Below are positions 1 through 64,000 of a DNA stretch of 64,000 nt, piece by piece. The position numbers were made by a program, and so were the translations under genes. The stretch comes from Deltaproteobacteria bacterium (lineage in GTDB: Bacteria; Myxococcota; Kuafuiibacteriia; Kuafuiibacteriales; Kuafuiibacteriaceae). Numbering within the stretch: the first letter of the stretch is position 1; each line of letters opens with the position of its first letter. A model generated the notes under the pieces. The model searched no databases. It was given only the letters and a program-made list of their open reading frames with translations, and was not told the origin of the DNA. The DNA lies in assembly GCA_040218735.1 (NCBI GenBank), contig JAVJQW010000041.1, positions 1-64,000 of the forward strand. The letters are read 5' to 3'.

Positions 1-543
1 ACACGTGCGAGGACGCACGCCATGGACCGTCAGCGTCCGAAGGCGAGTCCAAGCTCCAAAACTTCGAAACGGATGGCGTTCGTCGAGGAGATGGCCCGGA
101 CAGGGCCTTTGATTCCGTCAACCCCCAAAGAGAGAAAGAAGATTCTTCTGCAACTCAACTTGCGCGACCGGCGATTCCCCGCTGACCAGCCGGCGAACCT
201 CACCGGTCCATCGCAGCCCTCGACCGCCGCCGGCGCAATCATCCGACCTCAATCCAGTGGTCGCGTGACCGGGTCGAAGGCGGCGTGGATTACTCGCGTG
301 CGAGGCCGCGAAGATCCATCTCGGGGATGGCCGCGCCGCGAGCGCTGCCTGGGAAGTATTGCGGAGTGCCGCCGAGCATCGTGCGGATCCGACCGCCGTC
401 GTCCTGCCCACATGGAGCGCGGGCCGCACGGGCCGGCGGGGCACTCCAGCGTCGGCCGATGGTTCCAAGGTGCGTCGGGCGCGTCATGCCCCGCCAACGG
501 CCTTTCCTGCCGTGCCAGATCCGCTAAGTTAACGGCATTGCGG

Positions 544-1224
544 CTAGAGGTGCTCCAGCAGCGCCGCGACGTCCTGCATCGCCGCGCGCTCCGCGACGGG
601 ATCGTGGTGCTGGTTGCCGCGGTGGGTGAAGCCGTGCGCGGCGCCCTCGTGCACGACGACCTGCACGTCCGCTCGGCCGGCGAACGCGGATTCGATCTGC
701 TCCAGCGCTTCGCGCGGGACGACGGCGTCGTTGCCGCCGACGTGGTGGACCATCGGGCACGTCATGTCCGCGGCGCGGTCGAGGAAGTGCTGCATCCGGC
801 TGCCGTGCCAGGTGGCGACGCCGGCGAGGAGGCCGTCGGCGGCGGCGAGGAGCGCGAAGGGGCCACCGAAACAGATGCCGAGCATCGCGACGCGGCCGTG
901 GGTGCGCGGGTGGTTCGCCGTCCAGCGTAGCGTCGTGACGACGTCGCGGAAACACGCCTGCAAGTCGAGTTGCTGCATGCGCGCGAGGGCGCGCTGCGGA
1001 TCCGCGTAGGAGATGGGGCCGGCTTCCACCCGCCAGAACGGATCGAGCGCGACGATCACCGCACGCTCGGCGAGCTCTTGCATCTGGGCGACGACGTCGT
1101 CGGTGACGCCAAAGATCGAAGGCACCACGACGAGGCTCGGGAGCTCGCTCCCCTCGCCGGCGCAGATCGTGAGGGGGATGGCGCCGCCCTCGGTCTTCTT
1201 GGCGTAGGTGTCCGTCTTCACCAT
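544..1224 (-). CDS. Dienelactone hydrolase family protein
   Basis: 226 aa; nucleophile motif G-I-C-F-G-G, 'PSIFGV', Asp in 'GGNDAVV' and His in 'AAHGF' give the Cys-Asp-His triad of the DLH family. Confidence 0.9.
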   Translation of the reverse strand: MVKTDTYAKKTEGGAIPLTICAGEGSELPSLVVVPSIFGVTDDVVAQMQELAERAVIVALDPFWRVEAGPISYADPQRALARMQQLDLQACFRDVVTTLRWTANHPRTHGRVAMLGICFGGPFALLAAADGLLAGVATWHGSRMQHFLDRAADMTCPMVHHVGGNDAVVPREALEQIESAFAGRADVQVVVHEGAAHGFTHRGNQHHDPVAERAAMQDVAALLEHL

Positions 1225-1258
1225 CGCGGCGCGGTGTAGCGCGCGGGCACGGCGTCCG

Positions 1259-1987
1259 TCACGTGCCGCGTCGCTTCACCTGCGGCAATGACCAGATCGT
1301 CACGGTTGGCGTCCCGTTTCCGTACTCGAACACCGCCTTGAAACGCGGCGAGCCGGCGCTCTTGGCGTCGCGGATCGCCTCCAGATAGCTGGCGTCGTTC
1401 TCGGGGGAGTCACCCGCGATGACGCCGCTGTAGATGTGGGCACGCGGGCGCCCTTCGAGGTCGGAGAGGTCGACGGCGTCGTTGACGTCGTAGAGCCACA
1501 TGAGCGCGCGCTGAATCCGGTCGCCTTCGCGCGTCCCGTGCTGCGGGACGTAGACCGAGAACTTGCCTTCGCCTTCCTTCGCGAGGCGGTCGAGGATGTG
1601 GCGAGCCGTGAACGCTTCGCCTCCGATACCGTACTTGTCGTCCAGCGCGACCTCGTCGATCTCTGCGCGTTCGATCAGCTCGGGCTTCGGTAGCTCCAAC
1701 TTCTCGCCGACGCGCTGAAGCATGAGACCGAACGCCGTGGACGCGTCGAGCCTGCGCTGGCCATGTGCGCCGCCCGCGTTCGCCGCGCCGTACTTCGGTG
1801 TCAGCGCGGAGATTTCCGCGATGCGCGCCTCGTTCAGACCCACCGTGCGGCCGAGCGCCACCAGCTCCGAGGCCGACGAAGGGTGCTCCGCGGCCGCGCT
1901 CTTCAGGCGCGCGAGGACGCCGTTCTGTCCGTCCTCGTCCTTGATGCGGAGCAGCTCGCTGCGGTTCGGGATCGGCGTCGCGCGCAT
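1259..1987 (-). CDS. Hypothetical protein
   Basis: 242-aa ORF with normal globular composition and a GAGGAG RBS upstream; no recognisable family. Confidence 0.7.
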   Translation of the reverse strand: MRATPIPNRSELLRIKDEDGQNGVLARLKSAAAEHPSSASELVALGRTVGLNEARIAEISALTPKYGAANAGGAHGQRRLDASTAFGLMLQRVGEKLELPKPELIERAEIDEVALDDKYGIGGEAFTARHILDRLAKEGEGKFSVYVPQHGTREGDRIQRALMWLYDVNDAVDLSDLEGRPRAHIYSGVIAGDSPENDASYLEAIRDAKSAGSPRFKAVFEYGNGTPTVTIWSLPQVKRRGT

Positions 1988-2089
1988 GTCTCTCCTCGAA
2001 GTGCGAGCCTCGTGCCAGCGTCGGTCGGTGGCGTTGCGGCCGCGGTGACGGGTCGACCCGACACTTGCGTTGGCGGGCGCGGCCGACGA

Positions 2090-3622
2090 TCAGGAGGGGA
2101 GCCCGAAGAAGTCCCGGATGCGCGAGAGCAGCGCGGTCTCGGCCTCGCGGCGTGACTGCTCGGGTGTCGCGTCGCCGTCGTGCACGGCGTCGTCGAGTTG
2201 GCGGCGACGCTCTTCGAGGAGCTTCGCCATGCTCTCGGCGACGTCCGGCCGTTCGCGGATCACCGCCTCGAACGCGCCTTTGTCGAGCCGGAACCCCTCG
2301 ACGTCGGAGGTCGCCACGATGGTCGCCTGCCTCGGTTGGCCGGTCAGCAGTGACATCTCGCCGAGGATCTGCCCCGGCCCGAGCCGCGCGACTTCGCGCT
2401 CGAGTCCGCGGTCGGTCGTCACCCGCACGGACGTGTCACCCTCCAGGATGATGTAGAGCCAGTGCGCGGTCTCGCCCTGACGCGTGATGCGCTCGCCGCG
2501 TGTGAAGGGGGTGTAGACGAGGTCCTCCGCGAGGCGCTCCCGCTCGCCGTCGTCGAGGCTCGAGAACAGATCCACCGCGTGGATGGCGGCGAGGCGCATC
2601 TCGGTCGCGCGCGCACGTTGTTTCTGCGCGAGCTCCTCCGACTGCTCCGTGAGGAGCACGGACGCCGCGGGGATCGAAGGACGAATGCCGACGCGCGCGA
2701 GCGCGAAGAAGATCCGCGTCCGCACCACGCTCTCCACGCGCGGGGCGTGATCGATGTTCGTCACGAAGAAGCGCACGGCGTACGTCGCGTAGCTCTCGCG
2801 AATCTCCGTGAAGAGGCAGTCCGGCTCGGGGTTCTTCGCGACGTCGTCGATTTGCGCGGTACGGAGCGAGCGCTCGACGGCCTCGACGACGTCGGAGGGT
2901 TGGTGCGAGAAGTCGACGTTGAAGTACACCCACCGCCGCCACTTCGTCGCCTGCCCCAAACGCCGCCCGAGCACGAGCACCCGCTCCTTGGTCATCACGG
3001 AGTTCGGGACGACGAGGGTCTCCCAGTCGCGGGTCTCGATCGACGTGTAGCGCCAGCGCATCTCGGTCACGCGGCCTTCGAGATCTTGCACGCTCACCCA
3101 GTCGCCGAGTCGGATCGAGTCGTCGACCTGGAGCGCGAGCCCCGCGAAGACGTTGCCGAGCGTGTCCTGCAGGCCGAAGCCGAGGACCACCGTGACCACC
3201 GCCGACGTCGCGAGGAGGCCCTGCACGTTGAAGCCGAAGTGCGAGGCCACCGCGAGCGCAGCGAAGGACGCGGTGAGGAGGAGCAAGATGTCTTGCATGA
3301 TCCGCGGCGCGCGAATCTTGAGCCGCGGAAGGATGACGAGGAACGTCATCTTGCCGAGCAGGAACACCCCCGCGATGACGCCGCAGAGCACTGCGGCGAG
3401 GCGGATCGCCTCTGCGTCCTGCGCCATGCCCTGGGAGCGGAGCACCGCCGCGATGACCACGCCGACGACGTGGAGCAGCACCAGCGCGGCGATCGAGCGT
3501 CGGCGTCGGCCCTGCTCGGGCGCGGCGAGCCGGAGGATGGGGAGCGTCACGACCAGCGCGGGGAGGAGCACCAGCGTGAAGCTGGAGAGGGCCTCCGAGA
3601 AGATGTGCGCCCACAGGCTCAC
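2090..3622 (-). CDS. MscS mechanosensitive channel with C-terminal cyclic-nucleotide-binding domain
   Basis: N-terminal TM helices, MscS signature 'GFGLQDTLGNVFAGL..IRLGDWV', cNMP motif 'GEMSLLTGQPRQATIVA'. Start moved to GTG at 3622 because the called start (3814) overlaps the divergent gene. Confidence 0.9.
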   Translation of the reverse strand: MSLWAHIFSEALSSFTLVLLPALVVTLPILRLAAPEQGRRRRSIAALVLLHVVGVVIAAVLRSQGMAQDAEAIRLAAVLCGVIAGVFLLGKMTFLVILPRLKIRAPRIMQDILLLLTASFAALAVASHFGFNVQGLLATSAVVTVVLGFGLQDTLGNVFAGLALQVDDSIRLGDWVSVQDLEGRVTEMRWRYTSIETRDWETLVVPNSVMTKERVLVLGRRLGQATKWRRWVYFNVDFSHQPSDVVEAVERSLRTAQIDDVAKNPEPDCLFTEIRESYATYAVRFFVTNIDHAPRVESVVRTRIFFALARVGIRPSIPAASVLLTEQSEELAQKQRARATEMRLAAIHAVDLFSSLDDGERERLAEDLVYTPFTRGERITRQGETAHWLYIILEGDTSVRVTTDRGLEREVARLGPGQILGEMSLLTGQPRQATIVATSDVEGFRLDKGAFEAVIRERPDVAESMAKLLEERRRQLDDAVHDGDATPEQSRREAETALLSRIRDFFGLPS

Positions 3623-3707
3623 GACGACGGAGGGAGCGTACGGTCTTTCGGCCGACCTGTCCGATTCTTGGCGAGCAGCTGCGGAAATTCCCGGGCAGGC
3701 TCGAATC

Positions 3708-4292
3708 GTGAAGCACTCCGTCCTGATCGCCGCGATCTTCGTCCCCTTCTTCGCCCCCGATGCCGAGGCCGGCCTCCGCTGCGGCTCGGACGTCGTCTCG
3801 CTCGGCAGCAGCACCTACCAGGTCAAAGTGCGCTGCGGCGCCCCCTACCACGTCGACACCACCGTCGAAGCGCGCACCACGCGCCGCTTCGTGCCCCGCA
3901 TCGGCTACGTCGAAAACCGCGTGACCGTCCCCGTCGAGCGCTGGACGTACGTGCGCTCCGAGAACGAGCTGGTCCGTACGCTCGTCTTCGAAAACGGCCA
4001 GCTGATCTCCGTGAAGACCGAGGGCCGCCCGCCGGACGGCGAGGGGAGCCTCGAGCAGTGCAAGCGCGCCATCCACTCCACGGGTGACACGCTCGCCGAG
4101 GTCCTCCTGAGGTGCGGTCCGCCGACCGACGCGCGGCGGTGGTACGAGGAGGTCGCGGTCGGGAACAGGAACTTCGAGCGCCGCGAGCTCGTGCCCCACG
4201 AACGTTGGATCTACGACCTCGGCGACAATCGGCTGCTGCGCGTGCTGACGTTCGAGCGCGGTCGGTTGGTGCGCCAGGAGAGCGCGCGTTAA
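3708..4292 (+). CDS. Secreted protein with two DUF2845-like domains
   Basis: GTG start, signal peptide (MKHSVLIAAIFVPFFAPDAEA), two copies of 'C...VS.G.....V..RCG.P...E.W.Y...L.FE.G.L'. Confidence 0.75.
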   Translation: MKHSVLIAAIFVPFFAPDAEAGLRCGSDVVSLGSSTYQVKVRCGAPYHVDTTVEARTTRRFVPRIGYVENRVTVPVERWTYVRSENELVRTLVFENGQLISVKTEGRPPDGEGSLEQCKRAIHSTGDTLAEVLLRCGPPTDARRWYEEVAVGNRNFERRELVPHERWIYDLGDNRLLRVLTFERGRLVRQESAR

Positions 4293-5356
4293 CGAGCGCG
4301 TTCGAGCGCCTGGTGCGCGCGCTCCGCGGTCTCTCCGTCGGGGTCGAAGTCGAACACACTCATGAGGTGCTGGTACGCCGAAACGCGTTGGCCCTGCGCG
4401 AGGCGGACGAGGCCCAGCACTAGGTAGACACGCGCCTGGTCGACCTCCCGCCCCGAGTGGCCGAGGATCTTCCGGAGGAGGTCGGCGGCGGCGATGTACT
4501 CGTCGGCGTCCGCGAGCCACTCGGCGATCTTGAGCGCGGCCTCGGGGTGGTCCGACGCGAGTTGGATTGGGCCGAGCCGCCGGTACTCCGCGAAGGCGGT
4601 CTCGCGGTCGTTGCGGACCACGGCGTCGATGACGGCGTCTTCGGATTCCACGACGCGCACGCGCGGCTTCACGCGCACGGTCTGGGTCTTCTTGATCCGA
4701 GGTTTGCGGTTGAACTGCTTCGTCGCGAGCCCGCGCTCCGCGATCCATGCGACGGCGGCGCCCGCGAGGAACCCGCCGAAGTGCGCGCCGTACGCCACGT
4801 TGCTCTGTGCGTTGAACAACAGTGGGATCAGGTTCTGCACGACGATGTAGAAGCCGAGCACCCAGCGCGCGGGCACCGTGAAGACGCGCAGGAAGATGAT
4901 GAACAGGAACATCAGCCGCACGTGGTTGCGCGGGAAGAACACGAAGTACGCGCCGAGCACGCCGGAGATCGCGCCGGAAGCGCCGACGAGCGGCGTGGTG
5001 GAGGTCCCCGAGAGCAGCGAGAAGAACAGCGTCCCCGCGACACCGGTCGCGAGGTAGACGAGCAGGTAGGTGACGCGGCCGAGCCGGTGCTCGACGTTGT
5101 CGCCGAAGATCCACAGGAACAGCATGTTCCCGGCGAGGTGCATGAACCCGCCGTGCAGGAACATGGACGTGAACAGCGTGAGCACGCTGGGGCGCGCGCT
5201 CACGTAGCCGAAGTTCTCGACGACGGCTTGGTAGGTTTCGGGGGAAACGGGGAGGGCGACGAGGAGGAAGACCGCGACGTTCGCCGCGATCAGCCCCCAC
5301 GTCACCAGCGGTCGATATCCGGGCGGATTCGGAAAGTCTCCGATCGGAAGGAACAC
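4289..5356 (-). CDS. Rhomboid family intramembrane serine protease with C-terminal TPR-like domain
   Basis: 'SMFLHGGFMHLAGNM', catalytic 'GASGAISG', 'AYGAHFGGF'; helical TPR-like tail. Confidence 0.92.
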   Translation of the reverse strand: MFLPIGDFPNPPGYRPLVTWGLIAANVAVFLLVALPVSPETYQAVVENFGYVSARPSVLTLFTSMFLHGGFMHLAGNMLFLWIFGDNVEHRLGRVTYLLVYLATGVAGTLFFSLLSGTSTTPLVGASGAISGVLGAYFVFFPRNHVRLMFLFIIFLRVFTVPARWVLGFYIVVQNLIPLLFNAQSNVAYGAHFGGFLAGAAVAWIAERGLATKQFNRKPRIKKTQTVRVKPRVRVVESEDAVIDAVVRNDRETAFAEYRRLGPIQLASDHPEAALKIAEWLADADEYIAAADLLRKILGHSGREVDQARVYLVLGLVRLAQGQRVSAYQHLMSVFDFDPDGETAERAHQALERAR

Positions 5357-5381
5357 GTCAGGACTTGGGTACCATGGGCGG

Positions 5382-5717
5382 TCAGGAGACCGACACCGGA
5401 ACCGTCACGGTCTGCTTCTTCATCTTCGGGATGTGTACGGTCAGCACGCCGTGCTCGAGCTTGGCTTCGAGCGCGGAGGTGTCGACGGTCGGCCCGAGAC
5501 GGAACGTGCGGCGGTAGCGCAGCGCGGAGCCGTTCTCACCGCGAGTGGCCTGCACGGAGAGGTTGCCCTCTTCGATCTGCACGTCGACGGCGTCCTTCTT
5601 CACACCCGGGAGGTCGAGCGCGAGCAGGTACTCGGCTTCACCCTCGAAGATGTCCGCGGACGGGGTGGCCCAGGCGATGTCCTGGTTCGGGGTCGTGGTG
5701 GTCGTCAGCTCGTTCAT
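5382..5717 (-). CDS. Hsp20/alpha-crystallin small heat shock protein
   Basis: 'DLPGVKKDAVDV', 'YRRTFRL', 'AKLEHGVLTVHIPK', terminal VPV (IXI-type) motif. Confidence 0.93.
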   Translation of the reverse strand: MNELTTTTTPNQDIAWATPSADIFEGEAEYLLALDLPGVKKDAVDVQIEEGNLSVQATRGENGSALRYRRTFRLGPTVDTSALEAKLEHGVLTVHIPKMKKQTVTVPVSVS

Positions 5718-5742
5718 CTCTTCGCTCTCCTTTCTTCGTTGT

Positions 5743-6168
5743 TCAGGCGCTCTGGATGGTGATCTGCCGCGGCTTGGCCTCGGCGCGCTTCGGGAGCGTC
5801 AGCGTGAGGACGCCGTCGTCGAGCTTGGCCTCGGCGCCGTCGGCGTCGATGCGGTCGCCCAGCGCGTAGGAGCGCTCGAAGGCGAGGCGGCTGCGCTCGG
5901 AGCGGCGGACCTCGTAACCCTCGGGGGGCTCGACGTTGCGCTGCCCGCGGACGATCAGGACGCCGTCCTCGATCGTGACGTTCAGATCCTCGGCGCGGAC
6001 GCCGGGCAGGTCACCGGTCAGCGTGTAGGCGTCGTCGGTCTCGTTCAGCGAGAAGCGCGGGCCCGACTCGAAGGAACCCGCGAAGCTGAAGGGGTCTCGG
6101 GCGTCGAAGAACGCGTTGAAAAGGGAAAGGGGGCTCGTGAAAGTTTGCGGTCGATAACGGGTCAGCAT
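5743..6168 (-). CDS. Hsp20/alpha-crystallin small heat shock protein
   Basis: ATG at 6168 preceded by GAGGAGG; 'DLPGV', 'FERSYAL', 'AKLDDGVLTLTLPK', 'RQITI'. Confidence 0.93.
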   Translation of the reverse strand: MLTRYRPQTFTSPLSLFNAFFDARDPFSFAGSFESGPRFSLNETDDAYTLTGDLPGVRAEDLNVTIEDGVLIVRGQRNVEPPEGYEVRRSERSRLAFERSYALGDRIDADGAEAKLDDGVLTLTLPKRAEAKPRQITIQSA

Positions 6169-6255
6169 TTTAGGCTTCCTCCTCGTAAAATATCTTCGCC
6201 GGGAGAGGCTCGGCTCCCTCCGACACCCCGCGTACAAAACACGGCCCAAGGGGCG

Positions 6256-7449
6256 TCAAGCGTTCGTGCGACGTCGGTACTGGCGGCCGATGGAGACCGC
6301 GGCCGCGATCCACAGCAGGACCAGCAGAGCGGTCCCTAGGCCCACGTAGGGCTGCAGCGCGAGGGCCACGAGGAGGAGGAGGGTGACGGACGCGGCGCCC
6401 TTGGCGACCCGGTAGGTGAGCATGTCGACCACCGCTTTTCCGCTCGTCTTTTCGGAATAATCCAGCGGGATGTAGAGCATCTCTTTGGCCGCACGAAAGA
6501 GGGAATAATCGAGGCACTTGCTCAAAACCTTGGCGACGGCCAGCGCGATGAACTGAGGCGCGATCAGGTACACGCCGAGAGCGCTCCCGAGCAGGGACGG
6601 GATGAGGATCAGCGTGAGCGCGACGCCGAGGAGCTTGAGCACCGGCCCGGTGAAGAGCTGCAGCGCGACCGCCGAGATGTTGATGATCGAGTTCACGCGC
6701 GAGAACACCGCGGTGAGCTCGTCCTGGTCCGGGTACGCGGCGGTGGCGGCGCCGGTGTAGAGGAAGTCGATCAGCGTGATGACGAGCTGCACCGTCCCGA
6801 TCAGGAGGAGCATCGTGAGCAGGTAACGCGAGCCGCGCACCGTCTCGAGGCCGGAGAGGAACGAGGGGCGTCTCTCGGTCTTCTTCGGCGCCGCGTACTG
6901 GTCGCTCTTCACGAACCCGACGACGACCGCGACGACGAAGAGCACAGGGGCCAACGACCACAGGGTGGTCTCGGTGCCGACGCCCTCGGCGATGCGCTTG
7001 CTGATCTCGGCGCCCACCGCGCCGCCGAGGGAGCCCATGGCGCAGAACAGGCCGTAGATCCACTTTGCGGTCTTCAGGTCGAAGACCACGTTGGCGTAGC
7101 TCCAGAAGATCTCGATGAGCACCACGATGTAGACGTCCTTGAAGACGTAGAGCGCAAACGTGGTGCCGGGGAAGTCGAGTGTGCGCGCGCCGAGGAGCGC
7201 GACGAGTGTGACGCCGAAGATCCCGGCGGCGATCGCGAGGAGCCTCAGCAGGTGCGTCGCGTGGACGAAGCGGCTGTAGATCGAGACGACGACGAGGGAC
7301 GCGAGGGCGACGCCGAGCCATGCGTAGGGGAGGGCGTCGCGGCCGTAGGTCTTCACGTAGACGGCGTCGGCGCCGGAGCGGATCAGCTCGTAGCTGCCGA
7401 TGAGGACGAACGCGAGGAGCGCGAGGAGGACGACGCGCAGGTGCTTCAC
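6256..7449 (-). CDS. TLC/NTT-like (ATP/ADP translocase family) MFS nucleotide transporter
   Basis: About 12 TM helices; motifs 'FWSYANVVF..AKWIY' and 'DYSLFRAAKEMLYIPL..K..GKAVVD' typical of Npt/TLC carriers. GTG start overlaps the folA stop (GTGA). Confidence 0.8.
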   Translation of the reverse strand: MKHLRVVLLALLAFVLIGSYELIRSGADAVYVKTYGRDALPYAWLGVALASLVVVSIYSRFVHATHLLRLLAIAAGIFGVTLVALLGARTLDFPGTTFALYVFKDVYIVVLIEIFWSYANVVFDLKTAKWIYGLFCAMGSLGGAVGAEISKRIAEGVGTETTLWSLAPVLFVVAVVVGFVKSDQYAAPKKTERRPSFLSGLETVRGSRYLLTMLLLIGTVQLVITLIDFLYTGAATAAYPDQDELTAVFSRVNSIINISAVALQLFTGPVLKLLGVALTLILIPSLLGSALGVYLIAPQFIALAVAKVLSKCLDYSLFRAAKEMLYIPLDYSEKTSGKAVVDMLTYRVAKGAASVTLLLLVALALQPYVGLGTALLVLLWIAAAVSIGRQYRRRTNA

Positions 7450-7928
7450 TTCGGCGACCTCCGCACGAAGGTCTGTATCTCGAGGCGCGGGTCGGCGGGG
7501 AGCGGCGTGCGTGCGGAGCCGACCCACTCATCGGGATCGATCTCGGGGAAGCGCGCGACGACTTCGCCGTCGGGATCGTCGGGGACGTAGGTGAGATCGA
7601 TCCGATCCGCGAACGGGAGCGCGTCGACGAAGATGCGTTCGCCGCCGATGACCCAGACGTCGCCGGTCGCCGCGTCGAGGGCGCCGCGGACGCTGCCGAA
7701 GGTCCGCACGTGGTTGTACTGGCGCAGCGTGACGACGAAGTTCTCGCGTCCGTCGAGCGGGCGCCCGATCGCTTCGAAGGTGCGGCGACCCATCACGACG
7801 GTGGATCCGAGCGTGGTGGCGCGGAAGTGCTTCAGATCCTGCGGGTAGTGCCAGGGCGTTTGCCCGTCGACCGCGATGACGCGCGACGGCGACACGGCCG
7901 CGACGAGGCCGACGAACCCCTTGCGCAC
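7446..7928 (-). CDS. folA: Dihydrofolate reductase
   Basis: 'PWHYPQDLKHFRATT', 'VVMGRRTFEAI.RPL.GRENFV', 'VWVIGG', 'IDLTYV', 'FP'. Confidence 0.93.
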   Translation of the reverse strand: MRKGFVGLVAAVSPSRVIAVDGQTPWHYPQDLKHFRATTLGSTVVMGRRTFEAIGRPLDGRENFVVTLRQYNHVRTFGSVRGALDAATGDVWVIGGERIFVDALPFADRIDLTYVPDDPDGEVVARFPEIDPDEWVGSARTPLPADPRLEIQTFVRRSPK

Positions 7929-7984
7929 GCGCGCTTCGTAGCGCGCCGGGTGCGAGCCGCCAAGCCCCGTGGTATCGCTCTTCG

Positions 7985-9559
7985 GTGCACGAGCGGTTCA
8001 ATGCGGAGGAGCGCGCGGTCCTCGAGCGGTACGTGACGAACGTCGACGGATCGGTGTTCGTCCTCAAGAACCTGCCGGAGGTGGTGAAGGGCGCGTTGTT
8101 CGCGCGGTACTCGCGCTCGGCGAAGTCCCTCAAGCGGCTGCTGCTCGACGAGTTCCTCGAAAAGGACGCCGGTGAGACGCAGGAGGTCGCGGCGGGCGCG
8201 GCGCGCGGCGAGAAGCTCTACGACAAGGTCTTCATCGAGTACGGCGACGACTCGGTCGCGCAGCTCGGCGGCGTGCACATCGCGTGTGAGGGTGCGTCGA
8301 ACATCCTCACGAAGGTGCTGGAGTGGGGGCGGCTCGCGGCCTACCTCGAGCAATCCACGCGCTACGTTCCGTACACGGATCGGCCCGACGGGCGTTGGAA
8401 GTACCACGTGCCGGCGGAGCTGTCGGGCGCGCTGCGCGAGCAGTACGTCGCGGCGATGGACGAGGCGTTCGAGACGTACGCGCGCTTGATCGAGCCGCTG
8501 TCGGAGCACTTCGCGCGCGAGAATCCGAAGCCGGAGGGCGGCTCGGAGCGCGCGTACAAGAACTCCATTCGAGCGAAGGCGCTCGACGCGCTCCGCGGGT
8601 TGTTGCCGGCGTCGACGCAGTCGAACGTCGGCATCTACGCGACGGGGCAGGCCTACGAGATGATGCTCCTGAGGATGCGCGCCGCGCCCGAGCAGGAGGT
8701 GCGCGACTACGCGGACGCGATGCTCGTCGAGCTGCGGAAAGTCATCCCGGCGTTCATGAAACGCGTGGACCAGGAGAACCGCGGCGTGGTGTGGACGGAC
8801 TACCTGTCGTCGACGCGGGACGCTGTGGCGCGGGTGACGAACGAGGTCGTGACCGCGGAGGCGGCCGACGTCGCGGAGGTCGAGCTGACGGAGTTCGATC
8901 CGGACGGTGAGGTGAAGGTCGTGGCGGCGGCGCTCTACGCGACGTCCCGTCTGCCGGATCGGCAGCTGTTGGAGATCGCGCGGGCGATGTCACGCGAGGA
9001 GCGCGAGCGGGTGTTGGTCGCGTACGTCGGCGAGCGCAAGAACCGGCGCCACAAGCCGGGGCGTGCGTTCGAGCGGACGCACTACCGGTTCGACGTGCTG
9101 TCGGACTACGGCGCGTTCCGCGATCTGCAGCGGCACCGGTTGCTGTCGCTGGAGTGGCAGCCGCTGTGTCCGCATCACGGGTACGTGATGGGCGAGTCGG
9201 TCGCTGCGGCGGGTGCCGAGGCGGACTTCGTCCGTGTCATGCGGAACACGAAGGCGGCGTACGAGGCGATCGCGGACGCGGGCCTTTCGCACGTCGCGCC
9301 GTACGCGGTGCCGATGGCGTACCGCGTGCGTTACTACCTGCACATGAACGCGCGCGAGGCGATGCACATGCTGGAGCTGCGCACCGCGCCGCAGGGCCAC
9401 GCGTCGTACCGGCGTGTGTGCCAGGCGATGCACCGCCTCCTGATCGACGAGGCGAAGCACGAAGCGTTGGCCGGGGCGATGAAGTACGTGAACCACGAAG
9501 CCGTCGCGCTGGAGCGGCTGGCGGCGGAGGAAGCGGCGGAGAAGCGGCGACAGGGCTGA
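7985..9559 (+). CDS. thyX: FAD-dependent thymidylate synthase, two-domain form
   Basis: 524 aa; 'ALFARYSRS', 'YGDDSVAQL', 'EQSTRY' in the first domain and 'RDLQRHR' plus 'HMLELRT' in the second. Confidence 0.9.
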   Translation: MHERFNAEERAVLERYVTNVDGSVFVLKNLPEVVKGALFARYSRSAKSLKRLLLDEFLEKDAGETQEVAAGAARGEKLYDKVFIEYGDDSVAQLGGVHIACEGASNILTKVLEWGRLAAYLEQSTRYVPYTDRPDGRWKYHVPAELSGALREQYVAAMDEAFETYARLIEPLSEHFARENPKPEGGSERAYKNSIRAKALDALRGLLPASTQSNVGIYATGQAYEMMLLRMRAAPEQEVRDYADAMLVELRKVIPAFMKRVDQENRGVVWTDYLSSTRDAVARVTNEVVTAEAADVAEVELTEFDPDGEVKVVAAALYATSRLPDRQLLEIARAMSREERERVLVAYVGERKNRRHKPGRAFERTHYRFDVLSDYGAFRDLQRHRLLSLEWQPLCPHHGYVMGESVAAAGAEADFVRVMRNTKAAYEAIADAGLSHVAPYAVPMAYRVRYYLHMNAREAMHMLELRTAPQGHASYRRVCQAMHRLLIDEAKHEALAGAMKYVNHEAVALERLAAEEAAEKRRQG

Positions 9560-9561
9560 GG

Positions 9562-11037
9562 TCAGGGCGGCGGATTCGTGAATCCGATGCGCCGGGCGCG
9601 TTCATCCACCCAGCTCCACACCGGTTTGCCGAGGCCCGGGTCGTACCGCACCAACCCGACGTTGCCGGGATACATACGCGCGGAGAGGAACGCCTTGTCG
9701 CGAACGATGGCGCCCTCGCGATCGATCATGTACCAGCCCCCGCGTTTCTTCACGAAGGCGCGTCGACCCACGAACGGTTGGGCGTCGCGCCAGGCGCGGT
9801 TCGGCGCGATGACGAGCTTCCCTTCGAGGTCGGCGTAGCCGACGCCCCGCTTCGTGCGACGCACGATGAGACGTTCGCCGTGTCGAGGGGCGCGTCGTGT
9901 CGAGGGTCGGTCGAGATAGGCGCCGACGCTGTTGATCAGGCGCCAGCGCTTCTTGACGCGGACCGCAGCGACGCCTCCGCTGAACGGCGTCACCTCGGTC
10001 AGCTCGTCGAGGGGCTGGAGTCGGTGACCGTGTTCGTCGAGGTACCCGTGTTCGCGCACGCCGTCCTCGACGATGACGTACGGATGCCATCCGTCCCGGG
10101 GCGGCCCGATGTGTTCGAAGCGCGCCTCGCCCAGGCGCTCGCCGGCGAGATCGATCAGTCCGTACCGGAGCGGCGCGTCGGCGCTTCGCCGCTCACCGAT
10201 CGCCGCGGCGTAACCTTGGATGGATTCGGCGAGCTCGTACCGAAGAGGGATGACCTCCGCGCCTTCGAAGTCGAGGTACCCGCAGGCGCGACGTCCGTCG
10301 CGTCGTTCACACACCGGTACGCGATTGAAGACACCGAGGCCCGCCCACTCGAACGGACCGGGGATGACGAGGTCGCCGGTCTCCTTGGCGAGCCCCATGC
10401 CGCCATCGACGAGGACGGGGACGAGCACCGGGAAGTCGGCGTCCATGTACGCGATGAAGGCGGCCGGGACCTCCAGTCTGCCGCGCGCGCTCAGCCACGG
10501 GAGTCGGTCCGAATCCAACGCGAAGGTGTATCGACCGGGCGGGAGAAGTCGGTCCTCGAGTTTGCAGTGGCGGTCCGCCCACACCGGCACCACCATCTTC
10601 GCGGAGACCTTGAAGCGGAACCGCGCGTCGGTGCCGGGCTCGAGCGTGATGCGCGTGTCGAAGCCGTTGCAGAACCCCCACGACTCACATTTGCGGGTGA
10701 CGCGCGCGCCGTTTGCATCGATCAGCACGATGCGCCGCGGCCGACCGCAGAACAGGTTGCCCAGGTTGACGTCGAGCACTTCGTCGGTGGGGTTGTCGAT
10801 GACGTAGTCGACGCTCGTCTCTTCGTTGGGCCGAAGACGGATCGCATTGGGGAGAAAGGTCGTTCGCAGGGCCTTGGGCGGCGCACGCGGGGGTTCGGTG
10901 GTGCGGCAGGCCGTGGCCGTGGCGACCCACGCCAGGTCGAGGCGATTCCCGCGGCACGCACGAACGAGCGTGGGGGCGGACGCGGAGACATCCGCGATCC
11001 CGAGGAACGTCACGCTCAGGATCGCGAGGACGCGCAC
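9562..11037 (-). CDS. Secreted WG-repeat (KWG-type) protein
   Basis: Signal peptide; repeats 'CGYLDFEG', 'YGLIDLAG', 'HGYLDEHG', 'WRLINSVG', 'VGYADLEGKLVI', 'WYMIDREG'. Confidence 0.8.
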   Translation of the reverse strand: MRVLAILSVTFLGIADVSASAPTLVRACRGNRLDLAWVATATACRTTEPPRAPPKALRTTFLPNAIRLRPNEETSVDYVIDNPTDEVLDVNLGNLFCGRPRRIVLIDANGARVTRKCESWGFCNGFDTRITLEPGTDARFRFKVSAKMVVPVWADRHCKLEDRLLPPGRYTFALDSDRLPWLSARGRLEVPAAFIAYMDADFPVLVPVLVDGGMGLAKETGDLVIPGPFEWAGLGVFNRVPVCERRDGRRACGYLDFEGAEVIPLRYELAESIQGYAAAIGERRSADAPLRYGLIDLAGERLGEARFEHIGPPRDGWHPYVIVEDGVREHGYLDEHGHRLQPLDELTEVTPFSGGVAAVRVKKRWRLINSVGAYLDRPSTRRAPRHGERLIVRRTKRGVGYADLEGKLVIAPNRAWRDAQPFVGRRAFVKKRGGWYMIDREGAIVRDKAFLSARMYPGNVGLVRYDPGLGKPVWSWVDERARRIGFTNPPP

Positions 11038-11107
11038 GCCATGGACGATACGGGTGCGCGCGCGGTCGACCTATCGTTTGCTCGGCGCTCGGACGATGAG
11101 CGGATGC

Positions 11108-12640
11108 TCAGCGTCGTATCCCCAGCTTCGCGATTCGGCTCTGCAGCGTGCTCGGCTTCAGCCCGAGGATCTCCGCTGCGCCGCCGGGTCCGTAGATCTT
11201 CCCGTCCGTCGCTTCGAGCACGCGCTCCACGTAGTCCTTCTCCATCGAGGACAGCGATGGCCACGACGTCGGGTCGCCGGACACCGTGCGGCTCTTCGTG
11301 CGCTTGGGGCGGAGCGCGTCGATCTCGATCGTGCCGGGGGATGCGATGATCGTCGCGCGCTCCAGGCAGTTCTCGAGCTCGCGCACGTTGCCGGGCCACT
11401 CGTAGTCCATCAACGCCTCCTTCGCGCGGTCGGAGAGTGTCCAGGGGCCGCGGCCGGTCTGGGCCGCGACGCGATCGAGGAAGGCCTCGGCGATCGGGAC
11501 GATGTCGTCCTTGCGCTCCGCGAGGCGGGGGAGCTCGATTGGGAAGACGTCGAGGCGGTAGTACAGGTCCTCGCGGAAGCGCCCGGCGCGCATCGCCTCC
11601 TCCAGGTTGACGTGGGTCGCGGCGATGATGCGGACGTCGACCTTCAGCGTGCGGTCGCTCCCGACCGGCTCGAACGTCCCCTCCTGAAGCGCGCGTAGCA
11701 ACTTGGCTTGCGCGCCGAGCGGGAGGTCGCCGATTTCGTCGAGGAGGAGCGTGCCTCCGTTCGCGACCGCGAACCTCCCCGGACGGTCACTCGTCGCGCC
11801 GGAGAACGCACCCTCCGTGTGACCGAAGAGCTCACTCTCCACGAGTCCCTCGGGGAGCGCCGCGCAGTTGAGCTTCACGAACGGGCCGTCGGCACGTTTG
11901 CTCCACGCGTGGACGGCGCGCGCGACGACCTCCTTGCCCGTACCGGTCTCGCCGGTGATCAGCACCGGGACGTCCGTGGGGGCAACCTGTCGCGAGAGGC
12001 GCGCGATGCGCTGCATCGAAGGGTTGGTGCTGCGCTCGACGAGCGCACGTGCGTCGACCTGTCGCGTGACCTCGTCGATCAACAGGCGGTTCTCTTCCTT
12101 GAGGCGATGCCCCTCGCGGTGGAGCGTTCTTGCCTGCTCCGCGGCGACCATCGCGAGGCCGATGATCTGGCCGTAGATCGTCGCGAGGTCGACGGCGCGC
12201 GGGTCGTACTTGCCGCAGACGCTCCGGTCGAAGGTCATCGCGCCGAGCGTGCGGTCCGAGAAGAACAGCGGCACGACCATGCAGGAGTGCCCGTCGACGA
12301 GATCCACGACGCCGTCGTAGGGGTCGCCTTCGTGTTCGTGGTCGTGCTCCTCGAGCACACGCGTGCGGCGGCTCTCCAGCGCGAGCCGGACGCTCGGGAA
12401 GTCGGCGAGCGCGATGCGGTGTCGGCGGACGTCGTCGTTGGCGAGCCGACCGCGCGCGCACCGCACCGCGAGCTCGTCGCCGGACAGCTCGAGGACCGCG
12501 GCGAGGTCGTACGGGATGGTCCCGGAGAGGTAGTCCAGCGCGCGCTCGAGGAGCGCGTCCGTGTCGCCGACCTGCCCCACGAGCAGCGCGACGCGCTCGA
12601 GATCCTTCGTCAGATCAACCGGCGCTTCGGAGGACTTCAC
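11108..12640 (-). CDS. Sigma54-dependent transcriptional activator (GAF-AAA-Fis HTH), NorR-like
   Basis: GAF with 'DPYDG..HSC..TFD', Walker A 'GETGTGKE', 'ESELFGH.EGAFSGA', 'LLLDEIG', 'FREDLYYRL', '[10 protein letters not shown]', C-terminal HTH. Confidence 0.92.
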
Positions 12641-12743
12641 CCAAATATCGGTACCACGGGAGAACGGCCAGTCAAACGGCCTCGATCACGAAATATCGCT
12701 GCTTTTCGATCCCGAAATATGGGTGCCCACCGGTATTTGGGTG
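12639..12743. promoter_or_regulatory. Cluster of putative enhancer (activator) binding sites, consensus about CCGAAATATCGG
   Basis: acccaaatatcggt (12639-12652), cacgaaatatcgct (12687-12700), cccgaaatatggg (12711-12723), and the reverse copy caccggtatttgggtg (12728-12743). Confidence 0.7.
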
Positions 12744-12765
12744 CGGTGGGAATGGCTAAGTCTAC

Positions 12766-12778
12766 GAAAAGGTTGATT
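12766..12778 (-). promoter_or_regulatory. Putative IHF site
   Basis: Reverse strand reads AATCAACCTTTTC versus consensus WATCAANNNNTTR (one mismatch); it lies between the enhancer sites and the sigma54 promoter. Confidence 0.5.
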
Positions 12779-12787
12779 CGGCTGCCG

Positions 12788-12802
12788 TGGCACGGGGTAT
12801 GC
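12788..12802 (+). promoter_or_regulatory. Sigma54 (-24/-12) promoter of the rubrerythrin operon
   Basis: TGGCACGGGGTATGC = TGGCACG-N4-ATGC with exact GG-N10-GC spacing, divergent from a sigma54 activator gene. Confidence 0.8.
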
Positions 12803-12850
12803 GAAAGAACCAAGACGAGAACCACGGAATCCGGGGCTTTACATTGGGCG

Positions 12851-12870
12851 CTCACCGAAATATCGGTGAG
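12851..12870. promoter_or_regulatory. Palindromic operator, best copy of the CCGAAATATCGG motif, in the 5' UTR
   Basis: CTCACCGA-AATA-TCGGTGAG: perfect 8-bp arms. Confidence 0.65.
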
Positions 12871-12917
12871 GCCGCCGACGGAGCGCTCCGGAGGCAGCAC
12901 ACAAAGGAGAACGACAA

Positions 12918-13337
12918 GTGCCGAATCTGAAGGGGACCAAGACCCACGACAACCTGAAGGCCGCGTTTGCGGGTGAATCCCAGGCAAACCGCCGCTACCT
13001 CTACTTCGCCAAGAAGGCGGACGTGGAGGGGTACCCGGAGGTCGCGAGCAACTTCCGCGAGACCGCCGAGGGTGAGACCGGCCACGCGCACGGCCACCTC
13101 GACTACATCAAGGAGGTCGGCGACCCGGCGACGGGCGAGCCGATCGGCGACACCGAGATGAACCTCAAGGCGGCGATCGCCGGCGAGACGCACGAGTACA
13201 CGGACATGTACCCGGGCATGGCGAAGACCGCGCGCGAAGAGGGCTTCGACGAGATCGCGGACTGGTTCGAGACGCTCGCGAAGGCCGAGAAGTCCCACGC
13301 CGGCCGCTTCCAGAAGATGCTCGAAACGATCAGCTGA
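12918..13337 (+). CDS. Rubrerythrin (short form, no rubredoxin domain)
   Basis: '[20 protein letters not shown]', di-iron ligands 'GETGHA', 'GETHEY', 'AEKSHA'; AAGGAG RBS. Confidence 0.95.
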
Positions 13338-13365
13338 TCCAGCTGTCCGGCTTCGAACAAGCAGT

Positions 13366-13405
13366 CCGCCCGCTCCCTGCGCGCTCGCGCGCGGGGGCGG
13401 GTCGG
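13366..13405 (+). other. Intercistronic GC-rich stem-loop
   Basis: ccgcccgctccctgcgcg-ctcg-cgcgcgggggcgggtcgg is an imperfect hairpin with no U-tract, between rubrerythrin and the next gene. Confidence 0.5.
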
Positions 13406-13422
13406 TACGTCGCGAGGAACCG

Positions 13423-14775
13423 ATGAGCGAAGACACCGTCATCTCTTACAGCCCCACGGAGGGCCTGACCTACGACCCCAGCGAAGAGAGGTACTGGGAT
13501 CCGCTCATGCTGGACATGGAGGTCCGCCGGACCTTCGAGATCTGTCACGGCTGTCGGATGTGCTTCAAGTACTGCGACAGCTTCCCGATCCTGTTCAAGG
13601 CCCTCGACGACCAATACGACGGCGACGTCCGCGCGCTCAACGACGGCGACATCGCCGAGGTCATGGACAACTGCTTCCAGTGCAAGCTCTGCGACGTCCA
13701 GTGCCCGTACACCCCGCGCGACAACCACGAGTACCAGCTCGACTTCCCGAAGCTGGTGCACCGCTACAACGCGCAGCGCCGCAAGGACCACGCGCCGACG
13801 ATGCGCGAGAAGATGCTCGCGAACCCGGACGGCGTCGCGAAGATGGCGCGCATGAGCTTCGGCATGGCGAACGCGATGAACAAGGTCGCGGCGCACCGTT
13901 GGTTCATGGAGAAGGCGCTCGGCATCCACAAGGACAAGCTCCTCCCCGACTTCGCGGGTGAGCCCTTCGACAAATGGGCCGAGAAGAACGGCAAGAAGAA
14001 GGACGACGGCGAGGCCGTGCTGTTCGCGACCTGCTACGTGCAGAACAACGAGCCGAACATCGGTCGCGACGTCGTCGAGGTCATGGAGAAGAACCAGGTG
14101 AAGCTCGCCTGCGGCTCCGGGCAGGTCTGCTGCGGGATGCCGGCGTGGGAAGCCGGGGACCTCGACACCGTCCGCAAGAACGCGAAGCAGAACCTCGACG
14201 CGCTCCTGCCCTACGTCGAGAAGGGCGCGAAGGTCCTCGTCGTCAACCCGACTTGCAGCATGATGATGCGCCGCGAGTATCCGGAGCTCGTCGCCGAGGA
14301 AGACAAGGAGCGCGCGCAGAAACTCTCGGAGGCGATCAACGACTGCGGTGAGTTCCTGTGGTCCATCCGCAACGAGGACCGCTTCAACACCGACTTCAAG
14401 TCCACGCCCGGCGGCGCCGTTGGCTACCACGCGCCCTGCCACCTCCGCGCGCAGGCCGTGGGCTTCAAGGGGCGCGACCTCATGAAGAAGATCCCCGGCG
14501 TGAAACCGAAGCTCGTCATGGAGTGCTGCGGTCACGACGGCACCTACGCGATGAAGGTCGAGACGTTCGAAGCCTCGGCGCGCGTCGGTGAGAAGGCATT
14601 CAATGGAATGAAGGACGCCGAGGCCGAAGTGTGGGCGACGGAGTGCCCGCTGGCCGGCATCCAGTTCGAACAACACGCGGGCAAACGCGCGCTCCACCCG
14701 ATGACCGTGCTCGCTCGCGCCTACCGGGAGGACGGCTTCCCCGAGAAGGTGCCCCCGAAGGAGGATGAAAAATGA
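13423..14775 (+). CDS. Fe-S oxidoreductase (GlpC/HdrD-like, CCG domains), rubrerythrin-associated
   Basis: '[11 protein letters not shown]', '[12 protein letters not shown]', two CCG motifs ('CCGMP', 'CCGHDG'), 'YHAPCH', 'TECP'. Confidence 0.92.
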
Positions 14776-15329
14776 TGGAGAAGGTCCGACGCAACGAGAT
14801 CCTCGACTACGTCACGTACACCGAGCAGCGCGGTGAGATTCGCGACGAGGCGCTCGCCGCGAAGAACGCCCGCCGCGTTCAGGTCGGTGACGCGCTGACG
14901 TTCCTGTTCGAGAACCACACCACGGTGCGCTACCAGATCCTGGAGATGCTCCGCGTCGAGCAGATCGTGAAGGAGGCGGAGATCCAGCACGAGATCGACA
15001 CCTACAACGAGCTGCTGGGCGTGGACGGCGGGCTCGGCTGCACGCTCCTGATCGGCATCGACGACCCGGCCGAGCGCGACATCAAGCTGCGCGCCTGGCT
15101 CGACCTCCCGAAGCACATCCACGCGGAGCTCGAGGACGGGTCACGCGTCTCGGCGACCTACGACGTCCGGCAGGTGGGTGAGGACCGCGTGTCCTCCGTT
15201 CAGTTCCTGCACTTCCCGGTCGGCGGGAAGGTCCCGGTGGCGATCGTCGTCGACCACCCCGAGCTGACCGCCCGGACCGAGCTGTCGGACCCCCAGCGCG
15301 CCGCCCTGACCGCCGATCTGGCCTCCTAG
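14772..15329 (+). CDS. DUF3501 family protein
   Basis: 'K..RRVQVG...TFLFEN..TVRYQILEMLRVE', 'EIDTYNEL', 'SSVQFL.F'; canonical position after rubrerythrin and the Fe-S oxidoreductase. Confidence 0.9.
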   Translation: MMEKVRRNEILDYVTYTEQRGEIRDEALAAKNARRVQVGDALTFLFENHTTVRYQILEMLRVEQIVKEAEIQHEIDTYNELLGVDGGLGCTLLIGIDDPAERDIKLRAWLDLPKHIHAELEDGSRVSATYDVRQVGEDRVSSVQFLHFPVGGKVPVAIVVDHPELTARTELSDPQRAALTADLAS

Positions 15330-15385
15330 GCCGCGCCTACATCTTTGCGCCCCCCGATCCGGCCCGGTACGCTCCCGGGCGGTCG

Positions 15386-16333
15386 ATGGGCGACTTCAAG
15401 ACCATCCTCGTCGGGACGGACTTCTCCCGGTTCGCGGGTCGCGGCGTCGCGGCGGCGGTCTCGATGGCCAATCGCTTCGGTGCGCGGCGCGTTCATCTGG
15501 TGCACGTGAGCCCGGCGCCGCCGATGGTGCCGCTCCTCGACCCGCGCAAGAAGTCGGTCTTCGACCGCGCGAAGAAGAGCGCCGAAGAGCGCCTCGAGGA
15601 GCTCGAGGTGCCGAAGACGTCCGTGTGGGTCTCGCGCGAGGTGCGGATGGGGGCCCCCGCCCGTGAGCTCGCGCGCGCGGCCGAGTCGGTGCAGGCGGAC
15701 CTGCTCGTGGTGTCGCGCCACGGGAGCAGCGGGCTCGCGCGCTTCGTGCTCGGCAGCGTCGCGAACTCGCTGATCCGGGTGTCGACGACGCCGGTGCTCG
15801 TGGTGGGCAACGACGGCCCGCCGGAGTGTTTCGAGCGCATCGTCGCCGCGGTGGATCTGTCGCCGATCTCGCGCTCGGTGCTCACCAACGCAATCGCCGT
15901 CGCGCACGCGAGCGCGGGGCAACTCGGAGTCCTCTCCGTCTTCGAGCACCCCATCCTCTCGCAGGACCCGGACCAGCTCCTCCCGCACTACCTGAGCAAG
16001 GACGAGGTCGATGACCTCGGCGAGGAGCACAAGAGCGAGGTCGACGCCCTCGTCGAGAAGGTCCCGCGCGGCGGCCTCGACGTCGACGTCCACGTCGAGG
16101 CCGGCGGGCCCGCGCCAGCGCGCATCCTCCACAACGCCGAAGAGAGCGGCGCCGATCTGATCGTGATGGGCACCAGCGGCAGCAACGCCTGGCACCGGAT
16201 GATCCTCGGCTCCACCGCGAACCACGTGATCAGCAAGGCGCCTTGCGCCGTCCTGATCGTCCCGCCGCTCGCGCGCGCGTCGGTCGGCGAAGACACCACG
16301 AACGACATCCTCGTGCCCGAGCCTGGAGCGTGA
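15386..16333 (+). CDS. Universal stress protein (two UspA domains)
   Basis: 'ILVGTDFS', 'DLLVVSRHG..LGSVA..PVLVV', 'IVAAVDLS', 'DLIVMGTSG..LGSTA'. Confidence 0.92.
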   Translation: MGDFKTILVGTDFSRFAGRGVAAAVSMANRFGARRVHLVHVSPAPPMVPLLDPRKKSVFDRAKKSAEERLEELEVPKTSVWVSREVRMGAPARELARAAESVQADLLVVSRHGSSGLARFVLGSVANSLIRVSTTPVLVVGNDGPPECFERIVAAVDLSPISRSVLTNAIAVAHASAGQLGVLSVFEHPILSQDPDQLLPHYLSKDEVDDLGEEHKSEVDALVEKVPRGGLDVDVHVEAGGPAPARILHNAEESGADLIVMGTSGSNAWHRMILGSTANHVISKAPCAVLIVPPLARASVGEDTTNDILVPEPGA

Positions 16334-16336
16334 TGC

Positions 16337-17107
16337 GTGTTCGGTGAACGCTGCCTCTTCGTCGGCATGGTGCACCTCGCGCCGCTCCCCGGGAGCCCGG
16401 GCTACGCGGGCGACGTTCGCTCAATCTACGAACGCGCCGAACGCGACGCCGACGCGCTCGCCGAAGGCGGCTGCGACGTGTTGCTCGTCGAGAACATGGG
16501 CGACCTCCCGTATCTCAAGGGCGCCGCCGACCCGGAGACGATCGCGTCCATGGCGGTCGCCACCGAGCGCGTGGTCTCACGCGGGCTCCCTACCGGCGTC
16601 CAGGTCCTCGCGGGCGCAAACGAAGCCGCCCTCGGCGTCGCGATCGCCGCGGGCGCTCGCTTCATCCGCGCGGAGGCCTTCGCCTACGCCCACGTCGCGG
16701 ACGAAGGCCTCCTCGAAGCCTCCGCCGGGCCGCTCCTCCGCCGCCGGCGCGCGCTCGGCGCCGACGTCCTCGTCCTCGCCGACATCCAGAAGAAACACGC
16801 GTCGCACGCGCTCACCGCGGACCTCGACCTCGCCGCGCTCGCGAAGGGCTCGGTCTTCTGCGGCGCCGACGGCGTGATCGTCACCGGCGCGTCCACGGGC
16901 GCGTCGACCTCACGCGCCGACGTCGAAGCCGCGAAGGCCGGCGGCGTCCCGGTCTTGGTCGGCTCGGGTGTGACGGACCAAGACGCGGCGAGCCTCGCCG
17001 AGGTCGCGGACGGCCTGATCGTCGGGAGCTGGATCAAGGAGGGCGGGGACTGGCGCCGCCCGGTGGACGTCGAACGCGTGAAGCAGCTCGTCCGCGCGAT
17101 GCGCTGA
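16337..17107 (+). CDS. BtpA/SgcQ family TIM-barrel protein
   Basis: 'GMVHL.PLPGSP', 'VENMGDLP', 'ADIQKKH', 'ADGVIVTG..TG', 'PVLVGSGVT'. Confidence 0.92.
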   Translation: MFGERCLFVGMVHLAPLPGSPGYAGDVRSIYERAERDADALAEGGCDVLLVENMGDLPYLKGAADPETIASMAVATERVVSRGLPTGVQVLAGANEAALGVAIAAGARFIRAEAFAYAHVADEGLLEASAGPLLRRRRALGADVLVLADIQKKHASHALTADLDLAALAKGSVFCGADGVIVTGASTGASTSRADVEAAKAGGVPVLVGSGVTDQDAASLAEVADGLIVGSWIKEGGDWRRPVDVERVKQLVRAMR

Positions 17108-17110
17108 CGC

Positions 17111-18349
17111 TCAGATCGTCGAGAGCGGCTCGACGGCGCCGTCCGGGTCGTCCTCGGTGAAGACGTAGTCGCGGTGCAGCGGGTAGTTCCACGCTACGAA
17201 CACCGCGACGCGGACGATCGCCCACGCCAGCCGGAAGTCGAGCGCCGGGAGGAGCGCGAGGAGCGCGACACCGCCGCTGTTGAGCAGCGCGCTGCTCGCG
17301 CTGACGAACGTGTACTTCCACGCCTGCGTCACCGGCGGGCCGTCGCTCTGGAACGTCCACACGCGGTTCATCGTGAAGTTCACGATGCCGCCGACGATGC
17401 AGCCGAACGCCGTCGCCACCCACGCGGGGAGGGCGACGACCTTCACGAGCATCAGCACGATCACGAAGTCGACCGCGGTCGCCGCGACGGCGGAGACGAG
17501 GTTCTTCGCGAGCATCCCGCCTTCGTTGCGGGCGCTGCGGTTGTAGCTCGGGTCGAGCTTGCCGAGGACGTGGATGAGGCGCTGCACCGCCGTCAGCTGC
17601 GACGTCGCCGCGAGGATGCACAGCCCCACGACCGCCAGCACGTGCATCGGCTTGGGGTCCGTCGGGTGGAGGATCGCCGCGAGGATCGGGCTGAACGTCA
17701 CCGTCGCGCCGAGCAGCACCAAGCGCTCGGGCCGCTGCATCAGGCCGACCTTCACGTCGACGCCGAGGCCTTCGCCGCGCGCCCGGATGTACGGCACGAG
17801 CATCGAGCCGACGAGCGTCGCGAGCACCACGAGGAGCACCCACGAGTCGCGGTAGTACCAAGCGAGGCCGACGAGCATCGCCGACTCGGCGTAGCGGTCG
17901 AGCACCGAGTCGAGCGCGGCGCCCGCGCGGGTCGCCTTGCCGGTGGTGCGCGCGAGGCGGCCGTCGAGGAAGTCACAGGCGCCGGCGAACAGGTACAGCC
18001 AGCCGCCGAGCGAGAAGCGCCCCACGGCGACGGCGACGCCGCCGCCCGCGGCGAGCAGGACGGAGAGGGTGGTGATGGCGTTCGGCGGGACCTCGAAGCG
18101 GGCGAGGCCGCGCCACAGCGGCTGCATGAGCCAGGCGAAGAGGTTGCGTGCGCCCATGCCGAGGAACGCGCTCGAACCGCGGGATTCGACCTCACGGTCG
18201 TGGAAGCGCCCCTTCACGGCGACGCGGATGGCGTACACGACGGCGCCGATCAGGAAGTAGGAACCCAACAGCAGCGCCGGTGCGACGGCGCCCCAGATGC
18301 GGCCTGCGGTCGACAAGTCTCCCTTCAACCAGTCGTAGACGGCGTCCAT
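17111..18349 (-). CDS. CDP-alcohol phosphatidyltransferase (PI/PIP synthase-like) fused to a GtrA-like domain
   Basis: 'PNAIT', 'DFLDGRLAR...GAALDSVLDRY', 'YIRARGE', 'GLMQRPER'; C-terminal GtrA motifs 'NFTMNRVWTF' and 'WNYPLHRDYVF'. Confidence 0.88.
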   Translation of the reverse strand: MDAVYDWLKGDLSTAGRIWGAVAPALLLGSYFLIGAVVYAIRVAVKGRFHDREVESRGSSAFLGMGARNLFAWLMQPLWRGLARFEVPPNAITTLSVLLAAGGGVAVAVGRFSLGGWLYLFAGACDFLDGRLARTTGKATRAGAALDSVLDRYAESAMLVGLAWYYRDSWVLLVVLATLVGSMLVPYIRARGEGLGVDVKVGLMQRPERLVLLGATVTFSPILAAILHPTDPKPMHVLAVVGLCILAATSQLTAVQRLIHVLGKLDPSYNRSARNEGGMLAKNLVSAVAATAVDFVIVLMLVKVVALPAWVATAFGCIVGGIVNFTMNRVWTFQSDGPPVTQAWKYTFVSASSALLNSGGVALLALLPALDFRLAWAIVRVAVFVAWNYPLHRDYVFTEDDPDGAVEPLSTI

Positions 18350-18351
18350 AT

Positions 18352-19347
18352 TTATGTCCCACTCCCCTGCTGCGGACTCGCCCCGTCGTTAGGACGGGCC
18401 GGATCGGCCGCGACGCCGAAACCAGCGAGTCGGACGTTTTCTTTCGCCTCGACGTCGTGTGCGCGCCATCTCGTCACAAGCCAGATCCCCGTGTACGCCA
18501 TTACCCCATAGACGAAACCGGCCAGCACGTCGAGAACGTAGTGATGCCGTAGGTAGACCGCGGAGAAGGCCACGAGCGCCAAGAACGCCCCGGTCGGCAC
18601 CCGCCAGCGCCAGCCGTAGCGCCAGACCACACACAGCACGAGCGTGGGATACCCGCAGTGGAGCGACGGCATCGCGCCGAATACGTTTGCGTTCCGCGAA
18701 TAGAACGACGCGAAGACCCCCACCCCGATCAGGTCGTCGAACCGCGCAGCACCCGCGGCGCTCGGCAGGGCGTCCATCACCGCGGGCCCGAGCCCGTACT
18801 GCTCGACGTACCAGGGTGGGGCAGCCGGGTAGGCGATCCAGGTGATCATCCCCAGGATGTTGATCAGCAGCCAGCCCCACGCGAGCCGCTGCAGCCCGCC
18901 GACGTCCTTGAAGAACAGCAGCGCGCCGACGCCGAACACCTCCAGCAGGTACGTGATGTACGCGAGCCCGCAGAAGAAATCGAAGAGCACCACCGGGTGG
19001 TCCTTGAACCACTCGGGGAGGATCTGCCGGCCGTTCGCGGTGTCCACGCCGAACCACGCCAGCTCCCAGTCGTACAGGTCCTTCACGTGGATCTCGGGCC
19101 GCAGCGGGAGCGCGAGCTTCAGGTTGTCGTACAGGACGCCGACCAGCAGGAACGGCAGCGCGAGGTAGCCGAAGTACGCGGCCTTGTCGCTCCCGCTCCA
19201 GAACAGCCCCAAGAACAGCGCGCAGAACACGTAGTGATCGCCGCGCACCTCCCCGGTGAAGTAGGTCCACACCAGGAACAGGACGATCCCGACGGTGAAC
19301 TTCCACCGCACGGCTTTGCGGTCGAAGCTGTCCGGGACCTGAATCAT
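18352..19347 (-). CDS. Inositol-phosphorylceramide synthase-like (Aur1/Ipt1, PAP2_3 family) membrane protein
   Basis: 'YPAAPPWY', 'GAMPSLH.GY', 'YLRHHYVLD' match the Aur1-type catalytic motifs; multiple TM helices. Start uncertain (19347 or 19374). Confidence 0.8.
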   Translation of the reverse strand: MIQVPDSFDRKAVRWKFTVGIVLFLVWTYFTGEVRGDHYVFCALFLGLFWSGSDKAAYFGYLALPFLLVGVLYDNLKLALPLRPEIHVKDLYDWELAWFGVDTANGRQILPEWFKDHPVVLFDFFCGLAYITYLLEVFGVGALLFFKDVGGLQRLAWGWLLINILGMITWIAYPAAPPWYVEQYGLGPAVMDALPSAAGAARFDDLIGVGVFASFYSRNANVFGAMPSLHCGYPTLVLCVVWRYGWRWRVPTGAFLALVAFSAVYLRHHYVLDVLAGFVYGVMAYTGIWLVTRWRAHDVEAKENVRLAGFGVAADPARPNDGASPQQGSGT

Positions 19348-19404
19348 CGAGGCGACCGATAGGGCGCCCGACACGACCTGGCAAGCGTGTGACGGCCGAC
19401 GGCC

Positions 19405-21663
19405 CTACAAATCGATCTCGATGTTCCCGTTCGATTCGATGACCCGGATCGTTCGCCCCGAGAACGCAGGGTCTCGCGCCATGCGGACCGCGACGGGCGT
19501 GATCACCTGCTCCTCGATCAGCCGTGCGAGCGGGCGGGCGCCCTGGTCGGGCACGTAGCCGAGCGTCGCGAGGCGCCGTCGCGCCGCCGCGTCGACCGAG
19601 ATCTGCAGGCGCCGCCTCACGAGTCCGGTCCGCTCCGCGAGGCGGGCGATCAACAGATCGACGATACGCTCCACGTCGTCCTGGGTGAGTCGCTTGAATG
19701 GAACGACGTGGTCGAGGCGCGCGAACAACTCCGGCCGGAAGAACTGCCGCACGTGTTTCGTGAACGAGCCGTCCGTCGGGCCGTCGAACCCCATCGGCGG
19801 ACGCTCGGAGGCGCCGAGGTTCGAGGTCAACACGATCAGCGCCATGCGCAGATCGACGTGGCGCCCGAGGGCGTCGGTCAGCCGCCCCTCGCCGAGGATG
19901 CCGAGCAGCAGATCGAACACCTCGGCGTGAGCCTTCTCGATCTCGTCGAGCAACACCAGCGAGAGCGGGCGCTGTCGAAGCTGCTCCGCGAGGGAGTGCC
20001 GCCCCTGGCCGGCTTCGAGGAGACGCTCCGCCGAGCCGGGCAGCATGTACTCACTCATGTCGAACCGCACGAGCCGCGACGAGCTCCCGAACATGTAGCG
20101 CGCGAGTTGTTTGGCGAGCTCGGTCTTCCCGACGCCGGTCGGCCCGACGAAGAAGAGGCTCCCGGTCGGTTTGTCCGGATCGTTCAGCCCCGCCTTGAAC
20201 CGCGCGAGCACGTCACCGGCGACGTCGCAGGCGGCGTCCTGCCCGATGACCCGCTGCCGGAGCACGTCCGCGATCTGCGCGCCGCGCACCGGGCGTTCGT
20301 CGCTGATCAGCTCCACCGGGAGGCCGGAGTAACGTGAGAACGCTTCGGAGACGTCGGAGGGGTTGAGCGTCCGCGTCTGGTCGCCTTCGTTCGCGAGCCA
20401 GTCGACGAACCGGTAGCCCTTGCCCGGGAAACACGTGCTGCGCTCGAACGCGTCGAGGTGCCGGACGAGGCGCTTCATCCCCTGCGGGTGAATCGTCGTC
20501 TTCGACTTCTTCTTCGCCTGGTAGTCGAGGAGCAGCTCCGGCATCGCCGCCGACTCGACCTCCTCGATGCGGATGACCTGGAACGCGCTCACCAGCGTCG
20601 GCGTACGTCGCCGCGCGCGCTCCAGCTCGGTCTCGGTGCACTCGGCGATCAGGCTGATCTCCTCCGCGACCACCGCCGGGAGCAGTAGCTCCGCGATCGA
20701 CGTCCCGTCGGGTTGCGGCTCGAGGATCGCCGTCAGCCGATCCACGTACAGGTAGTGCCCCTCGTACGAGAGCTCCTCGATGAGCTCCAGCACCCGCTCC
20801 TGCCACATCCCGAGGTACACCATCCCCGCGATGATTCGGTCCTTCGACGTCGCGAGGATCCGTGGCACCGGGGCAAACGTCTTCTCGCGCTCGTAGTACG
20901 CGAGCAGGTGCGCGAGCCGACGCACGAACGTCGTCTTGCCGACGCCCGGTCCGCCCACCAACAGGATCGACGCGGGCGTCGAGCGCTCCAGGAGCGGCCG
21001 GTGCACGAACAGGTCCTCGTACCCGCCGACCACGACCGGGAGCTTCTTGCGCTTCGCGCGCTCGACCCACTCGTCGGCCACCGCACCCACCGCGTCGCCG
21101 TAGTAAGCGCCGTGGTCCTCGGTGGGCGTCGACAGCTTCGTGAGCAGGAAGTCCGGCGACCAGTCGCGCACGTACTCTTCACCTTCGCGGCGGAAGTCGT
21201 AGACCCACCGCGGCTCCTCTCCGCTCAGCGCGGTGGCGACGGCGTGTTCGAGCACCTTCGGCGCGATGTCGAGATCTTCGACCACGAACCACCAGTCGAA
21301 GCGCGGCAACATCACGCGGTAGGACCCGTTCCCCTGCTTCGCCCACGCGTAGGTGAGGCGCAGCGGGATCTCACGTTTGCCGATCACCGGGCGCTTCTCG
21401 ACCAACGACATCGGGTGCACTTCGACGCGCGCGGTGCGGACGTCGAAACGTTGGTCCCAGAGGTAGCGCTTCACGGTGTCGCGGTTGGCGGCGTCGCGTG
21501 AACGGACGATGACTTCGAGCTGGCGCAGGACGTCGTCTTCGTCGACGCCGTACGCGGTGGGCGGCGGCTCGTCGAAGAACCACGACCACGCGCGCACGAG
21601 GATGCCGGTCTTGTGACCGTCGTCGTGCGTGATGAAGTAGACGCGGAGGGTCGGCTTCTTCAT
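19405..21663 (-). CDS. ClpA/ClpB-like double AAA+ ATPase, third gene of the trio
   Basis: Walker A 'GGPGVGKT' and 'GPTGVGKT', D2 Walker B 'LLDEIEKAH', 'GARPL'; ATG overlaps the upstream TGA. Confidence 0.88.
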   Translation of the reverse strand: MKKPTLRVYFITHDDGHKTGILVRAWSWFFDEPPPTAYGVDEDDVLRQLEVIVRSRDAANRDTVKRYLWDQRFDVRTARVEVHPMSLVEKRPVIGKREIPLRLTYAWAKQGNGSYRVMLPRFDWWFVVEDLDIAPKVLEHAVATALSGEEPRWVYDFRREGEEYVRDWSPDFLLTKLSTPTEDHGAYYGDAVGAVADEWVERAKRKKLPVVVGGYEDLFVHRPLLERSTPASILLVGGPGVGKTTFVRRLAHLLAYYEREKTFAPVPRILATSKDRIIAGMVYLGMWQERVLELIEELSYEGHYLYVDRLTAILEPQPDGTSIAELLLPAVVAEEISLIAECTETELERARRRTPTLVSAFQVIRIEEVESAAMPELLLDYQAKKKSKTTIHPQGMKRLVRHLDAFERSTCFPGKGYRFVDWLANEGDQTRTLNPSDVSEAFSRYSGLPVELISDERPVRGAQIADVLRQRVIGQDAACDVAGDVLARFKAGLNDPDKPTGSLFFVGPTGVGKTELAKQLARYMFGSSSRLVRFDMSEYMLPGSAERLLEAGQGRHSLAEQLRQRPLSLVLLDEIEKAHAEVFDLLLGILGEGRLTDALGRHVDLRMALIVLTSNLGASERPPMGFDGPTDGSFTKHVRQFFRPELFARLDHVVPFKRLTQDDVERIVDLLIARLAERTGLVRRRLQISVDAAARRRLATLGYVPDQGARPLARLIEEQVITPVAVRMARDPAFSGRTIRVIESNGNIEIDL

Positions 21664-24600
21664 CGACGCCTCCGGCTCTTCTCGAGCAACCAACCCGGAC
21701 GCAGCGCGTCGGTGAGTGAACGGGCGTGGTGCACCGTGACCTCCGCGCGGCGGTAGTGCTCGATCTCGAAGCGCGTCGGCCGGTCGGAGTCCTCCGTCAC
21801 CTCGTAGCGCAGCTTCCGCACCGCCGGGAACAAACGGTACGGGCTCGGCGGGAGCGGCGTGTCGCCGCGAACCACCGCCGCTTCGAACGCCTCCTCCTCG
21901 GTGAGGAACCGCGCGACGACGTCCTCGGCCGTGTCACCGAGCGGCGCCGCCCACGCGCTCACGCGGACGAGCTCCGTGCCCGACGCGAGGGACTGCCAGA
22001 CGTGGCTGCCGATCTCCGTCTCGAAGCGATCGAGGATGCCGAGCCCGTTGAGCTCGAGCACCAGGTGCGCCGGGCCGCGGTGCAGCGGCACGGCCTTCTC
22101 GTCGTCGGTGACGCGCGAGACGAGGCGCCCGTCGGTCAGGCGACCGGCGTAGCTCGACAGCTCACCGGGGCCCTCCAGGTACGCCGCGGCGAGGGACTCG
22201 AGCAGGCCCGTGCGGTGATCACCGAAGCGCCCGCGGTGGCGCGCGTGACCGACGCGCAGCAGCTCCACGAAGATCGTGTGCTGGCCGGGTTCGTCGATGC
22301 GCTCGAACGTCCGCCGCAGGAACTCCGCCTCCGCGACGACCTCGAAGATCGCGTCCTTCGTCATCGGGCGCGCGCCCGAGCGGCTGTCGAACATACGCAC
22401 GCGTGAGCGGCCGGGGAGCGAGCTATGCGTGAACGTCGTCGCCTCGATGAAGTCCGGGTCGTTCGGGTTCGCGCTCCGCTTCACCCCTTCGAGGCGGGTG
22501 ATCAGCTCCGTGAGCCTCAGTTTCGCGGCGTCGAGGTGATAGATGTCGTCCGCCGGGTTCGCCGAGCCGATCGCTCGTGAGATGCGATCGTCGAGGCGCT
22601 CCACCCAGCCGTCCGCGATGATGCGCTCGAGCACCTCCAACGCTCCGTCGAGCGCCCCGGCCGTCTCCTCCGCCGTCTTGTCGAGCCACGGCGTGAGCGC
22701 GTAGTCGTCGTCGACCGGCTCCGCTTCCCGCAGCACCGACGCGTCGAGCGTGAAGCCGGACGGGCTCGGGTACACGCGGACGATCTGCATTGACGCCGGC
22801 TCCGAGCGCGTGATGTGGTCGGTGAGCAGCGAGCCGACGTGTTGATCGAGGTAGCGCTGCAACGGCCGCGCGCCGCGCTCCGCGTCGAAGCCCTCGCGCA
22901 CCACGCGCCTCAGCACCGGCTCGCCCGCGAACAAGAAGATGCTCCGCTCGGTGAGCCCGCGCCGCGTCGACAGGCGCGACAGCTCCTTCTCCGCGATCTG
23001 CACCGCGGTCTCCGCCTGCAAGGGGAGGAACGGGACGATGCGATCGATGCGGTTGAAGAGCTCCGGCGGGAAGAACGCACGCACCGCTTCGTCGACCTGC
23101 GCAGCGTCAGCGCGATCGTCGTGCGAGAAACCGACGGCGGGCCGTGCGCGTGCGCCGAGGTTGGACGTCATGATCACGACGGTGTGCGTGAAGTCGGCCG
23201 TGAAGCCGCGCGCGTCCGTGAGGCGCCCTTCGTCGAAGAGTTGAAGGAGCAGGTTGAGCACCGACGGGTGCGCCTTTTCGACTTCGTCGAGGAGCACGGT
23301 GCAGAACGGTTGGTCGAGCACCGGCTGCGTCAGCATGCCCTCCGGCTGGAAACGATCGCCGACGAGCCGCGCGGCGGCGTCCGGTCCGGACAGCTCGCTC
23401 ATGTCGAGGCGGAGGAGCCGACGTTTGTCGCCGAACAGATACTCCGCGATGCACTTCGCGAGCTCGGTTTTGCCCGTGCCGGTCGGCCCCGTGAACAGGT
23501 ACACGGCGTACGGGCGCTCCGGATCGGTGAGCCCCGCGCGGATGCGCAGCACGACGTCCACCGCCGCGTCGACCGCGTGTGGCTGCCCCATCACGTAACG
23601 CTCGAGCTGTCCGCCGAGGCGACCCGGGTCGAGCTTCTGCTCGGGCTGCAACAACAGGCGCGGAAGACCGGTGCGCGCCGACAGCACCTCGAGGACGGCC
23701 TCGGGCCCGATGCTCCGCTCGCCGGTCGACGCCTCCCTCAGATCGGGCTTCGCGAGCTCGTGCAGCAGGTCGACGGCCTTCCCCGGGAACGCGACCTGCG
23801 AAAACAGCGAGTCGGTCAGCTCGTACACCGTGCGGAACGCGGCCGGCTCGAAGGCGACGGGGGACGCGACCTCGAGCGCGCGCGCCTCGTGGAACATGAT
23901 CTGGTACGTCATCTCCTGTGACGTCGCGTCGACGAAGAGCCGCGTGAACAACGCCGCGAAGCTCGGCGCGTCGTCTTCGAGCTGCGCGAGCTGCTCCGCC
24001 GTGCACTCGCCGATGAGCAGGATCTCTTGCCGCTCGAGCGGCCCGCGGAATGCGTCGGCCAGGCTCCGGTCACTGTCGCGGGTGCGGCCGATGCGACCCC
24101 AGGCCGAGAGATCCTCCGCGTAGAGGATCAGCTTGCGGCCGCGCAGCTCCGAGACGATCGCGTTGACGCGCTCCTCCCACTGCCCGAGGTACGACATCCC
24201 CGCGATGATGCGTTTTCCGCTCGTCGACCAGACCTCGTGGATGCGGTCGAGGTTTCGGTGCGTGGGGAAGTCGTCGGCGTCGACGAGGTCCTTCACGAAG
24301 TGGTTGAAGATCGTCGTCTTGCCGCAGCCCGGCGGGCCGACGAGGAGCACCGGCTTCCGCTTCTGACCGGCAAGGTGCAGGAGCATCGGGTCGCGGTAAC
24401 GCGGTCGCGGTGCGCCGACGGGCAACGAGCCTTCGATCGCGCGCGTCGTCTGGTTGACGCCGATGGACGGGATGGTCGTCAGCCCGCCCTTCTTGCGCTC
24501 CTTCTCCTGCTTCGGTCCGCGTTTGACGACGAGGTCGTCCCACAGGCCGCCTTCGGAGTCGGGCAGCGTGTCGATCACACTCTTGTGATGCGCTTCGAAC

Positions 24601-25085
24601 GAGAAGCTCGTGACGAGGTCCTTCTTGTTCGTGGTGAGCTGATCGAGCGCGAAGTCCTCCAGCTCGGCGAACGCCTTCGCGAAGTAGAGCGCCGCCTGCT
24701 CGTCGAGCGGGCGGTCGTCGTCTACGACGAACCACTTCGCCTGGTAGTCGGGGTGGTAGGCGATCTTCACGCGGCGCTCGCGTGTGACCCAGCGCGGCTC
24801 GGTGACGATGGGGAAGAGGCCGGAGAGCTTGCGGCGCCCGGCGTCCTTGAGCGTGAGCGCGAGGCGGGTGCGCGCTAGCGCGATGCCGCGCGGTGCGAAC
24901 AGCTGCGACGCGCGCTCGGCGGAGCACTTCGCGATCGCTTGGCGCAGCGTGACGGTGAGCTCGCGTTGGATCTTGAGCGCGGTCCGGCCCTCTTGGCGCC
25001 GGTTGAGATCGCCGAGCCCGAGGGTCTGCCAGGTCAGCGAACCGGAGGCCTTCGTCTGGTAGATGGCGACGCGGAAGGTGCTCAC
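21660..25085 (-). CDS. ClpA/ClpB-like double AAA+ ATPase with C-terminal release-factor-like extension, second gene of the trio
   Basis: 'GPPGCGKT', 'GPTGTGKT', 'LLDEVEKAHP', 'GARPL', followed by about 330 extra aa. Start placed at GTG 25085 (GTGA overlap) rather than the called 25580. Confidence 0.85.
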   Translation of the reverse strand: MSTFRVAIYQTKASGSLTWQTLGLGDLNRRQEGRTALKIQRELTVTLRQAIAKCSAERASQLFAPRGIALARTRLALTLKDAGRRKLSGLFPIVTEPRWVTRERRVKIAYHPDYQAKWFVVDDDRPLDEQAALYFAKAFAELEDFALDQLTTNKKDLVTSFSFEAHHKSVIDTLPDSEGGLWDDLVVKRGPKQEKERKKGGLTTIPSIGVNQTTRAIEGSLPVGAPRPRYRDPMLLHLAGQKRKPVLLVGPPGCGKTTIFNHFVKDLVDADDFPTHRNLDRIHEVWSTSGKRIIAGMSYLGQWEERVNAIVSELRGRKLILYAEDLSAWGRIGRTRDSDRSLADAFRGPLERQEILLIGECTAEQLAQLEDDAPSFAALFTRLFVDATSQEMTYQIMFHEARALEVASPVAFEPAAFRTVYELTDSLFSQVAFPGKAVDLLHELAKPDLREASTGERSIGPEAVLEVLSARTGLPRLLLQPEQKLDPGRLGGQLERYVMGQPHAVDAAVDVVLRIRAGLTDPERPYAVYLFTGPTGTGKTELAKCIAEYLFGDKRRLLRLDMSELSGPDAAARLVGDRFQPEGMLTQPVLDQPFCTVLLDEVEKAHPSVLNLLLQLFDEGRLTDARGFTADFTHTVVIMTSNLGARARPAVGFSHDDRADAAQVDEAVRAFFPPELFNRIDRIVPFLPLQAETAVQIAEKELSRLSTRRGLTERSIFLFAGEPVLRRVVREGFDAERGARPLQRYLDQHVGSLLTDHITRSEPASMQIVRVYPSPSGFTLDASVLREAEPVDDDYALTPWLDKTAEETAGALDGALEVLERIIADGWVERLDDRISRAIGSANPADDIYHLDAAKLRLTELITRLEGVKRSANPNDPDFIEATTFTHSSLPGRSRVRMFDSRSGARPMTKDAIFEVVAEAEFLRRTFERIDEPGQHTIFVELLRVGHARHRGRFGDHRTGLLESLAAAYLEGPGELSSYAGRLTDGRLVSRVTDDEKAVPLHRGPAHLVLELNGLGILDRFETEIGSHVWQSLASGTELVRVSAWAAPLGDTAEDVVARFLTEEEAFEAAVVRGDTPLPPSPYRLFPAVRKLRYEVTEDSDRPTRFEIEHYRRAEVTVHHARSLTDALRPGWLLEKSRRRR

Positions 25086-28000
25086 GACGCAAACCCCACT
25101 TCCCGATCCAGCGGGCCGACGAACAGCGTGTCGCGGTCGAGGTCGATGTCGTTCTCGTAGACGAGGAGGTGCGCGAACGCGACGCGCTCGAGGTGGCGCC
25201 AGTACACGTCGGTCGCGACCGCGAAGGACTTCTCGGTGCGGAAGACGGTGAGCCGATCGTGCACGCCGTCGTGGGTGCGGATCACCGGGAGCGAGGTGCG
25301 GAGGGTGTACGTCGCCTTCGCCGGGAACATCGACTCCTTGGTGAACAGCTCCTCCTTCATCGCGTAGCGCATCGAGACGAGCTCGACGCCCAGCTCGGTC
25401 TTGTCCGTCTCGCGCCGAGGTTTCTCGAAAAGGTGTCGTCCCGCCTCCGCGGCGAGGAGCCCCCCGGCGTACGTCCCGGCGACGCGCACCAGGATCGTGC
25501 GCGGTTTGCTCGGCTGGGCGAGGCGCGCGCGGGTCTGGTCGGCGTTGCGCGGCGGCCCCCACGAGCTGAGGCCCTCCCACAGGTCGCTGTTCTTCTTGGG
25601 CTCACCCCAGAAGTGACACGTCACCTCCCAACCGCGGCGTTCGAAGTCGTCGAGGGCGTGGGCGAGCCACAGCTCGGCGGCGCGGCCTTCGTCGAGCTCC
25701 GTGAGGCGGAGGGTGATCGCGTCGCGGTGCTCCTGTCCGACGAGGAGCAGGAACACCATCCGCGCGGCGAGCGCCTCGTAGGCGGCTTCGGCTTCTTCGA
25801 CGGCGCCGTCCACGTCACCGCCGGTGTAGAGCGCGCCGACGGCGAGCTCTTCGGCGACGATCAGATCGTCCATGCACCGCTGCACGTGTTCGACCGCCTC
25901 GGCGTAGCGGTGCTCGGCGCGCATGAGCTCGGCGCGCTCCTGCGTGGTGCGTTGGTCGGCGTCCTTCGCGTCGACCTGGGAGAGCTGTGACCTGAGGTTC
26001 GACAGCTGCTCGACCGCCTCGACGACGGAGTCGAGGTTCATGTGTCGGTTCGCGATGCGCCGCAGCTGCGCGACTCGTTCGGTGCCGGACAGGTCGCGGT
26101 TGTCGACCGCCGCGCGCCCCGAGAACAGACGCAGGGTGAGGGGCCCCCGCTGCGTCGTCATCAGCGGCTTGGACTTCTTCTTCTCGGAGGGCTCCGACTC
26201 CAGGCTCGCGACGACGCTGGCGCGACGTGCGTCGGCCCCCGCACGCGCGAGGAGCCGAGCGATCGGCGCGACGAGCTCGTCCTCCAGCACGCGGCGGATC
26301 GCGCGCGCGCCGTAGATCGGTGAGTAGCCGTCCTCCGCGAGCCGCGCGAGGGCGGCGTCCGTGACGGACAGCGAGATCGACAGCTCGGTGAAGCCGCGAC
26401 GCTTCGTGATCTTCGCGAGCGCGACTCGCGCGACGGCGAGGATCTCCTCCTGCGTGAGCGGGTCGAACGCGATGATGCGGTCGAGGCGGTTGACGAGCTC
26501 GGGCCGGAAGTTCCGCTGCACCTCGCGTCGGTAGTGCGCTTCGTCGGTGAGCGTCGGGGCGTCGAGGCCGATCGCCTTCGGACGGTGCGACGCGCCGAGG
26601 TTGCTCGTCATGATGATGATCGCGTTGTGGAAGTACGCGGTCTTGCCGCGTGCGTCGGTGAGGCGTCCTTCGCCGCAGACCTGGAGCATCAGATCGAGCA
26701 CGGCGGGGTGGGCCTTCTCGATCTCGTCGAGCAGCAACACGGAGAACGGCTGCTGGCGGATCTTCTGGGTGAGGAGGCCCTCCTTGCGGTCGGTGCCGCG
26801 GATCAAACGCTCGGCGGCGAGCGGGTCGGCGTACTCGCTCATGTCGAACCGCACCATGCGGTCGGGCGCCTGGAAGAGGAACTTCGCGAGGGTGCGCGCG
26901 AGCTCCGTCTTGCCGACGCCGGTGGGGCCGATGAAGAGGAACGTCGCGAGCGGTTTTCCGCTCGGCTGCAAGCCGGCTTTCACGACGCAGATCGTGTCGA
27001 CGACGCGCGCGACGGCTTCCTTCTGGCCGATGATGTTGCGCTCGAACCGCTCCACGACCTCCTGTTTGTCGAGCGCGCGATCTTCCCGGAGCAGGAAGCC
27101 GGGGATTCCGGTCTGGCGGCTGAACGCGTCGAGCACGCGGGGGCCGTCGATGGGGTGCGGGCGTCCGCGTTCGTCGACGTCGCGCTCGTAGATCGCGCGC
27201 AGCTCACCGTAGAGGCGCATCACCTTCCCCGGGTTGGGTTGGTAGACGAGGTAGCGCTTCGTGAGGTCGAGGACGGTGTCGATCGCGTCGTCGGTGAGGG
27301 TGGGGCGATCGGGGGTGACGGTTCGGTCGTGATCGACCCGCGCAACGAGGGCGCGCCGCGTCGACCGGTCGTCGAGCGCGTCGACGCGCAGTCGCGTGAA
27401 ACACGAGAAGAACCCCACCGCGCGGTCCTCCAACGTGGAGAACGCCGCGGGGGTGATCTCGCCGAGCATCCGCACGCGGCCCGCTTCCAGGTACGGCTTC
27501 ATCGCGTTCGGCAGATCGATCGAGCCGGTCGCGCGGTCGTGGAAGAGATCGCGGAGGTCGTCGATGTACAGCACCGCGTCGAGCTGCTCGGCGGCTTCGA
27601 GCACACGCCGCACGCGCTCTTGCCACTGCCCGAGGCCGCTCATCCCCGCGACGAGCTGCGCGGCGGAGGTCTGGTAGACCATCGGTTTGTCGTCGCCGCG
27701 GCTCCGAAGCCACGCGTAGAGGACCGCGCTCTTGCCGACCAGCTCGTCGCCGAACAGGAGGAGGTTGATGCGCGCCTTCCCGGTGAGGAGCGGGGTGAGG
27801 CTGTCGACGAGGCGATCGCGCCCGACGATCGGGGGGCCGGCGTGGGCTTCGGGGCGTTCGTGAATCGCGATGCCGACGGAGTCGAGCACCTTCTTCGCGT
27901 CGCGCTTCTTGTTGCGCTCGATCAGGCGCTTCTTCAGCGAAGCGGCGCGTCCGGTGGGGAGGCGGTCCTCCCGATCGACCGGGACTTCGAGGGTCTCGAT

Positions 28001-28462
28001 GCGGCTCGTCTTCGCGGGGAAGAAGTGCCGGTACGTGTCGAGCTCGACGAGCTGCGCGGTGGCGACGCGTTGGATCTCGTCGCGGATCGCTTCGCGCCGG
28101 TCTTCCTTCTTCGACACGTGGAAGGTGTGTCGCAGCCGCGGGACGATGACCCACGCGTCCCCGTTCGGCTGACCGAGGAGCACGGTGTCGAAGTGGAGCG
28201 GGTCGACGATCTGTAGTGGGCGCGGGAGATCGTCGCGCTCGATCACCACCTCGACGTCGAACAGCTCGACGTCCTTCGGCATGGAGAACCGCGCGAGCGT
28301 CGAGGCGTCGGTCGTCGCGAGGTACGCCTCGAGGTACGCCTGCTGTTCTTCGAGCACGTGCGCGGGCGTGCCGAGCGAGGACTTGTCGAGGTCCGCGATC
28401 GGGAGCGCGAGCGTGCGCCCGTCGAACCCCTCCTCGAGGAGGAGGCGCACGGTGAGTTTCAT
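25082..28462 (-). CDS. ClpA/ClpB-like double AAA+ ATPase with C-terminal release-factor (PCRF)-like module, first gene of the trio
   Basis: 'GDELVGKS', 'GPTGVGKT', 'LLLDEIEKAHP', 'GARAI'; tail 'ILVRVAGTYAGGLLAAEAGRH..VIRTHD'. Start at 28462 or 28486. Confidence 0.85.
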   Translation of the reverse strand: MKLTVRLLLEEGFDGRTLALPIADLDKSSLGTPAHVLEEQQAYLEAYLATTDASTLARFSMPKDVELFDVEVVIERDDLPRPLQIVDPLHFDTVLLGQPNGDAWVIVPRLRHTFHVSKKEDRREAIRDEIQRVATAQLVELDTYRHFFPAKTSRIETLEVPVDREDRLPTGRAASLKKRLIERNKKRDAKKVLDSVGIAIHERPEAHAGPPIVGRDRLVDSLTPLLTGKARINLLLFGDELVGKSAVLYAWLRSRGDDKPMVYQTSAAQLVAGMSGLGQWQERVRRVLEAAEQLDAVLYIDDLRDLFHDRATGSIDLPNAMKPYLEAGRVRMLGEITPAAFSTLEDRAVGFFSCFTRLRVDALDDRSTRRALVARVDHDRTVTPDRPTLTDDAIDTVLDLTKRYLVYQPNPGKVMRLYGELRAIYERDVDERGRPHPIDGPRVLDAFSRQTGIPGFLLREDRALDKQEVVERFERNIIGQKEAVARVVDTICVVKAGLQPSGKPLATFLFIGPTGVGKTELARTLAKFLFQAPDRMVRFDMSEYADPLAAERLIRGTDRKEGLLTQKIRQQPFSVLLLDEIEKAHPAVLDLMLQVCGEGRLTDARGKTAYFHNAIIIMTSNLGASHRPKAIGLDAPTLTDEAHYRREVQRNFRPELVNRLDRIIAFDPLTQEEILAVARVALAKITKRRGFTELSISLSVTDAALARLAEDGYSPIYGARAIRRVLEDELVAPIARLLARAGADARRASVVASLESEPSEKKKSKPLMTTQRGPLTLRLFSGRAAVDNRDLSGTERVAQLRRIANRHMNLDSVVEAVEQLSNLRSQLSQVDAKDADQRTTQERAELMRAEHRYAEAVEHVQRCMDDLIVAEELAVGALYTGGDVDGAVEEAEAAYEALAARMVFLLLVGQEHRDAITLRLTELDEGRAAELWLAHALDDFERRGWEVTCHFWGEPKKNSDLWEGLSSWGPPRNADQTRARLAQPSKPRTILVRVAGTYAGGLLAAEAGRHLFEKPRRETDKTELGVELVSMRYAMKEELFTKESMFPAKATYTLRTSLPVIRTHDGVHDRLTVFRTEKSFAVATDVYWRHLERVAFAHLLVYENDIDLDRDTLFVGPLDREVGFAS

Positions 28463-28582
28463 GGCGCTGTCAGGACCGGACGACACGTCGGACCGCCACC
28501 TTTAGCAGGGCCCGGGGTGCGTGCCGAGGCCCTCGCCGCCCGGGGCGTGGCGACGAGGGCCTGGCTGCCCGCGTTTCGCTGT

Positions 28583-29422
28583 CTACTGCGGCGCGCCGCC
28601 CTGGCCGGACAGCTCCATGAACTTCGCGGAGACCGCCTCGGCGACCTCCGGTCCGAGCTTTTGGAGGTCCTCGGGGCCCTGGACGCCGTTGTCCTGCAGC
28701 ACCTTCATCAGCTCGTCGACCGAGCCCGCCTGCTGGATGGCCTGCATGATCTGGTCGGCGCCACCGCCGGCCTCACCGGCCGCTCCGGCCTCGCCCGCAC
28801 CGCCGGCCTCTTCGCCGCCGCCGCCTGCGCCCATGGCCTGCTGCGCCATCTGCATCAACTGGTCGAGGAGGCCGCCGCCTTCACCGCCGGCGCCGCCTGC
28901 GCCCTCGGCGCCGCCACCGCCGCCGCAGTTGCCGCCGGGGCACCCGCCGCCCGCCGCCGCGCCGCCGCCGCCGTCACCCGCCGGAGCCGGTCCGCCCGCC
29001 GCCGGTGCGGCCTGCGCCGGCGCCGCCGCTTGGGCCGGTGCCGCCGCGCCCGCGGGGGCCGCAGCGCCCGCCGCCTGGTTCGGGTTCACGGGGCCCTGTG
29101 CGCCGCCGCCGCCGAGGCTGTTCTGCAGCTTCTTGAGGCCGGCGTCGTCGAGCCCGAGCTGCTTCTTCACCTTGTCCGGGTTGTTCTTGATCTGATCGAG
29201 CAGCCGCTCCTTCCGCGCCGGGTTCTGGCCCAGCTTCTTCGCGAGCTTGTCCGGGTTCTTCTGCGCGAGCTGCTTGAGGTTCTGCTTCCCGCCGAGTTTG
29301 TTCTTCCCGCCGAGCTTGTTCTTCCCGCCGAGTTTGTTCTTCCCGCCGAGTTTGTTGCCACCGAGGTTCTTGCCGCCGAGCTTGGGGCCCTTGGCGAGAC
29401 CGCGCGCTGCTCCGAGTACCAT
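28583..29422 (-). CDS. Low-complexity Gly/Ala/Gln-rich protein
   Basis: 279 aa, strong AAGGAAAAGGA RBS region, Lys-rich repeated N-terminus, Gly-rich middle and helical C-terminus. Confidence 0.75.
   Translation of the reverse strand: MVLGAARGLAKGPKLGGKNLGGNKLGGKNKLGGKNKLGGKNKLGGKQNLKQLAQKNPDKLAKKLGQNPARKERLLDQIKNNPDKVKKQLGLDDAGLKKLQNSLGGGGAQGPVNPNQAAGAAAPAGAAAPAQAAAPAQAAPAAGGPAPAGDGGGGAAAGGGCPGGNCGGGGGAEGAGGAGGEGGGLLDQLMQMAQQAMGAGGGGEEAGGAGEAGAAGEAGGGADQIMQAIQQAGSVDELMKVLQDNGVQGPEDLQKLGPEVAEAVSAKFMELSGQGGAPQ
29285..29356. repeat. Coding tandem repeat, 4 x 18 bp (encodes NKLGGK)
   Basis: cttcccgccgag(t/c)ttgtt x4, with degenerate copies continuing to about 29383. Confidence 0.95.
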
Positions 29423-29440
29423 CGTTGTTTCCTTTTCCTT

Positions 29441-30010
29441 TCAGTAGATCAACGCGGAGCGGAGCCCCGGGTTGGTGATTCGTCCGACGGCCTTGCGCTG
29501 CTCGCGCGAGATGCGCGCGCGTCGTTGGCCGTCTTCGAGTAGGTTCTTCAGCGCTGGGTCCCCCACCGGGTAACGACGGCAGAGCTGCGTGTAGCGGGGC
29601 GCGACAAGACGTGCGTCGCCGCCCAGGAAGCAGGTCAGGTGATCGCGGTACAGGCGCTGCGGCGCGCCGTGCGGCTCGAGCTCGTCGTCTTCCGGCGCCG
29701 CGATCGCAAGCACCGCATCGACGCGCGCCTCCGCCTCCATCTCGTCGAGCGCTTCGTCGAGCGCCTCGAAGAGCTCGTCGTCGCGCTCTTCTTCTTCGTC
29801 GTCATCGAAGTCGTCGAAGTCGTCCGCGTAGGGGTCGGTGTAGAGGCCGTCGTAGAAGTTGGGCGCCGGATCCTCGAACGGCTCTTCGTCGGCGTCGGGC
29901 GGATCGTCCGGCTGCCAGGGCGCGTCGTAGCGATACGCCGAGAAGTCGGGTGCCGGCGGCGCATCGAGCGCCTCCATCACTTCGTAGGATTCACGGTCGT
30001 CCCGCGTCAC
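29441..30010 (-). CDS. Hypothetical protein with highly acidic N-terminal half
   Basis: 189 aa; D/E/P-rich first ~110 aa and a basic C-terminal domain; co-oriented with its neighbours. Confidence 0.65.
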   Translation of the reverse strand: MTRDDRESYEVMEALDAPPAPDFSAYRYDAPWQPDDPPDADEEPFEDPAPNFYDGLYTDPYADDFDDFDDDEEEERDDELFEALDEALDEMEAEARVDAVLAIAAPEDDELEPHGAPQRLYRDHLTCFLGGDARLVAPRYTQLCRRYPVGDPALKNLLEDGQRRARISREQRKAVGRITNPGLRSALIY

Positions 30011-30159
30011 GCGGGAGTCGTTTCGCAGGAAGCGTGCCGACGCCTCCGCGGCATCGCGTCAGCGCGATCCGGTGTCGTCGAGTCGTGAGCGGTGAAGCAG
30101 GGTGCAACCGAGGTGAAGCAGTGCCCGACTTCGGGGGGCACTCTCGGCGCGGGGGAGGT

Positions 30160-30585
30160 CTAGATGTCGGCTTCGATGAAGGGCGCGGTCGTGTAGCAGG
30201 CGGCGACTTCGCCGTTGCTGCCGTCGACGAGGACGAACCAGCGGACGCCGTCGCCGTCCTCGAACAGCCAGGGCGAGACCATCTGGCCGTCGATGGTGCG
30301 CAAGCCCGCGATGGCGTCCTCGATGAGGAGGAGGCCCTCGGGCGGATCGTCCGAGCGCTTGCGGATGCGGGTCAGCTTGTTTTCGAGCTGGTCCGCGACG
30401 TCCTCGGCGTAGACTTCGTCGCCGGGCGTCGAGAGGCCCTCGACCTCGTCCTCTTCGAGCAGCTCGAGCAGCGTCGACGCCGCGTCGGGCATGTGCTCGG
30501 ACACCGATCGCTCCACGAAACGCGTCAGCGCCTGGATGAGGTCGACGTCGTGCCGGTCTTGGGCGGTCGCTTGTGCGGTGCTCAT
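30160..30585 (-). CDS. Hypothetical acidic protein
   Basis: 141 aa; AGGGGA RBS; starts 15 nt after the tRNA 3' end. Confidence 0.7.
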   Translation of the reverse strand: MSTAQATAQDRHDVDLIQALTRFVERSVSEHMPDAASTLLELLEEDEVEGLSTPGDEVYAEDVADQLENKLTRIRKRSDDPPEGLLLIEDAIAGLRTIDGQMVSPWLFEDGDGVRWFVLVDGSNGEVAACYTTAPFIEADI

Positions 30586-30599
30586 GTGTGTTCCCCTAT

Positions 30600-30688
30600 C
30601 GGAGACGGAGGGATTCGAACCCCCGATACGGTTGCCCGTATACCTGATTTCGAATCAGGCGCCTTCAGCCGGACTCGGCCACGTCTCC
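30600..30688 (-). tRNA. tRNA-Ser (anticodon CGA)
   Basis: Reverse strand GGAGACG TGGCCGAGTCCGGCTGAAGGCG CCTGA-TTCGAAA-TCAGG, long variable arm TACGGGCAACCGTA, T-arm GGGGGTTCGAATCCCTC, acceptor CGTCTCC-G; CCA not encoded. Confidence 0.97.
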
Positions 30689-30821
30689 TGAATGCGTCGG
30701 CGAATAAGCGGGTTCGGAGCGCGACGTCAAGGGGGGATCGAAAAGAAAGGCGCGCGCACGTGCCAGCCCTCACGTTTCGTAACGCGGATGTCCGCGCCAC
30801 CAGGCCCGTGTTCGACCCTCC

Positions 30822-33800
30822 ATGGTGGCTGCCTCCCTCGCCGTCGTCTCGACCCTCGCGATCGTCGGTGCCCCGCCCCAAGCCGCCCCGTCCGACGCCG
30901 TTCGCGCCCGCTGGCTCGCCATCACGTACGAGCTCGCCGCGGACGATCCGGCGCGCCGGGAGCGCGGCGCGGCCGCCGCCGGGCTCACCGGGTCCCCGTA
31001 CTTTCTCGACCCCTTGCGCGCCGCCCTCCACGACACGGCGCCCGGTGTTCGACGCGCTGCGGCGACCGCCCTCGGCGCCCTCGGCGTCCCGCGGACCTCC
31101 GACGACCTCGTCCACCAGATGGACGCGCTGTTCGAGGCGGCGGAGGACACGGATCTCGCCACGGCCCACGCCGCGGTCCAGTCGCTCGGACGTTACCCGT
31201 TCCTCAGTGTGCGCCAGCGGCTCGTCGAGCTGTCGACCGATCCGCGTCCGCCGATTCGCGCCGCCGCGACCCAGGCGCTGTCGGCCCGGCCCGGGGACGA
31301 AGCGCAGCGCAGGCTCGCCGACTACTTCGGCATGACCCAGGCCGAGATCGCCGGCGAGGTGCGCGCGGACGATCTTCACCTGCGCCCCCTCCTCGGCGCC
31401 GCGCGTGTCCTGCTCTCCGAGACCCGCTCGACCAAACCGGCCGCCGCGCAGACCCTCGCCGGGTGGGCCGACTTCGAGGAGACCCGTCCGCTCCTCATCC
31501 GCGCGCTCGCGGAGCCCGACGCCCCCGTTCGTGCGACCGCCGCCAAGGGGCTCGGTCGTGATCCGGATCCCGCGGCGAGCGCGGCGCTCGTCCGTTCGTT
31601 GAGGGACCCCGACGACGCCGTGCGACTGCAGGCGATCGCCGGGCTCGCCTCACGCGACGAAACCGCGAAGGCGCTCGCCATCCACCTCGCGCGCGAACCG
31701 TCCGCCGCGCTGCGCGTCCGCGTCGCGCGCGCGCTCGACGGCCTCCCCGAGGCGCCGACCCTCGCGGGCATCGCGGCGTGGCCGCACCAGACCCCGGCGT
31801 CCTCGATGCGCCTCGCGGTCGACGTCCTCGAAGCCAAGACCTCATCGGCTTCGACGCAGGCGCTCGTCGATGTGTTCATGCGGGCACGCGCGCCGAGCGT
31901 GGTCAGCGCCGCCAAGGAAGCGGTCGCGCGTCGCAGCGACGGGGCGACGGTGCCGCCGCTCCTCGGTCACCTGCACTACACGAAGCCGAGGACGGAGCGT
32001 CGCCGGCGCATCGTCGAGGCCCTCGCGAAGCGCACCGACCCGCGCGTGACCGAGGCGCTGCTGGGACTCGTCGCGGCCGGGGAGGTCGACGGACAGACGA
32101 TCGCGGCGCTGCACAGCCGACCCGAAGCGCTCGTCCGTCCACGGCTCCTCGAGCTCGTCACCAGCGATCGCGCGGGCGTCCGTCGTGCCGCGCTCGAAGG
32201 CGTCCGCGACTACCGCGGCGAGGACGTCGCGGACGCGCTCGGTGCGGCGGTGAAGAAGTTCCCGAACGACGAGGTCGCGTTCGATCAGCTCCTCGAACAG
32301 GACAAGGCCCTCACCCTCGGGACGCGCGTCGCGTTGCTCGAGGAGCCGACGCATTCGCATTTGCACCGTGGGCTGTTGCTCTCGATTCACGACGCGGTCG
32401 ACCCCGCGATCCCCGGCGCGGTCGTGCAGGCGACGCAGCGCGACCCGAAGCTCGCGCCGCTCGCGCTCGAGATCCTGGACCGCCAGGCCGACGCGGAGTC
32501 GGCGGGTGCGCTCTACGCTATCGCTGCCGACGAGGCGGTCGCGGACTCCCACCGCGCGAACGCGGTGCGTCGCATGGCGAAGCTCGAGGATGCGTCGATC
32601 GAGTCGAGGCTCCGTCCCCTCGCCAACGACGAGGCGCTCGTCGTCCGCATGACCGCGCGCAACGCGCTGCACGATCTCCAACCGCAGACCTACCCCGCGT
32701 GGGATCCGTACGGGCGCGTCCCGCTGATCGTCGAAGGCGCGGCGTTCGGCGCGGGCATGATGCTCCTCGCCACCGAGATCGCGGACGCCGATCTCTCCCC
32801 CGCGTTCACCGGCGGCGTCGGGATGTTGCTCGGCGGCGCGACGCCGTTCCTCCTCACCCTCGAAGAGGACGTCACCCTCGGCGACGCCGGCTACTTCGGC
32901 ACGATGGGGCTGTGGGGCACCGGCGCCGGTTACGGTCTGGGGAAGCGCCTCGGCGTCTCGGAGTCGACGACGCTGTGGCTCACCGTCGCGGGTGAAGCCG
33001 CGGGCATCGCGGCCGGCTCGCTCGGGATGAAACGCGTAGAGTGGGGGCTCGACGACGTCGCGCTCGCGAACTTCACCGCGGTCGAGTCCGCGATCCTCAC
33101 GGCCGGCATCACGGCGCTCGCGCGACGCAACGCGGACGACCGCGGCGCGTCGGCGATGGAAGCCGGCCTCATCGGCGGCGCCGTCGGCACGATCCCCATG
33201 GCGTTGTTCGCGCGCCGTCTGAAGATCTCGCACGAGCTCCCCCTCGCGGCGACGGCGATGACCCACGGCGCGTGGCTCGGCATGTGGGCGCCAGCGGTCC
33301 TCGAAGGTGAGCTGTCCGCCTCCGACGCCGCGGCCGGCGCTTTGGTCGGCCAGAGCATCGGCTACCTCACGGCGCTCGGCCTCGCGCAGTTCGTCTCGCT
33401 CGACGGCGAGACGGCGGCGTACTCGGGCTTCGGCGCCGCAACCGGCGCCGCGATCGGTGGGGGCCTCGGGCTCGTGCTCGACAATCGATCGACGGCGACC
33501 CGCGTCGGGCTCCTCGAAGCGGGCTCCGCGGTCGGTGCGCTCACGCTCGCGATCGTCGGGCCTTCGCTCGAATGGAACGAGAACGACGCGACGATCGTCG
33601 CGCTCGCCGCGCTCGGCGGCGCGATCAGCGGCGGGCAGCTCAGCGTCCGCCTCGAAGAAGGCACCTTCGACGAACCGGCGTTCCCCGGCGGCATGTTGAT
33701 GGGTGCGGGCATCGGTACCGCCGCGGGCATCGTCGCGAGCCAGCTCGTCGACGTCTCCGACAAGTCCCTGACCAACACCCTCGTTGGTGCGGGCGTCCTC

Positions 33801-36800
33801 GGCGCGGGTGGCGTCGGGCTCGGGTACCTCGTCGGTGACCTCGACGTACGCGCGCGATCCAACATCTCGGGCGCAGCGATCGGGCTCGGGCTCGCGATGA
33901 CCTATCCGCTCTCCGACGCGCTCGCGCTCGAAGGGAAGGACTACGCGTACGCGGGCGTCGGGGCCTCGCTCGGCGGACTCTACGGCGGCTTCGTCCCGGT
34001 GTACTTCGACGGCGACGCCGCTTCGAGCCAGATCGCGGGCGGCGTGGCGCTCGGCTCTGCGGTCGGCGGCTACGGCGCGGCGATCGCTTCCCACTGGCTC
34101 GACCTCTCCGCGAAGCGCGTCGCAGTGACGTCGTTTTCGTCGGTCGCCGCGTCCTCCCTCGGCGCGGGCCTCGGTCTGTTGATCCCCAGCGCCTCGGACG
34201 AGCTCACCGTGGGCATGATGCAGGGCGCCGGCTTCGCGACCTTCGCGACACTCTCCGTCCTCCTCTCCAACAAGGGGCTCTCGTTGAAACGCACCGACCG
34301 CGTCGACCCCGGCGGTGAGCTCGTGATGGCCGCGGCGATGCTCGGTGCGCAGGGGGCGTTCCAGGGCGGCCTCATCCCGTACATGTGGAACGGCGACGGC
34401 CCGCCCGCATCCGAAGTGACCGGTGGCGTAATGGTGGGCGCGAGCGCCGGCGCGCTCGGCGGCCTCGCGCTGCACTACATCTCGAACGAACCGATCGAAG
34501 GGGGCCACCTCGTCGAAGCCTCCCTCCTCGGCGTCGCCGCGAACGGTCTCGGCGCGGGCCTCGGGCTCGTCACGCAGAGCCGCCGCACGGGTGCGTCGTT
34601 GATGCAGGGGCTCGGCCTCACCACGTACGTCGGCGCGCTCGCGCTCGCGCCGCGCACGAACTACGACGAACGCGCACCCGCGACCTTCTTCACCAGCTCC
34701 CTCACGCTCGGGTGGCTCGGCGGTTGGGCGCCGATGCTCCTCGACGATCCCGAGAGCTCGCAGGTGATCGGTGGCGCGCTCGCGGGGAGCAGCGCCGGTG
34801 TGCTCGGCGCGGTCGCGCTCGTCGAGCTGTACCCGCGGCGCGACGACGTCGAGATCGCCGCGGGCACCGCGATCGGCTCCGGCCTCGGCGCGGGGCTCGG
34901 GTTGATGATCGATCGCGACGCGACACGCGGCACCGTCGCGCTCCTCGAAGCCGGCGGTCTGCTCGGCCTCGGCGCGGGCCTGGCGCTCGGCCCGGTGACG
35001 ACCTACGACGACGGCGACCGCGCGCTCGCCGCCTACGGCACACTCGCCGGCGGCGCCTTGGGTGGCTTCCTCCCCCGCACGTGGACCGACGAAAACGTCG
35101 ACACCGCGGGCGGCGCGCTCTTCGGCGCGAGCCTCGGCGCGGCGGTCGCGATGACCACGTCGCAGTTCGTCACCGTGGATCCCAAGGACGTCGTCGAGAT
35201 GTCGATCTACACGAGCGCGATGAGCACCGCGGGCGGCGGCATCGCGCTCCTCGCCGACCTCGACTCCCGGCAGAGCGCGCTCGCGTTGGAGATCGCGGCG
35301 CTCGGCGGGGTCGCGCTCGGCGCGGTCGTCGCGCCCTACACGAAGTACGGCTTCGACGAGATGTTGTTCGCGATGGAGACCTCGGCGGTCGGCGGCGCCC
35401 ACGGCGCGCAGCTCGGGATGCTCCTGGAGGATGAAGCCGGCGGTTCCTTCCTCGGCGCGAGCGCTGGTCTGCTCGCGGGCGCGCTCGTCTCCCAGGTCGC
35501 GGACGTGAAGCCGACGTTGATGCTCGAGGCCGCCGCGTTCACTGGCGTCGGCGATCTCTTCGGCTACGGCATCGGCCGCCTTGCGACCGACGATCCCAAC
35601 GGCCAGCGCGCGTGGATCGGCGGGCTCGGTCTGTCGGCGTACACACTCGGTCTCGCGGTCGGACCGTTCACCTCCTATGAAGCCGAGGACTACCTCACGA
35701 TGACGCTCGCGTCGGGCGTCGGTGCGTGGCACGGCGCGTGGCTCCCGGCGCTGTTCGCTCCGGAAGGCCCGATCGATCGCGACCGCGCGGGCGCGGGTGC
35801 TGCCGTGGGCGCGGCGTCGGGGGTGTTGCTCGGCGCGGTGACCTCGCAGTTCGTGGACGTCCCCGTCGACGTGCAGGTCGAGATGACCGCGGGGTGGGCG
35901 ACCGGGTCGGCGATCGGCGCGGGGCTCGGGCTGTTGCTCCCTAGCGTGGACCGCAAGGGCACGATCGGTCTGATGCAGGGGGGCGGCGCGCTCGGCCTCG
36001 CCGCGAGCCTCGCGCTCGCCGACTCGCTCGAGTACGAGGCGGGCGATGCGCTGTTGGTGCCGGCCGGTGCGGCGGTCGGCGCGGCGGTGGGGCTCACGCT
36101 CCCGGCGTTGATCCTCGATCCGAACGATCCGATCGGCGACAACCCGCGCGCGGGCGGTGTGTTGCTCGGCGCGGGCATCGGCACCATCGCTGCGGCGACG
36201 GCGGCGCAGTTCGTACAGATCGAAGCGGGCGACGTCGCCGAAGCGAGCGCGGCGTCGATGCTCGGCGCGGCGACGGGGCTGGGCGTGGGCATGATGATCC
36301 CCGGCTCGAACCGCCGCGGGCGATTCCTGAGCATGGACCTCTTCGGCGTCGCGGGGCTGGGGCTCGGGACCTGGCTCGCCCCCAAGATGGACGTCGACGA
36401 GGACGCCGTGATGTCGATGGCGCTCGGTAGCACGCTGGGCGGATTGGCGGGCGGGTTCACGCCGAGTCTATTCAATGGACCGAACCTGGAAGACATCCCC
36501 GGCGAGCAGGCGGGCGGCGGTGTCCTCGCGGGCGTCGGCCTGGGCGCGGCGACGGGGCTGCTGCTCGACCAGACGCTGGAGCTCGACGCGACGACGCGCG
36601 AGCACGCGGCCTACGGCGCCGCGATGAGCGGGATGGCGGGCGCGGGCTTCTCGATGTTGGCGTCGGAGGATGACCGGTGGCTGTCGGTGATGGGGCCCTC
36701 GATGGCGATCGCGGGGGCGTTCGCGGTGGGCGCGACATCGAAGCACGCCTCGTACGACGCGGGGGACCTGGCGTTGGGCTCCGCGTACGTCGGGTACCTG

Positions 36801-37478
36801 ACGTGGCACGCGATGGGTTTGACGCTGCTGTCGGACGGGACGAACCGGCAGGCGGCCGGCGTCGCGATGGGGACGGTGGGCTTGGGCGCGCTCACGGGCA
36901 TGTATCTGACGCCGTACATCGACCTCACGATGTCCGACGTCCTGATGCTCACCGCGGGCAACGTGTGGGGCACGTGGATCGGCGGCTGGGGCGGCGTCGT
37001 CCTGCGCGAGCAGCTCGACGGCGACTTCGACGGCCGCCGCGGCGCGGGCCTCACGCTGCTGACGAGTGTGTTGGGATCCGACGTGGGCCTCGCCGTGACG
37101 GGGATGGTCGTGGGTGGGTTGTTGGACGTGGAGCCCACGCGCTTCGCGGTGATCAATCTGTCGGGCCTGGGCGGCATGATGGTCGGGATGCTCGCGGCGG
37201 GCGCGCTGGATGACGAGCCGCTGCGAACGGGGAACGTGCTGGGGAGCCTGGGTGGGTTGGTCGTGGGGGCCGTGGTGACCTCGTTCTTCGATTGGAAGTC
37301 ATCGCCCACCTGGGACGAGTTGCTCGGGGAGGACGAGGCGAAGGCCGCGGAGGCGAAGGCGCCTTCTGGGAAGAGTGGGCTGGGGGTGCAGGAGTGGTTC
37401 CCGGGGGCGCGGATCGAGCCTACCGAGGATGGGGCTGGGGAGCGGTACTTGTTCACGATCGGGGGGACCTGGAACTGA
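30822..37478 (+). CDS. Giant secreted/membrane protein: HEAT repeats plus a glycine-zipper-type hydrophobic repeat region
   Basis: 2218 aa; signal peptide; HEAT-like repeats ('VRRAAATALG', 'VRATAAKGLG', 'VRLQAIAGLA') in the first ~620 aa; then ~1550 aa of GxxxGxxxG hydrophobic repeats; ends 'YLFTIGGTWN'. Confidence 0.85.
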   Translation: MVAASLAVVSTLAIVGAPPQAAPSDAVRARWLAITYELAADDPARRERGAAAAGLTGSPYFLDPLRAALHDTAPGVRRAAATALGALGVPRTSDDLVHQMDALFEAAEDTDLATAHAAVQSLGRYPFLSVRQRLVELSTDPRPPIRAAATQALSARPGDEAQRRLADYFGMTQAEIAGEVRADDLHLRPLLGAARVLLSETRSTKPAAAQTLAGWADFEETRPLLIRALAEPDAPVRATAAKGLGRDPDPAASAALVRSLRDPDDAVRLQAIAGLASRDETAKALAIHLAREPSAALRVRVARALDGLPEAPTLAGIAAWPHQTPASSMRLAVDVLEAKTSSASTQALVDVFMRARAPSVVSAAKEAVARRSDGATVPPLLGHLHYTKPRTERRRRIVEALAKRTDPRVTEALLGLVAAGEVDGQTIAALHSRPEALVRPRLLELVTSDRAGVRRAALEGVRDYRGEDVADALGAAVKKFPNDEVAFDQLLEQDKALTLGTRVALLEEPTHSHLHRGLLLSIHDAVDPAIPGAVVQATQRDPKLAPLALEILDRQADAESAGALYAIAADEAVADSHRANAVRRMAKLEDASIESRLRPLANDEALVVRMTARNALHDLQPQTYPAWDPYGRVPLIVEGAAFGAGMMLLATEIADADLSPAFTGGVGMLLGGATPFLLTLEEDVTLGDAGYFGTMGLWGTGAGYGLGKRLGVSESTTLWLTVAGEAAGIAAGSLGMKRVEWGLDDVALANFTAVESAILTAGITALARRNADDRGASAMEAGLIGGAVGTIPMALFARRLKISHELPLAATAMTHGAWLGMWAPAVLEGELSASDAAAGALVGQSIGYLTALGLAQFVSLDGETAAYSGFGAATGAAIGGGLGLVLDNRSTATRVGLLEAGSAVGALTLAIVGPSLEWNENDATIVALAALGGAISGGQLSVRLEEGTFDEPAFPGGMLMGAGIGTAAGIVASQLVDVSDKSLTNTLVGAGVLGAGGVGLGYLVGDLDVRARSNISGAAIGLGLAMTYPLSDALALEGKDYAYAGVGASLGGLYGGFVPVYFDGDAASSQIAGGVALGSAVGGYGAAIASHWLDLSAKRVAVTSFSSVAASSLGAGLGLLIPSASDELTVGMMQGAGFATFATLSVLLSNKGLSLKRTDRVDPGGELVMAAAMLGAQGAFQGGLIPYMWNGDGPPASEVTGGVMVGASAGALGGLALHYISNEPIEGGHLVEASLLGVAANGLGAGLGLVTQSRRTGASLMQGLGLTTYVGALALAPRTNYDERAPATFFTSSLTLGWLGGWAPMLLDDPESSQVIGGALAGSSAGVLGAVALVELYPRRDDVEIAAGTAIGSGLGAGLGLMIDRDATRGTVALLEAGGLLGLGAGLALGPVTTYDDGDRALAAYGTLAGGALGGFLPRTWTDENVDTAGGALFGASLGAAVAMTTSQFVTVDPKDVVEMSIYTSAMSTAGGGIALLADLDSRQSALALEIAALGGVALGAVVAPYTKYGFDEMLFAMETSAVGGAHGAQLGMLLEDEAGGSFLGASAGLLAGALVSQVADVKPTLMLEAAAFTGVGDLFGYGIGRLATDDPNGQRAWIGGLGLSAYTLGLAVGPFTSYEAEDYLTMTLASGVGAWHGAWLPALFAPEGPIDRDRAGAGAAVGAASGVLLGAVTSQFVDVPVDVQVEMTAGWATGSAIGAGLGLLLPSVDRKGTIGLMQGGGALGLAASLALADSLEYEAGDALLVPAGAAVGAAVGLTLPALILDPNDPIGDNPRAGGVLLGAGIGTIAAATAAQFVQIEAGDVAEASAASMLGAATGLGVGMMIPGSNRRGRFLSMDLFGVAGLGLGTWLAPKMDVDEDAVMSMALGSTLGGLAGGFTPSLFNGPNLEDIPGEQAGGGVLAGVGLGAATGLLLDQTLELDATTREHAAYGAAMSGMAGAGFSMLASEDDRWLSVMGPSMAIAGAFAVGATSKHASYDAGDLALGSAYVGYLTWHAMGLTLLSDGTNRQAAGVAMGTVGLGALTGMYLTPYIDLTMSDVLMLTAGNVWGTWIGGWGGVVLREQLDGDFDGRRGAGLTLLTSVLGSDVGLAVTGMVVGGLLDVEPTRFAVINLSGLGGMMVGMLAAGALDDEPLRTGNVLGSLGGLVVGAVVTSFFDWKSSPTWDELLGEDEAKAAEAKAPSGKSGLGVQEWFPGARIEPTEDGAGERYLFTIGGTWN

Positions 37479-37532
37479 GGGGCACTGCTCTGTGAGGGAA
37501 CCGCGCGCTTCGCGCCGCCTCCCGTAGGGCCT

Positions 37533-37680
37533 GCGGGAAGGCCGGCGGGAAGGCCGGCGGGAAGGCCGGCGGGAAGGCCGGCGGGAAGGCCGGCGGGAAG
37601 GCCGGCGGGAAGGCCGGCGGGAAGGCCGGCGGGAAGGCCGGCGGGAAGGCCGGCGGGAAGGCCGGCGGGAAGGCCGGCGG
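37533..37680. repeat. Perfect minisatellite, 12 x GCGGGAAGGCCG plus a partial copy
   Basis: Twelve identical 12-bp units at 37533-37676 followed by GCGG; no spacers. Confidence 0.97.
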
Positions 37681-37685
37681 CACGC

Positions 37686-37800
37686 CCTGCGCGACGGGCC
37701 GGAGGTGGGCCTCCCCGACGGGCCTGCGCGACGGAGCTGCGCGACGGACCTGCGCGACGGGCCTGCGCGACGGACCTGCGCGACGGACCTGCGGGGCGGG
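37686..37800. repeat. Degenerate minisatellite, 13-bp unit CCTGCGCGACGGR
   Basis: Five near-perfect units at 37723-37787, plus further or degenerate units at 37686, 37710 and 37788. Confidence 0.9.
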
Positions 37801-38495
37801 CCGGCGGGGGTGGGCGCACGTCCGGTGTGTGTGGGATCGCCGGCTGGTGACGGGGAGAGGCTCTGGGGAAGGCCGTGCGCCGAGATGTGAGGCCGTGCGG
37901 TGGGCGGGTGGATTTGATCCGCCGACTCGCTTGGGGGCCGTGGCGCTCTTCGGCCGGGGCGCCTTGCTCCGGGCGGTCGCTTGCGCGCGTGCTTTGCGTG
38001 GCAGAGCTCGCTCGAAAGTGGTGATGGTGGTTGGCGCTGTTGGGAGGAACGCGATTGCTGGCGTGTTGTCTTCGCCGGGTGAGCTCGAGGTCGTCGTGGA
38101 TTCGATGGCGCGTCTGCCGGGGCGTCGCGGTGCGACGGCGAGCGCCGCGGTGTCGATCGCGACTCGCGGGGGACCAGGGCCTGTGGGGCGCCTGGTGCGA
38201 GGCCCTCATCGTGCTCAGCGGGGTCGTCGCCGCTTCGACCGCCGTCCATCGCAGATAGCGCTCAGCGCTTTCGACCACGTCAGCTCGGACCCTCACCCGC
38301 GGCACGGCTCGGTGAGGCGTGCGCCGTTACGTTGCTCCATGTTCGTCGATCGACTCCGCGACGAGGGCGCGTCCGGCTGTCCGTTCGGAAGTGGCTCGCT
38401 CGCGGACGCGGAACCGACGGCAAAGCTGGCTCCGATCTCCGTTGCGCGTGTCCTCGGCTAGCGGATCTCGAACGAAGAAGCCGACGCGGAAGTGC

Positions 38496-38524
38496 TTGTT
38501 CTGATGCAAGACAAATGTTAGCCT
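38496..38524 (+). promoter_or_regulatory. Putative sigma70 promoter of the RAYT gene (possibly leaderless)
   Basis: TTGTTC-17 nt-TAGCCT with an extended -10 TG, in a locally AT-rich patch 9 nt before the GTG start. Confidence 0.45.
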
Positions 38525-38533
38525 TTTTCAAGC

Positions 38534-39220
38534 GTGCAGGGCGTTCTCGACTTCCCTATCCAGCACGGCGGTGCTCGGAAGAATGCGGGCCGGAAGAAAG
38601 GCAAAGGGCGAAGGAACGTCGAGCACCGGCGGCGCGAGTCCATCCCCAAGGGCGCTCCCGTGCACGTGACGCTCCGGGTCTCGCGGGCCGTGGGGAACCT
38701 TCGGAGCAAGCGGCGCTTTCAGCCGATCAAGCAGGCGCTACGCGACGGCGCCGAGCGCTTCGCGTGCCGCCTCGTGCACTTCTCCGTGCAGAAGAATCAC
38801 CTGCATCTCCTCGTGGAGCCCCGGGACCGACGGTCGCTCATGCGCGCGATGAAGGGGCTTCAGGTTCGGCTGGCGCGGCGCCTGAACAACACGCTGAAAC
38901 GGCGCGGGCAGGTGTTCTCGGACCGGTACCACGCCCATGTGCTGCGCTCGCCTCGGGAGGCGCGGCACGCAATCGCGTACGTGCTGCTCAATGCACGCAA
39001 ACGCGCCGCGCAGGGTGGCCATACGCTACCCGAGCGGTGGATCGATCCGTACTCGTCCGCGCGCTGGTTCGACGGGTTCGAGGGTTCGCGGGCGCCGCCG
39101 TCGCGGGAGGCGCGCATCGGTGGGCCGCCCGGCGTTTGGCTGCTGCGGAGGGGGTGGCGCGACGCTGGACCGATCGCCATCGACGAGGTTCCAGGCCGAC
39201 GCCTACGCGCGCGGCGGTGA
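38534..39220 (+). mobile_element. REP-associated tyrosine transposase (RAYT; Y1 HUH, IS200-like superfamily)
   Basis: 'VHVTLR', HUH motif 'FSVQKNHLHLLVE', 'GQVFSDRY', catalytic Tyr in 'YVLLN', 'DPYSSA.WF'. Confidence 0.88.
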
Positions 39221-39275
39221 GGTTCGCAAGGTGCCTTGCGCGCGCTCAGGGCGGCGCGCGGCGCTCCTGTTGCGT

Positions 39276-40487
39276 ATGCCGCGACGGAGGTTGGCTCAAG
39301 ACGAGCCACCTGGCTCTGATTTCAACTTCCTCGGCGCGACCTCGACTAAGCTCGGACTTCAGATGGCCGACGCCTTCGCTCGCCTCGAATGCGCCGCGGG
39401 ACGGCTGGGGTCCGATGTGACCTCGACAGGTTCGCGGGTCACCGTCACCACGGCCTTTGGGCGCACCGTGACCCTCGACCGACTCGCGACCACGATCGCG
39501 ATCGCCGTGAGCTCGCCGCGGCCGCACGCGGGTGCGTTCCTCGTGCGGCGCGCCGTGCACTGGTCGAGCCCCCAGGCGTCCTCGCGGGTGCGCACCGGCG
39601 ACGTTCGCTTCGACGGCGTGCTGTCCTGCCACGGCGATCCCGAGGACGTTCACACGCTCCTCGGACCCGACGAACGACGCCTCGTCGCCGCGCTCTTCGA
39701 AGCACACCCTGCGCTGCGGTTCCTCGTCGCGCCGCGCCGCGTTCGTGTTCACGTCGCCGACTGCCTCGACACCTCGTCGATCGTCGACGTCGTTCGACGC
39801 CTCGAAGCGCTGAGCGACATCATGACCGTGCGCGCCGACGGGCTGTTCGGTCGACTCCTCGCCAAAGCGCTCGACGATCGTGCGCCCCGCGCCCGGTCGA
39901 TCGCCGTGGAGCTCCTGCTCGCGCGGGTCATCCCCTTCTCCACCGCCGAACGCATCGTGTGCGAGCAGCTCGCGCGCTCCGACACCCTCCCGTCCCGACT
40001 TCGCGTCGACGCGATGATCCGACTGCGCCGACACCCCCCTGACGACACACGAGCCACCATGCAGTCGCTCCTCTTCAGCCTCGAACCGACCGTCGTCGCC
40101 AACGCCGTTCGCTTCGCCGCCGAAGACGACGACTTCGATGCGCTCGATGCCATCGTTCGCTGCGCGACGAGCGCCGACGCCGAGGTGCGCCGCGCCGCCG
40201 CCTGGGCGCTGGGGCGATTCGGCGGCGACGCCGCGGAGGTCGCGCTCATCCACCTCGCACCCACCACGCGCGAAGCCGTGGAGGCGCTCGGCTTCGTCGG
40301 CGGGTTCCGCGCCGTCGCCGCGCTCGAGCCGCTCACGCGCGGGGTGCGCCGCTCGGCGACGAGCAAGCGGGTCGCACGACGCGCCGTGCGGCTGATCAAG
40401 AAACGCGTCGGACCCGCCGGGCGCGGCCGCCTCGCGATCGTCTACGACGCCGGCGCGCTGTCGTCGGTGGACGCCGCCTCTTCGTAG
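39276..40487 (+). CDS. HEAT-repeat-containing hypothetical protein
   Basis: C-terminal 'EVRRAAAWALGRFG', 'AVEALGFVG..AVAAL'. Start moved to ATG 39276 to avoid overlap with the transposase. Confidence 0.65.
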   Translation: MPRRRLAQDEPPGSDFNFLGATSTKLGLQMADAFARLECAAGRLGSDVTSTGSRVTVTTAFGRTVTLDRLATTIAIAVSSPRPHAGAFLVRRAVHWSSPQASSRVRTGDVRFDGVLSCHGDPEDVHTLLGPDERRLVAALFEAHPALRFLVAPRRVRVHVADCLDTSSIVDVVRRLEALSDIMTVRADGLFGRLLAKALDDRAPRARSIAVELLLARVIPFSTAERIVCEQLARSDTLPSRLRVDAMIRLRRHPPDDTRATMQSLLFSLEPTVVANAVRFAAEDDDFDALDAIVRCATSADAEVRRAAAWALGRFGGDAAEVALIHLAPTTREAVEALGFVGGFRAVAALEPLTRGVRRSATSKRVARRAVRLIKKRVGPAGRGRLAIVYDAGALSSVDAASS

Positions 40488-40505
40488 AGGTACATCCTCC
40501 GCGGC

Positions 40506-41753
40506 ATGAACATCGACGCGGAACGCCTGTGGCGCTCCATCTCGACCCTCGCCGAGGTGGGCGCCTACACCGACGAAGCGACCGGCCTCGTCGGCGTGAA
40601 CCGACTGGCGCTCACCGACGCCGACCGCGACGGCCGCAAGCTCGTGAAGCAGTGGTTCGAGGAGGCCGGCCTCGACGTCCGCGTCGATCGTATCGGCAAC
40701 GTCATCGCGCGCCGCGCCGGACGCGAAGACCTCGCGCCCGTCATGTCCGGCTCGCACATCGACAGCGTCCCGACCGGCGGCGCGTTCGATGGTGCGCTCG
40801 GGGTGCTCGGCGCGCTGGAGGTCGTCCGCACGCTGAACGATCGCGACGTGAAGACCCGGCGCCCGATCGAGATCGCATTCTTCACGGACGAGGAGGGCGC
40901 GCGCTTCGGCACCGACATGCTCGGCTCCGCCACCGCGGTCGGTCGCCTCGCGCTCGACGACGCCCTCGCGCTCAGCGACCGCGACGGATGCACCGTCGGC
41001 GGCGAGCTCCAACGCATCGGGTTCGCGGGCGACGCACCCGAACGCCTCGCACCACCCCACGCCTACGTGGAGGTGCACATCGAGCAGGGCCCGATCCTCG
41101 CCGCCAACGAACGTGACCTCGGCGCCGTCACCGGCGTGCAGGCGATCTCCTGGCAGGAGGTGACGATCGTCGGAAAGTCCGCGCACGCCGGCACCACCCC
41201 GATGTCCCTCCGCCACGACGCCGGGCTCGCGGCCGCACGCATCCACCTCCAGCTGATGGAGATGATCCACAGCGGCAAGTACGGCGCCGACATGCGCGCG
41301 ACGATGGGCCAGATCGACGTCCACCCCAACCGCATCAACATCGTCCCCTCCCGCGTCGTGTGCACGGTCGATCTCCGCAACCCCTACGACGACCTGATGT
41401 CGAAGGCGGAGCGCGACCTCGCCGACTTCTTCACGCACCTCGCCGATGAGCTCGGCGTCGAGATCACCGCCCGCCAGACCGCACGCACCGCGAGCGTCGA
41501 CTTCGATCCCCGCGTCGTCGAGCTCGTCGAACGGCACATGAAGGCGGCAGGCTTCGACCACGAGCGCATCCTCTCCGGCGCCGGCCACGACGCCCAAGAG
41601 CTCGCCGCGCTCTGCCCGACCGCGATGATCTTCGTACCCGGGCTCTACGACGGCATCAGCCACAACCCGCGCGAGCTCTCCACGAAGGAAGCGTGCGCCA
41701 AAGGGGTGTCGATCCTCTACGAAGCCCTCGTGGAGCTCGCCGAGGAGTCGTGA
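40506..41753 (+). CDS. M20 Zn-dependent amidohydrolase (allantoate amidohydrolase / N-carbamoyl-amino acid hydrolase family)
   Basis: 'GSHIDSVPTGGAFDGALG', 'DEEGARF', 'EVHIEQGP', 'HAGTTPM', 'SGAGHDA', 'GISHNPRE'. Confidence 0.95.
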   Translation: MNIDAERLWRSISTLAEVGAYTDEATGLVGVNRLALTDADRDGRKLVKQWFEEAGLDVRVDRIGNVIARRAGREDLAPVMSGSHIDSVPTGGAFDGALGVLGALEVVRTLNDRDVKTRRPIEIAFFTDEEGARFGTDMLGSATAVGRLALDDALALSDRDGCTVGGELQRIGFAGDAPERLAPPHAYVEVHIEQGPILAANERDLGAVTGVQAISWQEVTIVGKSAHAGTTPMSLRHDAGLAAARIHLQLMEMIHSGKYGADMRATMGQIDVHPNRINIVPSRVVCTVDLRNPYDDLMSKAERDLADFFTHLADELGVEITARQTARTASVDFDPRVVELVERHMKAAGFDHERILSGAGHDAQELAALCPTAMIFVPGLYDGISHNPRELSTKEACAKGVSILYEALVELAEES

Positions 41754-42469
41754 TCGCCGCGCGCATCGCGGCGCTGTGGGGCGCCGAAGCCGTGGCGGAT
41801 TTTCTTCGGCCGTCCGTCTTCCACGTCACTGCCGTTTGGCGTCGACCGGAAGGGCCGCCCGCGGTCCTCCGAATCAACGCCGACACGCCCAAGAGCGCGA
41901 CCGATCGCTTCTCGCTCGAGATCGCGCGCGCCCGCGCTGACGCGATCGTCGCGACCGGACAGATCCTCCGCGACGAACCCGAAGAACGCTTCGCGATCGC
42001 CGACGCCGAGATCCAGGCCTGGCGCCGCACGACGTTCGGCGACACGCCGACCACCCTCGCGGTCCTCACCTCCGGGCGCGCGATCGACTTCGACCACCCC
42101 GCGTTCCACGCCGAGCACCTGAGACCGATCGTCTTCACCGCCAACGCTCGGCTCGAAGCCCCGACGAACGTCGAAGTCATCGTGGACGCCAACGCGTCGC
42201 CGCGTACCCTCATCGCCTACCTTCGTCGCCGCTGCTCGCGGATCTCGATCGAGGCGGGCCCGAGCGCATCGCGCCTCCTCTACGAGGCGCCGCTCGCAGT
42301 CGACGAGCTGCTGCTCTCCACGCTCGTCGCCGAGCGCGTCCCGGCGAACACCGTGGGAGGAGACTTCTTCGCCGAGCCCGAGCTGGCGGCGCGCTTCGCG
42401 GAGCGCTCTACGCCCGTCGTCCGCACGGAGCGCGGGCGGACCTGGCGCTTCGAACGCTTCAGCGCGTGA
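41750..42469 (+). CDS. RibD C-terminal / DHFR-like reductase domain protein
   Basis: 'RARADAIVATGQILRDE', 'VLTSG', 'ISIEAGP', 'VDELLL'; GTG overlaps the upstream TGA. Confidence 0.72.
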   Translation: MIAARIAALWGAEAVADFLRPSVFHVTAVWRRPEGPPAVLRINADTPKSATDRFSLEIARARADAIVATGQILRDEPEERFAIADAEIQAWRRTTFGDTPTTLAVLTSGRAIDFDHPAFHAEHLRPIVFTANARLEAPTNVEVIVDANASPRTLIAYLRRRCSRISIEAGPSASRLLYEAPLAVDELLLSTLVAERVPANTVGGDFFAEPELAARFAERSTPVVRTERGRTWRFERFSA

Positions 42470-42809
42470 CGCGGACGGTCGCCGCGACGCCGTTGGCCTG
42501 CGGGAGGATCACCTTCGTGACCCGCACCTGCACCGCGTCCGCGAGGGGCGCAATGTCGAGCACGTGCTGCCCGATGTCGTAAGCGAGCTTCTCGATCAGC
42601 TTCCACTCGCCGTCGCCCGACAGACGTGTGATCGCGTTCGCGACCGCCTCGTAGTCGACGGCGTCCGACAGCTCGTCGGTCTCGATGCACTTCGTCATGT
42701 CCGTCTCGATCTCGAGATCGGTCGTCACGACCTGCGGGAACGAGCGCTCCTCCGGCTGACAGCCGAGACGAACCGCGTGACGGAGCCCCTGAATCGAGAG
42801 TTGGTGCAT
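42459..42809 (-). CDS. folB: Dihydroneopterin aldolase
   Basis: 'LGC.PEER..PQ...DLEI', 'DEL.DAVDY', 'LIEKLA', 'VRVTK'. Confidence 0.88.
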   Translation of the reverse strand: MHQLSIQGLRHAVRLGCQPEERSFPQVVTTDLEIETDMTKCIETDELSDAVDYEAVANAITRLSGDGEWKLIEKLAYDIGQHVLDIAPLADAVQVRVTKVILPQANGVAATVRVTR

Positions 42810-42822
42810 CGCGCCTCCCATA

Positions 42823-43530
42823 TCACAGGCCGTTGGTGATGCGTGCGAGCATCTCCGTCGCGGGCCCGCGCAGCAGCACTTCGTACGCGTCCGACAGCGG
42901 CGTCGGCTCCGGGTTGATCTCCACCAGCCGCGCCCCCGCCTGCTTCGCGATCAGCGGGAGCTGCGCCGCCGGATACACCACCGCCGAAGTCCCGATCGAG
43001 ACGAGCAAATCGCAGGTCTCGAGCGCCCGCTGCGACGCCTGGATGACGTCCATCCGCAGCATGTCCCCGAACCACACGATGTCCGGTCGTTTGTACGCGC
43101 CGCAGTCCGGACACTTCAGGTCGAGCAGCGGCGCCGCGCGCGACTGTCCTCGCCAGCTGCACTGACCGCACCGCAAACCCCACAACGAACCGTGGAGCTC
43201 GTGCACCGTCTTGCTCCCCGCCAGCTGATGCAGCCCGTCGATGTTCTGCGTGACGACGGTGACCGACGGCAGCGCGCGCTCCGCCGCCGCGACGATCGCG
43301 TGCCCGGAGTTCGGGATGCACTTCGCGACCGCCTCGCGCCGCAGGTTGTGGAACGCCCACACGTGCTCCGGGTCGCGCTCGAACGCCGCTTGGCAGGCGA
43401 CCTGCTCGGGGTCGTACTCCGACCACGTCCCGCCCTTGCCCCGGTACGTCGGGACGCCGCTCTCCGCGGACATGCCGGCGCCGGTGAAGAACACGACGCG
43501 CTCGTAGTCCGCGAGCCTCACGTCGATCAT
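42823..43530 (-). CDS. cobB: NAD-dependent protein deacylase (sirtuin)
   Basis: 'TGAGMSAESGVPTYRG', 'TQNIDGLH', 'ELHGS', CxxC..CxxC, 'RPDIVWFG', 'GTSAVVYPAA', 'EIN'; real start at ATG 43530. Confidence 0.92.
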   Translation of the reverse strand: MIDVRLADYERVVFFTGAGMSAESGVPTYRGKGGTWSEYDPEQVACQAAFERDPEHVWAFHNLRREAVAKCIPNSGHAIVAAAERALPSVTVVTQNIDGLHQLAGSKTVHELHGSLWGLRCGQCSWRGQSRAAPLLDLKCPDCGAYKRPDIVWFGDMLRMDVIQASQRALETCDLLVSIGTSAVVYPAAQLPLIAKQAGARLVEINPEPTPLSDAYEVLLRGPATEMLARITNGL

Positions 43531-44039
43531 GGCGCGCTCCCGGTGGTGCTGGTCGTCGTCGCCGTCTGCGCGCGCGCCTTCTCTATCTTCAACAGCTCGG
43601 CGCCGATGCGACCGTCGGGGTCGTCGAAGCGCCCGCTCTCGAGCTGCACACTCGCGCCCGACGGACCGAAGAGCAGGAGGAACGACGCGTAGCGCGCTTC
43701 GTTCGACACCGCACGCAGCGCCGCGAGCACGTCGAACAGCGCGGTGCGATCCGCGATCGGAATGAAGAGTCGCTCTGCGTCCCCGCCGTGGTCGGCGACG
43801 ATCTGCTGCACCGCCTTCGCCGCCGACGCCGGCGTCGCGCCGGTCGGCTGCACGGTGAGCGACTTCACCGCGTCGAGGTCCAACGCCTTGGGCGCGGGGA
43901 GCGCGGCGAGGTCGAGCTCCGAGACCGACACCTCGGGCATCGGCCGCGGCCACAGGTAGAACGCGGTCACCGCCGCGAGGCCGACGAGATAGACCCACGC
44001 CGCGCGTGCGAGGAGTCGATCGCGTTCGATGGCCCGCAT
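43527..44039 (-). CDS. Hypothetical single-pass membrane protein (weakly ExbD/TolR-like)
   Basis: One N-terminal TM helix; 'LFIPIADRTALFDVLAALRAV'; its stop overlaps the cobB start. Confidence 0.55.
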   Translation of the reverse strand: MRAIERDRLLARAAWVYLVGLAAVTAFYLWPRPMPEVSVSELDLAALPAPKALDLDAVKSLTVQPTGATPASAAKAVQQIVADHGGDAERLFIPIADRTALFDVLAALRAVSNEARYASFLLLFGPSGASVQLESGRFDDPDGRIGAELLKIEKARAQTATTTSTTGSAP

Positions 44040-44054
44040 CGCCGCGGATGATCC

Positions 44055-45134
44055 TCATCGATTCGGGACATGACAAGCGGCGAGGCGCTCGAGCGCCTCC
44101 TGATACCTCGCGATCAGCGGCGCGCCGAACGGCGCGGTGATCGAGCGACGGTCCGCGCGGAGGGGCCGAGGCTGCGTCAGCCGCGCCGCGAGCGCATCGA
44201 CGAAGCCATCACGCGCGTAGCGAAACTCGGGGCCGAACAGCTCCGCGTAGGCGAGATCGTCCGGCACGAGCGGGCACGCCCCGAAGTGCGTGGCCTCCAA
44301 CATCGCGATGCCGAAGAACTCGTGCTGCGCCGTCGACACCGCGAGGTCCGCGCGGTGCAGCAGCGACTCGTACGTCGCGCGGTCCGCGGGCCCGAAGTGG
44401 ACGAGTCGATCCGCGAACCGCTCGGCCGCTTCGTCGAACACGTCCGGCCACCGCCCGTGTCGCGGCCCCGCCACCGCGAGCGCGAAGTCGACGCCTCGCG
44501 CCGCGACCGCCTCCAGCCCGGCGAAGAACGTCCACGGATCCTTGTCGTGCTCCCAGCGATGGTTCCACAGCACCAGCGGCGGCCCCGGCTCGGGGGGCGC
44601 GACCGGCGCGGACGGAAGCTCGAGCGGCACCGGCATCACCGAAGCGCGCGCTTCGATCCGCTCCACGAACCCGGGCGGCACCGCGTCCGGCATGCGCGCG
44701 AGCAGCGCGCGCCCCGCGTCGAGGAACGAACGCAGGTTGTAGGCGCTGTTGAACCAGCACTCCGTCGCCGCGAGGCACGAGACGAGCTGCGTGAACCCGA
44801 AGTGGTGGTCCCGCGGCGCGTCGGTCTGGTTCGGATACGTCAGCTGGTTTTCGTGGAAGTACAGCACCCGCGGTACCTGGGCGAGGGCGGGGCGCAACCC
44901 CACGAGCTCCGCCAGCGGCACGTAGCTGGACGCGAGCACCACGTCCGCGCCGTCGAGCTCGGGGCTCGAAGCGAAGAACGCGGCGCTCCCCCGCATCCGC
45001 CACTTCCAGTGTCGGCCGGGGAGGGTGAGCCGGCGCCAGTCGACGTCGACGCCCGAGAACAGCGCCTCGGCGAACGCCGCGTGGGACCCCGCGAAGAACG
45101 GCTCGACGAACGCGACCTGCACTCGACGGTTCAC
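44055..45134 (-). CDS. GT4 glycosyltransferase with DUF3524 domain (GTDC1/QTMAN-like)
   Basis: 'EPFFAGSH', 'LPGRHWKWRMRGSA', 'YFHENQLTYP', 'FNSAYN', 'WNHRWEHDKDP', 'STA.HEFFGIAMLEA'. Confidence 0.85.
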   Translation of the reverse strand: MNRRVQVAFVEPFFAGSHAAFAEALFSGVDVDWRRLTLPGRHWKWRMRGSAAFFASSPELDGADVVLASSYVPLAELVGLRPALAQVPRVLYFHENQLTYPNQTDAPRDHHFGFTQLVSCLAATECWFNSAYNLRSFLDAGRALLARMPDAVPPGFVERIEARASVMPVPLELPSAPVAPPEPGPPLVLWNHRWEHDKDPWTFFAGLEAVAARGVDFALAVAGPRHGRWPDVFDEAAERFADRLVHFGPADRATYESLLHRADLAVSTAQHEFFGIAMLEATHFGACPLVPDDLAYAELFGPEFRYARDGFVDALAARLTQPRPLRADRRSITAPFGAPLIARYQEALERLAACHVPNR

Positions 45135-45183
45135 GTCGCGGCCACCATGGCGCGTCGTCGATCCGTTTGCCATCATCATCGAC

Positions 45184-46542
45184 GTGCGTTGGTCCCCGCC
45201 GTTGCTGCTCGCGTTGGTGTGTTGCGCGCCGGACCCGGTGACGCTGCGGGCCGACGTCCCCTTCGAGGCGTCGGACGCCAGCGCGATCGTCGCGTTGCTC
45301 CGCCCGAACGAGGCGCCCGAGCTGCGCGCGTTCGTGATCGAGGACGGCGCGATCGAGCCGGCGTGGAACCTCCCCGTCGCGGACGCCGATCGCTGGACGG
45401 TGCAGGTGCTCGTCTACGACGTCGCGCTCGCCGAGCTCGGGCTGGAGGCGGGGGTGGTCGTGCCGGTCACGGAAGGCGCCTCGCGTGCGTTGCCGTCGCC
45501 CGCGCGCATCCTCACGCGTCAGCTCGAGAACCGCGCGCTGCTCGATCAGTGGGAGACGACCGCGCCGATCGACGCCACCGTGGCGACGCTGCGGCTCCCG
45601 CTCGTCTGCACGACGTTCGAGCCGGTCGAGGTGGACCTCCCCGACGACGTCCCCGCGATGTTCCTCGTCGCGCTCGACGACACCCGGCTGCTGATGGGCA
45701 ACCGGGATGGCGCGATGTACGTCGCGACGCCCAACGGCGCGCTCCAGGCGATCACGTCGACGGTCGGCCTCGTCTACGACGCGTTCGCCGACGACGCGGG
45801 TGACGTCTACCTCGCCGCGACGGACGGGCTCGTCGCGCACGCGCGCGTGGTTGCGGATCGCTTGGAGGTGTTGTCGACGGAGTCGGTCGGCAACGACGAC
45901 GTCCTCTACATCGACGGCGAGACCGAGGTCGGCAGCGAGGTGCGCTTCGTCCTCGACACCGAGCGCGCGCAGCGTCGCGACGCAAACGGGTGGTCGCGGA
46001 TCTTCGGGTTCGGTCGTCCGCGTGGCGTCGCGTCGATCGGTGGCGGGCTCGGGCGCGCCGTCGTCGGCTACAACCCCTTCGCCTGGACGTTCGACACGAT
46101 GGACCTCGAAGACAACGTCACCGACAGCACCATCGCCGGCGGCGTCACGACGATCGGGCGGACCCCGATGGGGATCGTCGCGGGCACGGAGTACGGCCAG
46201 CTCTACCGGCGCAACGGCGACGACGACTGGACGTTCCTCGAAGGGCTGGCCCCCGAGCTGCTGCAGATCCGCGGCATCGCGGCCTACGACGACGGCTTCG
46301 TCTACGCGCGGCCGGACGCGGTTCTGCAGGTCGTGGAGGGGCAGGCCTGCCCCTACGTCACACCCGTCTCGCAGCTGGGCGAATCGACCGCGACCGAGAT
46401 CGGGGTCCCGGTGGAGGACGCGGCGCGCGACGGCGGTCGGGCCGAGCTCACCGTCGTCGGCGACGATCTGGCGGCGCTGGTGTGGCGCGGCCCGGAAAAC
46501 GACCGAAAACCGGAGCTTTGGTGGTTTCGACCGCGCAATTGA
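45184..46542 (+). CDS. Hypothetical lipoprotein, probable beta-propeller C-terminus
   Basis: Lipoprotein-like signal (…LLLALVCC) and repeated short beta-strand motifs ('LLMGNRDGAMY', 'YLAATDGLV', 'VAGTEYGQLY'). Confidence 0.6.
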   Translation: MRWSPPLLLALVCCAPDPVTLRADVPFEASDASAIVALLRPNEAPELRAFVIEDGAIEPAWNLPVADADRWTVQVLVYDVALAELGLEAGVVVPVTEGASRALPSPARILTRQLENRALLDQWETTAPIDATVATLRLPLVCTTFEPVEVDLPDDVPAMFLVALDDTRLLMGNRDGAMYVATPNGALQAITSTVGLVYDAFADDAGDVYLAATDGLVAHARVVADRLEVLSTESVGNDDVLYIDGETEVGSEVRFVLDTERAQRRDANGWSRIFGFGRPRGVASIGGGLGRAVVGYNPFAWTFDTMDLEDNVTDSTIAGGVTTIGRTPMGIVAGTEYGQLYRRNGDDDWTFLEGLAPELLQIRGIAAYDDGFVYARPDAVLQVVEGQACPYVTPVSQLGESTATEIGVPVEDAARDGGRAELTVVGDDLAALVWRGPENDRKPELWWFRPRN

Positions 46543-46583
46543 GTCAAGAGTCGCGCAAGGCGTGAAAACCTCTAAAAGTGCTC

Positions 46584-46622
46584 GGAACGTAGGTTGACGT
46601 CGCACGTTCCCGCCTAGAAACT
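46584..46622 (+). promoter_or_regulatory. Putative promoter/operator of the giant-AAA operon
   Basis: TTGACG (46594-46599), 17 nt, then GAAACT; the -35 box is bracketed by the inverted repeat GGAACGT(46584-90)/ACGTTCC(46604-10). Confidence 0.5.
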
Positions 46623-46645
46623 GTTTCGGCTCGGACGGGACGCAG

Positions 46646-49600
46646 GTGGGGGACGGCATCGAACCGAAGCGGACCTTCCGTCCGTACGAGCGCACGCGGG
46701 TCGACGACGGATCGTCGCCCGCGATCGACGACGCCCATACCAAGAAGCGAGACGCCGACGCGCCGGGCAAGGATCTCGTCGGCGACGTCTTCCAGGCCAC
46801 GCACCAGATCGACGACGACGCGGAGCAGGCGAAGTTCCGCGCGAAGGACGCGACGACCGAGCGCGCGCGTGCGGACCACGTCGAAGCGAAGGACCGTCTG
46901 ACGGTCGGGGGCGCGACCTACAAACTCGACGCCGCCGCGAAGCGCTCGATGACGGCGCTCGAACCGAACCGCCAGGTGATCGCCGCCGTCGACGGCGCGA
47001 TCCGCGCGGGCCGACCGCTGCTGTTGTCCGCAGCTCCGGGCTCGGGGGCTGCGTACACCACCGAGTGGGCGCTGCGCGCGATGGATCGTCCGCACGAGAT
47101 CGCACGCCTCTCGAAGAACACCCCGCTCGAGGCGCTCGTCGGAGCGCTGCGCCCCGAGGACGGCAACGCGCTGCGCGTGAAGGACGGTCCGCTGACGCGC
47201 GCGATCCGCGACGGACGCGTCATGGTCATCGATAGCGTCGAACGCGCGGACCCGCAGGTCCGCGCGGCGCTCAAGGCGCTCGCCGCGGGGCTCAAACGAT
47301 TCCACCACCCGGTGAGCGGCGAGTTGATCGACGTGCACCCCGAGTTCCGGCTGGTGATGATCGGTGACCAACGCGAGCGGCGCCTCGGCAGCCAGCTCGG
47401 CGTGCGCACCGTCCGCGAGATCCGCGCCTACGACGAGGCCGAGCACCGGCGCCTGCTCGTCGATCAGGTGGGGCTCCCGGAGGAGCTCGCCGGGCGCCTC
47501 GCGCAGTTCCACGAAGACGTGATGGAGAAGGTCGACGCCTCCGACCTCGACTTCTCGCGCGGCTTCCCGCTCGGGTGGTCGATGCTGGAACGCGTCGGTC
47601 GCCGGCTCGCGTCGGCGCGCGATCCGGACGACGCAGAGATCGGCCGCGCGCTGATGGGCGTCTACGGTGCGCGCCTCACGAAGTCGCACCACCGCGACGC
47701 GTTCCAAGGCCTGCTCGAAGACCTCGACGCGTGGCCGCCCAAGCAGCGCCCCGCGCGAAACAGCGCCGACGAGAGCTTCGTCCGCACGCCGCGGATCGAT
47801 CGGATCCTCGCGCAGGCCGAGGACGCGCTCGTCGCCGGCGAGATGCTCCACCTCCGCGGCGCGGGCCAGAGCGGCATCACGACCCTCGTCGAGGAGATCG
47901 CCCAGCGGCGCGGCCAGGAGCTCGTGACGATCGTGGGCCACTCCGGCCTCGACGCGCAGACCCTCGTCGAGCGGCCGACGTTCGACGAGGCGGGCGACCT
48001 CTACTTCAAACCCGGTCGCATCACCCGCGCGCTCCTCGAAGGCGGCATCCTCTTCGTCGACCACCTCGACCAGCTCCCGCGCGAGCAGCAGAACGCGATC
48101 TTCGCGTTGCGCGACATGAAGACGATCCGCGTGCTGGAGGGGGACACGATCGTCGACAAGAAGGTCGACCCGCGCGCGCGTATCGTGATGTCGACGACCA
48201 CCGGTCACGTCCGCGGCCGCGCGACCCCCGAGGCGAGCGACCGCGCGATGGCGACGGAGATCGCGGTCGACGCGCCCGACCTCGACGAGGTCACCGGCCC
48301 CTTCATCGACCGCCTCGTCCCCGGCCGCGAGCGCCTGAAAGAGCGCCTCAGCGACGTCATCTACGACCTCGACGCGGAGGGGAGCATCCCGCGGCTGAAC
48401 CGCCTGCAGCGGATGACCGACTTCGTGCGCACGGCCGAGCTGCTCTCCGAGTCCGGCTTTACGAACAAGGGCGCGATCGCGCGCGCGCTGCGGATGGTCT
48501 TCGATCCGAAGGAGAGCGACGTCCTCACCGAGCTCGATAGCGCGAAGCCGATGGACGACGACGTCGAGGGTCCGCTGTGGCAGCGCGTGCTCGGGTTGTC
48601 CGACAAAGACGTCGCGTCGAGCCTCGACAAGACCGGCTACCGCATCACGAACAGCATGCACGCGCACCTCGATGCGCTCGCGATCGCCCACCGCCTCGGG
48701 CGACCGGTGCGATCGATCGGCCCGGCGAGCTCGGGCAAGACGGTGCTCGGCTCGGTGTTCGGCGCGCTGATCGACAAGTCGGTGGTGCGCACCAACTTCT
48801 CGCAGTCGACGGAGGGGCAGAGCCTGCTGTCCGCGATGGCGCCGGTGAGCGAGGGCGAGCGCACCATCTTCAAGGAGTCGCTCGGGCCCGCGCGCACCGC
48901 GGCGCAGACGAAGTCGCTGCTGATGGCCGACGAGTGGAACCTCTCGCGGCAGGGCCAGATGGCGCTCAAGTCCGCGCTCGACAAACGCGGGCGCCTCATC
49001 GACCCGGAGGCGGACATCGAGGAGAGCTTCGCGGAGTCGTTCTTCTACGCCGCGCAGAACGAAAACGATCCGGCGCTGGGCCGCTACGAGCCGCCGCCCG
49101 AGGTCGCGGACTGCATGTTCACGATCTTCGTCGACCCGCGCCCGGTCGACGAGAAGATCGAGGTCGTCAAATCGCAGTGTGATCTGAAGGGCGAGCACAT
49201 CGAGCCCATCGCGAACGTGTTCGCGGATCTCGAAGTGCTCGTGGAGCGCGGCAAGCTGTCGTCGCAGGTCGCGCCGATCACCGCGACCGAGCGCGACATC
49301 CTCAAGGCCGCGCGCATGGCGCACTACCTCATCGAGCGCGATCGTGTGCGTGGGCCGGACGAGCAGCGCCAGCTCGTGGGCCGCGAGGTGTTTCGGGTGA
49401 TTCGCGATCAGCTCGCGAGCCCCGAGGAGCGCGAGATGGTGCTCGACCTCGTGCGCAAACGCTTCGGCGACGACATCGAAGCTCCGCCGCGTCCGAACGG
49501 CGTCGAGAAGGTCACGGTCGAGGTCGACGGCGAGTCGGTCGAGATGGTGCAGATCGGCTCGGCGCGGTTCCCGGTGCGCGTGCTCCCCGAGGAGCTGCAG

Positions 49601-52600
49601 AAGGACGTCCCGAAGCTCGACGGCATCCGCGATCCGGTCGGCATCCAGTTCGAGTTCCTGGAGTCGGTGCTGCTCGGCGCCGAGCTGAAGGAGCCCGTGG
49701 CGGTGGTCGGCAACACCGGCACCGGCAAGACGATGCTGATGAAGTGGCTCGCGCACCACCTCAACCAGCCGGTGATCGAGCAGCCCTTCAACGCAGACAT
49801 GACCGAGGAGCACCTGTTCGGTGCGCAGGTCATCGGGCGGGGCGGGAAGATCACGTTCAAGTACGGCGACATCCCGACGGCCATCAAGAACGGCTACTGG
49901 TACATCGGCGACGAGCCGACGACGCTCGGTCACAGCGTCCGCGAAGCGCTCAACCCGGTCACCGAGCGCTCCGAGATCCAGATTGCGCAGAAGCGTCCGC
50001 CCGAGACGATCCCCGCCAAGGACTGGGACCCGCAGTTCAGGTACTTCGAGACCGCGAACGGCGACGACATCCGGCAGGACGGCTACTCCGCGCCCGAGGC
50101 GAGCCGGCGGCGCATGGTGGTGCTGCCGGAGCTCGACACGATCGAGGACTACGAGGCGGTCGCGCGGCGCGACTACCAGTCCGAGGGCTTCGAGCCGATC
50201 GAAGGGCTGAAGCGCACCGACGAAAACCGCGCCGCCGTGCGGGACGCCATTCTCGAGCTCGTCGGACCCTCCGCCTTCAACGAGGCGTTGGTTCGTGCCT
50301 TCGAAGGTGAAGAGGTCGAACCCGTCCAGCACGTGCCTTCGATCGAGCTGACGGACGCGGACGCGAAGACGATCGTCGAAGCGCTCTCGATCTACACCTA
50401 CAAGAAGAAGGACGCGTCGGTTCGCGAGCTGCTCACGGATTTGCTCGCGGCGTCCACGGGCCAGGCGGCGTTTCGGGCCGCGCCCAGCATCGACCCCGAG
50501 GTCCTCTCACCGCGCGCGAAAGAGGCGCTGGGGGGCGCGGCGGTGGTCGAGGGGCGCCTCGTCAACCCGGACGAGGTGATGGCCGCGACGGAGCTGTTCT
50601 TCTCGCTGCGTGAGCTGCAGCGCGACGCGCCGGACGCGAGCCTCACGCCGCTCACGCCGCGCATCTACGGGACGTTCATGGACGCCCTCGTGCAGCTGCG
50701 GACGCGGCGCTCCTTCGGTGCGGCGTTGATGCGCGCGTCCGAGATGTTCCTGGCGCCGAAGCTGCCGGCGAGCGTGCGCAAGGATCTCACCGCGCACGTG
50801 GAAGACCGCGCGCACGTCGGTGATGAGACGCCGGCGTCGGTGCCGGAGCAGCTCGCGACGAAGGTGCGGTTCGGCGAGGTTTACGTCGAGCGCGGGTCGG
50901 AGCGGCCCTGGAAGCCGTCGAACGAGCGCTTCCCGCTCACCGAGCCGCGCTGCCGCAACCTGCAGGCGATCGGCGAGGCGGTCGAGCTCGGGCGCGGGCG
51001 TCCGATCAGCATCACCGACGACGAAAACGGCGAGGCGGTCGAGACGCTCCGCGAGTTCGGGCGCATCACGGGCCGTCGTGTCACGGAGGTGACGCTGCCG
51101 CCGAACGTCGAGCTCGAGCAGCTGCTGGAACGGCTCGTCGTCAGCGCGACTTCGAAGAGCGGCTTCGAGCCGGAGCTTCAGCAGATCGCGCAGGCGATCA
51201 AGGACGGCCACACCCTCGTGCTGCGCGGGTGCGGGCAGGTCAGCACCAACCGGCTGGAGCGTTTGAACTCCCTCGGCGACGGACGCAACGCGGTGCACTG
51301 CCCGGTGTCGGGGGAGTGGCTCGAAGCGCACCCGCAGTTCCGGCTCGTGATGATGCGGACGCCGGACTCCGTCGAGAAGTACTCGGCGGCGCTGGAGAAC
51401 CGGCTCGTGACGCCGCCGCTCACGACGCAGCACGTCCCGACCACCGAGGCCGCGCGTGAGTCCCGCGCTGCGGAGCTCGCGGCGGTGCTGCGCGAGCGCT
51501 GCGAGATGTCGCGCGACACCGCGGACAAACTCGGCGTGTTCCACGTCTACCTGAACCACATGCTGCGCGAGGGGCGCTTCGCCTCGGGCCGCGCGGTGGG
51601 GACGTTCCTCAACCACGACGCCGAGTCGGTCGGTCGGCGCCTCGCCTGGCTGGTCGAGCGCAACGAGGTCGACGACGAAGACGAGGCGCTGGTCGAGCTC
51701 GTGATGTCGATCTACGGCGAGCGCCTCGCGACGCCCACGGATCGCGACAAGCTCCTGGCGCTGGTGCAGAAGGCGTTCTCGACGGAGAGCACGGGCGTCG
51801 ACATCGACGCGACGGTGTCCCCCGGCCCGAACATGAACCGCGTCGGTCCGTGGGCGCTCACGCGTGACCCGCGCGGGCGCGCCGACGATCTCCCGAAGGC
51901 CGAGGCCGTGCTCCCCGAGGGCGAGGTGTTCGACCAGGTGCTGCAGAAGGTCTCGGCCGCGGCGCAGTTCGACGAGGTCATTCACCTGACCGGCAACGAC
52001 TTCATCGCGGACGCCGCCGTCGCGTCGCTCGCGCGGCTGACGACGTCGCCGGTGGTGGAGGTCGAAGGCAACCGCGACATGACCGAAGCCCACCTCTTCG
52101 GCGGGACGGTGCAGGACCAGCAGACGGGCGACTTCGTCGAGACCGAAGGGTTGATCTTCCAAGCGCAGCGCGAGGGCGGGACGGTCGTCGTGAAGAACGC
52201 GTCGACGCTCCCGCCGGAGGTGCTCACGCGACTCACGCAGATCGCCGCGACCGGTCACCTGCAGCGCGTGAAGAACGGCGTGCTCGAGGAGCCGGCACGG
52301 ACGTTCTCGCTGGTGCTTCGGACCAGCGAAGGCGACCCGCCGCTCGCGCGTGAGCTGATGAGCCTCGCGCGCACGGTGCGTTGCCCCGAGATCGAAGACG
52401 GCTCCGAGCTCGTCGCGACTGCGGCGCACCACCTCCGCGCGGTGGCGGGCGGAGCGCAGATCGCCGAGGAGCTGGTGAGCTTCCACCTGATGGCGGCGAA
52501 GGCGCTCGAGAGCGAGTCGCTGGTCGGGCGGCAGCAGATGCGCATCGACAGCGCGCGCCTCGTCGAGGCGACGCGTGATCTCGCCGAGCTCGTCGCAAAC

Positions 52601-55600
52601 GGCGAGCCGCTCGAGCGCGCGGTGACCGACGTCGTCACGCGGCTGTACCTGCACCCGCTGGAGGGGATGGATCTCTCCGAGACGCTCGAGGATGCGTTCT
52701 CGCGGTTGGTCGAGGCGCTCGACGGTTGGCTCGAGATTCAGCGCGTGCCGCCGATCGATCTCGTCGCGAACCCCGAGGTCGATGCGCTGCGCCAGGACTA
52801 CGAGCGGGTGTCGAACGACCTCGCCGGTGAGCTGTTCGCGTCGGCCGGTGACGCGCTCGGCGTCGCGCTCGACAAACGTGACGCCGCCCAGGTGCGCGTC
52901 GTCTTGGCGGCGTTGGAGTCGTCGTCGATGCTGCCGCCCGCGCTCGCGAAGCGCGCCGCGAAGCTCGCGAAGAGTCTGACCGGCGACCGCCTGGAGGAGA
53001 CGGCGGCGCGGTCCATCACGACGTTCTCGAAAAAGCTCACGAAGTCCTACTCGGCGGAGGGGGACTTCAAGGAGGCCGCGCACGGTTTCCTCCGCGGCGC
53101 GCGGGTCTGGGACCTGGAGTACCGGCTGCAGATCGTCGGGCGGTACCACGACCTGTTCGGCACACTCGCGAAGGCCGGGAGCGGGATCGCGCAGACGCGG
53201 CTCGAAGAGCTGGAGCGCCTCGCGGAGCGGTTCGACGGTGCGCAGGCGCAGACTCGGCTGGAGGCGTCGCGGCGCGCGGTGGACGCGGCGACGGTGCGCT
53301 ACGAGCAGCAGGGCGGCGCGAACGACCCGCAGATCGACGCGATCTTCAAGCGGCTGGTGTCGACGTGGGACCTCGTGTCGACCAGCCCGATCTTCCGCGC
53401 GCACGCGCTCCCCGAGCTGAAGGATCTCGAGAAACACCTGGTGTCGTTGGAGGCGGCCTACGACGCACGCGGCACGCCGACGCCGGAGTTCGTGCAGCTC
53501 TCGGAGGCGATGCGCGAGGCATCGCGTGCGCTGGAGGGGATGCGCATCGCGGAGCAGTCCGCGGATCTGCGTCGCGGTCTGGCGCGTTCGAACCAGAGCA
53601 CCGAGCAGATCGTTCGTTCGCTGCGCTCCGAGGTCGAGACGATCCGCACGCTCGACTCCGCGAAGTCGCGCAACGAGGTGCTCACGCAGGTGGAGCGTCG
53701 GATCGCGACGGCGACCGGCGACGGCGGGTTCCTGCGGCTGGATCCCAGCGGTGCGACGGTGACGCGCCCCGAGGGGCGGAGTGACACGGAGATCGGCGTG
53801 GAGGCCGCGCAGCTCGCGGAGGCGGAGGTGCGCTTGCACATCGCCGAACAGACCGAGCGCATCATGGGCGAAGTGCAGAACCTCGCGTCGGCGCCGCCCG
53901 CGTCGCCGGCCAAGGTGTTCGCGAACTACGACCTCGAGATGGCGCCCGACGCGCCGACGGTGAAGGCGACCCCGGCCGAGCAGCACTACGAGACGCAGAT
54001 GGCGGCGCTCACGAAGAGCGCCGCGGCGATGCGGACCACACGAACGAAGGCCCACGCGGAGGCGCTGCGTGCGAAGGACGACGAACGCATCGAGCGCATG
54101 TTCGACGCGCGCCTCAAGCAGAGCGTGCAGGAGGTCGGCGCGCAGATTCAGGGCTCGGCCACCGAGCTGATCCAGACGATCGGCTCGGTGTCCGGTGCGC
54201 TGGAGGTCGACCCGGAGCTCGCGGCCGACGTCCACGCTGCGGTGCAGCTCCTCGAGGTGGCGCGCGACAGCGCGGGGGGCTGGATGCGGCGCTCCGCCGA
54301 GGCGGCGTACGCGGTCGGTCGCGGCATCCTCCGCGTCGGTGTGAAGATCATGACGTTCGGGTTCGGCGACCTCCCGCCCGAACAGGTGGAGCCGGCGCCG
54401 GAGCTCGCCGAGGCGAAGCGCGCGGCGCAGCGGGTGTTGGAGCGTCTGCACGCGATCGCGGTGGCCGAGCGCCAGGAGCTGCCGGACTTCAACGAGCTCG
54501 AGGTCCACGAGGCCAACACCGACGTCCTCACGCAGCAGCTCGTCTCCGCGCAGACGCTCGGTGAGCTCGCGGCGAAGTTCTCGAAGATCGACACGCTCCG
54601 GCAGGGCGAGGACGACGCGGGCGTCGCGCGACACCTCGCGGCGGTCGCCGGTTCGATCACGCGCGAGCGCGGGATGGAGGAGACGCTCCGGCAGGTCTCC
54701 GCGTTCGTGGCGGGCGCCGACGCGCTGTCGGCGGCGGCGGCCGAGGGCGGGGTCCCGGTCGAGATGGCGCGTGCGGTGGACGCGGTGATGTCGGCGGCGG
54801 AGTCGGTGCGCACGCAGTCGCTCGCGGCGGGGGCGTACAAGAACACCGTTCGTGCGCTGGCGCGCGCGGTGGAGCGCATCGACGAGATGGCGGAGGAGGG
54901 CTCGGTGCCCGAGATCCTCGTGAACGTGCGCGAGGAGATCGTCGCGCTCGAGGAGCGCATCCAGGCGATGTTCGTCGGGCGGCAGGATCTGCTGACGATC
55001 GAAGCCGGCAACTACCGCGAGATGCTCCGGAGCCTCGGCGAGGCGACCGGCGAAGAGTCGAGTGCGCACGTCGTCGAGGCGGCGGTGTCGCGCAACCTCG
55101 CGCGGTTCGACGCCAAGGCGAAGGTCGCCGAGGAGGACGTCGACCGGTTGACGGAGTGCATCGGTGGGATCGGCGAACGTCGCGACAGCGAGGCGTCGGC
55201 GAATCGACCCAGCCGGGCTGCGCGGCTCGCGACGATCAACGTGTCGTTCGATCGCGCTTCCGAGATCACGTTCCCCGAGATCCCGGCGGAGGACGACGAG
55301 AGCGCAGAGGAGGCGGCGGCGAAGAGCGAGGCCCACGCGCTGCGCGGTGAGATCTACGACGTCACGAAGCGACTCGAGGACGACGTCGCCGAGCGCAGCG
55401 GGGGCCTCGAAGGCGAGACGGCGGCGGCGCTCGAAGCGCTCGATGCGCTGGAGGCGTCGCGCGGCGTGCGCGCGATGAACGACGCGCTGGGGCGGCTCGA
55501 CGAGGTCCGCGCCGCGATCGACACCATCGCGACCAAGGAGATGGACAGGCGAACCACCGCTCGTGAGGTCGGCCTCGTGCGGAACGCGCTGGGAAGGCTG

Positions 55601-58600
55601 TCCTCGACGCTCCGTGGGCTGGAGTCGGCGCCGGACGAGGCGATTGCGAAGGTCGATGCGGTCATCGAGGGCGTACGTCCGTTGGCCGCGGCGCTCCGCG
55701 AGGATCGCTTCCAACATCTCGCGCGCGACTGGGCCGCGCAGGCGCGCGTCGCGCTGACGGACACCCGCGGCACGATCGTGGAGACGATCGAGGCGCTCCC
55801 CGAAGAGAAGAGGTCCGGCAACGTGGTCGTCGCGCTCGAGTCCGTCGTCGATCGCCTCACGCCGCCGATCGGTCGTCTCGGTGCGTGGTCGCGGTCCCAG
55901 CTGCTGTGGCACGCGAAGCAGCGCATCGAAGCCACGCTCGGACACGACGACGCCGAGGATCCGAAGCTCGCCGCGTTGCTCGAGAAGATCGACGCCGGCG
56001 TCGCGACGCACGCAGCGGTCGCCGACGGGCCGGAGTACGAGGAGGCGGCGGCCGACGTCCTCGGCGCGACGCTCGACATCGGCGCCGCGATGATCGCCGC
56101 GAAGAAGCCGAACCGCGAGCAGCTCGCGACGTACGAGACGTTGGTCGGACAGGTGGATCGAATCCTCGCGGCCGAGGTGCCGGAGAACGATCGCGAGAAC
56201 ATCACCGACGCGATCCAGACGGTGCAGGCGCTCACGAAGGGCAAGGGCCCGGTCGCGGAGGCGGCGCGTGAGCTGAGCGTCGCGCTCGGACACGTCCGCC
56301 AGGCCGAGAACCACCGCACGATCGTCGCGGAGAAGCAGGCCCTGCGGGCGTCGGCGGAGTCCTACCTCGAGACCGTGCGTGACGCGCGGGTGCTCCTCGA
56401 CGAGGCCGCGAAGGCGTTCCTCGACTACGACCCGCTCGAGTCCGAGCAGCCGCTGAAGGTGACCGCGCGTGCGCTGCGCGACGCGGTGACCACCGCCTCC
56501 GAGGCGATGAACGGCCCGGCCGCCGTGGTGATCGCGCGTGCGTTCCTGGACCTGCAAGTTCGCTTGCAAGGCCTCGGCGACGGACCGATCAGCGCGGAGG
56601 CGGGACAGATCGTCGAGGAGCTCGACCCGGTGGTGCGCAACGCGCGTGCGATGGCCGAGGCGAAGGATGCGCCCGAGCTGTTCACGAAGATGGTCGCGCA
56701 CTTCGACGACAAGACCTCGGCGAAGAAGAAGCGCACCGACGAGCTCGCGAAGTGGGCGCAGGGCGCCAGCGAGGCGCTGCGGGCGTTGATGGCGGTCGAG
56801 GACGCCGAGATGCCGGCGCTGCTCGCGTCGACGCTCGACGATTGGTTCGAGGCGCTGAAGCCGAAGACGTCATCGGCCCCGGCGGCGCCGACCGTGCAGG
56901 CGGAAGCCAAGCCGGTGAAGCCGGTGAAGTCCGCGCTCGCCGGGCTGGTCGACACGGACCGGCGGAGCGTCGGGGCGGCGCTGGGCGCGCTCGCGGCCGA
57001 GTCGCGGTCGGCGCCGAACGCGCCGGACGGCGAGCGGACCGAGGGGGTGGCCCAGGAGGTCGAGAATCGCGACGCGCCGCGCGCCGAGAAGGGCTCGGAC
57101 CTCGGTGAGATCCACCGCGACGAGCTCTCGGGCGGCGCCGTCACGGAGCGCTCCGACAAGATCGAGATCGTCTCGATGGACCGCGAGGGCCTCGACTCGA
57201 TCCGCGAGCGCATGCAGAGCGCGGCGATCGACGAGGTCCACGAGAACGACGGCGAGGTGCTGCTGTCCGAGTTCGAGTCCTTCATCGAGGAGAACGCGGA
57301 GCTCGTCGACAAGATGGCGGCGACGCTGCGCGAGTATCCGGGCCTGGAGACGGTGATCGTGGTCGACCAGTCCGGGTCGACGTCGAAGCAGTCCAACGGC
57401 ACCTCCATCATCGACCAGGAGCGCGCCGCCGCAGCGCTGGTGATGGCGGCGCACATGCGCGCGGAGCGGAACTGCGCGGTCGTCGGTTTCGGCAACGGCA
57501 TCAGCTCCGAGAAGCCGGTGTCGGCCGTGGGGGGCGGCCGGTGGGGCGTGGACGTCTTCGTCCACAAACCCATGGCGCTCAAGCTCGACGCGGAGGCGGC
57601 GAACTTCGCGTACGGCGTGACCGGAAACTGCGGCGGCGGCACGGACTTCATCGAGCCGATCAACGTCGGGATGGGGCAGTTCACCTCCAAGGCGAACAAC
57701 AAACTCGTCTTGCTGCTCACCGACGCGCAGCTGCACGAGACCGCCGACGTGCGCCGCAAGATCGACACTGTGCGCGACGGCGGCGTCGGCGTGGCGGTGC
57801 TGGGCTTCGGCGCGGCGCGCCACGTGAGTCAGCTCGCCGGGGAGTTCGGTGAGCACGTCTCCAGCTACGAGCAGGCGATCGAGCGCGCGCATGAGCTCTT
57901 CCTCCGCGCGGTCGTCGACAACGCGGGGCGCTTCAAGGGGGATGTCGACGGTGCGGCCGACGGCATCGGCACGCCGCAGGGGCAGCACCCGATGGAGGCG
58001 GCGTCTTCGGACGGGCCGATGGACACCGCGCTCGACCTCGCGCACCCGGTCGACATCGCCGGAGACCCGGGCGAGGTCTACGCTGCGCGCGGCCCTCGGC
58101 GCGAGCTGATCAACACCGTGGATCGCGGCGTCTACGAGCGCGCGCTCAAGGCGTTGGACCTGAAGCACCGCTCCGTGACGAAGACGCCGAGCTTCAAGCG
58201 CTGTCGGCAGGAGGTCGCGGCGCTGCGTCGGCGTCACGAGCGCGAAGGAACGATCGAAGCGCTCGCCGGCGCGATTCAGCCGGGGCTCCCGAAGACCCGC
58301 GGCGTGGAGTGGGAGCGCAAGCAGCTCTCCGGGCCGAGCTTCGACGAGCGGCAGCTCGTGATCTGGGCGGCCGGTCGCGCGCAGGGTGTGCCGGTGCAGC
58401 GGATCTTCAAACGTCGCAAGGGCGCCGACGAGGCGAAGGCGACCGTAGTGCTCGCGATGGACGAGTCGTCCTCGATGGGCGACAGCGAGAAGATGCGCGC
58501 GAACCTCGAAGCGATGATCGCGTACGGCGATGCGCTGAAGGCGATCGACCCCGAGATCAAGATCGCGGTGGTCGGGTACGGCGATCGTGTCCGGTTGCAC

Positions 58601-58969
58601 GCCGGGTTCGAACACGCCTGGGACGACGAGCTGAAGGCACACCTGCTCCACCAGATCCGCGGTGAGTACGACGCGACCGACGACGAGCGCGGCGCGGCGG
58701 AGAGCATCGGCCTCCTCAAGATGATGGAGGCCGAGGTCGGGATGGTGATGAACTTCTCCGACGGCCAGGGCATGCCGGGCGCCGAGGACGTGATGCGCTC
58801 GGCGAAGGACGACGGGTTCAGCTTCCTCACGGTCGGGGTCGGACCGGACTGCGTGGGTGTCAGCCGCCTCGGCCCGTACGGCCTGTACGCGCGCAACCTC
58901 GCGCAGATGATCCAGAAGATGGCGCCGAGCATGGCGAAGAGCTGGGAGCTCGCCGGGAGGCTGGCGTGA
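46646..58969 (+). CDS. Giant midasin/Rea1-like protein: six tandem MoxR/dynein-related AAA+ modules, helical linker, two VWA(MIDAS) domains
   Basis: 4107 aa. Intact Walker A/B 'GPASSGKT'/'LMADEWN' (aa ~692) and 'GNTGTGKT'/'YIGDEP' (aa ~1022); four degenerate modules, each with an 'HPxFRLV'-type strand; MIDAS 'DQSGS' (aa 3574) and 'DESSS' (aa 3939). Confidence 0.85.
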   Translation: MGDGIEPKRTFRPYERTRVDDGSSPAIDDAHTKKRDADAPGKDLVGDVFQATHQIDDDAEQAKFRAKDATTERARADHVEAKDRLTVGGATYKLDAAAKRSMTALEPNRQVIAAVDGAIRAGRPLLLSAAPGSGAAYTTEWALRAMDRPHEIARLSKNTPLEALVGALRPEDGNALRVKDGPLTRAIRDGRVMVIDSVERADPQVRAALKALAAGLKRFHHPVSGELIDVHPEFRLVMIGDQRERRLGSQLGVRTVREIRAYDEAEHRRLLVDQVGLPEELAGRLAQFHEDVMEKVDASDLDFSRGFPLGWSMLERVGRRLASARDPDDAEIGRALMGVYGARLTKSHHRDAFQGLLEDLDAWPPKQRPARNSADESFVRTPRIDRILAQAEDALVAGEMLHLRGAGQSGITTLVEEIAQRRGQELVTIVGHSGLDAQTLVERPTFDEAGDLYFKPGRITRALLEGGILFVDHLDQLPREQQNAIFALRDMKTIRVLEGDTIVDKKVDPRARIVMSTTTGHVRGRATPEASDRAMATEIAVDAPDLDEVTGPFIDRLVPGRERLKERLSDVIYDLDAEGSIPRLNRLQRMTDFVRTAELLSESGFTNKGAIARALRMVFDPKESDVLTELDSAKPMDDDVEGPLWQRVLGLSDKDVASSLDKTGYRITNSMHAHLDALAIAHRLGRPVRSIGPASSGKTVLGSVFGALIDKSVVRTNFSQSTEGQSLLSAMAPVSEGERTIFKESLGPARTAAQTKSLLMADEWNLSRQGQMALKSALDKRGRLIDPEADIEESFAESFFYAAQNENDPALGRYEPPPEVADCMFTIFVDPRPVDEKIEVVKSQCDLKGEHIEPIANVFADLEVLVERGKLSSQVAPITATERDILKAARMAHYLIERDRVRGPDEQRQLVGREVFRVIRDQLASPEEREMVLDLVRKRFGDDIEAPPRPNGVEKVTVEVDGESVEMVQIGSARFPVRVLPEELQKDVPKLDGIRDPVGIQFEFLESVLLGAELKEPVAVVGNTGTGKTMLMKWLAHHLNQPVIEQPFNADMTEEHLFGAQVIGRGGKITFKYGDIPTAIKNGYWYIGDEPTTLGHSVREALNPVTERSEIQIAQKRPPETIPAKDWDPQFRYFETANGDDIRQDGYSAPEASRRRMVVLPELDTIEDYEAVARRDYQSEGFEPIEGLKRTDENRAAVRDAILELVGPSAFNEALVRAFEGEEVEPVQHVPSIELTDADAKTIVEALSIYTYKKKDASVRELLTDLLAASTGQAAFRAAPSIDPEVLSPRAKEALGGAAVVEGRLVNPDEVMAATELFFSLRELQRDAPDASLTPLTPRIYGTFMDALVQLRTRRSFGAALMRASEMFLAPKLPASVRKDLTAHVEDRAHVGDETPASVPEQLATKVRFGEVYVERGSERPWKPSNERFPLTEPRCRNLQAIGEAVELGRGRPISITDDENGEAVETLREFGRITGRRVTEVTLPPNVELEQLLERLVVSATSKSGFEPELQQIAQAIKDGHTLVLRGCGQVSTNRLERLNSLGDGRNAVHCPVSGEWLEAHPQFRLVMMRTPDSVEKYSAALENRLVTPPLTTQHVPTTEAARESRAAELAAVLRERCEMSRDTADKLGVFHVYLNHMLREGRFASGRAVGTFLNHDAESVGRRLAWLVERNEVDDEDEALVELVMSIYGERLATPTDRDKLLALVQKAFSTESTGVDIDATVSPGPNMNRVGPWALTRDPRGRADDLPKAEAVLPEGEVFDQVLQKVSAAAQFDEVIHLTGNDFIADAAVASLARLTTSPVVEVEGNRDMTEAHLFGGTVQDQQTGDFVETEGLIFQAQREGGTVVVKNASTLPPEVLTRLTQIAATGHLQRVKNGVLEEPARTFSLVLRTSEGDPPLARELMSLARTVRCPEIEDGSELVATAAHHLRAVAGGAQIAEELVSFHLMAAKALESESLVGRQQMRIDSARLVEATRDLAELVANGEPLERAVTDVVTRLYLHPLEGMDLSETLEDAFSRLVEALDGWLEIQRVPPIDLVANPEVDALRQDYERVSNDLAGELFASAGDALGVALDKRDAAQVRVVLAALESSSMLPPALAKRAAKLAKSLTGDRLEETAARSITTFSKKLTKSYSAEGDFKEAAHGFLRGARVWDLEYRLQIVGRYHDLFGTLAKAGSGIAQTRLEELERLAERFDGAQAQTRLEASRRAVDAATVRYEQQGGANDPQIDAIFKRLVSTWDLVSTSPIFRAHALPELKDLEKHLVSLEAAYDARGTPTPEFVQLSEAMREASRALEGMRIAEQSADLRRGLARSNQSTEQIVRSLRSEVETIRTLDSAKSRNEVLTQVERRIATATGDGGFLRLDPSGATVTRPEGRSDTEIGVEAAQLAEAEVRLHIAEQTERIMGEVQNLASAPPASPAKVFANYDLEMAPDAPTVKATPAEQHYETQMAALTKSAAAMRTTRTKAHAEALRAKDDERIERMFDARLKQSVQEVGAQIQGSATELIQTIGSVSGALEVDPELAADVHAAVQLLEVARDSAGGWMRRSAEAAYAVGRGILRVGVKIMTFGFGDLPPEQVEPAPELAEAKRAAQRVLERLHAIAVAERQELPDFNELEVHEANTDVLTQQLVSAQTLGELAAKFSKIDTLRQGEDDAGVARHLAAVAGSITRERGMEETLRQVSAFVAGADALSAAAAEGGVPVEMARAVDAVMSAAESVRTQSLAAGAYKNTVRALARAVERIDEMAEEGSVPEILVNVREEIVALEERIQAMFVGRQDLLTIEAGNYREMLRSLGEATGEESSAHVVEAAVSRNLARFDAKAKVAEEDVDRLTECIGGIGERRDSEASANRPSRAARLATINVSFDRASEITFPEIPAEDDESAEEAAAKSEAHALRGEIYDVTKRLEDDVAERSGGLEGETAAALEALDALEASRGVRAMNDALGRLDEVRAAIDTIATKEMDRRTTAREVGLVRNALGRLSSTLRGLESAPDEAIAKVDAVIEGVRPLAAALREDRFQHLARDWAAQARVALTDTRGTIVETIEALPEEKRSGNVVVALESVVDRLTPPIGRLGAWSRSQLLWHAKQRIEATLGHDDAEDPKLAALLEKIDAGVATHAAVADGPEYEEAAADVLGATLDIGAAMIAAKKPNREQLATYETLVGQVDRILAAEVPENDRENITDAIQTVQALTKGKGPVAEAARELSVALGHVRQAENHRTIVAEKQALRASAESYLETVRDARVLLDEAAKAFLDYDPLESEQPLKVTARALRDAVTTASEAMNGPAAVVIARAFLDLQVRLQGLGDGPISAEAGQIVEELDPVVRNARAMAEAKDAPELFTKMVAHFDDKTSAKKKRTDELAKWAQGASEALRALMAVEDAEMPALLASTLDDWFEALKPKTSSAPAAPTVQAEAKPVKPVKSALAGLVDTDRRSVGAALGALAAESRSAPNAPDGERTEGVAQEVENRDAPRAEKGSDLGEIHRDELSGGAVTERSDKIEIVSMDREGLDSIRERMQSAAIDEVHENDGEVLLSEFESFIEENAELVDKMAATLREYPGLETVIVVDQSGSTSKQSNGTSIIDQERAAAALVMAAHMRAERNCAVVGFGNGISSEKPVSAVGGGRWGVDVFVHKPMALKLDAEAANFAYGVTGNCGGGTDFIEPINVGMGQFTSKANNKLVLLLTDAQLHETADVRRKIDTVRDGGVGVAVLGFGAARHVSQLAGEFGEHVSSYEQAIERAHELFLRAVVDNAGRFKGDVDGAADGIGTPQGQHPMEAASSDGPMDTALDLAHPVDIAGDPGEVYAARGPRRELINTVDRGVYERALKALDLKHRSVTKTPSFKRCRQEVAALRRRHEREGTIEALAGAIQPGLPKTRGVEWERKQLSGPSFDERQLVIWAAGRAQGVPVQRIFKRRKGADEAKATVVLAMDESSSMGDSEKMRANLEAMIAYGDALKAIDPEIKIAVVGYGDRVRLHAGFEHAWDDELKAHLLHQIRGEYDATDDERGAAESIGLLKMMEAEVGMVMNFSDGQGMPGAEDVMRSAKDDGFSFLTVGVGPDCVGVSRLGPYGLYARNLAQMIQKMAPSMAKSWELAGRLA

Positions 58970-59415
58970 CGCTGAGGTTCTTCAACGGGCTGCAGATCGA
59001 CGTCCCGAAGGGGTGGACCGATCTGTCGACGGTGATCATCGCGCCGAAGAAGGACGTCGCGCAGGGCGACCGGCCTTCGATCAACCTCGTGGTGAAGCGG
59101 CGCCCCGCCAAGAAGAAAGAGGACGCCGACACGCTGAAGTCCTACCTGTCGTTCATGCGGCAGAGCTTCGGCGAGCTGCACGACCTCGAGACCAAGGACC
59201 TGCTCGTGGGGAACACACGCGCGAAGGCGGTGCGCTTCAAGGCGTACGCCGACGGGCGCTGTTTCACGCAGACCACGATGCTCTACACATCGGCGGGGGA
59301 CGAGATCTCCGCGACGGTGACCCAACTCGACGAGGATCCGACGACCGCGAAAGAGGTCGAGAAGCTCCTCAAGTCCATTCGCCCCGCGGCGGGTGGTGTG
59401 TTCGGAATCAAGTGA
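58966..59415 (+). CDS. DcrB/DUF1795 (PsbP/Mog1-fold)-like protein
   Basis: 149 aa; 'IDVPKGWTDLS', 'PSINLVV', terminal helix 'EVEKLLKSIR'; GTG overlaps the giant gene's TGA. Confidence 0.6.
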   Translation: MTLRFFNGLQIDVPKGWTDLSTVIIAPKKDVAQGDRPSINLVVKRRPAKKKEDADTLKSYLSFMRQSFGELHDLETKDLLVGNTRAKAVRFKAYADGRCFTQTTMLYTSAGDEISATVTQLDEDPTTAKEVEKLLKSIRPAAGGVFGIK

Positions 59416-59428
59416 AGGAAGCGACGAG

Positions 59429-62119
59429 ATGAGCGACGGAGTGAGACTTCAGCCCCAGGTAGCCAAGCCCACCGTGGCGCAGACCGAAGCGCCGGTCGTG
59501 CAGCAGGAGGCGCCCGCGCAGAGCGATGCGATGCGCGACGTCTTCGAGCAGGCGAAGGCCACGCTCGGCGATCAGGCGCAGATGGGGACGCACATGAAGC
59601 GTCTCTCGAGCAGCCCGGTGTTCGAGACCGTGAAGCGCGCGATGGAGCGCTACACGCCGGCGGGCCAGCGCGTTCAGCCGGAGCATGTGCTGCTGCAGAT
59701 GGCGAAGGACCAGGGCCTGAAGCTCCCCGACGGCGCGGAGAAGAAGCTCCTCGACGCCGCGGCGCAGGAGCCCGGCAGCGGCTTCTCGGACAGCATGAAG
59801 CTGCTGGTGGTCGGCGCAAGCCTCCTCGCGGGCGACGCCGGCATGACGACCGAGCACCTGTCGAAGGCGATCGCCGGATCCGAAGGGGTGGCGGGCGAGG
59901 TGCTGAACGCCGCGCTGAAGAACGAGCAGGAGGAGCGCGTGCTCACCGGCGGGACGACGTCGGTCGACGGTGAGTTCAAGAAGCTCGACTCGCCGCTGGT
60001 GAACGAGCTCACCGAGGACCTCGTGTTGCTCGCGCAAGAGGGCTTGCTCGACCGCATCTCGGGTCGCGACAAGGACATCGAGAAGGTCGCGCGGATCCTG
60101 TCGCAGCGTCAGCTCAGCAGCGTGGTGCTCACCGGCGACCAGGGCGTCGGCAAGACGGCCGTGCCCGAGGGCCTCGCGATGATGATCGCGGACGGCAAGG
60201 CCCCCGCCGGGTTCGAGGACACGCGCATCATGAAGCTGCAGCTGTCCCGCCTCGCGAAGAAGTGCAACTGCCCGGGCGGTCCGAGCCCCGAGGACGTGAT
60301 CGCGGAGCTCGCCGCGGAGGTCGCGCAGGCGGCGCGCGCGGAGCCGCCGACGCAGATCGTCTTCTTCATCGACGAGATCGGCCAGAAGCTGCTCCTCGAT
60401 CCGCAGGCGCAGCTCCTCGCGCAGCAGATGAAGGAGTCGCTCGCGCGCGGGCAGCTCAAGATCATCGGCGCGTGCACGACCGACGAGTATCGCCAGTCGG
60501 TCCGTCAGGACCCGGCGCTCGCGAACCGGCTCCAGGCCCACGAGCTGCAGGAGCCGACGCCGCGTCAGGCGGTGCAGATGCTCCTGACCAACATGGAGAA
60601 ATTCGCGTCGTACCACGGCGTCACCTACGACGCGGGCGCGGCGCAGGCGGCGGTGGACATGGCGATCGGCGTCGGGCAGCGCGAGGACTTCCGCCTGCCG
60701 CGCGGCGCGCTCTACTGGATGGACGCCGCGGGTGCGGCGGTGAAGCTGAGCCTCAAGGGCGACCCGCCCAAGGTGCGTGTGCTGCGGCGGCAGATCGACG
60801 ACGCGAAGACGGCGCGGCGGGAGGCGGTCGGTGACTCCGACGGCGCCGAGCGCGTGCGTGACGTGCTGACGAAGCAGATCGACGCGATGGTGGAGCAGCT
60901 GACGGCGCTCCTCCCCGAGGTCGACAAGGAGCGCAAGCTGCGCTCCGACCTCATCACGCTCGGCGAGCAGCTTGCGACGGAGACGATCGCGGACGACCGC
61001 GACACGGATCGCATGGTGGATCTGAAGAAGCAGATCGACGCGATTCACGGCGAGCTGGAGGCGCTGCCGGAGCAGCACTTCTCGACCGTGGTCGACGCGT
61101 ACGCGATCTACAAGACGGTCGCGGACGATCGGGACATCGCGATCGATCGTGTCGTGCCGACGAAGAACGACGAGGCGTTCGAGCCGGCGAAGGTGCTCGG
61201 CAGCCGGGTGTTCGGTCAGGACCACGCGGTGCAGGAGGTCTCGCGGCGGCTCGTCTTGGACCGCGCGAAGCTGCGCGACCCATCGAAGCCGGTCGGCGCG
61301 CACCTGTTCTGCGGCCCGTCGGGTGTCGGCAAGACCGAGCTCGCCAAGGCGCTCGCGGACGAGTTCTACAACGGCGCGTTCGAGAACATCTCGTGTAACC
61401 GGCTGCAGGAGCGGCACGAGCTGGCGATCCTCAAGGGGGCGCCTCCCGGCTACGTCGGCTACGGCGAGACGATCGATCTCGCGGAGACGATCCGGAAGCT
61501 CAACGCGCGGGGCGGCGGTGTGCTGCTGCTCGACGAGATCGAGAAGGCGCACCCGGACATCTTCCCGCTGATCATGCAGATCATGGACGAGGGCTTCTTC
61601 CTCGACAGCAAGGGGAACCAGGTCGACTGCTCGCGCATCCACGTGGTGATGACGAGCAACCTCGGCAACGACATCTTCGCGAAGTACCAGGACGACGGGA
61701 AGTACAAGAACCCGGAGCGCATGGCCGCGGAGTTCGAGCGGGTGCGCGACGGGCGCATCCCGATCGAGGTCACGGGGCGCATCACCGAGATCGGCTCGAT
61801 CGACATCTTCAACCCGACGTCGAAGGCCATCCGCAAGCGCATCGTCGAATCGCAGATCGCGAAGATCGAGCAGTTCGGCGGCGACGGGCGCGCGTTGTCG
61901 ATCTCCGCGTCGCAGGAGGCCGTCCTGCAGCTCGCGACGATCGGCTTCCACCCGCGGCTGGGTGGTCGTGCGTTGAAGGCGGCGATCGCGAAGCACGTCA
62001 CGGACCAGCTCGCGAACGAAGTGATCGCCGGGCGCGTCCCGGACGGGTCGAAGGTGATGGTCGACTTCGACGGCACCAACTTCACGTTCGAGATCGGCAA
62101 GACGGGGGCGATGAGCTGA
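59429..62119 (+). CDS. Divergent ClpB/ClpV-like Hsp100 ATPase
   Basis: 'LDRISGRDKDI', 'GDQGVGKT', 'FFIDEI', coiled-coil middle domain, 'GPSGVGKT', 'LKGAPPGYVGYGE', 'LLLDEIEKAHP'; ATG 59429 with AAGGAAG upstream. Confidence 0.9.
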   Translation: MSDGVRLQPQVAKPTVAQTEAPVVQQEAPAQSDAMRDVFEQAKATLGDQAQMGTHMKRLSSSPVFETVKRAMERYTPAGQRVQPEHVLLQMAKDQGLKLPDGAEKKLLDAAAQEPGSGFSDSMKLLVVGASLLAGDAGMTTEHLSKAIAGSEGVAGEVLNAALKNEQEERVLTGGTTSVDGEFKKLDSPLVNELTEDLVLLAQEGLLDRISGRDKDIEKVARILSQRQLSSVVLTGDQGVGKTAVPEGLAMMIADGKAPAGFEDTRIMKLQLSRLAKKCNCPGGPSPEDVIAELAAEVAQAARAEPPTQIVFFIDEIGQKLLLDPQAQLLAQQMKESLARGQLKIIGACTTDEYRQSVRQDPALANRLQAHELQEPTPRQAVQMLLTNMEKFASYHGVTYDAGAAQAAVDMAIGVGQREDFRLPRGALYWMDAAGAAVKLSLKGDPPKVRVLRRQIDDAKTARREAVGDSDGAERVRDVLTKQIDAMVEQLTALLPEVDKERKLRSDLITLGEQLATETIADDRDTDRMVDLKKQIDAIHGELEALPEQHFSTVVDAYAIYKTVADDRDIAIDRVVPTKNDEAFEPAKVLGSRVFGQDHAVQEVSRRLVLDRAKLRDPSKPVGAHLFCGPSGVGKTELAKALADEFYNGAFENISCNRLQERHELAILKGAPPGYVGYGETIDLAETIRKLNARGGGVLLLDEIEKAHPDIFPLIMQIMDEGFFLDSKGNQVDCSRIHVVMTSNLGNDIFAKYQDDGKYKNPERMAAEFERVRDGRIPIEVTGRITEIGSIDIFNPTSKAIRKRIVESQIAKIEQFGGDGRALSISASQEAVLQLATIGFHPRLGGRALKAAIAKHVTDQLANEVIAGRVPDGSKVMVDFDGTNFTFEIGKTGAMS

Positions 62120-62120
62120 G

Positions 62121-63653
62121 ATGCTGACCGGCCGACTCACCAGCGGCAGGGCGTTCGACGTCCTCCACGCGCCCGTGCTCGACATCGCGCTCGCCGAGAC
62201 GACGTCGAAGTTCGGGCCCGACCTCGCGAAGAGCGAGGCGGCGGTGCGTTGTCACCGCGCGATCGCGGAGCCGCTGCAGAAGGCGTTGGCCAACAGCAAC
62301 GACATCAAGTCGGTGTTCCGCGTCGACGAAGACGATCGCGCCGACCTCGACGTCCTCCAGATCGGCAAGACGCTGTTCCCGATGGTCGTCCGTCAGCTCA
62401 AACACGGGCAGATGGCGATCGAGCTGTACCCGCCGGGGAAGAAAAACGACTTCGACTTCACCGCGGCGAAGCGGCTCGGGGTCGCGGGCCTTTACGGGGC
62501 GAAGAAGAAGGAGCTCGATCGGCTCGTCGTGATTCGGGGCCACGGTCCCGGGACAGACCTCGTCGTCCGCGACAAAAACGTGATTCGCGACGTGTCGTAC
62601 GCGTGGGCGCTCTTCGAGGTCGCCGCGTTTGCGCTGCGGCGCGCGAACGCCCCGAAGAAGGTGACGACCGAGACGCGGTTCGACCCGGTGATGGAGGTCG
62701 ACGTCACCGTCGAGAAGAAGAAGACTTCGGGCGGGCGGCTCGTGGCGGCGCTCCTCGAAGGGAAGCTCGGCGCCCCCGCTGCCGGGCCGGCGCTCGCGCA
62801 CGAGCTGTGCGGGGTCGCGGTGCACCGCGGTCGCACCGTCGCCGTGACGGCGCGGCGCGCGACGGGCGAGGGCGTGCGGGTGCACTTCGAGACGAAGGAC
62901 GGGTGGCGGTCGCTTCCGATTCCGGCGGACACCGCGTGGCCGGTCGGCGGCGTGACCGTCGCGCAGGCCGGCAACAAACTCCACCTGCTCGGCGGCGTCG
63001 ACACCGACGGCGACGTGCTCGACAGCCACTTCACGGTCGACCTCGACAAACTCGACTTCGCAGGAGGCATCGAGAGGGAAGCGAACCTCGATGACCCTTC
63101 GGCGTGGGCGTCCGCGGTCGCCGACGGTCGGGACGTGTTCATCGGCGGCGGCGTCGCGGGCTTCATGGTGAAGGCGGGCGAGCAGCGGCAGCGCGAGAAG
63201 ATCACCAACCGCGGCTTCGCGCTCGTGCGGCGCGGCGGCCTCGCGGAGCGGGCTCCGGCGCCCGGCGACCTCACACGCAGCTACGCGCTCTGTCACGGCG
63301 GCTGTTTGTTCTTCGCGCCCGGCGACGCGCGCGACGGCAAGGTGCGCATCTACGACACCTCGAAGGCCGGCGCCTGGTTGACGTTGCCGAAGCTGCCGGC
63401 GTCGGTGGGGCTCGGACAGCTCTTCGTCGACGACCTGACGCTCTATTACGCGGGTGGCTTCACCGAGGACGGCAAACCGCACGACGGGATCTACGCGCTC
63501 GACCTGTCCGACGCCCGCGCGGAGTGGACGAAGGTCGGCCAGTCGCCGTTCTGCGCGGGGATGAGCCGCCTCGTCGACAAGGGCGACCGCGTCGAAGCCC
63601 TCGCGATCGCGCCCGGACAGAGCGCGGTCTACACGGCGACGGGGGTCGGGTGA
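62121..63653 (+). CDS. Kelch-repeat (beta-propeller) protein with an uncharacterised N-terminal domain
   Basis: 'KLHLLGG', 'DVFIGGG', 'TLYYAGGF', 'W.TLPKLP', 'EWTKV' are Kelch-type repeats in the C-terminal half. Confidence 0.75.
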   Translation: MLTGRLTSGRAFDVLHAPVLDIALAETTSKFGPDLAKSEAAVRCHRAIAEPLQKALANSNDIKSVFRVDEDDRADLDVLQIGKTLFPMVVRQLKHGQMAIELYPPGKKNDFDFTAAKRLGVAGLYGAKKKELDRLVVIRGHGPGTDLVVRDKNVIRDVSYAWALFEVAAFALRRANAPKKVTTETRFDPVMEVDVTVEKKKTSGGRLVAALLEGKLGAPAAGPALAHELCGVAVHRGRTVAVTARRATGEGVRVHFETKDGWRSLPIPADTAWPVGGVTVAQAGNKLHLLGGVDTDGDVLDSHFTVDLDKLDFAGGIEREANLDDPSAWASAVADGRDVFIGGGVAGFMVKAGEQRQREKITNRGFALVRRGGLAERAPAPGDLTRSYALCHGGCLFFAPGDARDGKVRIYDTSKAGAWLTLPKLPASVGLGQLFVDDLTLYYAGGFTEDGKPHDGIYALDLSDARAEWTKVGQSPFCAGMSRLVDKGDRVEALAIAPGQSAVYTATGVG

Positions 63654-64000
63654 TGTTGGCGTATCCGACCGAGCTCAAGACCCGCATCGTGCAGCTGCTC
63701 GAAGACGTCGGGCCGCTCGCGCTCGTGAGCGGGATCGGCTTCGACGCCGATGACGAGGGGCTGCTCGCCGACAACCTGCGTGCCGTGCGCGAGGGCGGGT
63801 GGCGCTTCGTCGAGCTACCCGCCGAGCCGGACGGTGCGCGCCTCGCGCTGGTGGGTGCGTGGCGCGAGGAGGCCGTGGTGGTGCTCGTCCCCGACGCGCT
63901 GCCGCGCCCGCTCATCGAGCTGGTGCGTGCGTTCATCGACAAACGCGACGAGGTCGATCTCGGTGACTTCGAAAAACGTCGTCGCCGCGCCGACCAGAGC
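63653..64000 (+). CDS. Hypothetical protein, truncated by the window edge
   Basis: ATG overlaps the preceding TGA (TGATG); frame open to the end: MLAYPTELKTRIVQLLEDVGPLALVSGIGF…. Confidence 0.65.
   Translation, partial: MLAYPTELKTRIVQLLEDVGPLALVSGIGFDADDEGLLADNLRAVREGGWRFVELPAEPDGARLALVGAWREEAVVVLVPDALPRPLIELVRAFIDKRDEVDLGDFEKRRRRADQS

Follow-up and report, generated by a model that had tools for sequence, protein, structure and literature searches.

In the established view, the Clp/Hsp100 ATPases of bacteria are homohexamers that rely on Clp-N domains and on adaptors to find their substrates. Heterohexamers with a dead D1 ring, such as Pex1/Pex6 among the hetero-AAA+ rings, serve here only as a eukaryotic analogy. 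The three-gene locus described here resembles ClpA, the partner of ClpP, in having two AAA+ domains at ClpA-like spacing, no M domain, an intact D2 and an IGF-type loop, and differs from it in lacking Clp-N and the GYVG motif, in its dead D1, in carrying a HicB-fold head and an RF2-derived tail, and in being encoded as three paralogues. The plastid protein PrfB3 is likewise a paralogue of RF2 that lacks the SPF and GGQ motifs (PMC5897788), but it is a stand-alone mRNA stabiliser with no ATPase. In Cdc48-Vms1 ribosome quality control, an AAA+ motor is tied to a release-factor-like protein (PMC6514570); Cdc48-Vms1 and Dom34 offer an analogy only, since they are eukaryotic, have a non-homologous release-factor fold and, in the case of Vms1, act as a separate protein. 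A search of the literature found no description of such a Clp trio.

The window, a stretch of 64,000 nucleotides from a Myxococcota genome, contains three genes, A, B and C, each encoding two tandem Clp-type AAA+ domains. In A and B these are followed by a C-terminal module of about 350 residues that derives from release factor RF2. The features are as follows.

28462-25082, minus strand: gene A, 1126 aa; begins with two HicB-fold units, followed by a dead D1, a D2 predicted to be active and an RF2-derived tail
25085-21660, minus strand: gene B, 1141 aa; layout as in gene A
21663-19405, minus strand: gene C, 752 aa; HicB-fold units, D1 and D2, tail absent
25082..25085, minus strand: four-base overlap (GTGA) of the gene A stop and gene B start
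21660..21663, minus strand: four-base overlap (ATGA) of the gene B stop and gene C start
27872..28462, minus strand: gene A N terminus, HicB-fold units in tandem within aa 1-197 (profile envelope); profile E 3e-33, fold by homology to gene C
24459..25082, minus strand: gene B N terminus, HicB-fold units in tandem within aa 2-209; profile E 4e-34
21028..21663, minus strand: gene C N terminus, HicB-fold units in tandem, the first spanning about aa 4-84 and the second about 95-175; from the profile and from model and structure matches
26228..27865, minus strand: gene A pair of AAA+ domains, about aa 200-745; spaced as in ClpA, lacking an M domain and carrying an IGF-type loop
22773..24374, minus strand: gene B pair of AAA+ domains, about aa 238-771
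19417..21066, minus strand: gene C pair of AAA+ domains, about aa 200-749
25127..26209, minus strand: gene A tail, corresponding to domains 1, 2 and 4 of RF2; domain 3 (GGQ) and SPF are missing
21672..22766, minus strand: gene B tail, RF2-derived and more diverged; RF2 link transitive, via the family profile

An earlier note on this DNA had described three Clp-like genes coupled by GTGA/ATGA overlaps, with D1 loops of the form AGM[SV]xLG[QM]W[QE]ERV and the D1 Walker B variants YIDD, YAED and YVDR. The overlaps fall as listed, the motifs are present in the translations, and the observation as a whole is confirmed. Its interpretation fared unevenly: HicB-type heads and a heteromer stand, the statement that this is not a threading machine went too far, and the RF2 tail was missed. 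Further features beyond that note are the RF2-derived tails of A and B, a retained ClpP-docking loop, the loss of D1 Arg fingers, and the survival of pore aromatics in D1 of C and D2 of B. Intact frames and conserved lengths rule out pseudogenes or frameshifted pieces, and recurrence of the same architecture in several phyla shows that it did not arise by chance. Neither a sigma-70 promoter nor a terminator was found in 28400-28700. The source genome also encodes ordinary Clp ATPases, and ClpP is present. The reading that we favor, tentatively and at somewhat less than even chances, is a heterohexameric unfoldase that is coupled to ClpP and acts on stalled translation complexes.

The N-terminal heads agree with the earlier proposal that Clp-N has been replaced by two small beta-beta-beta-alpha units of HicB type. 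Ordinary Clp_N heads were considered and set aside: A, B and C have no Clp_N match, and the head model has a HicB fold instead. Structure matches, a Pfam match of a relative and the similarity of the two units all point the same way. In a wide VIA structure search, a predicted model of the C head gave middling scores (Z 5.0-6.2, rmsd 3.0-3.6, 68-80 positions aligned), and the five best structural matches consist of HicB proteins together with a relative that putatively binds RNA. One Chloroflexota member lies above the Pfam cut-offs for both HicB and UPF0150; taken singly, 1 of 94 heads matches HicB. Comparison of head unit 1 with unit 2 yields a probability of 94%, against no more than 0.6% in 20 shuffles. 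Foldseek with the head model returned nothing at E 0.001 or better, and an Atlas search with the gene A head gave no usable match. A predicted complex of the three head domains scored 0.74, with 0.70 for a control in which chain C was replaced, and is taken as evidence in neither direction. The heads thus share with HicB/UPF0150 antitoxins an N-terminal fold of two tandem three-strand-plus-helix units, and differ in being fused to an ATPase, in having no DNA-binding domain and, among ORFs of at least 80 aa, in showing no conserved adjacent toxin gene. They may act as substrate- or RNA-binding domains substituting for Clp-N.

An integrated decoy trap is an unlikely, though not negligible, alternative to the favored reading. 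RF2-like arms and HicB-like heads would bait proteins that attack translation, such as RNase toxins of the HicA or VapC type or inhibitors that bind release factors, and hand them over to ClpP away from the ribosome. Heads and tails both evolve fast, the distribution is patchy and mostly in large genomes, and head unit 1 matches small HicB-fold genes directly upstream of PIN-like toxin genes in Chloroflexota (the PIN label is a reading of the sequence), all of which fits a decoy. The surroundings of the trio genes argue the other way, with no defence-island context, toxin partner or conserved neighbour found. Among 3090 flanking ORFs there were no conserved neighbours beyond one 10-locus cluster, four members of which were scanned and proved Ser/Thr kinase-like or unassigned; an NCBIfam scan of 117 of 243 predicted flanking genes returned a mix of unrelated housekeeping genes. 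No adjacent toxin gene of the kind expected for HicAB recurs in the scans or in the clustering, which took ORFs of at least 80 aa, and neither showed a translation or clpP gene as a conserved neighbour. PADLOC assigned the locus to no specific system, returning only generic D2 matches (DolB, PDC-M37B), and a scan of viral contigs gave matches over the AAA core only, at 26-37%. Strict retention of three genes after dispersal, described below, also fits a stable, housekeeping-like complex better than a decoy.

The tails were linked to release factors by a profile built from 72 of them, which matched structures of RF2 at E 1e-19 and of RF1 at E 2e-17 to 2e-5, aligning to E. coli RF2 over 9-204 and 310-362 only. 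Built without the rows from the window, the profile found tail A at E 4e-41, tail B at E 6e-30 and the genome's own RF2 at E 7e-17. What the tails share with RF2 (Pfam PCRF, PF03462, plus RF-1, PF00472) is the domain 1 helical bundle and the homologous domain 2/4 core; they differ in having lost the whole GGQ-bearing domain 3, in showing no conservation of the SPF loop or the tip of helix 5, and in their attachment downstream of an AAA+ ring. GGQ occurs in none of 222 tails, the linker from domain 2 to domain 4 has a median of 49 aa compared with 124 in RF2, and the SPF/PxT stop-codon loop is found in 3 of 222 even by a loose pattern. Judged from sequence, the tail module is unable to release peptides and has lost the codon-reading loop. 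Conservation is poor, with a mean column identity of 12%; the sole positions at 89% or more are one Gly, one Arg and an E-x-G-x-H motif, and these residues may be purely structural. Singly, 5 of the 72 tails match PCRF, the least diverged members passing its cut-off. A profile of 18 B tails from the window's subclade alone barely reaches RF2 (E 0.055), and the M. xanthus B tail was not detected by the tail profile. A word-based homologue search with tail A, too insensitive a method, returned 2 proteins only, and a single-sequence fold of tail A was unusable (mean pLDDT 42).

A dead RF2 module might instead hold structured RNA outside the A site, with the ring remodelling ribonucleoproteins or ribosome assembly intermediates. 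The precedent is PrfB3, which binds the petB 3' end (PMC5897788), and double-stranded RNA-binding domains also resemble the head fold in the VIA search, weakly, at Z about 4. The tails, however, are net acidic, with a median charge of -8, the ClpP-docking loop is retained, and no RNA partner was identified, and we regard this proposal as rather improbable.

The motor itself bears on whether the trio threads substrates at all. As the earlier note had it, the D2 Walker motifs are intact; sensor 1, the Arg finger and sensor 2 are intact as well, and the D2 catalytic residues are invariant across the trio family. The absence of the D2 GAPPGYVG loop, replaced in the translations by RLIRGTDRKEG, RLVGDRFQPEG and RLLEAGQGRHS, also held up, with GYVG in 0 of 108 trio members against 6 of 6 canonical Clps and a pore loop about five residues shorter. 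In D1, the Walker B Glu is missing from all 31 gene A and all 40 gene B members, and in gene C it is not among the four commonest residues at that position, which account for 32 of 38 members. D1 Arg fingers are mostly gone across the family and D1 Walker A is kept, so that D1 looks able to bind nucleotide and dead for hydrolysis. The family was collected by a D1-loop pattern, and conservation at that loop is therefore partly circular. Median spacing between the D1 and D2 Walker A motifs is 274-280 aa in the trio, against 393-401 in three controls, which indicates that the coiled-coil M domain of ClpB is absent. ClpA (TIGR02639) is the top NCBIfam match for A and B and the second for C, with scores of 276-314 against a cut-off of 993, and all three genes fall far below the curated equivalog cut-offs for ClpA, ClpB, ClpK, ClpG and TssH. 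Type VI ClpV was rejected as an identity on scores far below its cut-off; there is no type VI secretion context, save for a separate canonical Clp in locus L245.

The earlier note suggested that the complex may not be a classical threading disaggregase. A reading along those lines, in which a non-threading heterohexamer uses ATP to work as a scaffold or a switch (an activator or gate of ClpP, say), accords with the deletion of GYVG in all members, the dead D1 and the lack of any aromatic pore residue in either ring of A. Loss of GYVG stands, but to exclude threading overstates it. By a permissive pattern, the IGF/L ClpP-docking loop is found in 105 of 108 trio members (2 of 6 canonical controls), and pore aromatics persist: gene C has an aromatic residue at the D1 pore position in 38 of 38 members, Tyr in the C protein of the window, and in gene B the D2 loop is replaced by a short one of constant length, whose centre is aromatic in 31 of 39 members. 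The B protein of the window keeps the D1 Tyr as well. Grip on the substrate would then be split among subunits rather than lost, with C contributing in D1 and B in D1 and D2. Given also the invariant D2 catalytic residues, a pure scaffold seems rather improbable.

On the point fixed beforehand, whether homologues occur as sets or as single genes, sets of three predominate; single-gene forms are a minority, seen in Chloroflexota and one Actinomycetota MAG. Exactly three matches occur in 69 of 77 positive Myxococcota genomes (71 of the 77 are from one family, so that the sampled genomes are related) and in 9 of 10 positive Planctomycetota genomes. Even among 25 positive genomes picked for an incomplete-looking locus, 21 have three genes, among them Sorangium chromosomes in which gene C lies about 10 Mb from A and B. 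Because nearly all genomes keep exactly three genes, even when scattered, an obligate heteromer is suggested, the earlier note having proposed that the trio may form a heterohexamer; position-specific clades (gene B forms one clade across phyla in a FastTree tree) and a natural B-C fusion in M. virescens point the same way. Assembly of the three proteins as a heterohexamer is quite likely, and its stoichiometry is probably 2:2:2. Three independent homo-oligomeric paralogues, with related jobs or plain redundancy, could draw on the single-gene forms, which make a homo-oligomer possible, and on the dispersal of the genes, but are very improbable given that single losses would be expected, yet one or two copies occur in just 3 of 77 Myxococcota and 1 of 10 Planctomycetota positives, and given complementary motif loss, translational coupling and the B-C fusion.

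In the favored reading of an unfoldase aimed at stalled translation complexes, A, B and C would form one mixed hexamer, predicted to dock on ClpP; RF2-derived arms would bring the ring to these complexes, and the ring would extract the bound protein or nascent chain for degradation by ClpP. The parts of this reading differ in strength. We would expect with good confidence that D1 is a nucleotide-bound scaffold and D2 the sole motor; it is reasonably likely that the ring couples to ClpP and threads with fewer pore loops than usual; and whether the docking site is the ribosome is evenly balanced. Poor tail conservation, the weak RF2 link of the B tail and the lack of a translation or clpP neighbour count against the reading, as does the role of the dead RF2 paralogue PrfB3 as an mRNA stabiliser; a protein that truly binds the A site would be expected to preserve its contacts with rRNA, and the tails keep few positions. 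A more specific form, possible but with the chances leaning against it, is a bacterial ribosome-quality-control machine: a Clp hexamer of three subunit types, with four release-factor-mimicking arms on stalled ribosomes, coupled directly to ClpP. A dead RF2 would have been fused to ClpA, and the subunits then triplicated and specialised; the result would parallel, in bacteria, the extraction carried out by Cdc48.

The Myxococcus xanthus DK1622 counterpart, MXAN_4823-4825, is from a sister subclade of the window's and is annotated merely as ClpA/B-family proteins. In the expression values reported for a small chloramphenicol study of three samples (PMC6617876), these genes rise by log2 2.6-3.6 after 8 h of the drug, when 625 genes were up, and by log2 1.5-2.2 in adapted cells; 101 genes are up in both conditions. 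The induction speaks for the link to translation in the favored reading, with the reservation that it comes from a single study of that size and from a sister subclade.

Judging by its sequences, the family appears to form a heteromer for which all three genes are obligatory; its first ring is dead, its subunit types divide the pore loops between them, and it carries its own mimic of a release factor. It should be readily testable in Myxococcus xanthus DK1622, a genetic model, through MXAN_4823-4825. If it acts on ribosomes, it would represent a new translation-rescue route in bacteria; even if it does not, it would provide a natural test of the minimum number of pore loops that a threading motor needs.

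The window carries three minus-strand genes for Clp-like ATPases, here called the trio, and their reading frames are laid out as the earlier note described, joined by GTGA and ATGA overlaps. These and the other genes considered are:

28462-25082, minus strand: gene A, 1126 aa, with a C-terminal tail
25085-21660, minus strand: gene B, 1141 aa, with a C-terminal tail
21663-19405, minus strand: gene C, 752 aa
28583-29422, minus strand: gene directly upstream of A, with a repetitive, Lys/Gly/Asn-rich N-terminus; no family match, and no recurrence beside related trios
30822-37478, plus strand: 2218-aa HEAT-repeat protein; the long ORFs antisense to it are probably shadows
46646-63650, plus strand: multi-AAA protein of 4107 aa, midasin/dynein-like and bearing vWA domains, followed by a gene of 149 aa, a Clp-type ATPase of 881 aa (unusual Cys-containing D1 loop, GYVG intact) and a 510-aa gene without family assignment; this may be a bacterial midasin-like operon

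The trio is flanked by a PAP2 phosphatase gene and ORFs without family assignment. Its members are 33-36% identical to one another in the AAA+ core. Their best-scoring models are ClpA and ClpB, yet the scores reach only about one third of the cut-offs; Pfam finds no Clp_N in any of the three, in agreement with the earlier note, and the N-terminal heads and C-terminal tails, taken singly, match nothing there at E 0.01 or better. The genome also encodes ordinary Clp ATPases and, elsewhere, two strong matches to ClpP. The reading we tentatively favor is that the trio is a ClpP-coupled heterohexamer directed at stalled translation complexes.

The tails make A and B longer by about 350 residues. 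A profile built from 72 of them matches structures of the release factors RF2 (E 1e-19) and RF1; the alignment covers RF2 residues 9-204 and 310-362 and skips the middle. The linker falls short of that of RF2 by about 75 residues, and GGQ occurs in 0 of 222 tails. For the B tail of the window's subclade the RF2 link is transitive; an Atlas search with tail B returned PCRF clusters (best score 0.85, a lead only). Four Chloroflexota loci (L352, L353, L354, L355) have a Clp encoded by one gene that carries a dead but full-length RF2 and no HicB head; in L355 a repeat region stands at the N-terminus instead. Such a single-gene relative keeps the full-length RF2 with its GGQ loop mutated, and BLAST aligns the fused RF2 with the same genome's RF2 over about 340 aa (E 1e-16). 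Two of three headless Chloroflexota single-gene relatives fall outside the HicB-bearing clade. A plausible, hypothetical order of origin would begin with RF2 becoming fused to a ClpA-like ATPase; the HicB head would then have been acquired and domain 3 lost, and triplication would have come last. Literature searches, with subscription journals sparsely covered, gave no account of an RF2-Clp fusion or of the trio beyond ClpA/B annotation; in the main text of PMC6514570, term searches gave none of Clp, HicB and PCRF. That the trio is instead a decoy trap seems rather unlikely.

An alignment-based model of C residues 1-198 is confident (pLDDT 91) and consists of two units of three strands plus a helix, homologous to each other (probability 94%). 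In structural comparison it comes closest to four entries for HicB and one for a related protein with a putative RNA-binding role, at Z 5.0-6.2, a middling range, and one Chloroflexota member scores above the HicB and UPF0150 Pfam cut-offs. The HicB-like N-termini proposed from sequence are supported. Against PDB sequences the head profile's best match is TTHA1756 (E 0.03). The profile also recovers small stand-alone genes directly upstream of PIN-like genes; in Chloroflexota (L317, L318, L322, L326) such HicB-fold genes, about 100 aa, directly precede PIN-like toxin genes, with no Pfam match in the 50-aa stretches examined. That the trio is an RNA-directed remodeller we consider improbable.

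Motor motifs were compared in 32 A, 40 B and 38 C sequences and six canonical controls. The D1 Walker A Lys is kept in 106 of 108 trio members, while the Walker B Glu, already noted as degenerate, and both Arg fingers are lost; a Glu new to the trio D1, beside sensor 1, is conserved in 101/110. None of the six catalytic positions in D2 varies. GYVG, reported missing from A, B and C, is gone from every member, the D2 loop being about five residues shorter. No member has an M domain, and an IGF-type loop is present in 105/108. A D1 pore Tyr/Phe occurs in 38/38 C, 26/40 B and 4/30 A, figures that are partly circular because the same loop served as search pattern; B has a fixed-length D2 loop bearing an aromatic residue (31/39). 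Complementary aromatics of this kind would be expected of a specialised mixed ring. Of the earlier proposal of a non-threading heterohexamer, the heteromer is well supported, and the non-threading part is weakened by the division of pore aromatics among A, B and C; a non-threading switch is marginally less probable even than the remodeller.

A search with residues 1-330 of C gave 456 homologous proteins; among the 120 matches listed, all taxon-named entries are Myxococcota. Scanning GTDB genomes with a degenerate D1-loop pattern gave at least 142 stretches, and flanks were retrieved for 80 loci, 11 of them without a Clp-like gene. The full long-long-short order is present in 24 of 49 de-duplicated loci, spanning Myxococcota, Planctomycetota, Acidobacteriota, Verrucomicrobiota, Spirochaetota and Bradymonadales. 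By FastTree, the 109 family rows all group together, separate from six canonical Clps; B is a single clade across phyla (support 97), and A and C are spread over several, with poorly supported basal branching. The head profile matched 25 of 28 whole genomes, mostly picked for an incomplete-looking locus: three genes in 21 (one giving four matches, two sharing a frame), two in 2 and one in 2. Of 301 evenly drawn Myxococcota genomes, 77 gave matches: three in 69, four in 4, six in 1, two in 1 and one in 2. Since 71 of the 77 belong to one family, the counts are non-independent. The genome with six (G015) apparently has two different trios. Ten of 201 Planctomycetota genomes matched, nine with three matches; among 151 genomes of the order to which a Saprospiraceae MAG belongs, a strong match came from the centre genome alone. 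In three Sorangium genomes about 10 Mb separate C from A and B, and the three genes sit at separate places in five Bacteroidota MAGs. In M. virescens B and C are naturally fused into a protein of 1892 aa. One Chloroflexota family has single-gene forms in 5 of 65 genomes, and so does one Actinomycetota MAG. No conserved neighbor genes of trio loci were found. One Sorangium has a Ser/Thr kinase gene between A and B (L244:4794-7085), and the third gene of a deltaproteobacterial MAG (L169:12659-15712) likewise carries a tail, about 300 aa long. Independent paralogues, for which the separated genes and single-gene forms might be cited, are very unlikely beside this recurrence in threes.

A Myxococcus trio clusters with ABF91057.1, which is MXAN_4823 in Table S1 of PMC11423568, with MXAN_4824 and MXAN_4825 after it; the B tail of this sister subclade goes undetected by the tail profile. 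According to PMC6617876, a study of three samples with a broad response, MXAN_4823-4825 are up after 8 h of chloramphenicol (log2 3.57, 2.67, 2.61) and in adapted cells (log2 1.47, 2.17, 1.92), among 101 genes raised in both conditions; MXAN_4832 (ClpC) increases only at 8 h. As a link between the trio and translation this induction is suggestive only.

In the favored reading A, B and C would assemble as one heterohexamer in which D1 is dead; heteromer and dead D1 are both well supported. The heterohexamer would couple to ClpP, as predicted from a motif, and the ring would target stalled translation complexes by docking on the ribosome. This putative docking is suggested by tail ancestry and one expression study; low tail conservation and the precedent of PrfB3, a plastid RF2 paralogue without SPF and GGQ that stabilises mRNA (PMC5897788), argue against it.

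What the first reader, a model, noticed from the sequence alone, without database searches (positions are those of the whole stretch)
46584..64000. Operon-level system: giant AAA-VWA + DcrB-like + ClpB/V-like + Kelch + further ORF
Seen: five co-oriented genes with GTGA overlap, 13-nt gap, 1-nt gap and TGATG overlap, behind one candidate promoter, continuing past the window edge. Established: DUF1795/DcrB-fold proteins include Eag chaperones of type VI effectors; ClpV disassembles T6SS sheaths; Kelch propellers are substrate adaptors. No T6SS structural genes are in this window. Inference: a dedicated, apparently undescribed protein-remodelling or disassembly system with two different AAA+ motors and adaptors, possibly acting in conflict or predation.
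Basis: partly seen in the sequence, partly recalled or inferred. Interest (0 to 1): 0.82.

Follow-up and report, generated by a model that had tools for sequence, protein, structure and literature searches.

The report
Bacterial midasin-like motor with conserved partners
A few uncultured Myxococcota carry a 4,107-residue protein built like the eukaryotic ribosome-assembly motor midasin (six fused ATPase units, a long arm, metal-dependent gripping domains), always together with a Kelch propeller protein and a small partner, which looks like an undescribed protein-pulling machine.

Summary
Five co-oriented genes lie at the stated junctions. The cluster runs on beyond the window to nine genes.

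The giant protein has exactly six AAA_5/MoxR-class modules. Only AAA3 and AAA4 keep Walker A and B motifs, in 12 of 12 relatives. A linker of about 1,500 residues follows, then two VWA domains with complete MIDAS motifs. Its best solved relative is midasin.

Eight Myxococcota genomes carry it. The Kelch-like gene follows it in 7 of 8 and sits elsewhere in the eighth. Among 61 relatives, strong Kelch-like matches occur only in the 6 genomes that hold the giant. The small ORF5 protein comes with them in 6 of 8. The DcrB-fold protein (5/8), the ClpB-like ATPase (4/8) and ORF6-9 (3/8) are accessory.

I found no link to type VI secretion. The closest published theme is the computationally described MoxR-vWA "ternary" conflict systems, but their defining features are not met.

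I read it as a cytoplasmic, midasin-like pulling machine with a Kelch/ORF5 adaptor. Its biological role is unresolved. Module trees favour an origin separate from midasin but do not prove it. No binding or expression test succeeded.

The parts
46646..58969 (+). Giant midasin-like protein, 4107 aa. It has six AAA_5-class modules, a long linker and two VWA/MIDAS domains.
   Evidence: ORF and translation come, with GC3 of 0.93. Pfam finds AAA_5, AAA_lid_7, VWA_2 and VWA. The best PDB hits are midasin at E about 9e-24, against CbbQ/NorQ at about 4e-6.
46949..47656 (+). AAA module 1 (residues 102-337), degenerate. Walker A is GSGA with no Lys. Walker B is D-G/S-x-E.
   Evidence: The iterated AAA_5 HMM scores it at 169 bits. 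Motifs were read in an alignment of 12 relatives.
47777..48493 (+). AAA module 2 (residues 378-616), degenerate. Walker A is GxGQSGxT with no Lys. Walker B is D-H.
   Evidence: (153 bits).
48638..49393 (+). AAA module 3 (residues 665-916), catalytic. It has GPASSGKT and a DE Walker B in 12 of 12 relatives, followed by a midasin-type lid.
   Evidence: (174 bits). AAA_lid_7 covers residues 839-941 at E 3.8e-9.
49628..50437 (+). AAA module 4 (residues 995-1264), catalytic. It has GxTGTGKT and a DE Walker B in 12 of 12 relatives.
   Evidence: (165 bits). It holds the best Pfam AAA_5 stretch, residues 1018-1157.
50930..51706 (+). AAA module 5 (residues 1429-1687), with no P-loop.
   Evidence: 173 bits. 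Its module HMM hits midasin AAA3 at E 6.6e-15. No Walker motifs are seen.
51923..52639 (+). AAA module 6 (residues 1760-1998), with no P-loop.
   Evidence: 149 bits. Its module HMM hits midasin modules at E 1.7e-9. No Walker motifs are seen.
52640..57325 (+). Linker of about 1,560 residues, rich in Ala, Glu, Leu and Arg. It is the least conserved part of the protein.
   Evidence: Composition and conservation are profiled. No HMM match to midasin linkers was found (all independent E above 0.06). That it is helical is inferred from composition only.
57338..57925 (+). VWA domain 1 (about residues 3565-3760) with a complete MIDAS motif (DxSxS...T...D).
   Evidence: Pfam VWA_2 covers residues 3569-3626. 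The motif is kept in 12 of 12 relatives.
58433..58966 (+). VWA domain 2 (about residues 3930-4107) with a complete MIDAS motif. It is the best conserved part of the protein.
   Evidence: Pfam VWA covers residues 3934-4067. DxSxS and D are kept in 12 of 12 relatives, and T in 11 of 12 with Ser in the other. Conservation is 0.54-0.60.
58966..59415 (+). DcrB/DUF1795-fold protein, 149 aa, with no signal peptide or membrane segment. It is accessory, present in 5 of 8 genomes.
   Evidence: 5 of 5 orthologues hit PF08786, best E 5.3e-7, while the window's own copy scores 21.1 bits, below the 27.2 cut-off. Atlas feature score is 0.96 and structure TM is 0.77. No segment exceeds Kyte-Doolittle 1.6. Orthologues are 52-70% identical.
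59429..62119 (+). ClpB-family two-ring AAA+ protein, 896 aa, with a unique N-terminal region of about 170 residues. It is an extra paralogue and accessory (4 of 8 genomes).
   Evidence: Pfam and NCBIfam results are. It is colinear with T. thermophilus ClpB over residues 172-888 at E 1.4e-91. The first-ring pore-loop KYRG is replaced by CNCPGG, while GAPPGYVGY in the second ring is intact. A canonical ClpB lies elsewhere in the genome.
62121..63653 (+). Kelch-like core partner, 510 aa. Residues 1-215 form a domain with no fold match in the Protein Data Bank, followed by a six-bladed Kelch propeller.
   Evidence: The full model has pLDDT 80.5. Foldseek matches Kelch domains at probability 1.0. 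The N-domain model has pLDDT 79.7, with best Foldseek E 0.088 and best VIA Z 4.3. It is present in 8 of 8 genomes.
63650..64000 (+). ORF5, a small core partner of about 145 aa, cut by the window edge and ending at contig position 64087. It has a conserved C-terminal [WS]-[ED]-[FY]-[LV]-[PA] tail.
   Evidence: Translation is. Six orthologues are aligned, and their tails are listed. No Pfam, NCBIfam or PADLOC family matches. Atlas structure neighbours are P-loop/AAA-like at TM 0.54-0.65 on a low-confidence model, which is a lead only.

Best explanation
The cluster encodes a soluble, cytoplasmic, ATP-driven protein-remodelling machine built on the midasin plan.

Shown:
- One chain holds six MoxR/AAA_5-class modules, enough for a ring.
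- Only modules 3 and 4 can bind and hydrolyse ATP.
- A linker of about 1,500 residues carries two VWA domains whose MIDAS sites are fully conserved.
- A Kelch-propeller protein is an obligate genomic partner, and the small ORF5 protein a near-obligate one.

Inferred mechanism: ATP turnover in AAA3/AAA4 moves the linker relative to the ring. The MIDAS domains grip an acidic residue of a ligand. That ligand is either the Kelch/ORF5 adaptor itself (ORF5's conserved acidic C-terminal tail is the best candidate) or a client that the adaptor presents. Force then pulls the ligand out of a complex.

In one clade the system is extended. A DcrB-fold chaperone and a specialised ClpB-type unfoldase would hold and unfold what is extracted. 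Two paralogous proteins of unknown family (ORF6 and ORF8), ORF7 and a radical-SAM-like enzyme are also added.

The biological purpose is not resolved. It could be a dedicated assembly or disassembly task, or a conflict system.
For: Architecture:
- An iterated HMM finds exactly six AAA modules at 149-174 bits each, and six in three relatives as well.
- Walker A and B motifs are intact only in AAA3 and AAA4, in 12 of 12 relatives.
- Both MIDAS motifs are kept in 12 of 12 relatives.
- Midasin is the best solved relative at E about 9e-24, against about 4e-6 for CbbQ/NorQ.
- Each of the six module HMMs scores higher on midasin modules (34-65 bits) than on any other AAA+ ORF of the window's own 11.6-Mb genome (37 bits or less).

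Partnership:
- The giant is full length in 6 of 61 related genomes. Strong Kelch-like matches (E 4e-38 or better) occur in exactly those 6, with one marginal hit at E 7e-4 elsewhere.
- The Kelch-like gene lies directly downstream in 7 of 8 genomes. In the eighth it sits on another contig, still in the order DcrB, ClpB, Kelch.
- ORF5 is found in 6 of 8 genomes at E 0.004 or better, with its start overlapping the stop of the Kelch gene.
- Three genomes hold just the three-gene operon of giant, Kelch and ORF5.
- One genome carries a fusion of a ClpB-type AAA_2 domain with a Kelch propeller in the same neighbourhood, which links these two functions.

Location: no hydrophobic segment exceeds Kyte-Doolittle 1.6 in any of the nine proteins.

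Mechanism by analogy, from established knowledge: in midasin the MIDAS domain binds an acidic residue of the UBL domain of the propeller proteins Rsa4 and Ytm1. MoxR-vWA pairs are chaperone and co-chaperone (passages of PMC7159879 and PMC3495828 read).
Against: - Nothing is experimental, and every carrier genome is a metagenome-assembled genome.
- No binding was tested, because the one co-folding job could never be queued.
- Transcription evidence is weak. One RNA library holds short contigs of 173-370 nt at depth 2-4 in the giant and ClpB-like genes. None bridges a gene junction, and DNA carry-over is not excluded.
- The linker has no detectable homology to the midasin linker, and I infer that it is helical from composition only.
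- The Kelch N-domain is not a ubiquitin-like fold by its order of secondary-structure elements and matches nothing clearly, so the Rsa4/Ytm1 analogy is loose.
- In one genome the giant is unlinked from its partners.
- Partner alignments are shallow, at 5-8 sequences.
- The patchy distribution (full length in 4 of 19 same-family genomes, and not found in the 75%-complete genome of the same genus) fits an accessory or conflict module better than a housekeeping one.
Confidence: 0.55

Rival explanations
1. It is a biological-conflict system (anti-phage, kin conflict or programmed death) of the MoxR-vWA 'ternary system' kind that Kaur et al. 2020 described by computation. The MoxR hexamer and the vWA co-chaperone are fused into one chain. 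A ClpB-type protein replaces the FtsH-type second ATPase. The variable downstream genes are effectors or their modifiers. This overlaps the best explanation in mechanics and differs in purpose.
For: - Sections 7, 21 and 22 of PMC7159879 describe systems in deltaproteobacteria that combine MoxR, a vWA protein with a large all-helical N-terminal domain, a second two-domain AAA+ ATPase, beta-propellers, an inactive P-loop third component, and a radical-SAM enzyme acting on a peptide from a standalone gene. All of these themes recur here.
- The distribution is patchy.
- The core is constant while the accessory genes vary between clades.
- One relative has a 902-aa neighbour with a weak ATLF-type HExxH hit at E 2.9e-5, below the cut-off.
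Against: - PADLOC names no system here. Only the generic AAA domain of the ClpB-like protein hits models (PDC-M37B, DolB).
- The defining features of the published subtypes are not met. There is no FtsH-type ATPase. There is no GXXXTAKS P-loop. The propeller is not fused to the vWA. There is no bpMoxR hit at E 0.01 or better.
- The minimal three-gene version has no recognisable effector domain.
- The published systems are themselves untested predictions.
Confidence: 0.3
2. It is a cofactor-insertion or enzyme-maturation chaperone of the kind formed by classical MoxR-VWA pairs such as CbbQ/CbbO, NorQ/NorD and CoxD/CoxE. It would act on a specific metalloenzyme.
For: CbbQ and NorQ are the next-best solved relatives after midasin. 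A gas-vesicle GvpN model hits weakly, at 72.5 bits against a cut-off of 266.8. The abstract of PMC13036017, seen in the listing, describes NorQD as driving metal insertion.
Against: No candidate client enzyme gene is conserved next to the giant. Upstream genes differ between genomes, and the conserved neighbours are a Kelch propeller and proteins of unknown family. Known maturation pairs are small separate proteins. Nothing in them explains a 1,500-residue linker or two MIDAS domains.
Confidence: 0.07
3. It is a type VI secretion accessory set. The DcrB/DUF1795 protein would be an Eag-type effector chaperone, and the ClpB-like protein a ClpV sheath recycler.
For: The DUF1795 fold is confirmed. 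The ClpV1 model is formally the top NCBIfam hit for the ClpB-like protein.
Against: - The ClpV1 score (389 bits, cut-off 885) equals the ClpB score (386 bits). The protein is colinear with ClpB including the middle domain.
- None of the cluster proteins I scanned (the nine plus three upstream ORFs) hit a type VI family.
- The DcrB-like and ClpB-like genes are missing from 3 and 4 of the 8 genomes, while the giant, Kelch and ORF5 persist.
- I did not search the whole genome for type VI genes.
Confidence: 0.03
4. It is a dynein-like transport or motility motor that walks on a bacterial filament.
For: It shares a single-chain six-module ring in which modules 5 and 6 lack P-loops. That dynein has this feature is recalled, not tested here. 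It also has a long arm.
Against: No dynein-specific Pfam family was reported for the giant at E 0.01 or better. It ends in MIDAS domains, which are ligand-gripping domains and not track-binding ones. No cytoskeletal gene is conserved beside it.
Confidence: 0.03

Closest known systems
Midasin (Rea1 / Mdn1 / MDN1), the eukaryotic pre-60S ribosome remodelling AAA+ protein
   Same: - Six AAA_5-class modules sit in one chain, with a midasin-type lid (AAA_lid_7), a very long linker and a C-terminal MIDAS domain with DxSxS...T...D.
- It is the best solved relative.
- It is the next-best class of giant proteins in two database-wide searches.
- It has a beta-propeller protein as a partner. Midasin's ligands Rsa4 and Ytm1 are propeller proteins; this point is recalled, and the propeller part was not in the passages I read.
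   Different: - It has two MIDAS domains and not one.
- Only modules 3 and 4 are catalytic.
- The linker shows no sequence homology and has no long acidic tract.
- There is no module-by-module orthology. Modules 1, 2, 5 and 6 form their own clade (SH-aLRT 97), and module 3 groups with single-module MoxR proteins. AU tests do not formally reject positional clades (p 0.06-0.18).
- The partner's N-domain is not a recognisable ubiquitin-like fold.
- The host is bacterial, with no nucleus or pre-60S particle.
MoxR-vWA-centric ternary systems of multicellular prokaryotes, FtsH-type and beta-propeller-type (Kaur, Burroughs, Iyer and Aravind 2020, PMC7159879; a computational description)
   Same: It combines a MoxR-class ATPase with a vWA co-chaperone. 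A large region lies N-terminal to the vWA, here inferred to be helical. There is a second two-domain AAA+ ATPase, a beta-propeller component and a radical-SAM-like gene in the extended version. It occurs in deltaproteobacterial or myxobacterial lineages (for the paper; for this cluster).
   Different: Six MoxR modules and the vWA domains are fused in one 4,107-residue chain. The second ATPase is ClpB-type and not FtsH-type. The propeller is a separate six-bladed Kelch protein and is not fused to the vWA. The P-loops are canonical GxxxxGKT and not GXXXTAKS. There is no bpMoxR (PF20030) hit, and no VMAP, iSTAND, EAD or ubiquitin-like conjugation components were detected.
Other bacterial single-chain six-AAA 'midasin-like' giants, noted by earlier agents of this scan in Omnitrophota. 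I found them in no paper.
   Same: They share six AAA_5 modules in one chain plus a MIDAS domain (notes). Two giants of 7,557 and 6,708 residues show six modules.
   Different: Those proteins have alternating (A-B)x3 modules that cluster with midasin's even modules in my tree. They are much longer and carry extra enzymatic domains according to the notes. The Myxococcota family is compact, has two active modules and comes with a conserved partner operon.
ClpB / Hsp104 disaggregases
   Same: The ClpB-like protein is colinear with ClpB from the first ring through the middle domain to the second ring (E 1.4e-91). Both Walker A/B pairs and the second-ring pore loop GAPPGYVGY are intact.
   Different: It scores 386 bits against the 1,232-bit equivalog cut-off. 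The first-ring pore-loop Tyr motif is replaced by CNCPGG in all four orthologues. The N-terminal 170 residues match no Clp_N domain. A canonical ClpB exists elsewhere in the genome.

Membership tests
Midasin (Rea1/MDN1) family | Six tandem AAA+ modules of the MoxR/AAA_5 class in one polypeptide | tested here: met
   An iterated HMM finds six modules at 149-174 bits in the window protein and six in three relatives. Pfam gives AAA_5 at E 1.8e-54 and AAA_lid_7 at E 3.8e-9.
Midasin (Rea1/MDN1) family | C-terminal MIDAS (VWA) domain with DxSxS...T...D | tested here: met
   Two VWA domains are present, and both motifs are kept in 12 of 12 relatives. Midasin has one such domain.
Midasin (Rea1/MDN1) family | Linker homologous to the Rea1 linker, followed by a long Asp/Glu-rich tract | tested here: not met
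   Four linker HMMs searched against seven midasins gave independent E-values all above 0.06. Composition shows no long acidic run.
Midasin (Rea1/MDN1) family | Module-by-module (positional) orthology with midasin AAA1 to AAA6 | tested here: inconclusive
   All six module HMMs best-hit midasin AAA1, AAA3 or AAA5 whatever their own position. The tree places modules 1, 2, 5 and 6 in their own clade at SH-aLRT 97. AU tests of four positional clades gave log-likelihood losses of 11-16 and p 0.06-0.18, so they are not rejected. I named these groups after seeing the tree.
Midasin (Rea1/MDN1) family | Ligands with a ubiquitin-like domain that offers an acidic residue to the MIDAS site (Rsa4, Ytm1) | tested here: inconclusive
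   The Kelch-like partner's N-domain model (pLDDT 79.7) has no clear fold match, with best Foldseek E 0.088 and best VIA Z 4.3. No binding test ran.
MoxR-vWA ternary systems, FtsH type (Kaur et al. 2020) | Third component with two FtsH-type AAA+ domains, the first of them inactive | tested here: not met
   The second ATPase is ClpB-type (AAA_2, AAA_lid_9, ClpB_D2-small) with both P-loops intact.
MoxR-vWA ternary systems, FtsH and beta-propeller types | MoxR P-loop variant GXXXTAKS, described in the paper as often present | tested here: not met
   The active modules read GPASSGKT and GxTGTGKT in 12 of 12 relatives.
MoxR-vWA ternary systems, beta-propeller type | [quoted passage not shown] | tested here: not met
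   The protein ends with VWA domain 2. The propeller is a separate six-bladed Kelch protein. There is no PF20030 hit at E 0.01 or better.
ClpB (TIGR03346) and ClpV1/TssH (TIGR03345) equivalogs | Score above the curated cut-off | tested here: not met
   It scores 386.3 bits against 1232.1 for ClpB, and 389.2 bits against 884.95 for ClpV1. It is a ClpB-family paralogue and neither equivalog.
DcrB / DUF1795 (PF08786) | Match to the family profile, and the fold | tested here: met
   The window protein scores 21.1 bits, below the 27.2-bit cut-off. All 5 orthologues match, with best E 5.3e-7. Atlas structure TM is 0.77 to a DUF1795 cluster and the feature score is 0.96. Fold-level membership is met, while the window's own sequence score is under Pfam's gathering cut-off.
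Kelch beta-propeller | Six-bladed Kelch-type propeller | tested here: met
   Foldseek gives probability 1.0 and target TM 0.62-0.73 to KLHL12, NS1-BP, KEAP1 and designed six-bladed Kelch proteins. Pfam Kelch_4 scores 21.4 against a cut-off of 21.6, which is borderline.
Type VI secretion accessory set (Eag chaperone plus ClpV) | Co-occurrence with type VI structural genes and an effector that bears an Eag-binding region | not tested
   None of the cluster proteins scanned hit a type VI family. I ran no genome-wide type VI search.
Radical SAM superfamily (ORF9, outside the window) | CxxxCxxC cluster motif and a profile match | tested here: inconclusive
   The motif CKKGCHFC is visible in the translation. 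Pfam Radical_SAM gives E 0.0081 at 16.8 bits, below the 29.5-bit cut-off. There is no NCBIfam hit and no PDB sequence hit.

The most novel reading that the evidence does not exclude
This is a working prokaryotic counterpart of the midasin system. A single-chain six-module ring uses two active sites to swing a long arm. The MIDAS domains on that arm pull on a dedicated beta-propeller adaptor, as Rea1 pulls the propeller proteins Rsa4 and Ytm1. If so, the midasin/dynein building plan, which the papers I read treat as a eukaryotic invention, also exists as a complete partnered machine in Myxococcota. It would offer a compact bacterial model for how such motors turn ATP into a pulling force. A bolder version is that the family shares a six-module ancestor with midasin. 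My AU tests do not exclude this.
Probability: 0.2. Interest if true: 0.9.

Novelty: new variant of a known kind. Interest (0 to 1): 0.7.

Why it matters
Midasin and dynein are the textbook single-chain AAA+ ring motors. The papers I could read attribute the six-module fusion to early eukaryotes, derived from bacterial MoxR (PMC3495828; PMC2837639; PMC3160578).

A compact bacterial protein with the same plan has three uses:
- With only two live ATPase sites and genetically defined partners, it gives a simpler system for asking how ring motions become a pull on a MIDAS ligand.
- It shows that this plan can arise, or persist, outside eukaryotes.
- It extends the MoxR-vWA systems, predicted to act in conflict in social bacteria, to a fused giant form coupled to a ClpB-type unfoldase and a DcrB-fold chaperone.

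The family is rare, with about ten representatives among 1.84 billion clustered proteins. It is so far annotated only as 'AAA family ATPase' or 'MoxR-like ATPase'.

Tried and rejected
- **Co-folding.** No binding result exists in either direction.
- **Metagenome contig scans.** Both found no relative. The patterns were weak, so this says nothing about absence. The first genome scan failed because the alignment had no conserved stretch, and I repeated it with a tighter alignment.
- **Promoter and terminator scan** of 46300-46800: 0 sites.
- **PADLOC:** no defence system, only generic AAA hits.
- **Kelch N-domain fold:** no clear match. This is not evidence of a new fold.
- **ORF6 and ORF8 as degenerate ClpB second-ring domains:** not supported (hhalign probability 3% and 0.1%). 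They are paralogues of each other (probability 98.6%, E 8e-16).
- **ORF6 and ORF9 against PDB sequences:** nothing meaningful. ORF6's SMC and LmuB hits are coiled-coil matches.
- **Linker against midasin linkers:** no homology.
- **RNA evidence:** one metatranscriptome holds short low-depth contigs in the giant and ClpB-like genes. None crosses a gene junction, so co-transcription remains untested.
- **Upstream gene** (44926-46542): not found within about 9-12 kb upstream of the giant in the four genomes checked (G004, G010, G011, G046), so I excluded it from the system.
- **Earlier notes of this scan:** none covers this family.
- **Papers:** searches for 'bacterial midasin', 'prokaryotic midasin', 'midasin-like', 'bacterial dynein', 'prokaryotic dynein', 'dynein-like AAA', midasin plus myxobacteria and midasin/Rea1 plus prokaryotes found no description of such a protein. 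The Omnitrophota giant-gene preprint mentions AAA_5 only in a figure legend and does not mention midasin. Iyer et al. 2004 and Garbarino and Gibbons 2002 were not read. The supplements of PMC7159879 were not opened and could list related operons.

Full report
**Where the window lies.** The window is the first 64 kb of a 471.8-kb contig of an 11.6-Mb, 70%-GC genome. Record titles of related loci label them as Myxococcota or 'deltaproteobacterial' metagenome-assembled genomes.

**Observation.**
- GTGA overlap at 58966-58969.
- A 13-nt gap before the ATG at 59429.
- A 1-nt gap before the ATG at 62121.
- GTGATG at 63650-63655.

Third-position GC of 0.86-0.99 in these frames supports them as genes. 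The proposed promoter was not found by a consensus scan, which gave 0 sites.

Beyond the window edge the same strand carries four more genes:
- ORF6 (975 aa)
- ORF7 (about 247 aa)
- ORF8 (631 aa)
- ORF9 (348 aa, with a CxxxCxxC motif and a sub-threshold radical SAM hit)

These run to contig position 70654, where a convergent SDR-like gene begins.

**The giant protein.**
- *Domains.* Pfam finds AAA_5 (E 1.8e-54), the midasin lid AAA_lid_7, and VWA/VWA_2 at the C-terminus.
- *Six modules.* An iterated HMM delimits exactly six AAA modules (residues 102-337, 378-616, 665-916, 995-1264, 1429-1687, 1760-1998) at 149-174 bits each. It finds six in three relatives too, including a distant 3,880-residue one.
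- *Active sites.* In an alignment of 12 family members, only AAA3 (GPASSGKT ... DE) and AAA4 (GxTGTGKT ... DE) have Walker A and B motifs, in 12 of 12. AAA1 and AAA2 lack the P-loop lysine and the Walker B glutamate. AAA5 and AAA6 have no P-loop.
- *Linker.* After the ring come about 1,560 residues rich in Ala, Glu, Leu and Arg. This is the least conserved part and has no detectable similarity to midasin linkers.
- *MIDAS domains.* Two VWA domains follow, and their MIDAS residues are kept in 12 of 12 members.
- *Solubility.* No membrane segment is predicted.

**Relatives of the giant.**
- The best solved relatives by sequence are midasins (E about 9e-24), followed by CbbQ and NorQ (about 4e-6 to 9e-5).
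- A word-indexed search restricted to proteins of 2,258-7,188 residues returned 23 proteins among 1,703 scored candidates. Sixteen were bacterial clusters of 2,402-4,245 residues, named only 'AAA family ATPase', 'MoxR-like ATPase' or 'NorQ'. Seven were eukaryotic midasins.
- An exhaustive HMMER scan of 1.84 billion representatives with the AAA3-AAA4 region gave 1,134 hits at E 1e-3 or better. About nine were full-length family representatives plus fragments, and one was a distant colinear member. The rest of the listed 150 were multi-module giants such as midasins.
- Each module HMM scores 34-65 bits on midasin modules and at most 37 bits on any other ORF of the window's own genome. The modules are therefore nearer to midasin's than to the local MoxR repertoire.

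**Is it an orthologue of midasin?** Probably not.
- Every module best-hits midasin's uninterrupted odd modules, whatever its own position.
- In a module tree, each of the six positions is monophyletic across the bacterial family (SH-aLRT 99-100).
- Modules 1, 2, 5 and 6 form a clade of their own (97).
- Module 3 groups with single-module MoxR proteins of the same genome (96).
- Midasin's even modules group with modules of two other giants.
- AU tests of four positional clades cost 11-16 log-likelihood units but were not rejected (p 0.06-0.18). I named those groups after seeing the tree.

I therefore call it a midasin-like protein, most likely assembled independently.

**Gene-neighbourhood conservation.**
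- *Carriers.* Full-length homologues at 40-63% identity occur in 6 of 61 related genomes. That is 4 of 19 same-family genomes besides the window's own, and one genome of another family. Three further genomes gave only weak single-module matches.
- A pattern scan of one genome per species returned seven loci, two of them new. That makes eight carrier genomes in all.
- *Partner counts by tblastn*:
  - Kelch-like: 8 of 8. It lies directly downstream in 7. In the eighth it is on another contig, where the order DcrB-like, ClpB-like, Kelch-like is kept.
  - ORF5: 6 of 8 at E 0.004 or better. One more genome has a weak match at the same position (E 0.16), and in one it was not found.
  - DcrB-like: 5 of 8.
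  - Full ClpB-like: 4 of 8.
  - ORF6: 3 of 8, plus one partial copy.
  - ORF7, ORF8 and ORF9: 3 of 8 each.
- *Minimal operon.* Three genomes have only giant, Kelch-like and ORF5, followed by convergent genes.
- *Co-occurrence.* Across the 61 relatives, strong Kelch-like matches occur in exactly the six genomes with the giant. There is one marginal hit (E 7e-4, with an internal stop) elsewhere.
- *A telling fusion.* One genome lacks the ClpB-like gene. A few genes downstream it has an 813-residue fusion of a ClpB-type AAA_2 domain with a Kelch propeller, and a 902-residue protein with a weak ATLF-type HExxH hit.
- The gene upstream of the giant was not found in the roughly 9-12 kb upstream of the giant in the four other genomes checked.

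**The partners.**
- *Kelch-like.* The model (pLDDT 80.5) is a six-bladed Kelch propeller at Foldseek probability 1.0. It is preceded by a 215-residue alpha/beta domain. Modelled alone (pLDDT 79.7), that domain matches nothing clearly.
- *DcrB-like.* This protein is a genuine DUF1795/DcrB fold. It has no signal peptide and is the most conserved partner, at 52-70% identity.
- *ClpB-like.* It is colinear with ClpB through the first ring, the middle domain and the second ring (E 1.4e-91). It has a unique N-terminus of about 170 residues, and CNCPGG stands in place of the first-ring pore-loop Tyr motif. It scores far below both the ClpB and ClpV cut-offs. The genome has a canonical ClpB elsewhere.
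- *ORF5.* It has no family. It has a conserved acidic C-terminal tail and P-loop-like structural neighbours on a low-confidence model, which I treat only as a lead.
- *ORF6 and ORF8.* They are paralogues of each other and belong to no known family.

**Occurrence and expression.** Near-identical DNA occurs in sponge, biofloc and aquaculture metagenomes. One 22.8-kb contig is colinear over 46000-61555. One metatranscriptome holds short, low-depth contigs inside the giant and ClpB-like genes, none of which spans a junction. This is weak evidence of transcription and no evidence on co-transcription.

**Comparison with what is known.**
- The papers I read treat the six-module fusion as a eukaryotic event derived from MoxR (passages).
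- My searches found no description of a bacterial midasin-like protein.
- Earlier agents of this scan noted six-module giants in Omnitrophota. None noted this family.
- The closest published theme is the set of MoxR-vWA 'ternary systems' predicted to be conflict systems in multicellular prokaryotes. The FtsH type in particular combines a second two-domain AAA+ ATPase, a vWA protein with a large helical N-domain, propellers and a radical SAM effector (sections read).
- This cluster shares those themes but fails each subtype's defining features. PADLOC does not recognise it.

**Verdict.** The finding is real and conserved.

I commit to a midasin-like pulling machine whose MIDAS arm works with a Kelch/ORF5 adaptor (confidence 0.55). 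A conflict-system role is the main alternative reading of its purpose (0.3). The decisive binding test could not be run.

Noticed in passing
window 19405-28501, minus strand: Three tandem large genes (841, 1312 and 1138 aa). Each has a ClpB second-ring-type AAA_2 domain and ClpB_D2-small; the 841- and 1312-aa proteins also show a second P-loop upstream. With the cluster's ClpB-like gene, the window holds four non-canonical ClpB paralogues.
   Followed up: partly
window 30783-37478, plus strand: A 2,231-residue protein made largely of HEAT repeats (HEAT_2 at E 4e-34) lies between the ClpB-paralogue block and the giant's cluster.
   Followed up: no
own genome contig C6, about 140.6-144.2 kb (locus L014): A 1,791-residue ORF with two to three AAA_5 modules at its C-terminal end. 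It is the next-best match to the giant's modules in this genome.
   Followed up: partly
L018 5836-8274 and 8281-10986: In one relative's cluster there is an 813-aa fusion of a ClpB-type AAA_2 domain with a Kelch propeller. Next to it is a 902-aa protein with a degenerate P-loop, a coiled coil and a weak ATLF-family HExxH hit at E 2.9e-5, below the cut-off.
   Followed up: partly
proteins P0033 (7557 aa) and P0035 (6708 aa): Two other giants have six AAA_5 modules that alternate in two types, (A-B)x3, and group with midasin's even modules in the module tree. Their origin is unknown to me. They may be the Omnitrophota giants noted by earlier agents.
   Followed up: partly
window 44926-46542, plus strand: A 538-aa protein of no known family lies 100 nt upstream of the giant. 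It was not found within about 9-12 kb upstream of the giant in the four other genomes checked.
   Followed up: partly
L024 12096-12893: In the genome where the giant stands apart from its partners, a 265-aa ORF with a collagen-like Gly-Pro-x repeat tract lies downstream of it.
   Followed up: no

What the first reader, a model, noticed from the sequence alone, without database searches (positions are those of the whole stretch)
46646..58969. A bacterial midasin/Rea1-like giant: six AAA+ modules in one chain, a long helical stalk and two MIDAS domains
Seen: a 4107-aa ORF whose first ~2000 aa contain six ~300-350-aa AAA repeats (Walker A regions near nt 47020, 47850, 48719, 49709, 51010, 51985). 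These are followed by ~1500 aa of Ala/Glu/Arg-rich predicted helix, a Pro/acidic linker and two VWA domains (DQSGS…GGTD…LLTD; DESSS…ATD…FSDG). Established: six concatenated AAA modules + linker + C-terminal MIDAS is the architecture of eukaryotic midasin (Mdn1/Rea1), a pre-60S remodelling mechanoenzyme, whereas bacteria normally encode MoxR AAA and VWA partners as separate small proteins. Inference: this is a single-chain MoxR-ring/VWA pulling machine, either related to or convergent with midasin. It has bacterial-type high-GC coding and sits in a translationally coupled operon.
Basis: partly seen in the sequence, partly recalled or inferred. Interest (0 to 1): 0.93.

Follow-up and report, generated by a model that had tools for sequence, protein, structure and literature searches.

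The report
Bacterial six-AAA, double-MIDAS giant protein
A rare group of uncultured myxobacteria encodes one 4107-residue protein that has the same overall layout as the eukaryotic ribosome-assembly motor midasin, an architecture the literature I could search treats as eukaryote-only.

Summary
Window 46646..58969 (+) is an intact 4107-aa ORF. Full-length orthologues occur in 9 of 401 sampled genomes of the phylum. An independently assembled metagenome contig also spans the gene without a frameshift.

The protein holds six AAA_5 (MoxR/CbbQ/midasin-type) modules, a ~1470-aa Ala/Glu-rich linker with no detectable relatives, and two VWA domains with complete MIDAS motifs. Only modules 3 and 4 keep Walker A/B. 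The other four are degenerate in all 10 aligned orthologues.

Midasin is the best match among solved structures, but three midasin features fail:
- The modules do not correspond one-to-one.
- The linker is not detectably homologous.
- Trees cannot separate a shared origin from an independent one; the independent origin has the better likelihood.

The modules do look like three A–B pairs. A stand-alone A–B protein with a separate VWA partner lies in the same genome.

A Kelch-like protein occurs in exactly the same 9 of 401 genomes and is usually translationally coupled downstream.

Best reading: a cytoplasmic single-chain MoxR–VWA remodelling machine that resembles midasin in layout but is not a member of that family. 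Ring closure, partner binding and function are untested, because the structure and complex predictors were unavailable.

The parts
46646..58969 (+). Giant ORF, 4107 aa, GTG start, TGA stop.
   Evidence: Single copy in the 11.6-Mb genome. Ten orthologues of 4102-4220 aa are 34-75% identical to it. An independent contig spans it.
46916..47737 (+). Module M1 (aa 91-364). Degenerate AAA_5: PGSGAAYT in place of Walker A, IDSVE in place of Walker B.
   Evidence: AAA_5 45.6 bits and 48.3 bits. Motifs. hhalign gives 98.4% to midasin A1.
47738..48598 (+). Module M2 (aa 365-651). Degenerate AAA_5: GAGQSGIT and VDHLD.
   Evidence: AAA_5 37.9 bits. hhalign gives 99.0% to A1. Motifs.
48599..49588 (+). Module M3 (aa 652-981). 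Intact Walker A GPASSGKT (nt 48719) and Walker B ADEWN, with a midasin-type lid (AAA_lid_7, aa 839-941).
   Evidence: phmmer aligns aa 675-890 to Rea1 1683-1900. hhalign gives 99.8% to A5.
49589..50887 (+). Module M4 (aa 982-1414). Intact Walker A GNTGTGKT (nt 49709) and Walker B GDEP. The conserved EASR.R at the end of the AAA_5 model is the inferred Arg finger for the M3 site. A long C-terminal extension follows.
   Evidence: AAA_5 58.1 bits over model positions 2-139 of 139. Motifs. The nearest single-module proteins are CbbQ_C-bearing AAA_5 proteins (33% identity, E 5e-10).
50888..51868 (+). Module M5 (aa 1415-1741). No P-loop or Walker B. It keeps ALENRL, the inferred Arg finger for the M4 site, and has a weak AAA_lid_7 hit.
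   Evidence: AAA_5 19.5 bits and AAA_lid_7 18.3 bits, both below their cut-offs. hhalign gives 99.0% to A3 and 99.2-99.3% to M1. Motifs.
51869..52870 (+). Module M6 (aa 1742-2075). Degenerate AAA_5.
   Evidence: AAA_5 28.2 bits. hhalign gives 95.5% to A1 and 97.2% to M2.
52871..57280 (+). Family-specific linker (aa 2076-3545). Rich in Ala, Glu, Leu and Arg. The last ~145 aa (3401-3545) are more acidic and richer in Ser and Pro.
   Evidence: No Pfam hit. No PDB hit with a 6-sequence profile. hhalign against the midasin tail gives <=0.5%. Composition. Internal similarity between aa 2861-3200 and 3201-3545 at 89% probability.
57281..58015 (+). VWA domain 1 (aa 3546-3790). MIDAS residues DQSGS (3574), GGGTD, LLTDAQ.
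   Evidence: VWA_2 and VWA hits. Motifs present in 10 of 10 orthologues. hhalign gives 95.2% to the midasin MIDAS domain.
58421..58966 (+). VWA domain 2 (aa 3926-4107). MIDAS residues DESSS (3939), DATDDE, FSDGQG. This is the best-conserved part of the protein.
   Evidence: Conservation profile. hhalign gives 96.3% to the midasin MIDAS domain.
58966..59415 (+). DcrB/DUF1795-like 149-aa protein. Its start overlaps the giant's stop (GTGA).
   Evidence: PF08786 matches 4 of 4 orthologues, best E 5.3e-7. The window copy scores 21.1 bits, below the 27.2 cut-off. Junction. Found next to the partner genes in G112, G068, G083, G073 and G132.
59429..62119 (+). Divergent two-ring Hsp100 ATPase (ClpB/ClpV-like), 896 aa.
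   Evidence: AAA_2, AAA_lid_9 and ClpB_D2-small hits. TssH 389 bits and ClpB 386 bits, both far below their cut-offs. Present in G112, G068 and G073.
62121..63653 (+). Partner protein, 510 aa. The N-terminal ~230 aa are of unknown type. The C-terminal part is Kelch-like, on weak evidence.
   Evidence: Kelch_4 21.4 bits against a 21.6 cut-off. A profile matches KLHDC2 at E 9e-5. Present in exactly the same 9 of 401 genomes as the giant. Lies directly downstream in 5 of 6 other genomes examined.
63650..64000 (+). Small conserved protein of ~145 aa. Its start overlaps the Kelch-like gene's stop. It runs on to about nt 64087, beyond the window.
   Evidence: Junction. Orthologues follow the Kelch-like gene in G112, G068, G083, G071, G030 and G132. 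No Pfam or NCBIfam hit.

Best explanation
This is a real, conserved gene for a soluble, probably cytoplasmic, ~450-kDa protein. It fuses a whole MoxR-type AAA+ ring and its VWA co-chaperone into one chain.

**Anatomy.** Six AAA_5 modules are built as three A-B pairs (M1M2, M3M4, M5M6). Only two composite ATP sites look competent. Walker A/B of M3 would pair with an Arg finger from M4, and Walker A/B of M4 with an Arg finger from M5. The other four modules are conserved but catalytically dead scaffolds. A ~1470-aa family-specific linker joins the ring to two VWA domains whose MIDAS metal sites are intact.

**Inferred action.** By analogy with CbbQO, NorQD and midasin, the MIDAS domains would grip an acidic residue of a client. 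ATP turnover at M3/M4 would be transmitted through the linker to remodel or extract that client. The first candidates for client or adaptor are the strictly co-occurring Kelch-like protein and the small protein that follows it. In some lineages a DcrB-like protein and a ClpB/ClpV-like unfoldase are also present.

**Relation to midasin.** It resembles midasin in layout but is not a midasin orthologue. It most likely arose in bacteria by fusion and triplication of an A-B two-module MoxR unit, of the kind still encoded with a separate VWA gene in the same genome.

**Shown versus inferred.** Shown: domain content, motif states, conservation, operon structure and co-occurrence. Inferred: ring closure, Arg-finger assignment, force transmission, the client and the cellular role.
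For: - **Domains.** AAA_5 with 6 stretches (E 1.8e-54), AAA_lid_7 with 2 stretches, and both VWA_2 and VWA with 2 stretches. All six modules reach >=95% hhalign probability to midasin AAA modules.
- **Motifs.** Walker A/B occur only in M3 and M4. EASR.R and ALENRL are conserved at the end of the AAA_5 model in M4 and M5. Both MIDAS motif sets are complete. All of this holds in 10 of 10 orthologues.
- **Selection.** Full-length orthologues are 34-75% identical. They occur in 9 of 401 phylum genomes across three families. A scan of 185,579 species genomes found 7 further loci, all Myxococcota or 'delta'-labelled MAGs apart from one labelled Bdellovibrionales.
- **Integrity.** An independent contig spans the gene.
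- **Nearest stand-alone relatives.** These are CbbQ/NorQ-type proteins.
- **A-B pairs.** Mean hhalign scores within the giant are ~94 for odd-odd, ~78 for even-even and ~57 for odd-even pairs. AAA_lid_7 follows M3 and M5. A 1733-aa protein of the same genome carries AAA_5-lid_7-AAA_5-lid_5 and is followed by a VWA gene. Its first module scores best with M3 and M1, and its second with M4.
- **Partner.** The Kelch-like gene is found in the same 9 of 401 genomes and in none of the other 392. It lies directly downstream, with overlapping or 1-nt junctions.
- **Location.** No hydrophobic segment or signal-like N-terminus appears in the giant or in its downstream operon proteins from the DcrB-like gene to the 631-aa gene. 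The 348-aa gene has one marginal window of 1.66 against a 1.6 threshold (crude Kyte-Doolittle scan).
Against: - No structure could be predicted, so a closed ring, docking of the VWA domains and the shape of the linker are unverified.
- M3 gets no Pfam AAA_5 hit on its own, and M5 is below the cut-off.
- Four dead modules and only two adjacent active sites differ from midasin. In 63 of 78 midasin-sized hits, six G-x4-GK[ST] motifs are present.
- No client is known. No invariant Glu, and only one invariant Asp, stands out in the partner alignments.
- The Kelch assignment rests on weak scores.
- In G073 the giant and its partner cluster lie on different contigs.
- The G112 orthologue is split into two overlapping frames.
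- The odd/even grouping was named after seeing the hhalign matrix.
- Deep nodes of both module trees are weakly supported.
Confidence: 0.6

Rival explanations
1. It is a true homologue of midasin at the level of the whole six-module chain. Either both descend from one prokaryotic hexa-AAA-MIDAS ancestor, or a eukaryotic midasin gene was transferred to a myxobacterium and diverged.
For: - Midasin chains are the best PDB hits (E ~9e-24).
- After family members, the best hits in 1.8 billion proteins are almost all midasin-sized proteins with 5-9 matched stretches.
- Midasin-type lids (AAA_lid_7) are present.
- The odd/even module alternation is shared. M1, M3 and M5 score best with A1, A3 and A5, and M4 with A4 and A2.
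- The AU test does not reject a common odd/even split (p 0.399).
Against: - There is no one-to-one diagonal. M3 matches A5 best and M5 matches A3 best.
- The tree with all bacterial modules as one clade has the best likelihood found (+13.6 lnL, p-AU 0.744).
- Linker similarity is <=0.5% probability.
- There are two VWA domains rather than one, and only 2 of 6 P-loops are intact.
- The multi-stretch bit scores favour any multi-module protein.
- A two-module protein of the same genome scores higher with midasin modules (185-253) than any module of the giant does (maximum 194).
- GC content of ~70% matches the flanks, with no sign of recent transfer.
Confidence: 0.1
2. It is the core of a regulated biological-conflict or programmed-death system of the MoxR-vWA 'ternary system' kind described in multicellular bacteria. 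The fused MoxR-vWA giant would control assembly or release of an effector encoded downstream, with a second AAA+ (Clp-like) and a beta-propeller component.
For: - Kaur et al. 2020 (PMC7159879, passages read) describe MoxR-vWA systems enriched in myxobacteria and other multicellular prokaryotes.
- Some of those systems carry a second AAA+ (FtsH), beta-propellers, system-specific alpha-helical proteins and a radical-SAM gene.
- Here the operon holds a Clp-like AAA+, a Kelch-like protein and four further conserved genes without family hits. One of these has a sub-threshold radical-SAM match.
- The distribution is patchy: 9 of 401 genomes.
Against: - No PADLOC model matches the giant, apart from two sub-threshold P-loop matches at E >= 1e-3. 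The DcrB-like, Kelch-like and small proteins have no match.
- No bpMoxR (PF20030), VMAP, iSTAND or FtsH hit, and no recognisable effector domain.
- In the described propeller systems the propeller is fused to the vWA protein, whereas here it is a separate gene.
- The family is conserved and syntenic across three families, not hypervariable.
Confidence: 0.2
3. The six modules do not close into a ring of their own. The dead modules would serve as a scaffold or as interaction domains, and the protein would act as a large static VWA/MIDAS adaptor or as part of a higher-order assembly.
For: Four of six modules lack Walker A/B in all orthologues. M6 and M5 are very divergent. No ring model could be made.
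Against: The degenerate modules are as well conserved as the active ones, with a column conservation index of 0.56-0.75. The two active sites and their inferred Arg fingers are contiguous (M3-M4-M5), as expected for working interfaces. As recalled, not tested here: every solved protein with six tandem AAA+ modules (dynein, midasin, RNF213) forms a ring that includes dead modules.
Confidence: 0.08
4. It is an assembly artefact or a decaying pseudogene that fuses separate MoxR and VWA genes.
For: The G112 orthologue is split into overlapping 2417-aa and 1908-aa frames. All records are MAGs.
Against: The same 4100-4330-aa open frame occurs in at least 8 other genomes, including a 6.9-Mb contig. 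An independent 22.8-kb contig spans the gene with no net frameshift. Conservation runs along the whole length.
Confidence: 0.02

Closest known systems
Midasin (Mdn1/Rea1), the eukaryotic pre-60S remodelling AAA+ ATPase
   Same: - One chain of ~4100-4900 aa.
- Six tandem AAA_5 modules with AAA_lid_7-type lids.
- A very long non-AAA linker.
- A C-terminal VWA with a complete MIDAS motif.
- It is the best match among solved structures (E ~9e-24), and the VWA domains match its MIDAS domain at 95-96%.
- Modules alternate in two types.
- Its known ligands are beta-propeller proteins (Ytm1, Rsa4; recalled, and named in the abstract of PMC6624252 seen in the listing). Here a beta-propeller-like protein is the obligate companion.
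   Different: - The host is bacterial.
- Modules are not one-to-one.
- Only 2 of 6 P-loops are intact, against six in 63 of 78 midasin-sized hits.
- The linker is not detectably related.
- There are two VWA domains.
- No UBL domain was detected in the partner.
- There is no nucleus or pre-60S pathway to act on.
Bacterial MoxR(AAA_5)-VWA chaperone pairs: CbbQ-CbbO, NorQ-NorD, GvpN
   Same: - Same AAA_5 subfamily. PDB hits to CbbQ at 3.9e-6 and NorQ at 1.2e-5. GvpN is the best NCBIfam hit at 72.5 bits.
- M4's nearest single-module relatives carry CbbQ_C.
- The same partnership of an AAA ring with a MIDAS-bearing VWA protein. NorQD is described as a twisting remodeller for metal insertion in the abstract of PMC13036017 (seen in the listing).
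   Different: - Those are ~270-380-aa proteins that form homo-hexamers and have a separate VWA protein.
- Here six diverged modules, four of them dead, and two VWA domains sit in one chain with a 1470-aa spacer.
- No target enzyme (Rubisco, NOR, gas vesicle) is encoded nearby.
Two-module AAA_5 protein plus VWA protein of the same genome (G000 contig 6)
   Same: It has an A-type module with AAA_lid_7 followed by a B-type module with AAA_lid_5, and the next gene encodes a VWA protein. Its modules match M3/M1 and M4 respectively. It is a plausible building block, since three copies would make a six-module ring.
   Different: It has only two modules, both with intact P-loops. Its VWA is a separate gene. 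It has a ~1100-aa N-terminal region instead of a C-terminal linker. It scores higher with midasin modules than the giant does.
Archaeal six-module AAA_5-VWA protein (P0024, 4005 aa, named 'AAA family ATPase [Thermoproteota archaeon]' by its source)
   Same: It is a prokaryotic single chain with six AAA_5 stretches, AAA_lid_7 and AAA_lid_5 lids and a C-terminal VWA. Its odd and even modules form two clades.
   Different: All six P-loops are intact. A ~900-residue gap separates modules 4 and 5, and there is no long linker before the single VWA. It is not an orthologue of the window's protein (29% identity over matched stretches, E 2.8e-38).
MoxR-vWA ternary conflict systems (Kaur et al. 2020, PMC7159879)
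   Same: They combine MoxR and vWA with extra components such as a second AAA+, beta-propellers and system-specific helical proteins. They are enriched in myxobacteria and other multicellular prokaryotes.
   Different: Their MoxR is a single-module protein and their vWA is a separate protein with effector domains. None of their marker families was detected here. Their supplementary tables could not be opened.

Membership tests
Midasin (Mdn1/Rea1) | Six tandem AAA_5 modules in one polypeptide. | tested here: met
   Pfam AAA_5 with 6 stretches. All six modules reach >=95% hhalign probability to midasin modules.
Midasin (Mdn1/Rea1) | Modules orthologous one-to-one to AAA1-AAA6. | tested here: not met
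   There is no diagonal in the 6x6 hhalign matrix: M3 matches A5 best, M5 matches A3, and M2 and M6 show no preference. Trees never pair an M class with a single A class. AU tests leave the deeper relationship open.
Midasin (Mdn1/Rea1) | Six P-loops of the G-x4-GK[ST] form at the characteristic spacing (~330/430/290/383/310). | tested here: not met
   63 of 78 midasin-sized hits have six such motifs. The window protein has two, in M3 and M4, and its spacing is 274/287/330/434/325.
Midasin (Mdn1/Rea1) | Homologous linker (stem, middle and top parts) between the ring and MIDAS. | tested here: not met
   Four linker pieces compared with a 24-sequence midasin tail profile give probability <=0.5%. 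There are no PDB hits.
Midasin (Mdn1/Rea1) | C-terminal VWA domain with a MIDAS motif. | tested here: met
   Two such domains are present, with DxSxS, T and D in 10 of 10 orthologues. They match the midasin MIDAS domain at 95.2% and 96.3%.
Midasin (Mdn1/Rea1) | Acts on pre-60S particles through the UBL domains of Ytm1 and Rsa4. | not testable with these tools
   The host is a bacterium. The partner's N-terminal 230 aa show no UBL or other PDB match.
MoxR/AAA_5-VWA chaperone systems (CbbQO, NorQD type) | AAA_5-type AAA+ domain. | tested here: met
   CbbQ and NorQ PDB hits. CbbQ_C-bearing nearest single-module proteins.
MoxR/AAA_5-VWA chaperone systems (CbbQO, NorQD type) | A cognate VWA protein with MIDAS. 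| tested here: met
   The VWA is fused in cis, in two copies.
MoxR/AAA_5-VWA chaperone systems (CbbQO, NorQD type) | A single-module subunit that forms a homo-hexamer, with six equivalent ATP sites. | tested here: not met
   The six modules are diverged and fused, and only two have Walker A/B.
MoxR-vWA ternary conflict systems (Kaur et al. 2020) | A third marker component (VMAP, iSTAND, FtsH, or a propeller fused to the vWA protein) and effector domains. | tested here: not met
   No such Pfam or PADLOC hits. The propeller-like protein is a separate gene.
Single-chain pseudo-hexameric AAA+ ring (dynein, midasin, RNF213 type) | Six modules closing into one ring. | not testable with these tools
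The 1200-aa limit would in any case have allowed only half-rings.

The most novel reading that the evidence does not exclude
Single-chain AAA_5 rings built from A-B module pairs arose in prokaryotes. The evidence would be the myxobacterial giant, the archaeal six-module AAA_5-VWA protein and the stand-alone two-module protein of this genome. On this reading the midasin (and ultimately dynein) body plan has prokaryotic antecedents and is not a eukaryote-specific concatenation of MoxR. The myxobacterial protein would also be a working mechanoenzyme that uses its MIDAS domains to pull on its obligate beta-propeller partner, in parallel with Rea1 acting on Ytm1 and Rsa4.
Probability: 0.2. Interest if true: 0.9.

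Novelty: new variant of a known kind. Interest (0 to 1): 0.78.

Why it matters
[quoted passage not shown] **What this adds.**
- A conserved bacterial protein with the same body plan shows that the plan is not confined to eukaryotes. An archaeal six-module protein and a two-module form in the same genome point the same way.
- These proteins supply candidate intermediates: one module, then an A-B pair, then (A-B)x3.
- This makes the origin of giant AAA+ mechanoenzymes testable by structure-guided phylogeny.

**Mechanistic value.** The protein is a natural minimal case with two live ATP sites, four dead modules and two MIDAS heads. It has an obligate partner identified by perfect co-occurrence. 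It could therefore serve as a simpler system for studying how ring motions are passed through a linker to a MIDAS-bound client.

**Limit.** All carriers are uncultured MAGs, so the work would need heterologous expression.

Tried and rejected
I had prepared the VWA2 region (alignment A2) and the Kelch-like protein (A3). Nothing was folded.
- The protein-atlas search gave a length error. It then reported that it held neither the linker nor a stored homologue of the partner, P0164.

**Searches that found nothing useful**
- PADLOC: nothing above noise for the giant, the DcrB-like, Kelch-like or small proteins, or the upstream ORF. The Clp-like protein gave only generic AAA hits.
- NCBIfam: no equivalogue for any operon protein.
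- Linker: no similarity to the midasin tail and no PDB hit.
- DcrB-like profile against the PDB: nothing.
- Kelch-like partner by sequence search: only 4 homologues.
- The upstream 505-aa ORF (45025..46542) has no Pfam hit and no counterpart next to the orthologues, so I do not count it as part of the system.

**Checks that corrected an earlier worry**
- P0155 (316 aa) looked like a single-module protein scoring as high as midasin. It is a fragment of a family member on a 1027-nt contig and groups inside M2.

**Sequencing runs**
- No RNA holder was listed. This says nothing about expression.
- The short 'joints' have sides of only 20-31 letters, and I treat them as chance matches from other organisms.

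**Literature**
- Five full-text searches found no paper describing a prokaryotic midasin-like or six-module MoxR protein. The terms 'bacterial midasin', 'prokaryotic midasin' and 'prokaryotic dynein' had 0 occurrences in the 30 of 44 papers listed.
- Garbarino & Gibbons 2002 was not held. I did not look up Iyer et al. 2004 and cite it only at second hand.
- The held part of PMC7203096 showed no 'midasin' passage.
- Supplements are closed. The source-data tables of Kaur et al. 2020 could list such fusions, and I could not see them.
- 'Not in print' therefore means not found in this library.

**Considered and rejected**
- T6SS membership, prompted by the ClpV-like and DUF1795-like genes: no other T6SS family was seen in the ORFs scanned around the locus.

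Full report
**The gene is real.**
- Window 46646..58969 (+) is one open frame of 4107 codons in ~70% GC DNA like its flanks. It is single-copy in an 11.6-Mb, 96.5%-complete genome.
- A search limited to long proteins found seven bacterial relatives. They range from 98% to 48% identity, are mostly 4100-4220 aa long, and their sources name them only 'AAA family ATPase' or 'MoxR-like ATPase' from Myxococcota or 'Deltaproteobacteria' MAGs. Eukaryotic midasins follow at E 1e-23 and weaker.
- In a sample of 401 genomes of the phylum, 9 (including the window's genome) carry it. The open frames are 4140-4331 aa where the contig allows. By family, and excluding the window's genome, the counts are f1 4 of 19, f19 3 of 4 and f17 1 of 11. 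The search used a stricter first look, so these counts are a floor.
- A pattern scan of 185,579 species genomes with the C-terminal region confirmed 7 loci. All are MAGs labelled Myxococcota, Myxococcales or delta-proteobacterial, and one is labelled Bdellovibrionales.
- Near-identical DNA is held by runs of several studies. In one sponge-metagenome run a single 22,781-nt contig covers 46000-60000 with 162 substitutions and three indels. One indel lies just upstream of the start codon. The other two are a -1 and a +1 three bases apart.
- Misassembly is therefore excluded. One orthologue (G112) is split into two overlapping frames.

**Domain content.**
- Pfam on the whole protein gives AAA_5 (E 1.8e-54, six stretches), AAA_lid_7 'Midasin AAA lid' (two stretches), VWA_2 and VWA (two stretches each).
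- In pieces, M1, M2, M4 and M6 pass the AAA_5 cut-off. M5 scores 19.5 bits, below the 22-bit cut-off. M3 shows only its lid.
- I built profiles of each module from 15 orthologues and of AAA1-6 from 40 midasins. Every bacterial module matches midasin AAA modules at >=95% probability (M3 99.8%, M5 99.0%, M6 95.5%). The count of six AAA folds therefore stands on profile evidence, not on a structure.
- An alignment of ten orthologues (34-75% identical) shows that only M3 (GPASSGKT...ADEWN) and M4 (GNTGTGKT...GDEP) keep Walker A and B. M1, M2, M5 and M6 carry conserved but non-canonical sequences at these places in all ten (positions).
- The C-terminal end of the AAA_5 model, where MoxR-type proteins carry their Arg finger (my recollection of the motif), is matched in M4 (EASR.R) and M5 (ALENRL), and both are conserved. 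I infer two complete ATP sites, M3+M4 and M4+M5.

**Linker and VWA domains.**
- The stretch aa ~2076-3545 has no family hit, no PDB hit even with a profile and no similarity to the midasin tail (<=0.5%).
- It is Ala/Glu/Leu/Arg-rich and Pro-poor and is conserved, though less than the ends. I ran no secondary-structure prediction.
- Both VWA domains have full MIDAS motifs in all ten orthologues and match the midasin MIDAS domain at 95-96%. VWA2 is the most conserved part of the protein.

**Relation to midasin.**
- Midasin chains are the best solved-structure hits, but the alignment is not colinear. Query 675-890 pairs with Rea1 1683-1900, and query 1015-1161 with Rea1 1029-1171.
- An exhaustive HMMER search with aa 90-1200 found 1364 proteins at E<=1e-3. 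After about a dozen family members, nearly all of the 150 listed are 4000-5500-aa proteins with 5-9 matched stretches. Of 78 such proteins, 63 have the six midasin P-loops at regular spacing.
- Summed scores favour any multi-module protein, so this ranking does not prove special kinship.
- The 6x6 matrix has no diagonal.
- In a maximum-likelihood tree of 103 modules, every M and A class is a well-supported clade apart from M2, which also takes in the fragment P0155. The classes do not pair up. A second tree with CbbQ-type singles gives the same picture with weak deep support.
- With the singles and one long-branch orthologue removed (90 rows), forcing all bacterial modules into one clade gave a better likelihood than the free search (+13.6 lnL, p-AU 0.744).
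- Forcing odd modules of bacteria, archaeon and midasin together cost 6.8 lnL and was not rejected (p-AU 0.399). That second grouping was named after I had seen the matrix.
- Homology at the level of the AAA_5 clade is certain. Homology of the six-module chain is unresolved and somewhat disfavoured.

**A-B pairs.**
- Midasin's odd and even modules form two similarity classes, and so do those of an archaeal protein.
- Within the giant, odd-odd and even-even scores exceed odd-even scores, and AAA_lid_7 follows M3 and M5.
- The same genome encodes a 1733-aa protein ending in AAA_5-AAA_lid_7-AAA_5-AAA_lid_5, followed by a gene for a 925-aa VWA protein.
- Its first module scores best with M3 and M1, and with midasin A3 and A5. 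Its second scores best with M4, and with A4 and A2.
- This fits a building block of two modules, three of which make a ring. It points to triplication and fusion as the route to six-module chains, possibly more than once.

**Other prokaryotic multi-module proteins turned up.**
- A 4005-aa protein named as from a Thermoproteota archaeon has six intact P-loops, midasin-type lids and a C-terminal VWA.
- Two unnamed proteins of 7557 and 6708 aa carry several P-loops and a C-terminal DxSxS motif.
- Partial proteins come from an Omnitrophota MAG and from a MAG labelled Roseovarius.

**Context.**
- The giant's stop overlaps the start of a 149-aa DcrB/DUF1795-like gene (GTGA).
- A ClpB/ClpV-like two-ring ATPase follows 13 nt later.
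- A 510-aa protein with a weak Kelch-like C-terminal half follows 1 nt after that.
- A ~145-aa protein then overlaps its stop.
- Four further genes without family hits follow in the same order in three genera.
- The Kelch-like gene lies directly after the giant, or after the DcrB/Clp genes, in 5 of 6 other genomes examined. In the sixth (G073) it sits with DcrB-like and Clp-like genes on another contig.
- Searched across the same 401 genomes, the Kelch-like protein is present in exactly the nine that hold the giant and in none of the other 392. The nine genomes are kin from three families, so this amounts to about three independent observations, not nine.
- The small protein follows the Kelch-like gene in six other genomes.
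- A crude hydropathy scan finds no membrane segment or signal-like start in the giant or in its partners through the 631-aa gene. The 348-aa gene shows one marginal window.

**Mechanism (inferred).** The anatomy is that of a MoxR ring with its VWA co-chaperone, fused. Known members of this clade use the MIDAS site to hold an acidic residue of a client while the ring's ATP cycle remodels it. This is the picture for CbbQO, NorQD and midasin, taken from abstracts and passages seen and from my own knowledge. I therefore expect ATP turnover at M3 and M4 to move the ring and linker relative to the two MIDAS heads. The Kelch-like and small proteins would be client or adaptor, and the Clp-like unfoldase an accessory in some lineages. 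A role in a conflict or regulated-assembly system of the kind Kaur et al. describe in myxobacteria is possible, but none of its markers was found.

**Novelty.** Five full-text searches found no description of such a prokaryotic protein. The papers read treat six-in-one AAA+ chains as a feature of dynein and midasin and as having arisen in early eukaryotes. Iyer et al. 2004 was not looked up, Garbarino & Gibbons 2002 was not held, and supplements were closed, so an earlier mention cannot be excluded. I rate it a new variant of a known kind: a fused, partly degenerate MoxR-VWA machine with a midasin-like layout. It is of high interest mainly for what it says about how giant AAA+ motors are built.

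Noticed in passing
G000 contig 6, L058:4890-10091 (-) and L058:1706-4483 (-): A 1733-aa protein ends in two AAA_5 modules, the first followed by AAA_lid_7 and the second by AAA_lid_5 (both named 'Midasin AAA lid'). Both P-loops are intact. The next gene encodes a 925-aa protein with a C-terminal VWA domain. Its modules score higher with midasin modules than the giant's modules do.
   Followed up: partly
P0024 (4005 aa), P0027 (7557 aa), P0036 (6708 aa), P0081, P0137/P0169: Other prokaryotic or unnamed multi-AAA_5 giants appeared among the hits. P0024 is an archaeal (Thermoproteota MAG) protein with six intact P-loops, midasin-type lids and a C-terminal VWA. P0027 and P0036 are longer unnamed proteins with several P-loops and a C-terminal DxSxS. 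P0081 and P0137/P0169 are partial proteins from Omnitrophota- and Roseovarius-labelled MAGs.
   Followed up: partly
L024:6698-13906 and L024:13780-19260 (G112): The closest genus-level orthologue (61% identity) is split into two overlapping frames of 2417 and 1908 codons. This could be a frameshift, a sequencing error or a natural split. Its downstream partners are intact.
   Followed up: no
window 64067-70655 (L026:2067-8655): Four further co-directional genes of 975, 249, 631 and 348 aa lie in the same order in G112 and G068. They have no Pfam or NCBIfam family. The 975-aa protein has a coiled-coil-like SMC-type match, and the 348-aa protein a sub-threshold radical-SAM match.
   Followed up: partly
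window 30822-37478 (+): A second giant ORF of 2218 aa. It has N-terminal HEAT repeats (HEAT_2, E 4e-34) followed by a very long Gly/Ala-rich hydrophobic region that looks like many membrane segments.
   Followed up: no
window 38534-39220 (+): An IS200-like (Y1_Tnp) transposase ORF of 228 aa, preceded (~37.5-38.3 kb) by spurious minus-strand frames that read a proline/arginine-rich repeat run.
   Followed up: no
window 44055-45179 (-): A glycosyltransferase with the N-terminal domain of tRNA-queuosine alpha-mannosyltransferase (QTMAN_N, E 2.6e-56), a family best known from eukaryotes.
   Followed up: no
window 57535-57538: In two sponge-metagenome runs the near-identical strain has one base fewer at 57535 and one more after 57538, next to VWA1's MIDAS-bearing strand. 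The pair of changes is local and keeps the reading frame.
   Followed up: no
window 11609-11968, 19843-20157, 23154-23498, 26594-26941 (all -): Four more AAA_5-model matches lie in other long open frames of the same window (525-1313 codons). I did not look at them.
   Followed up: no
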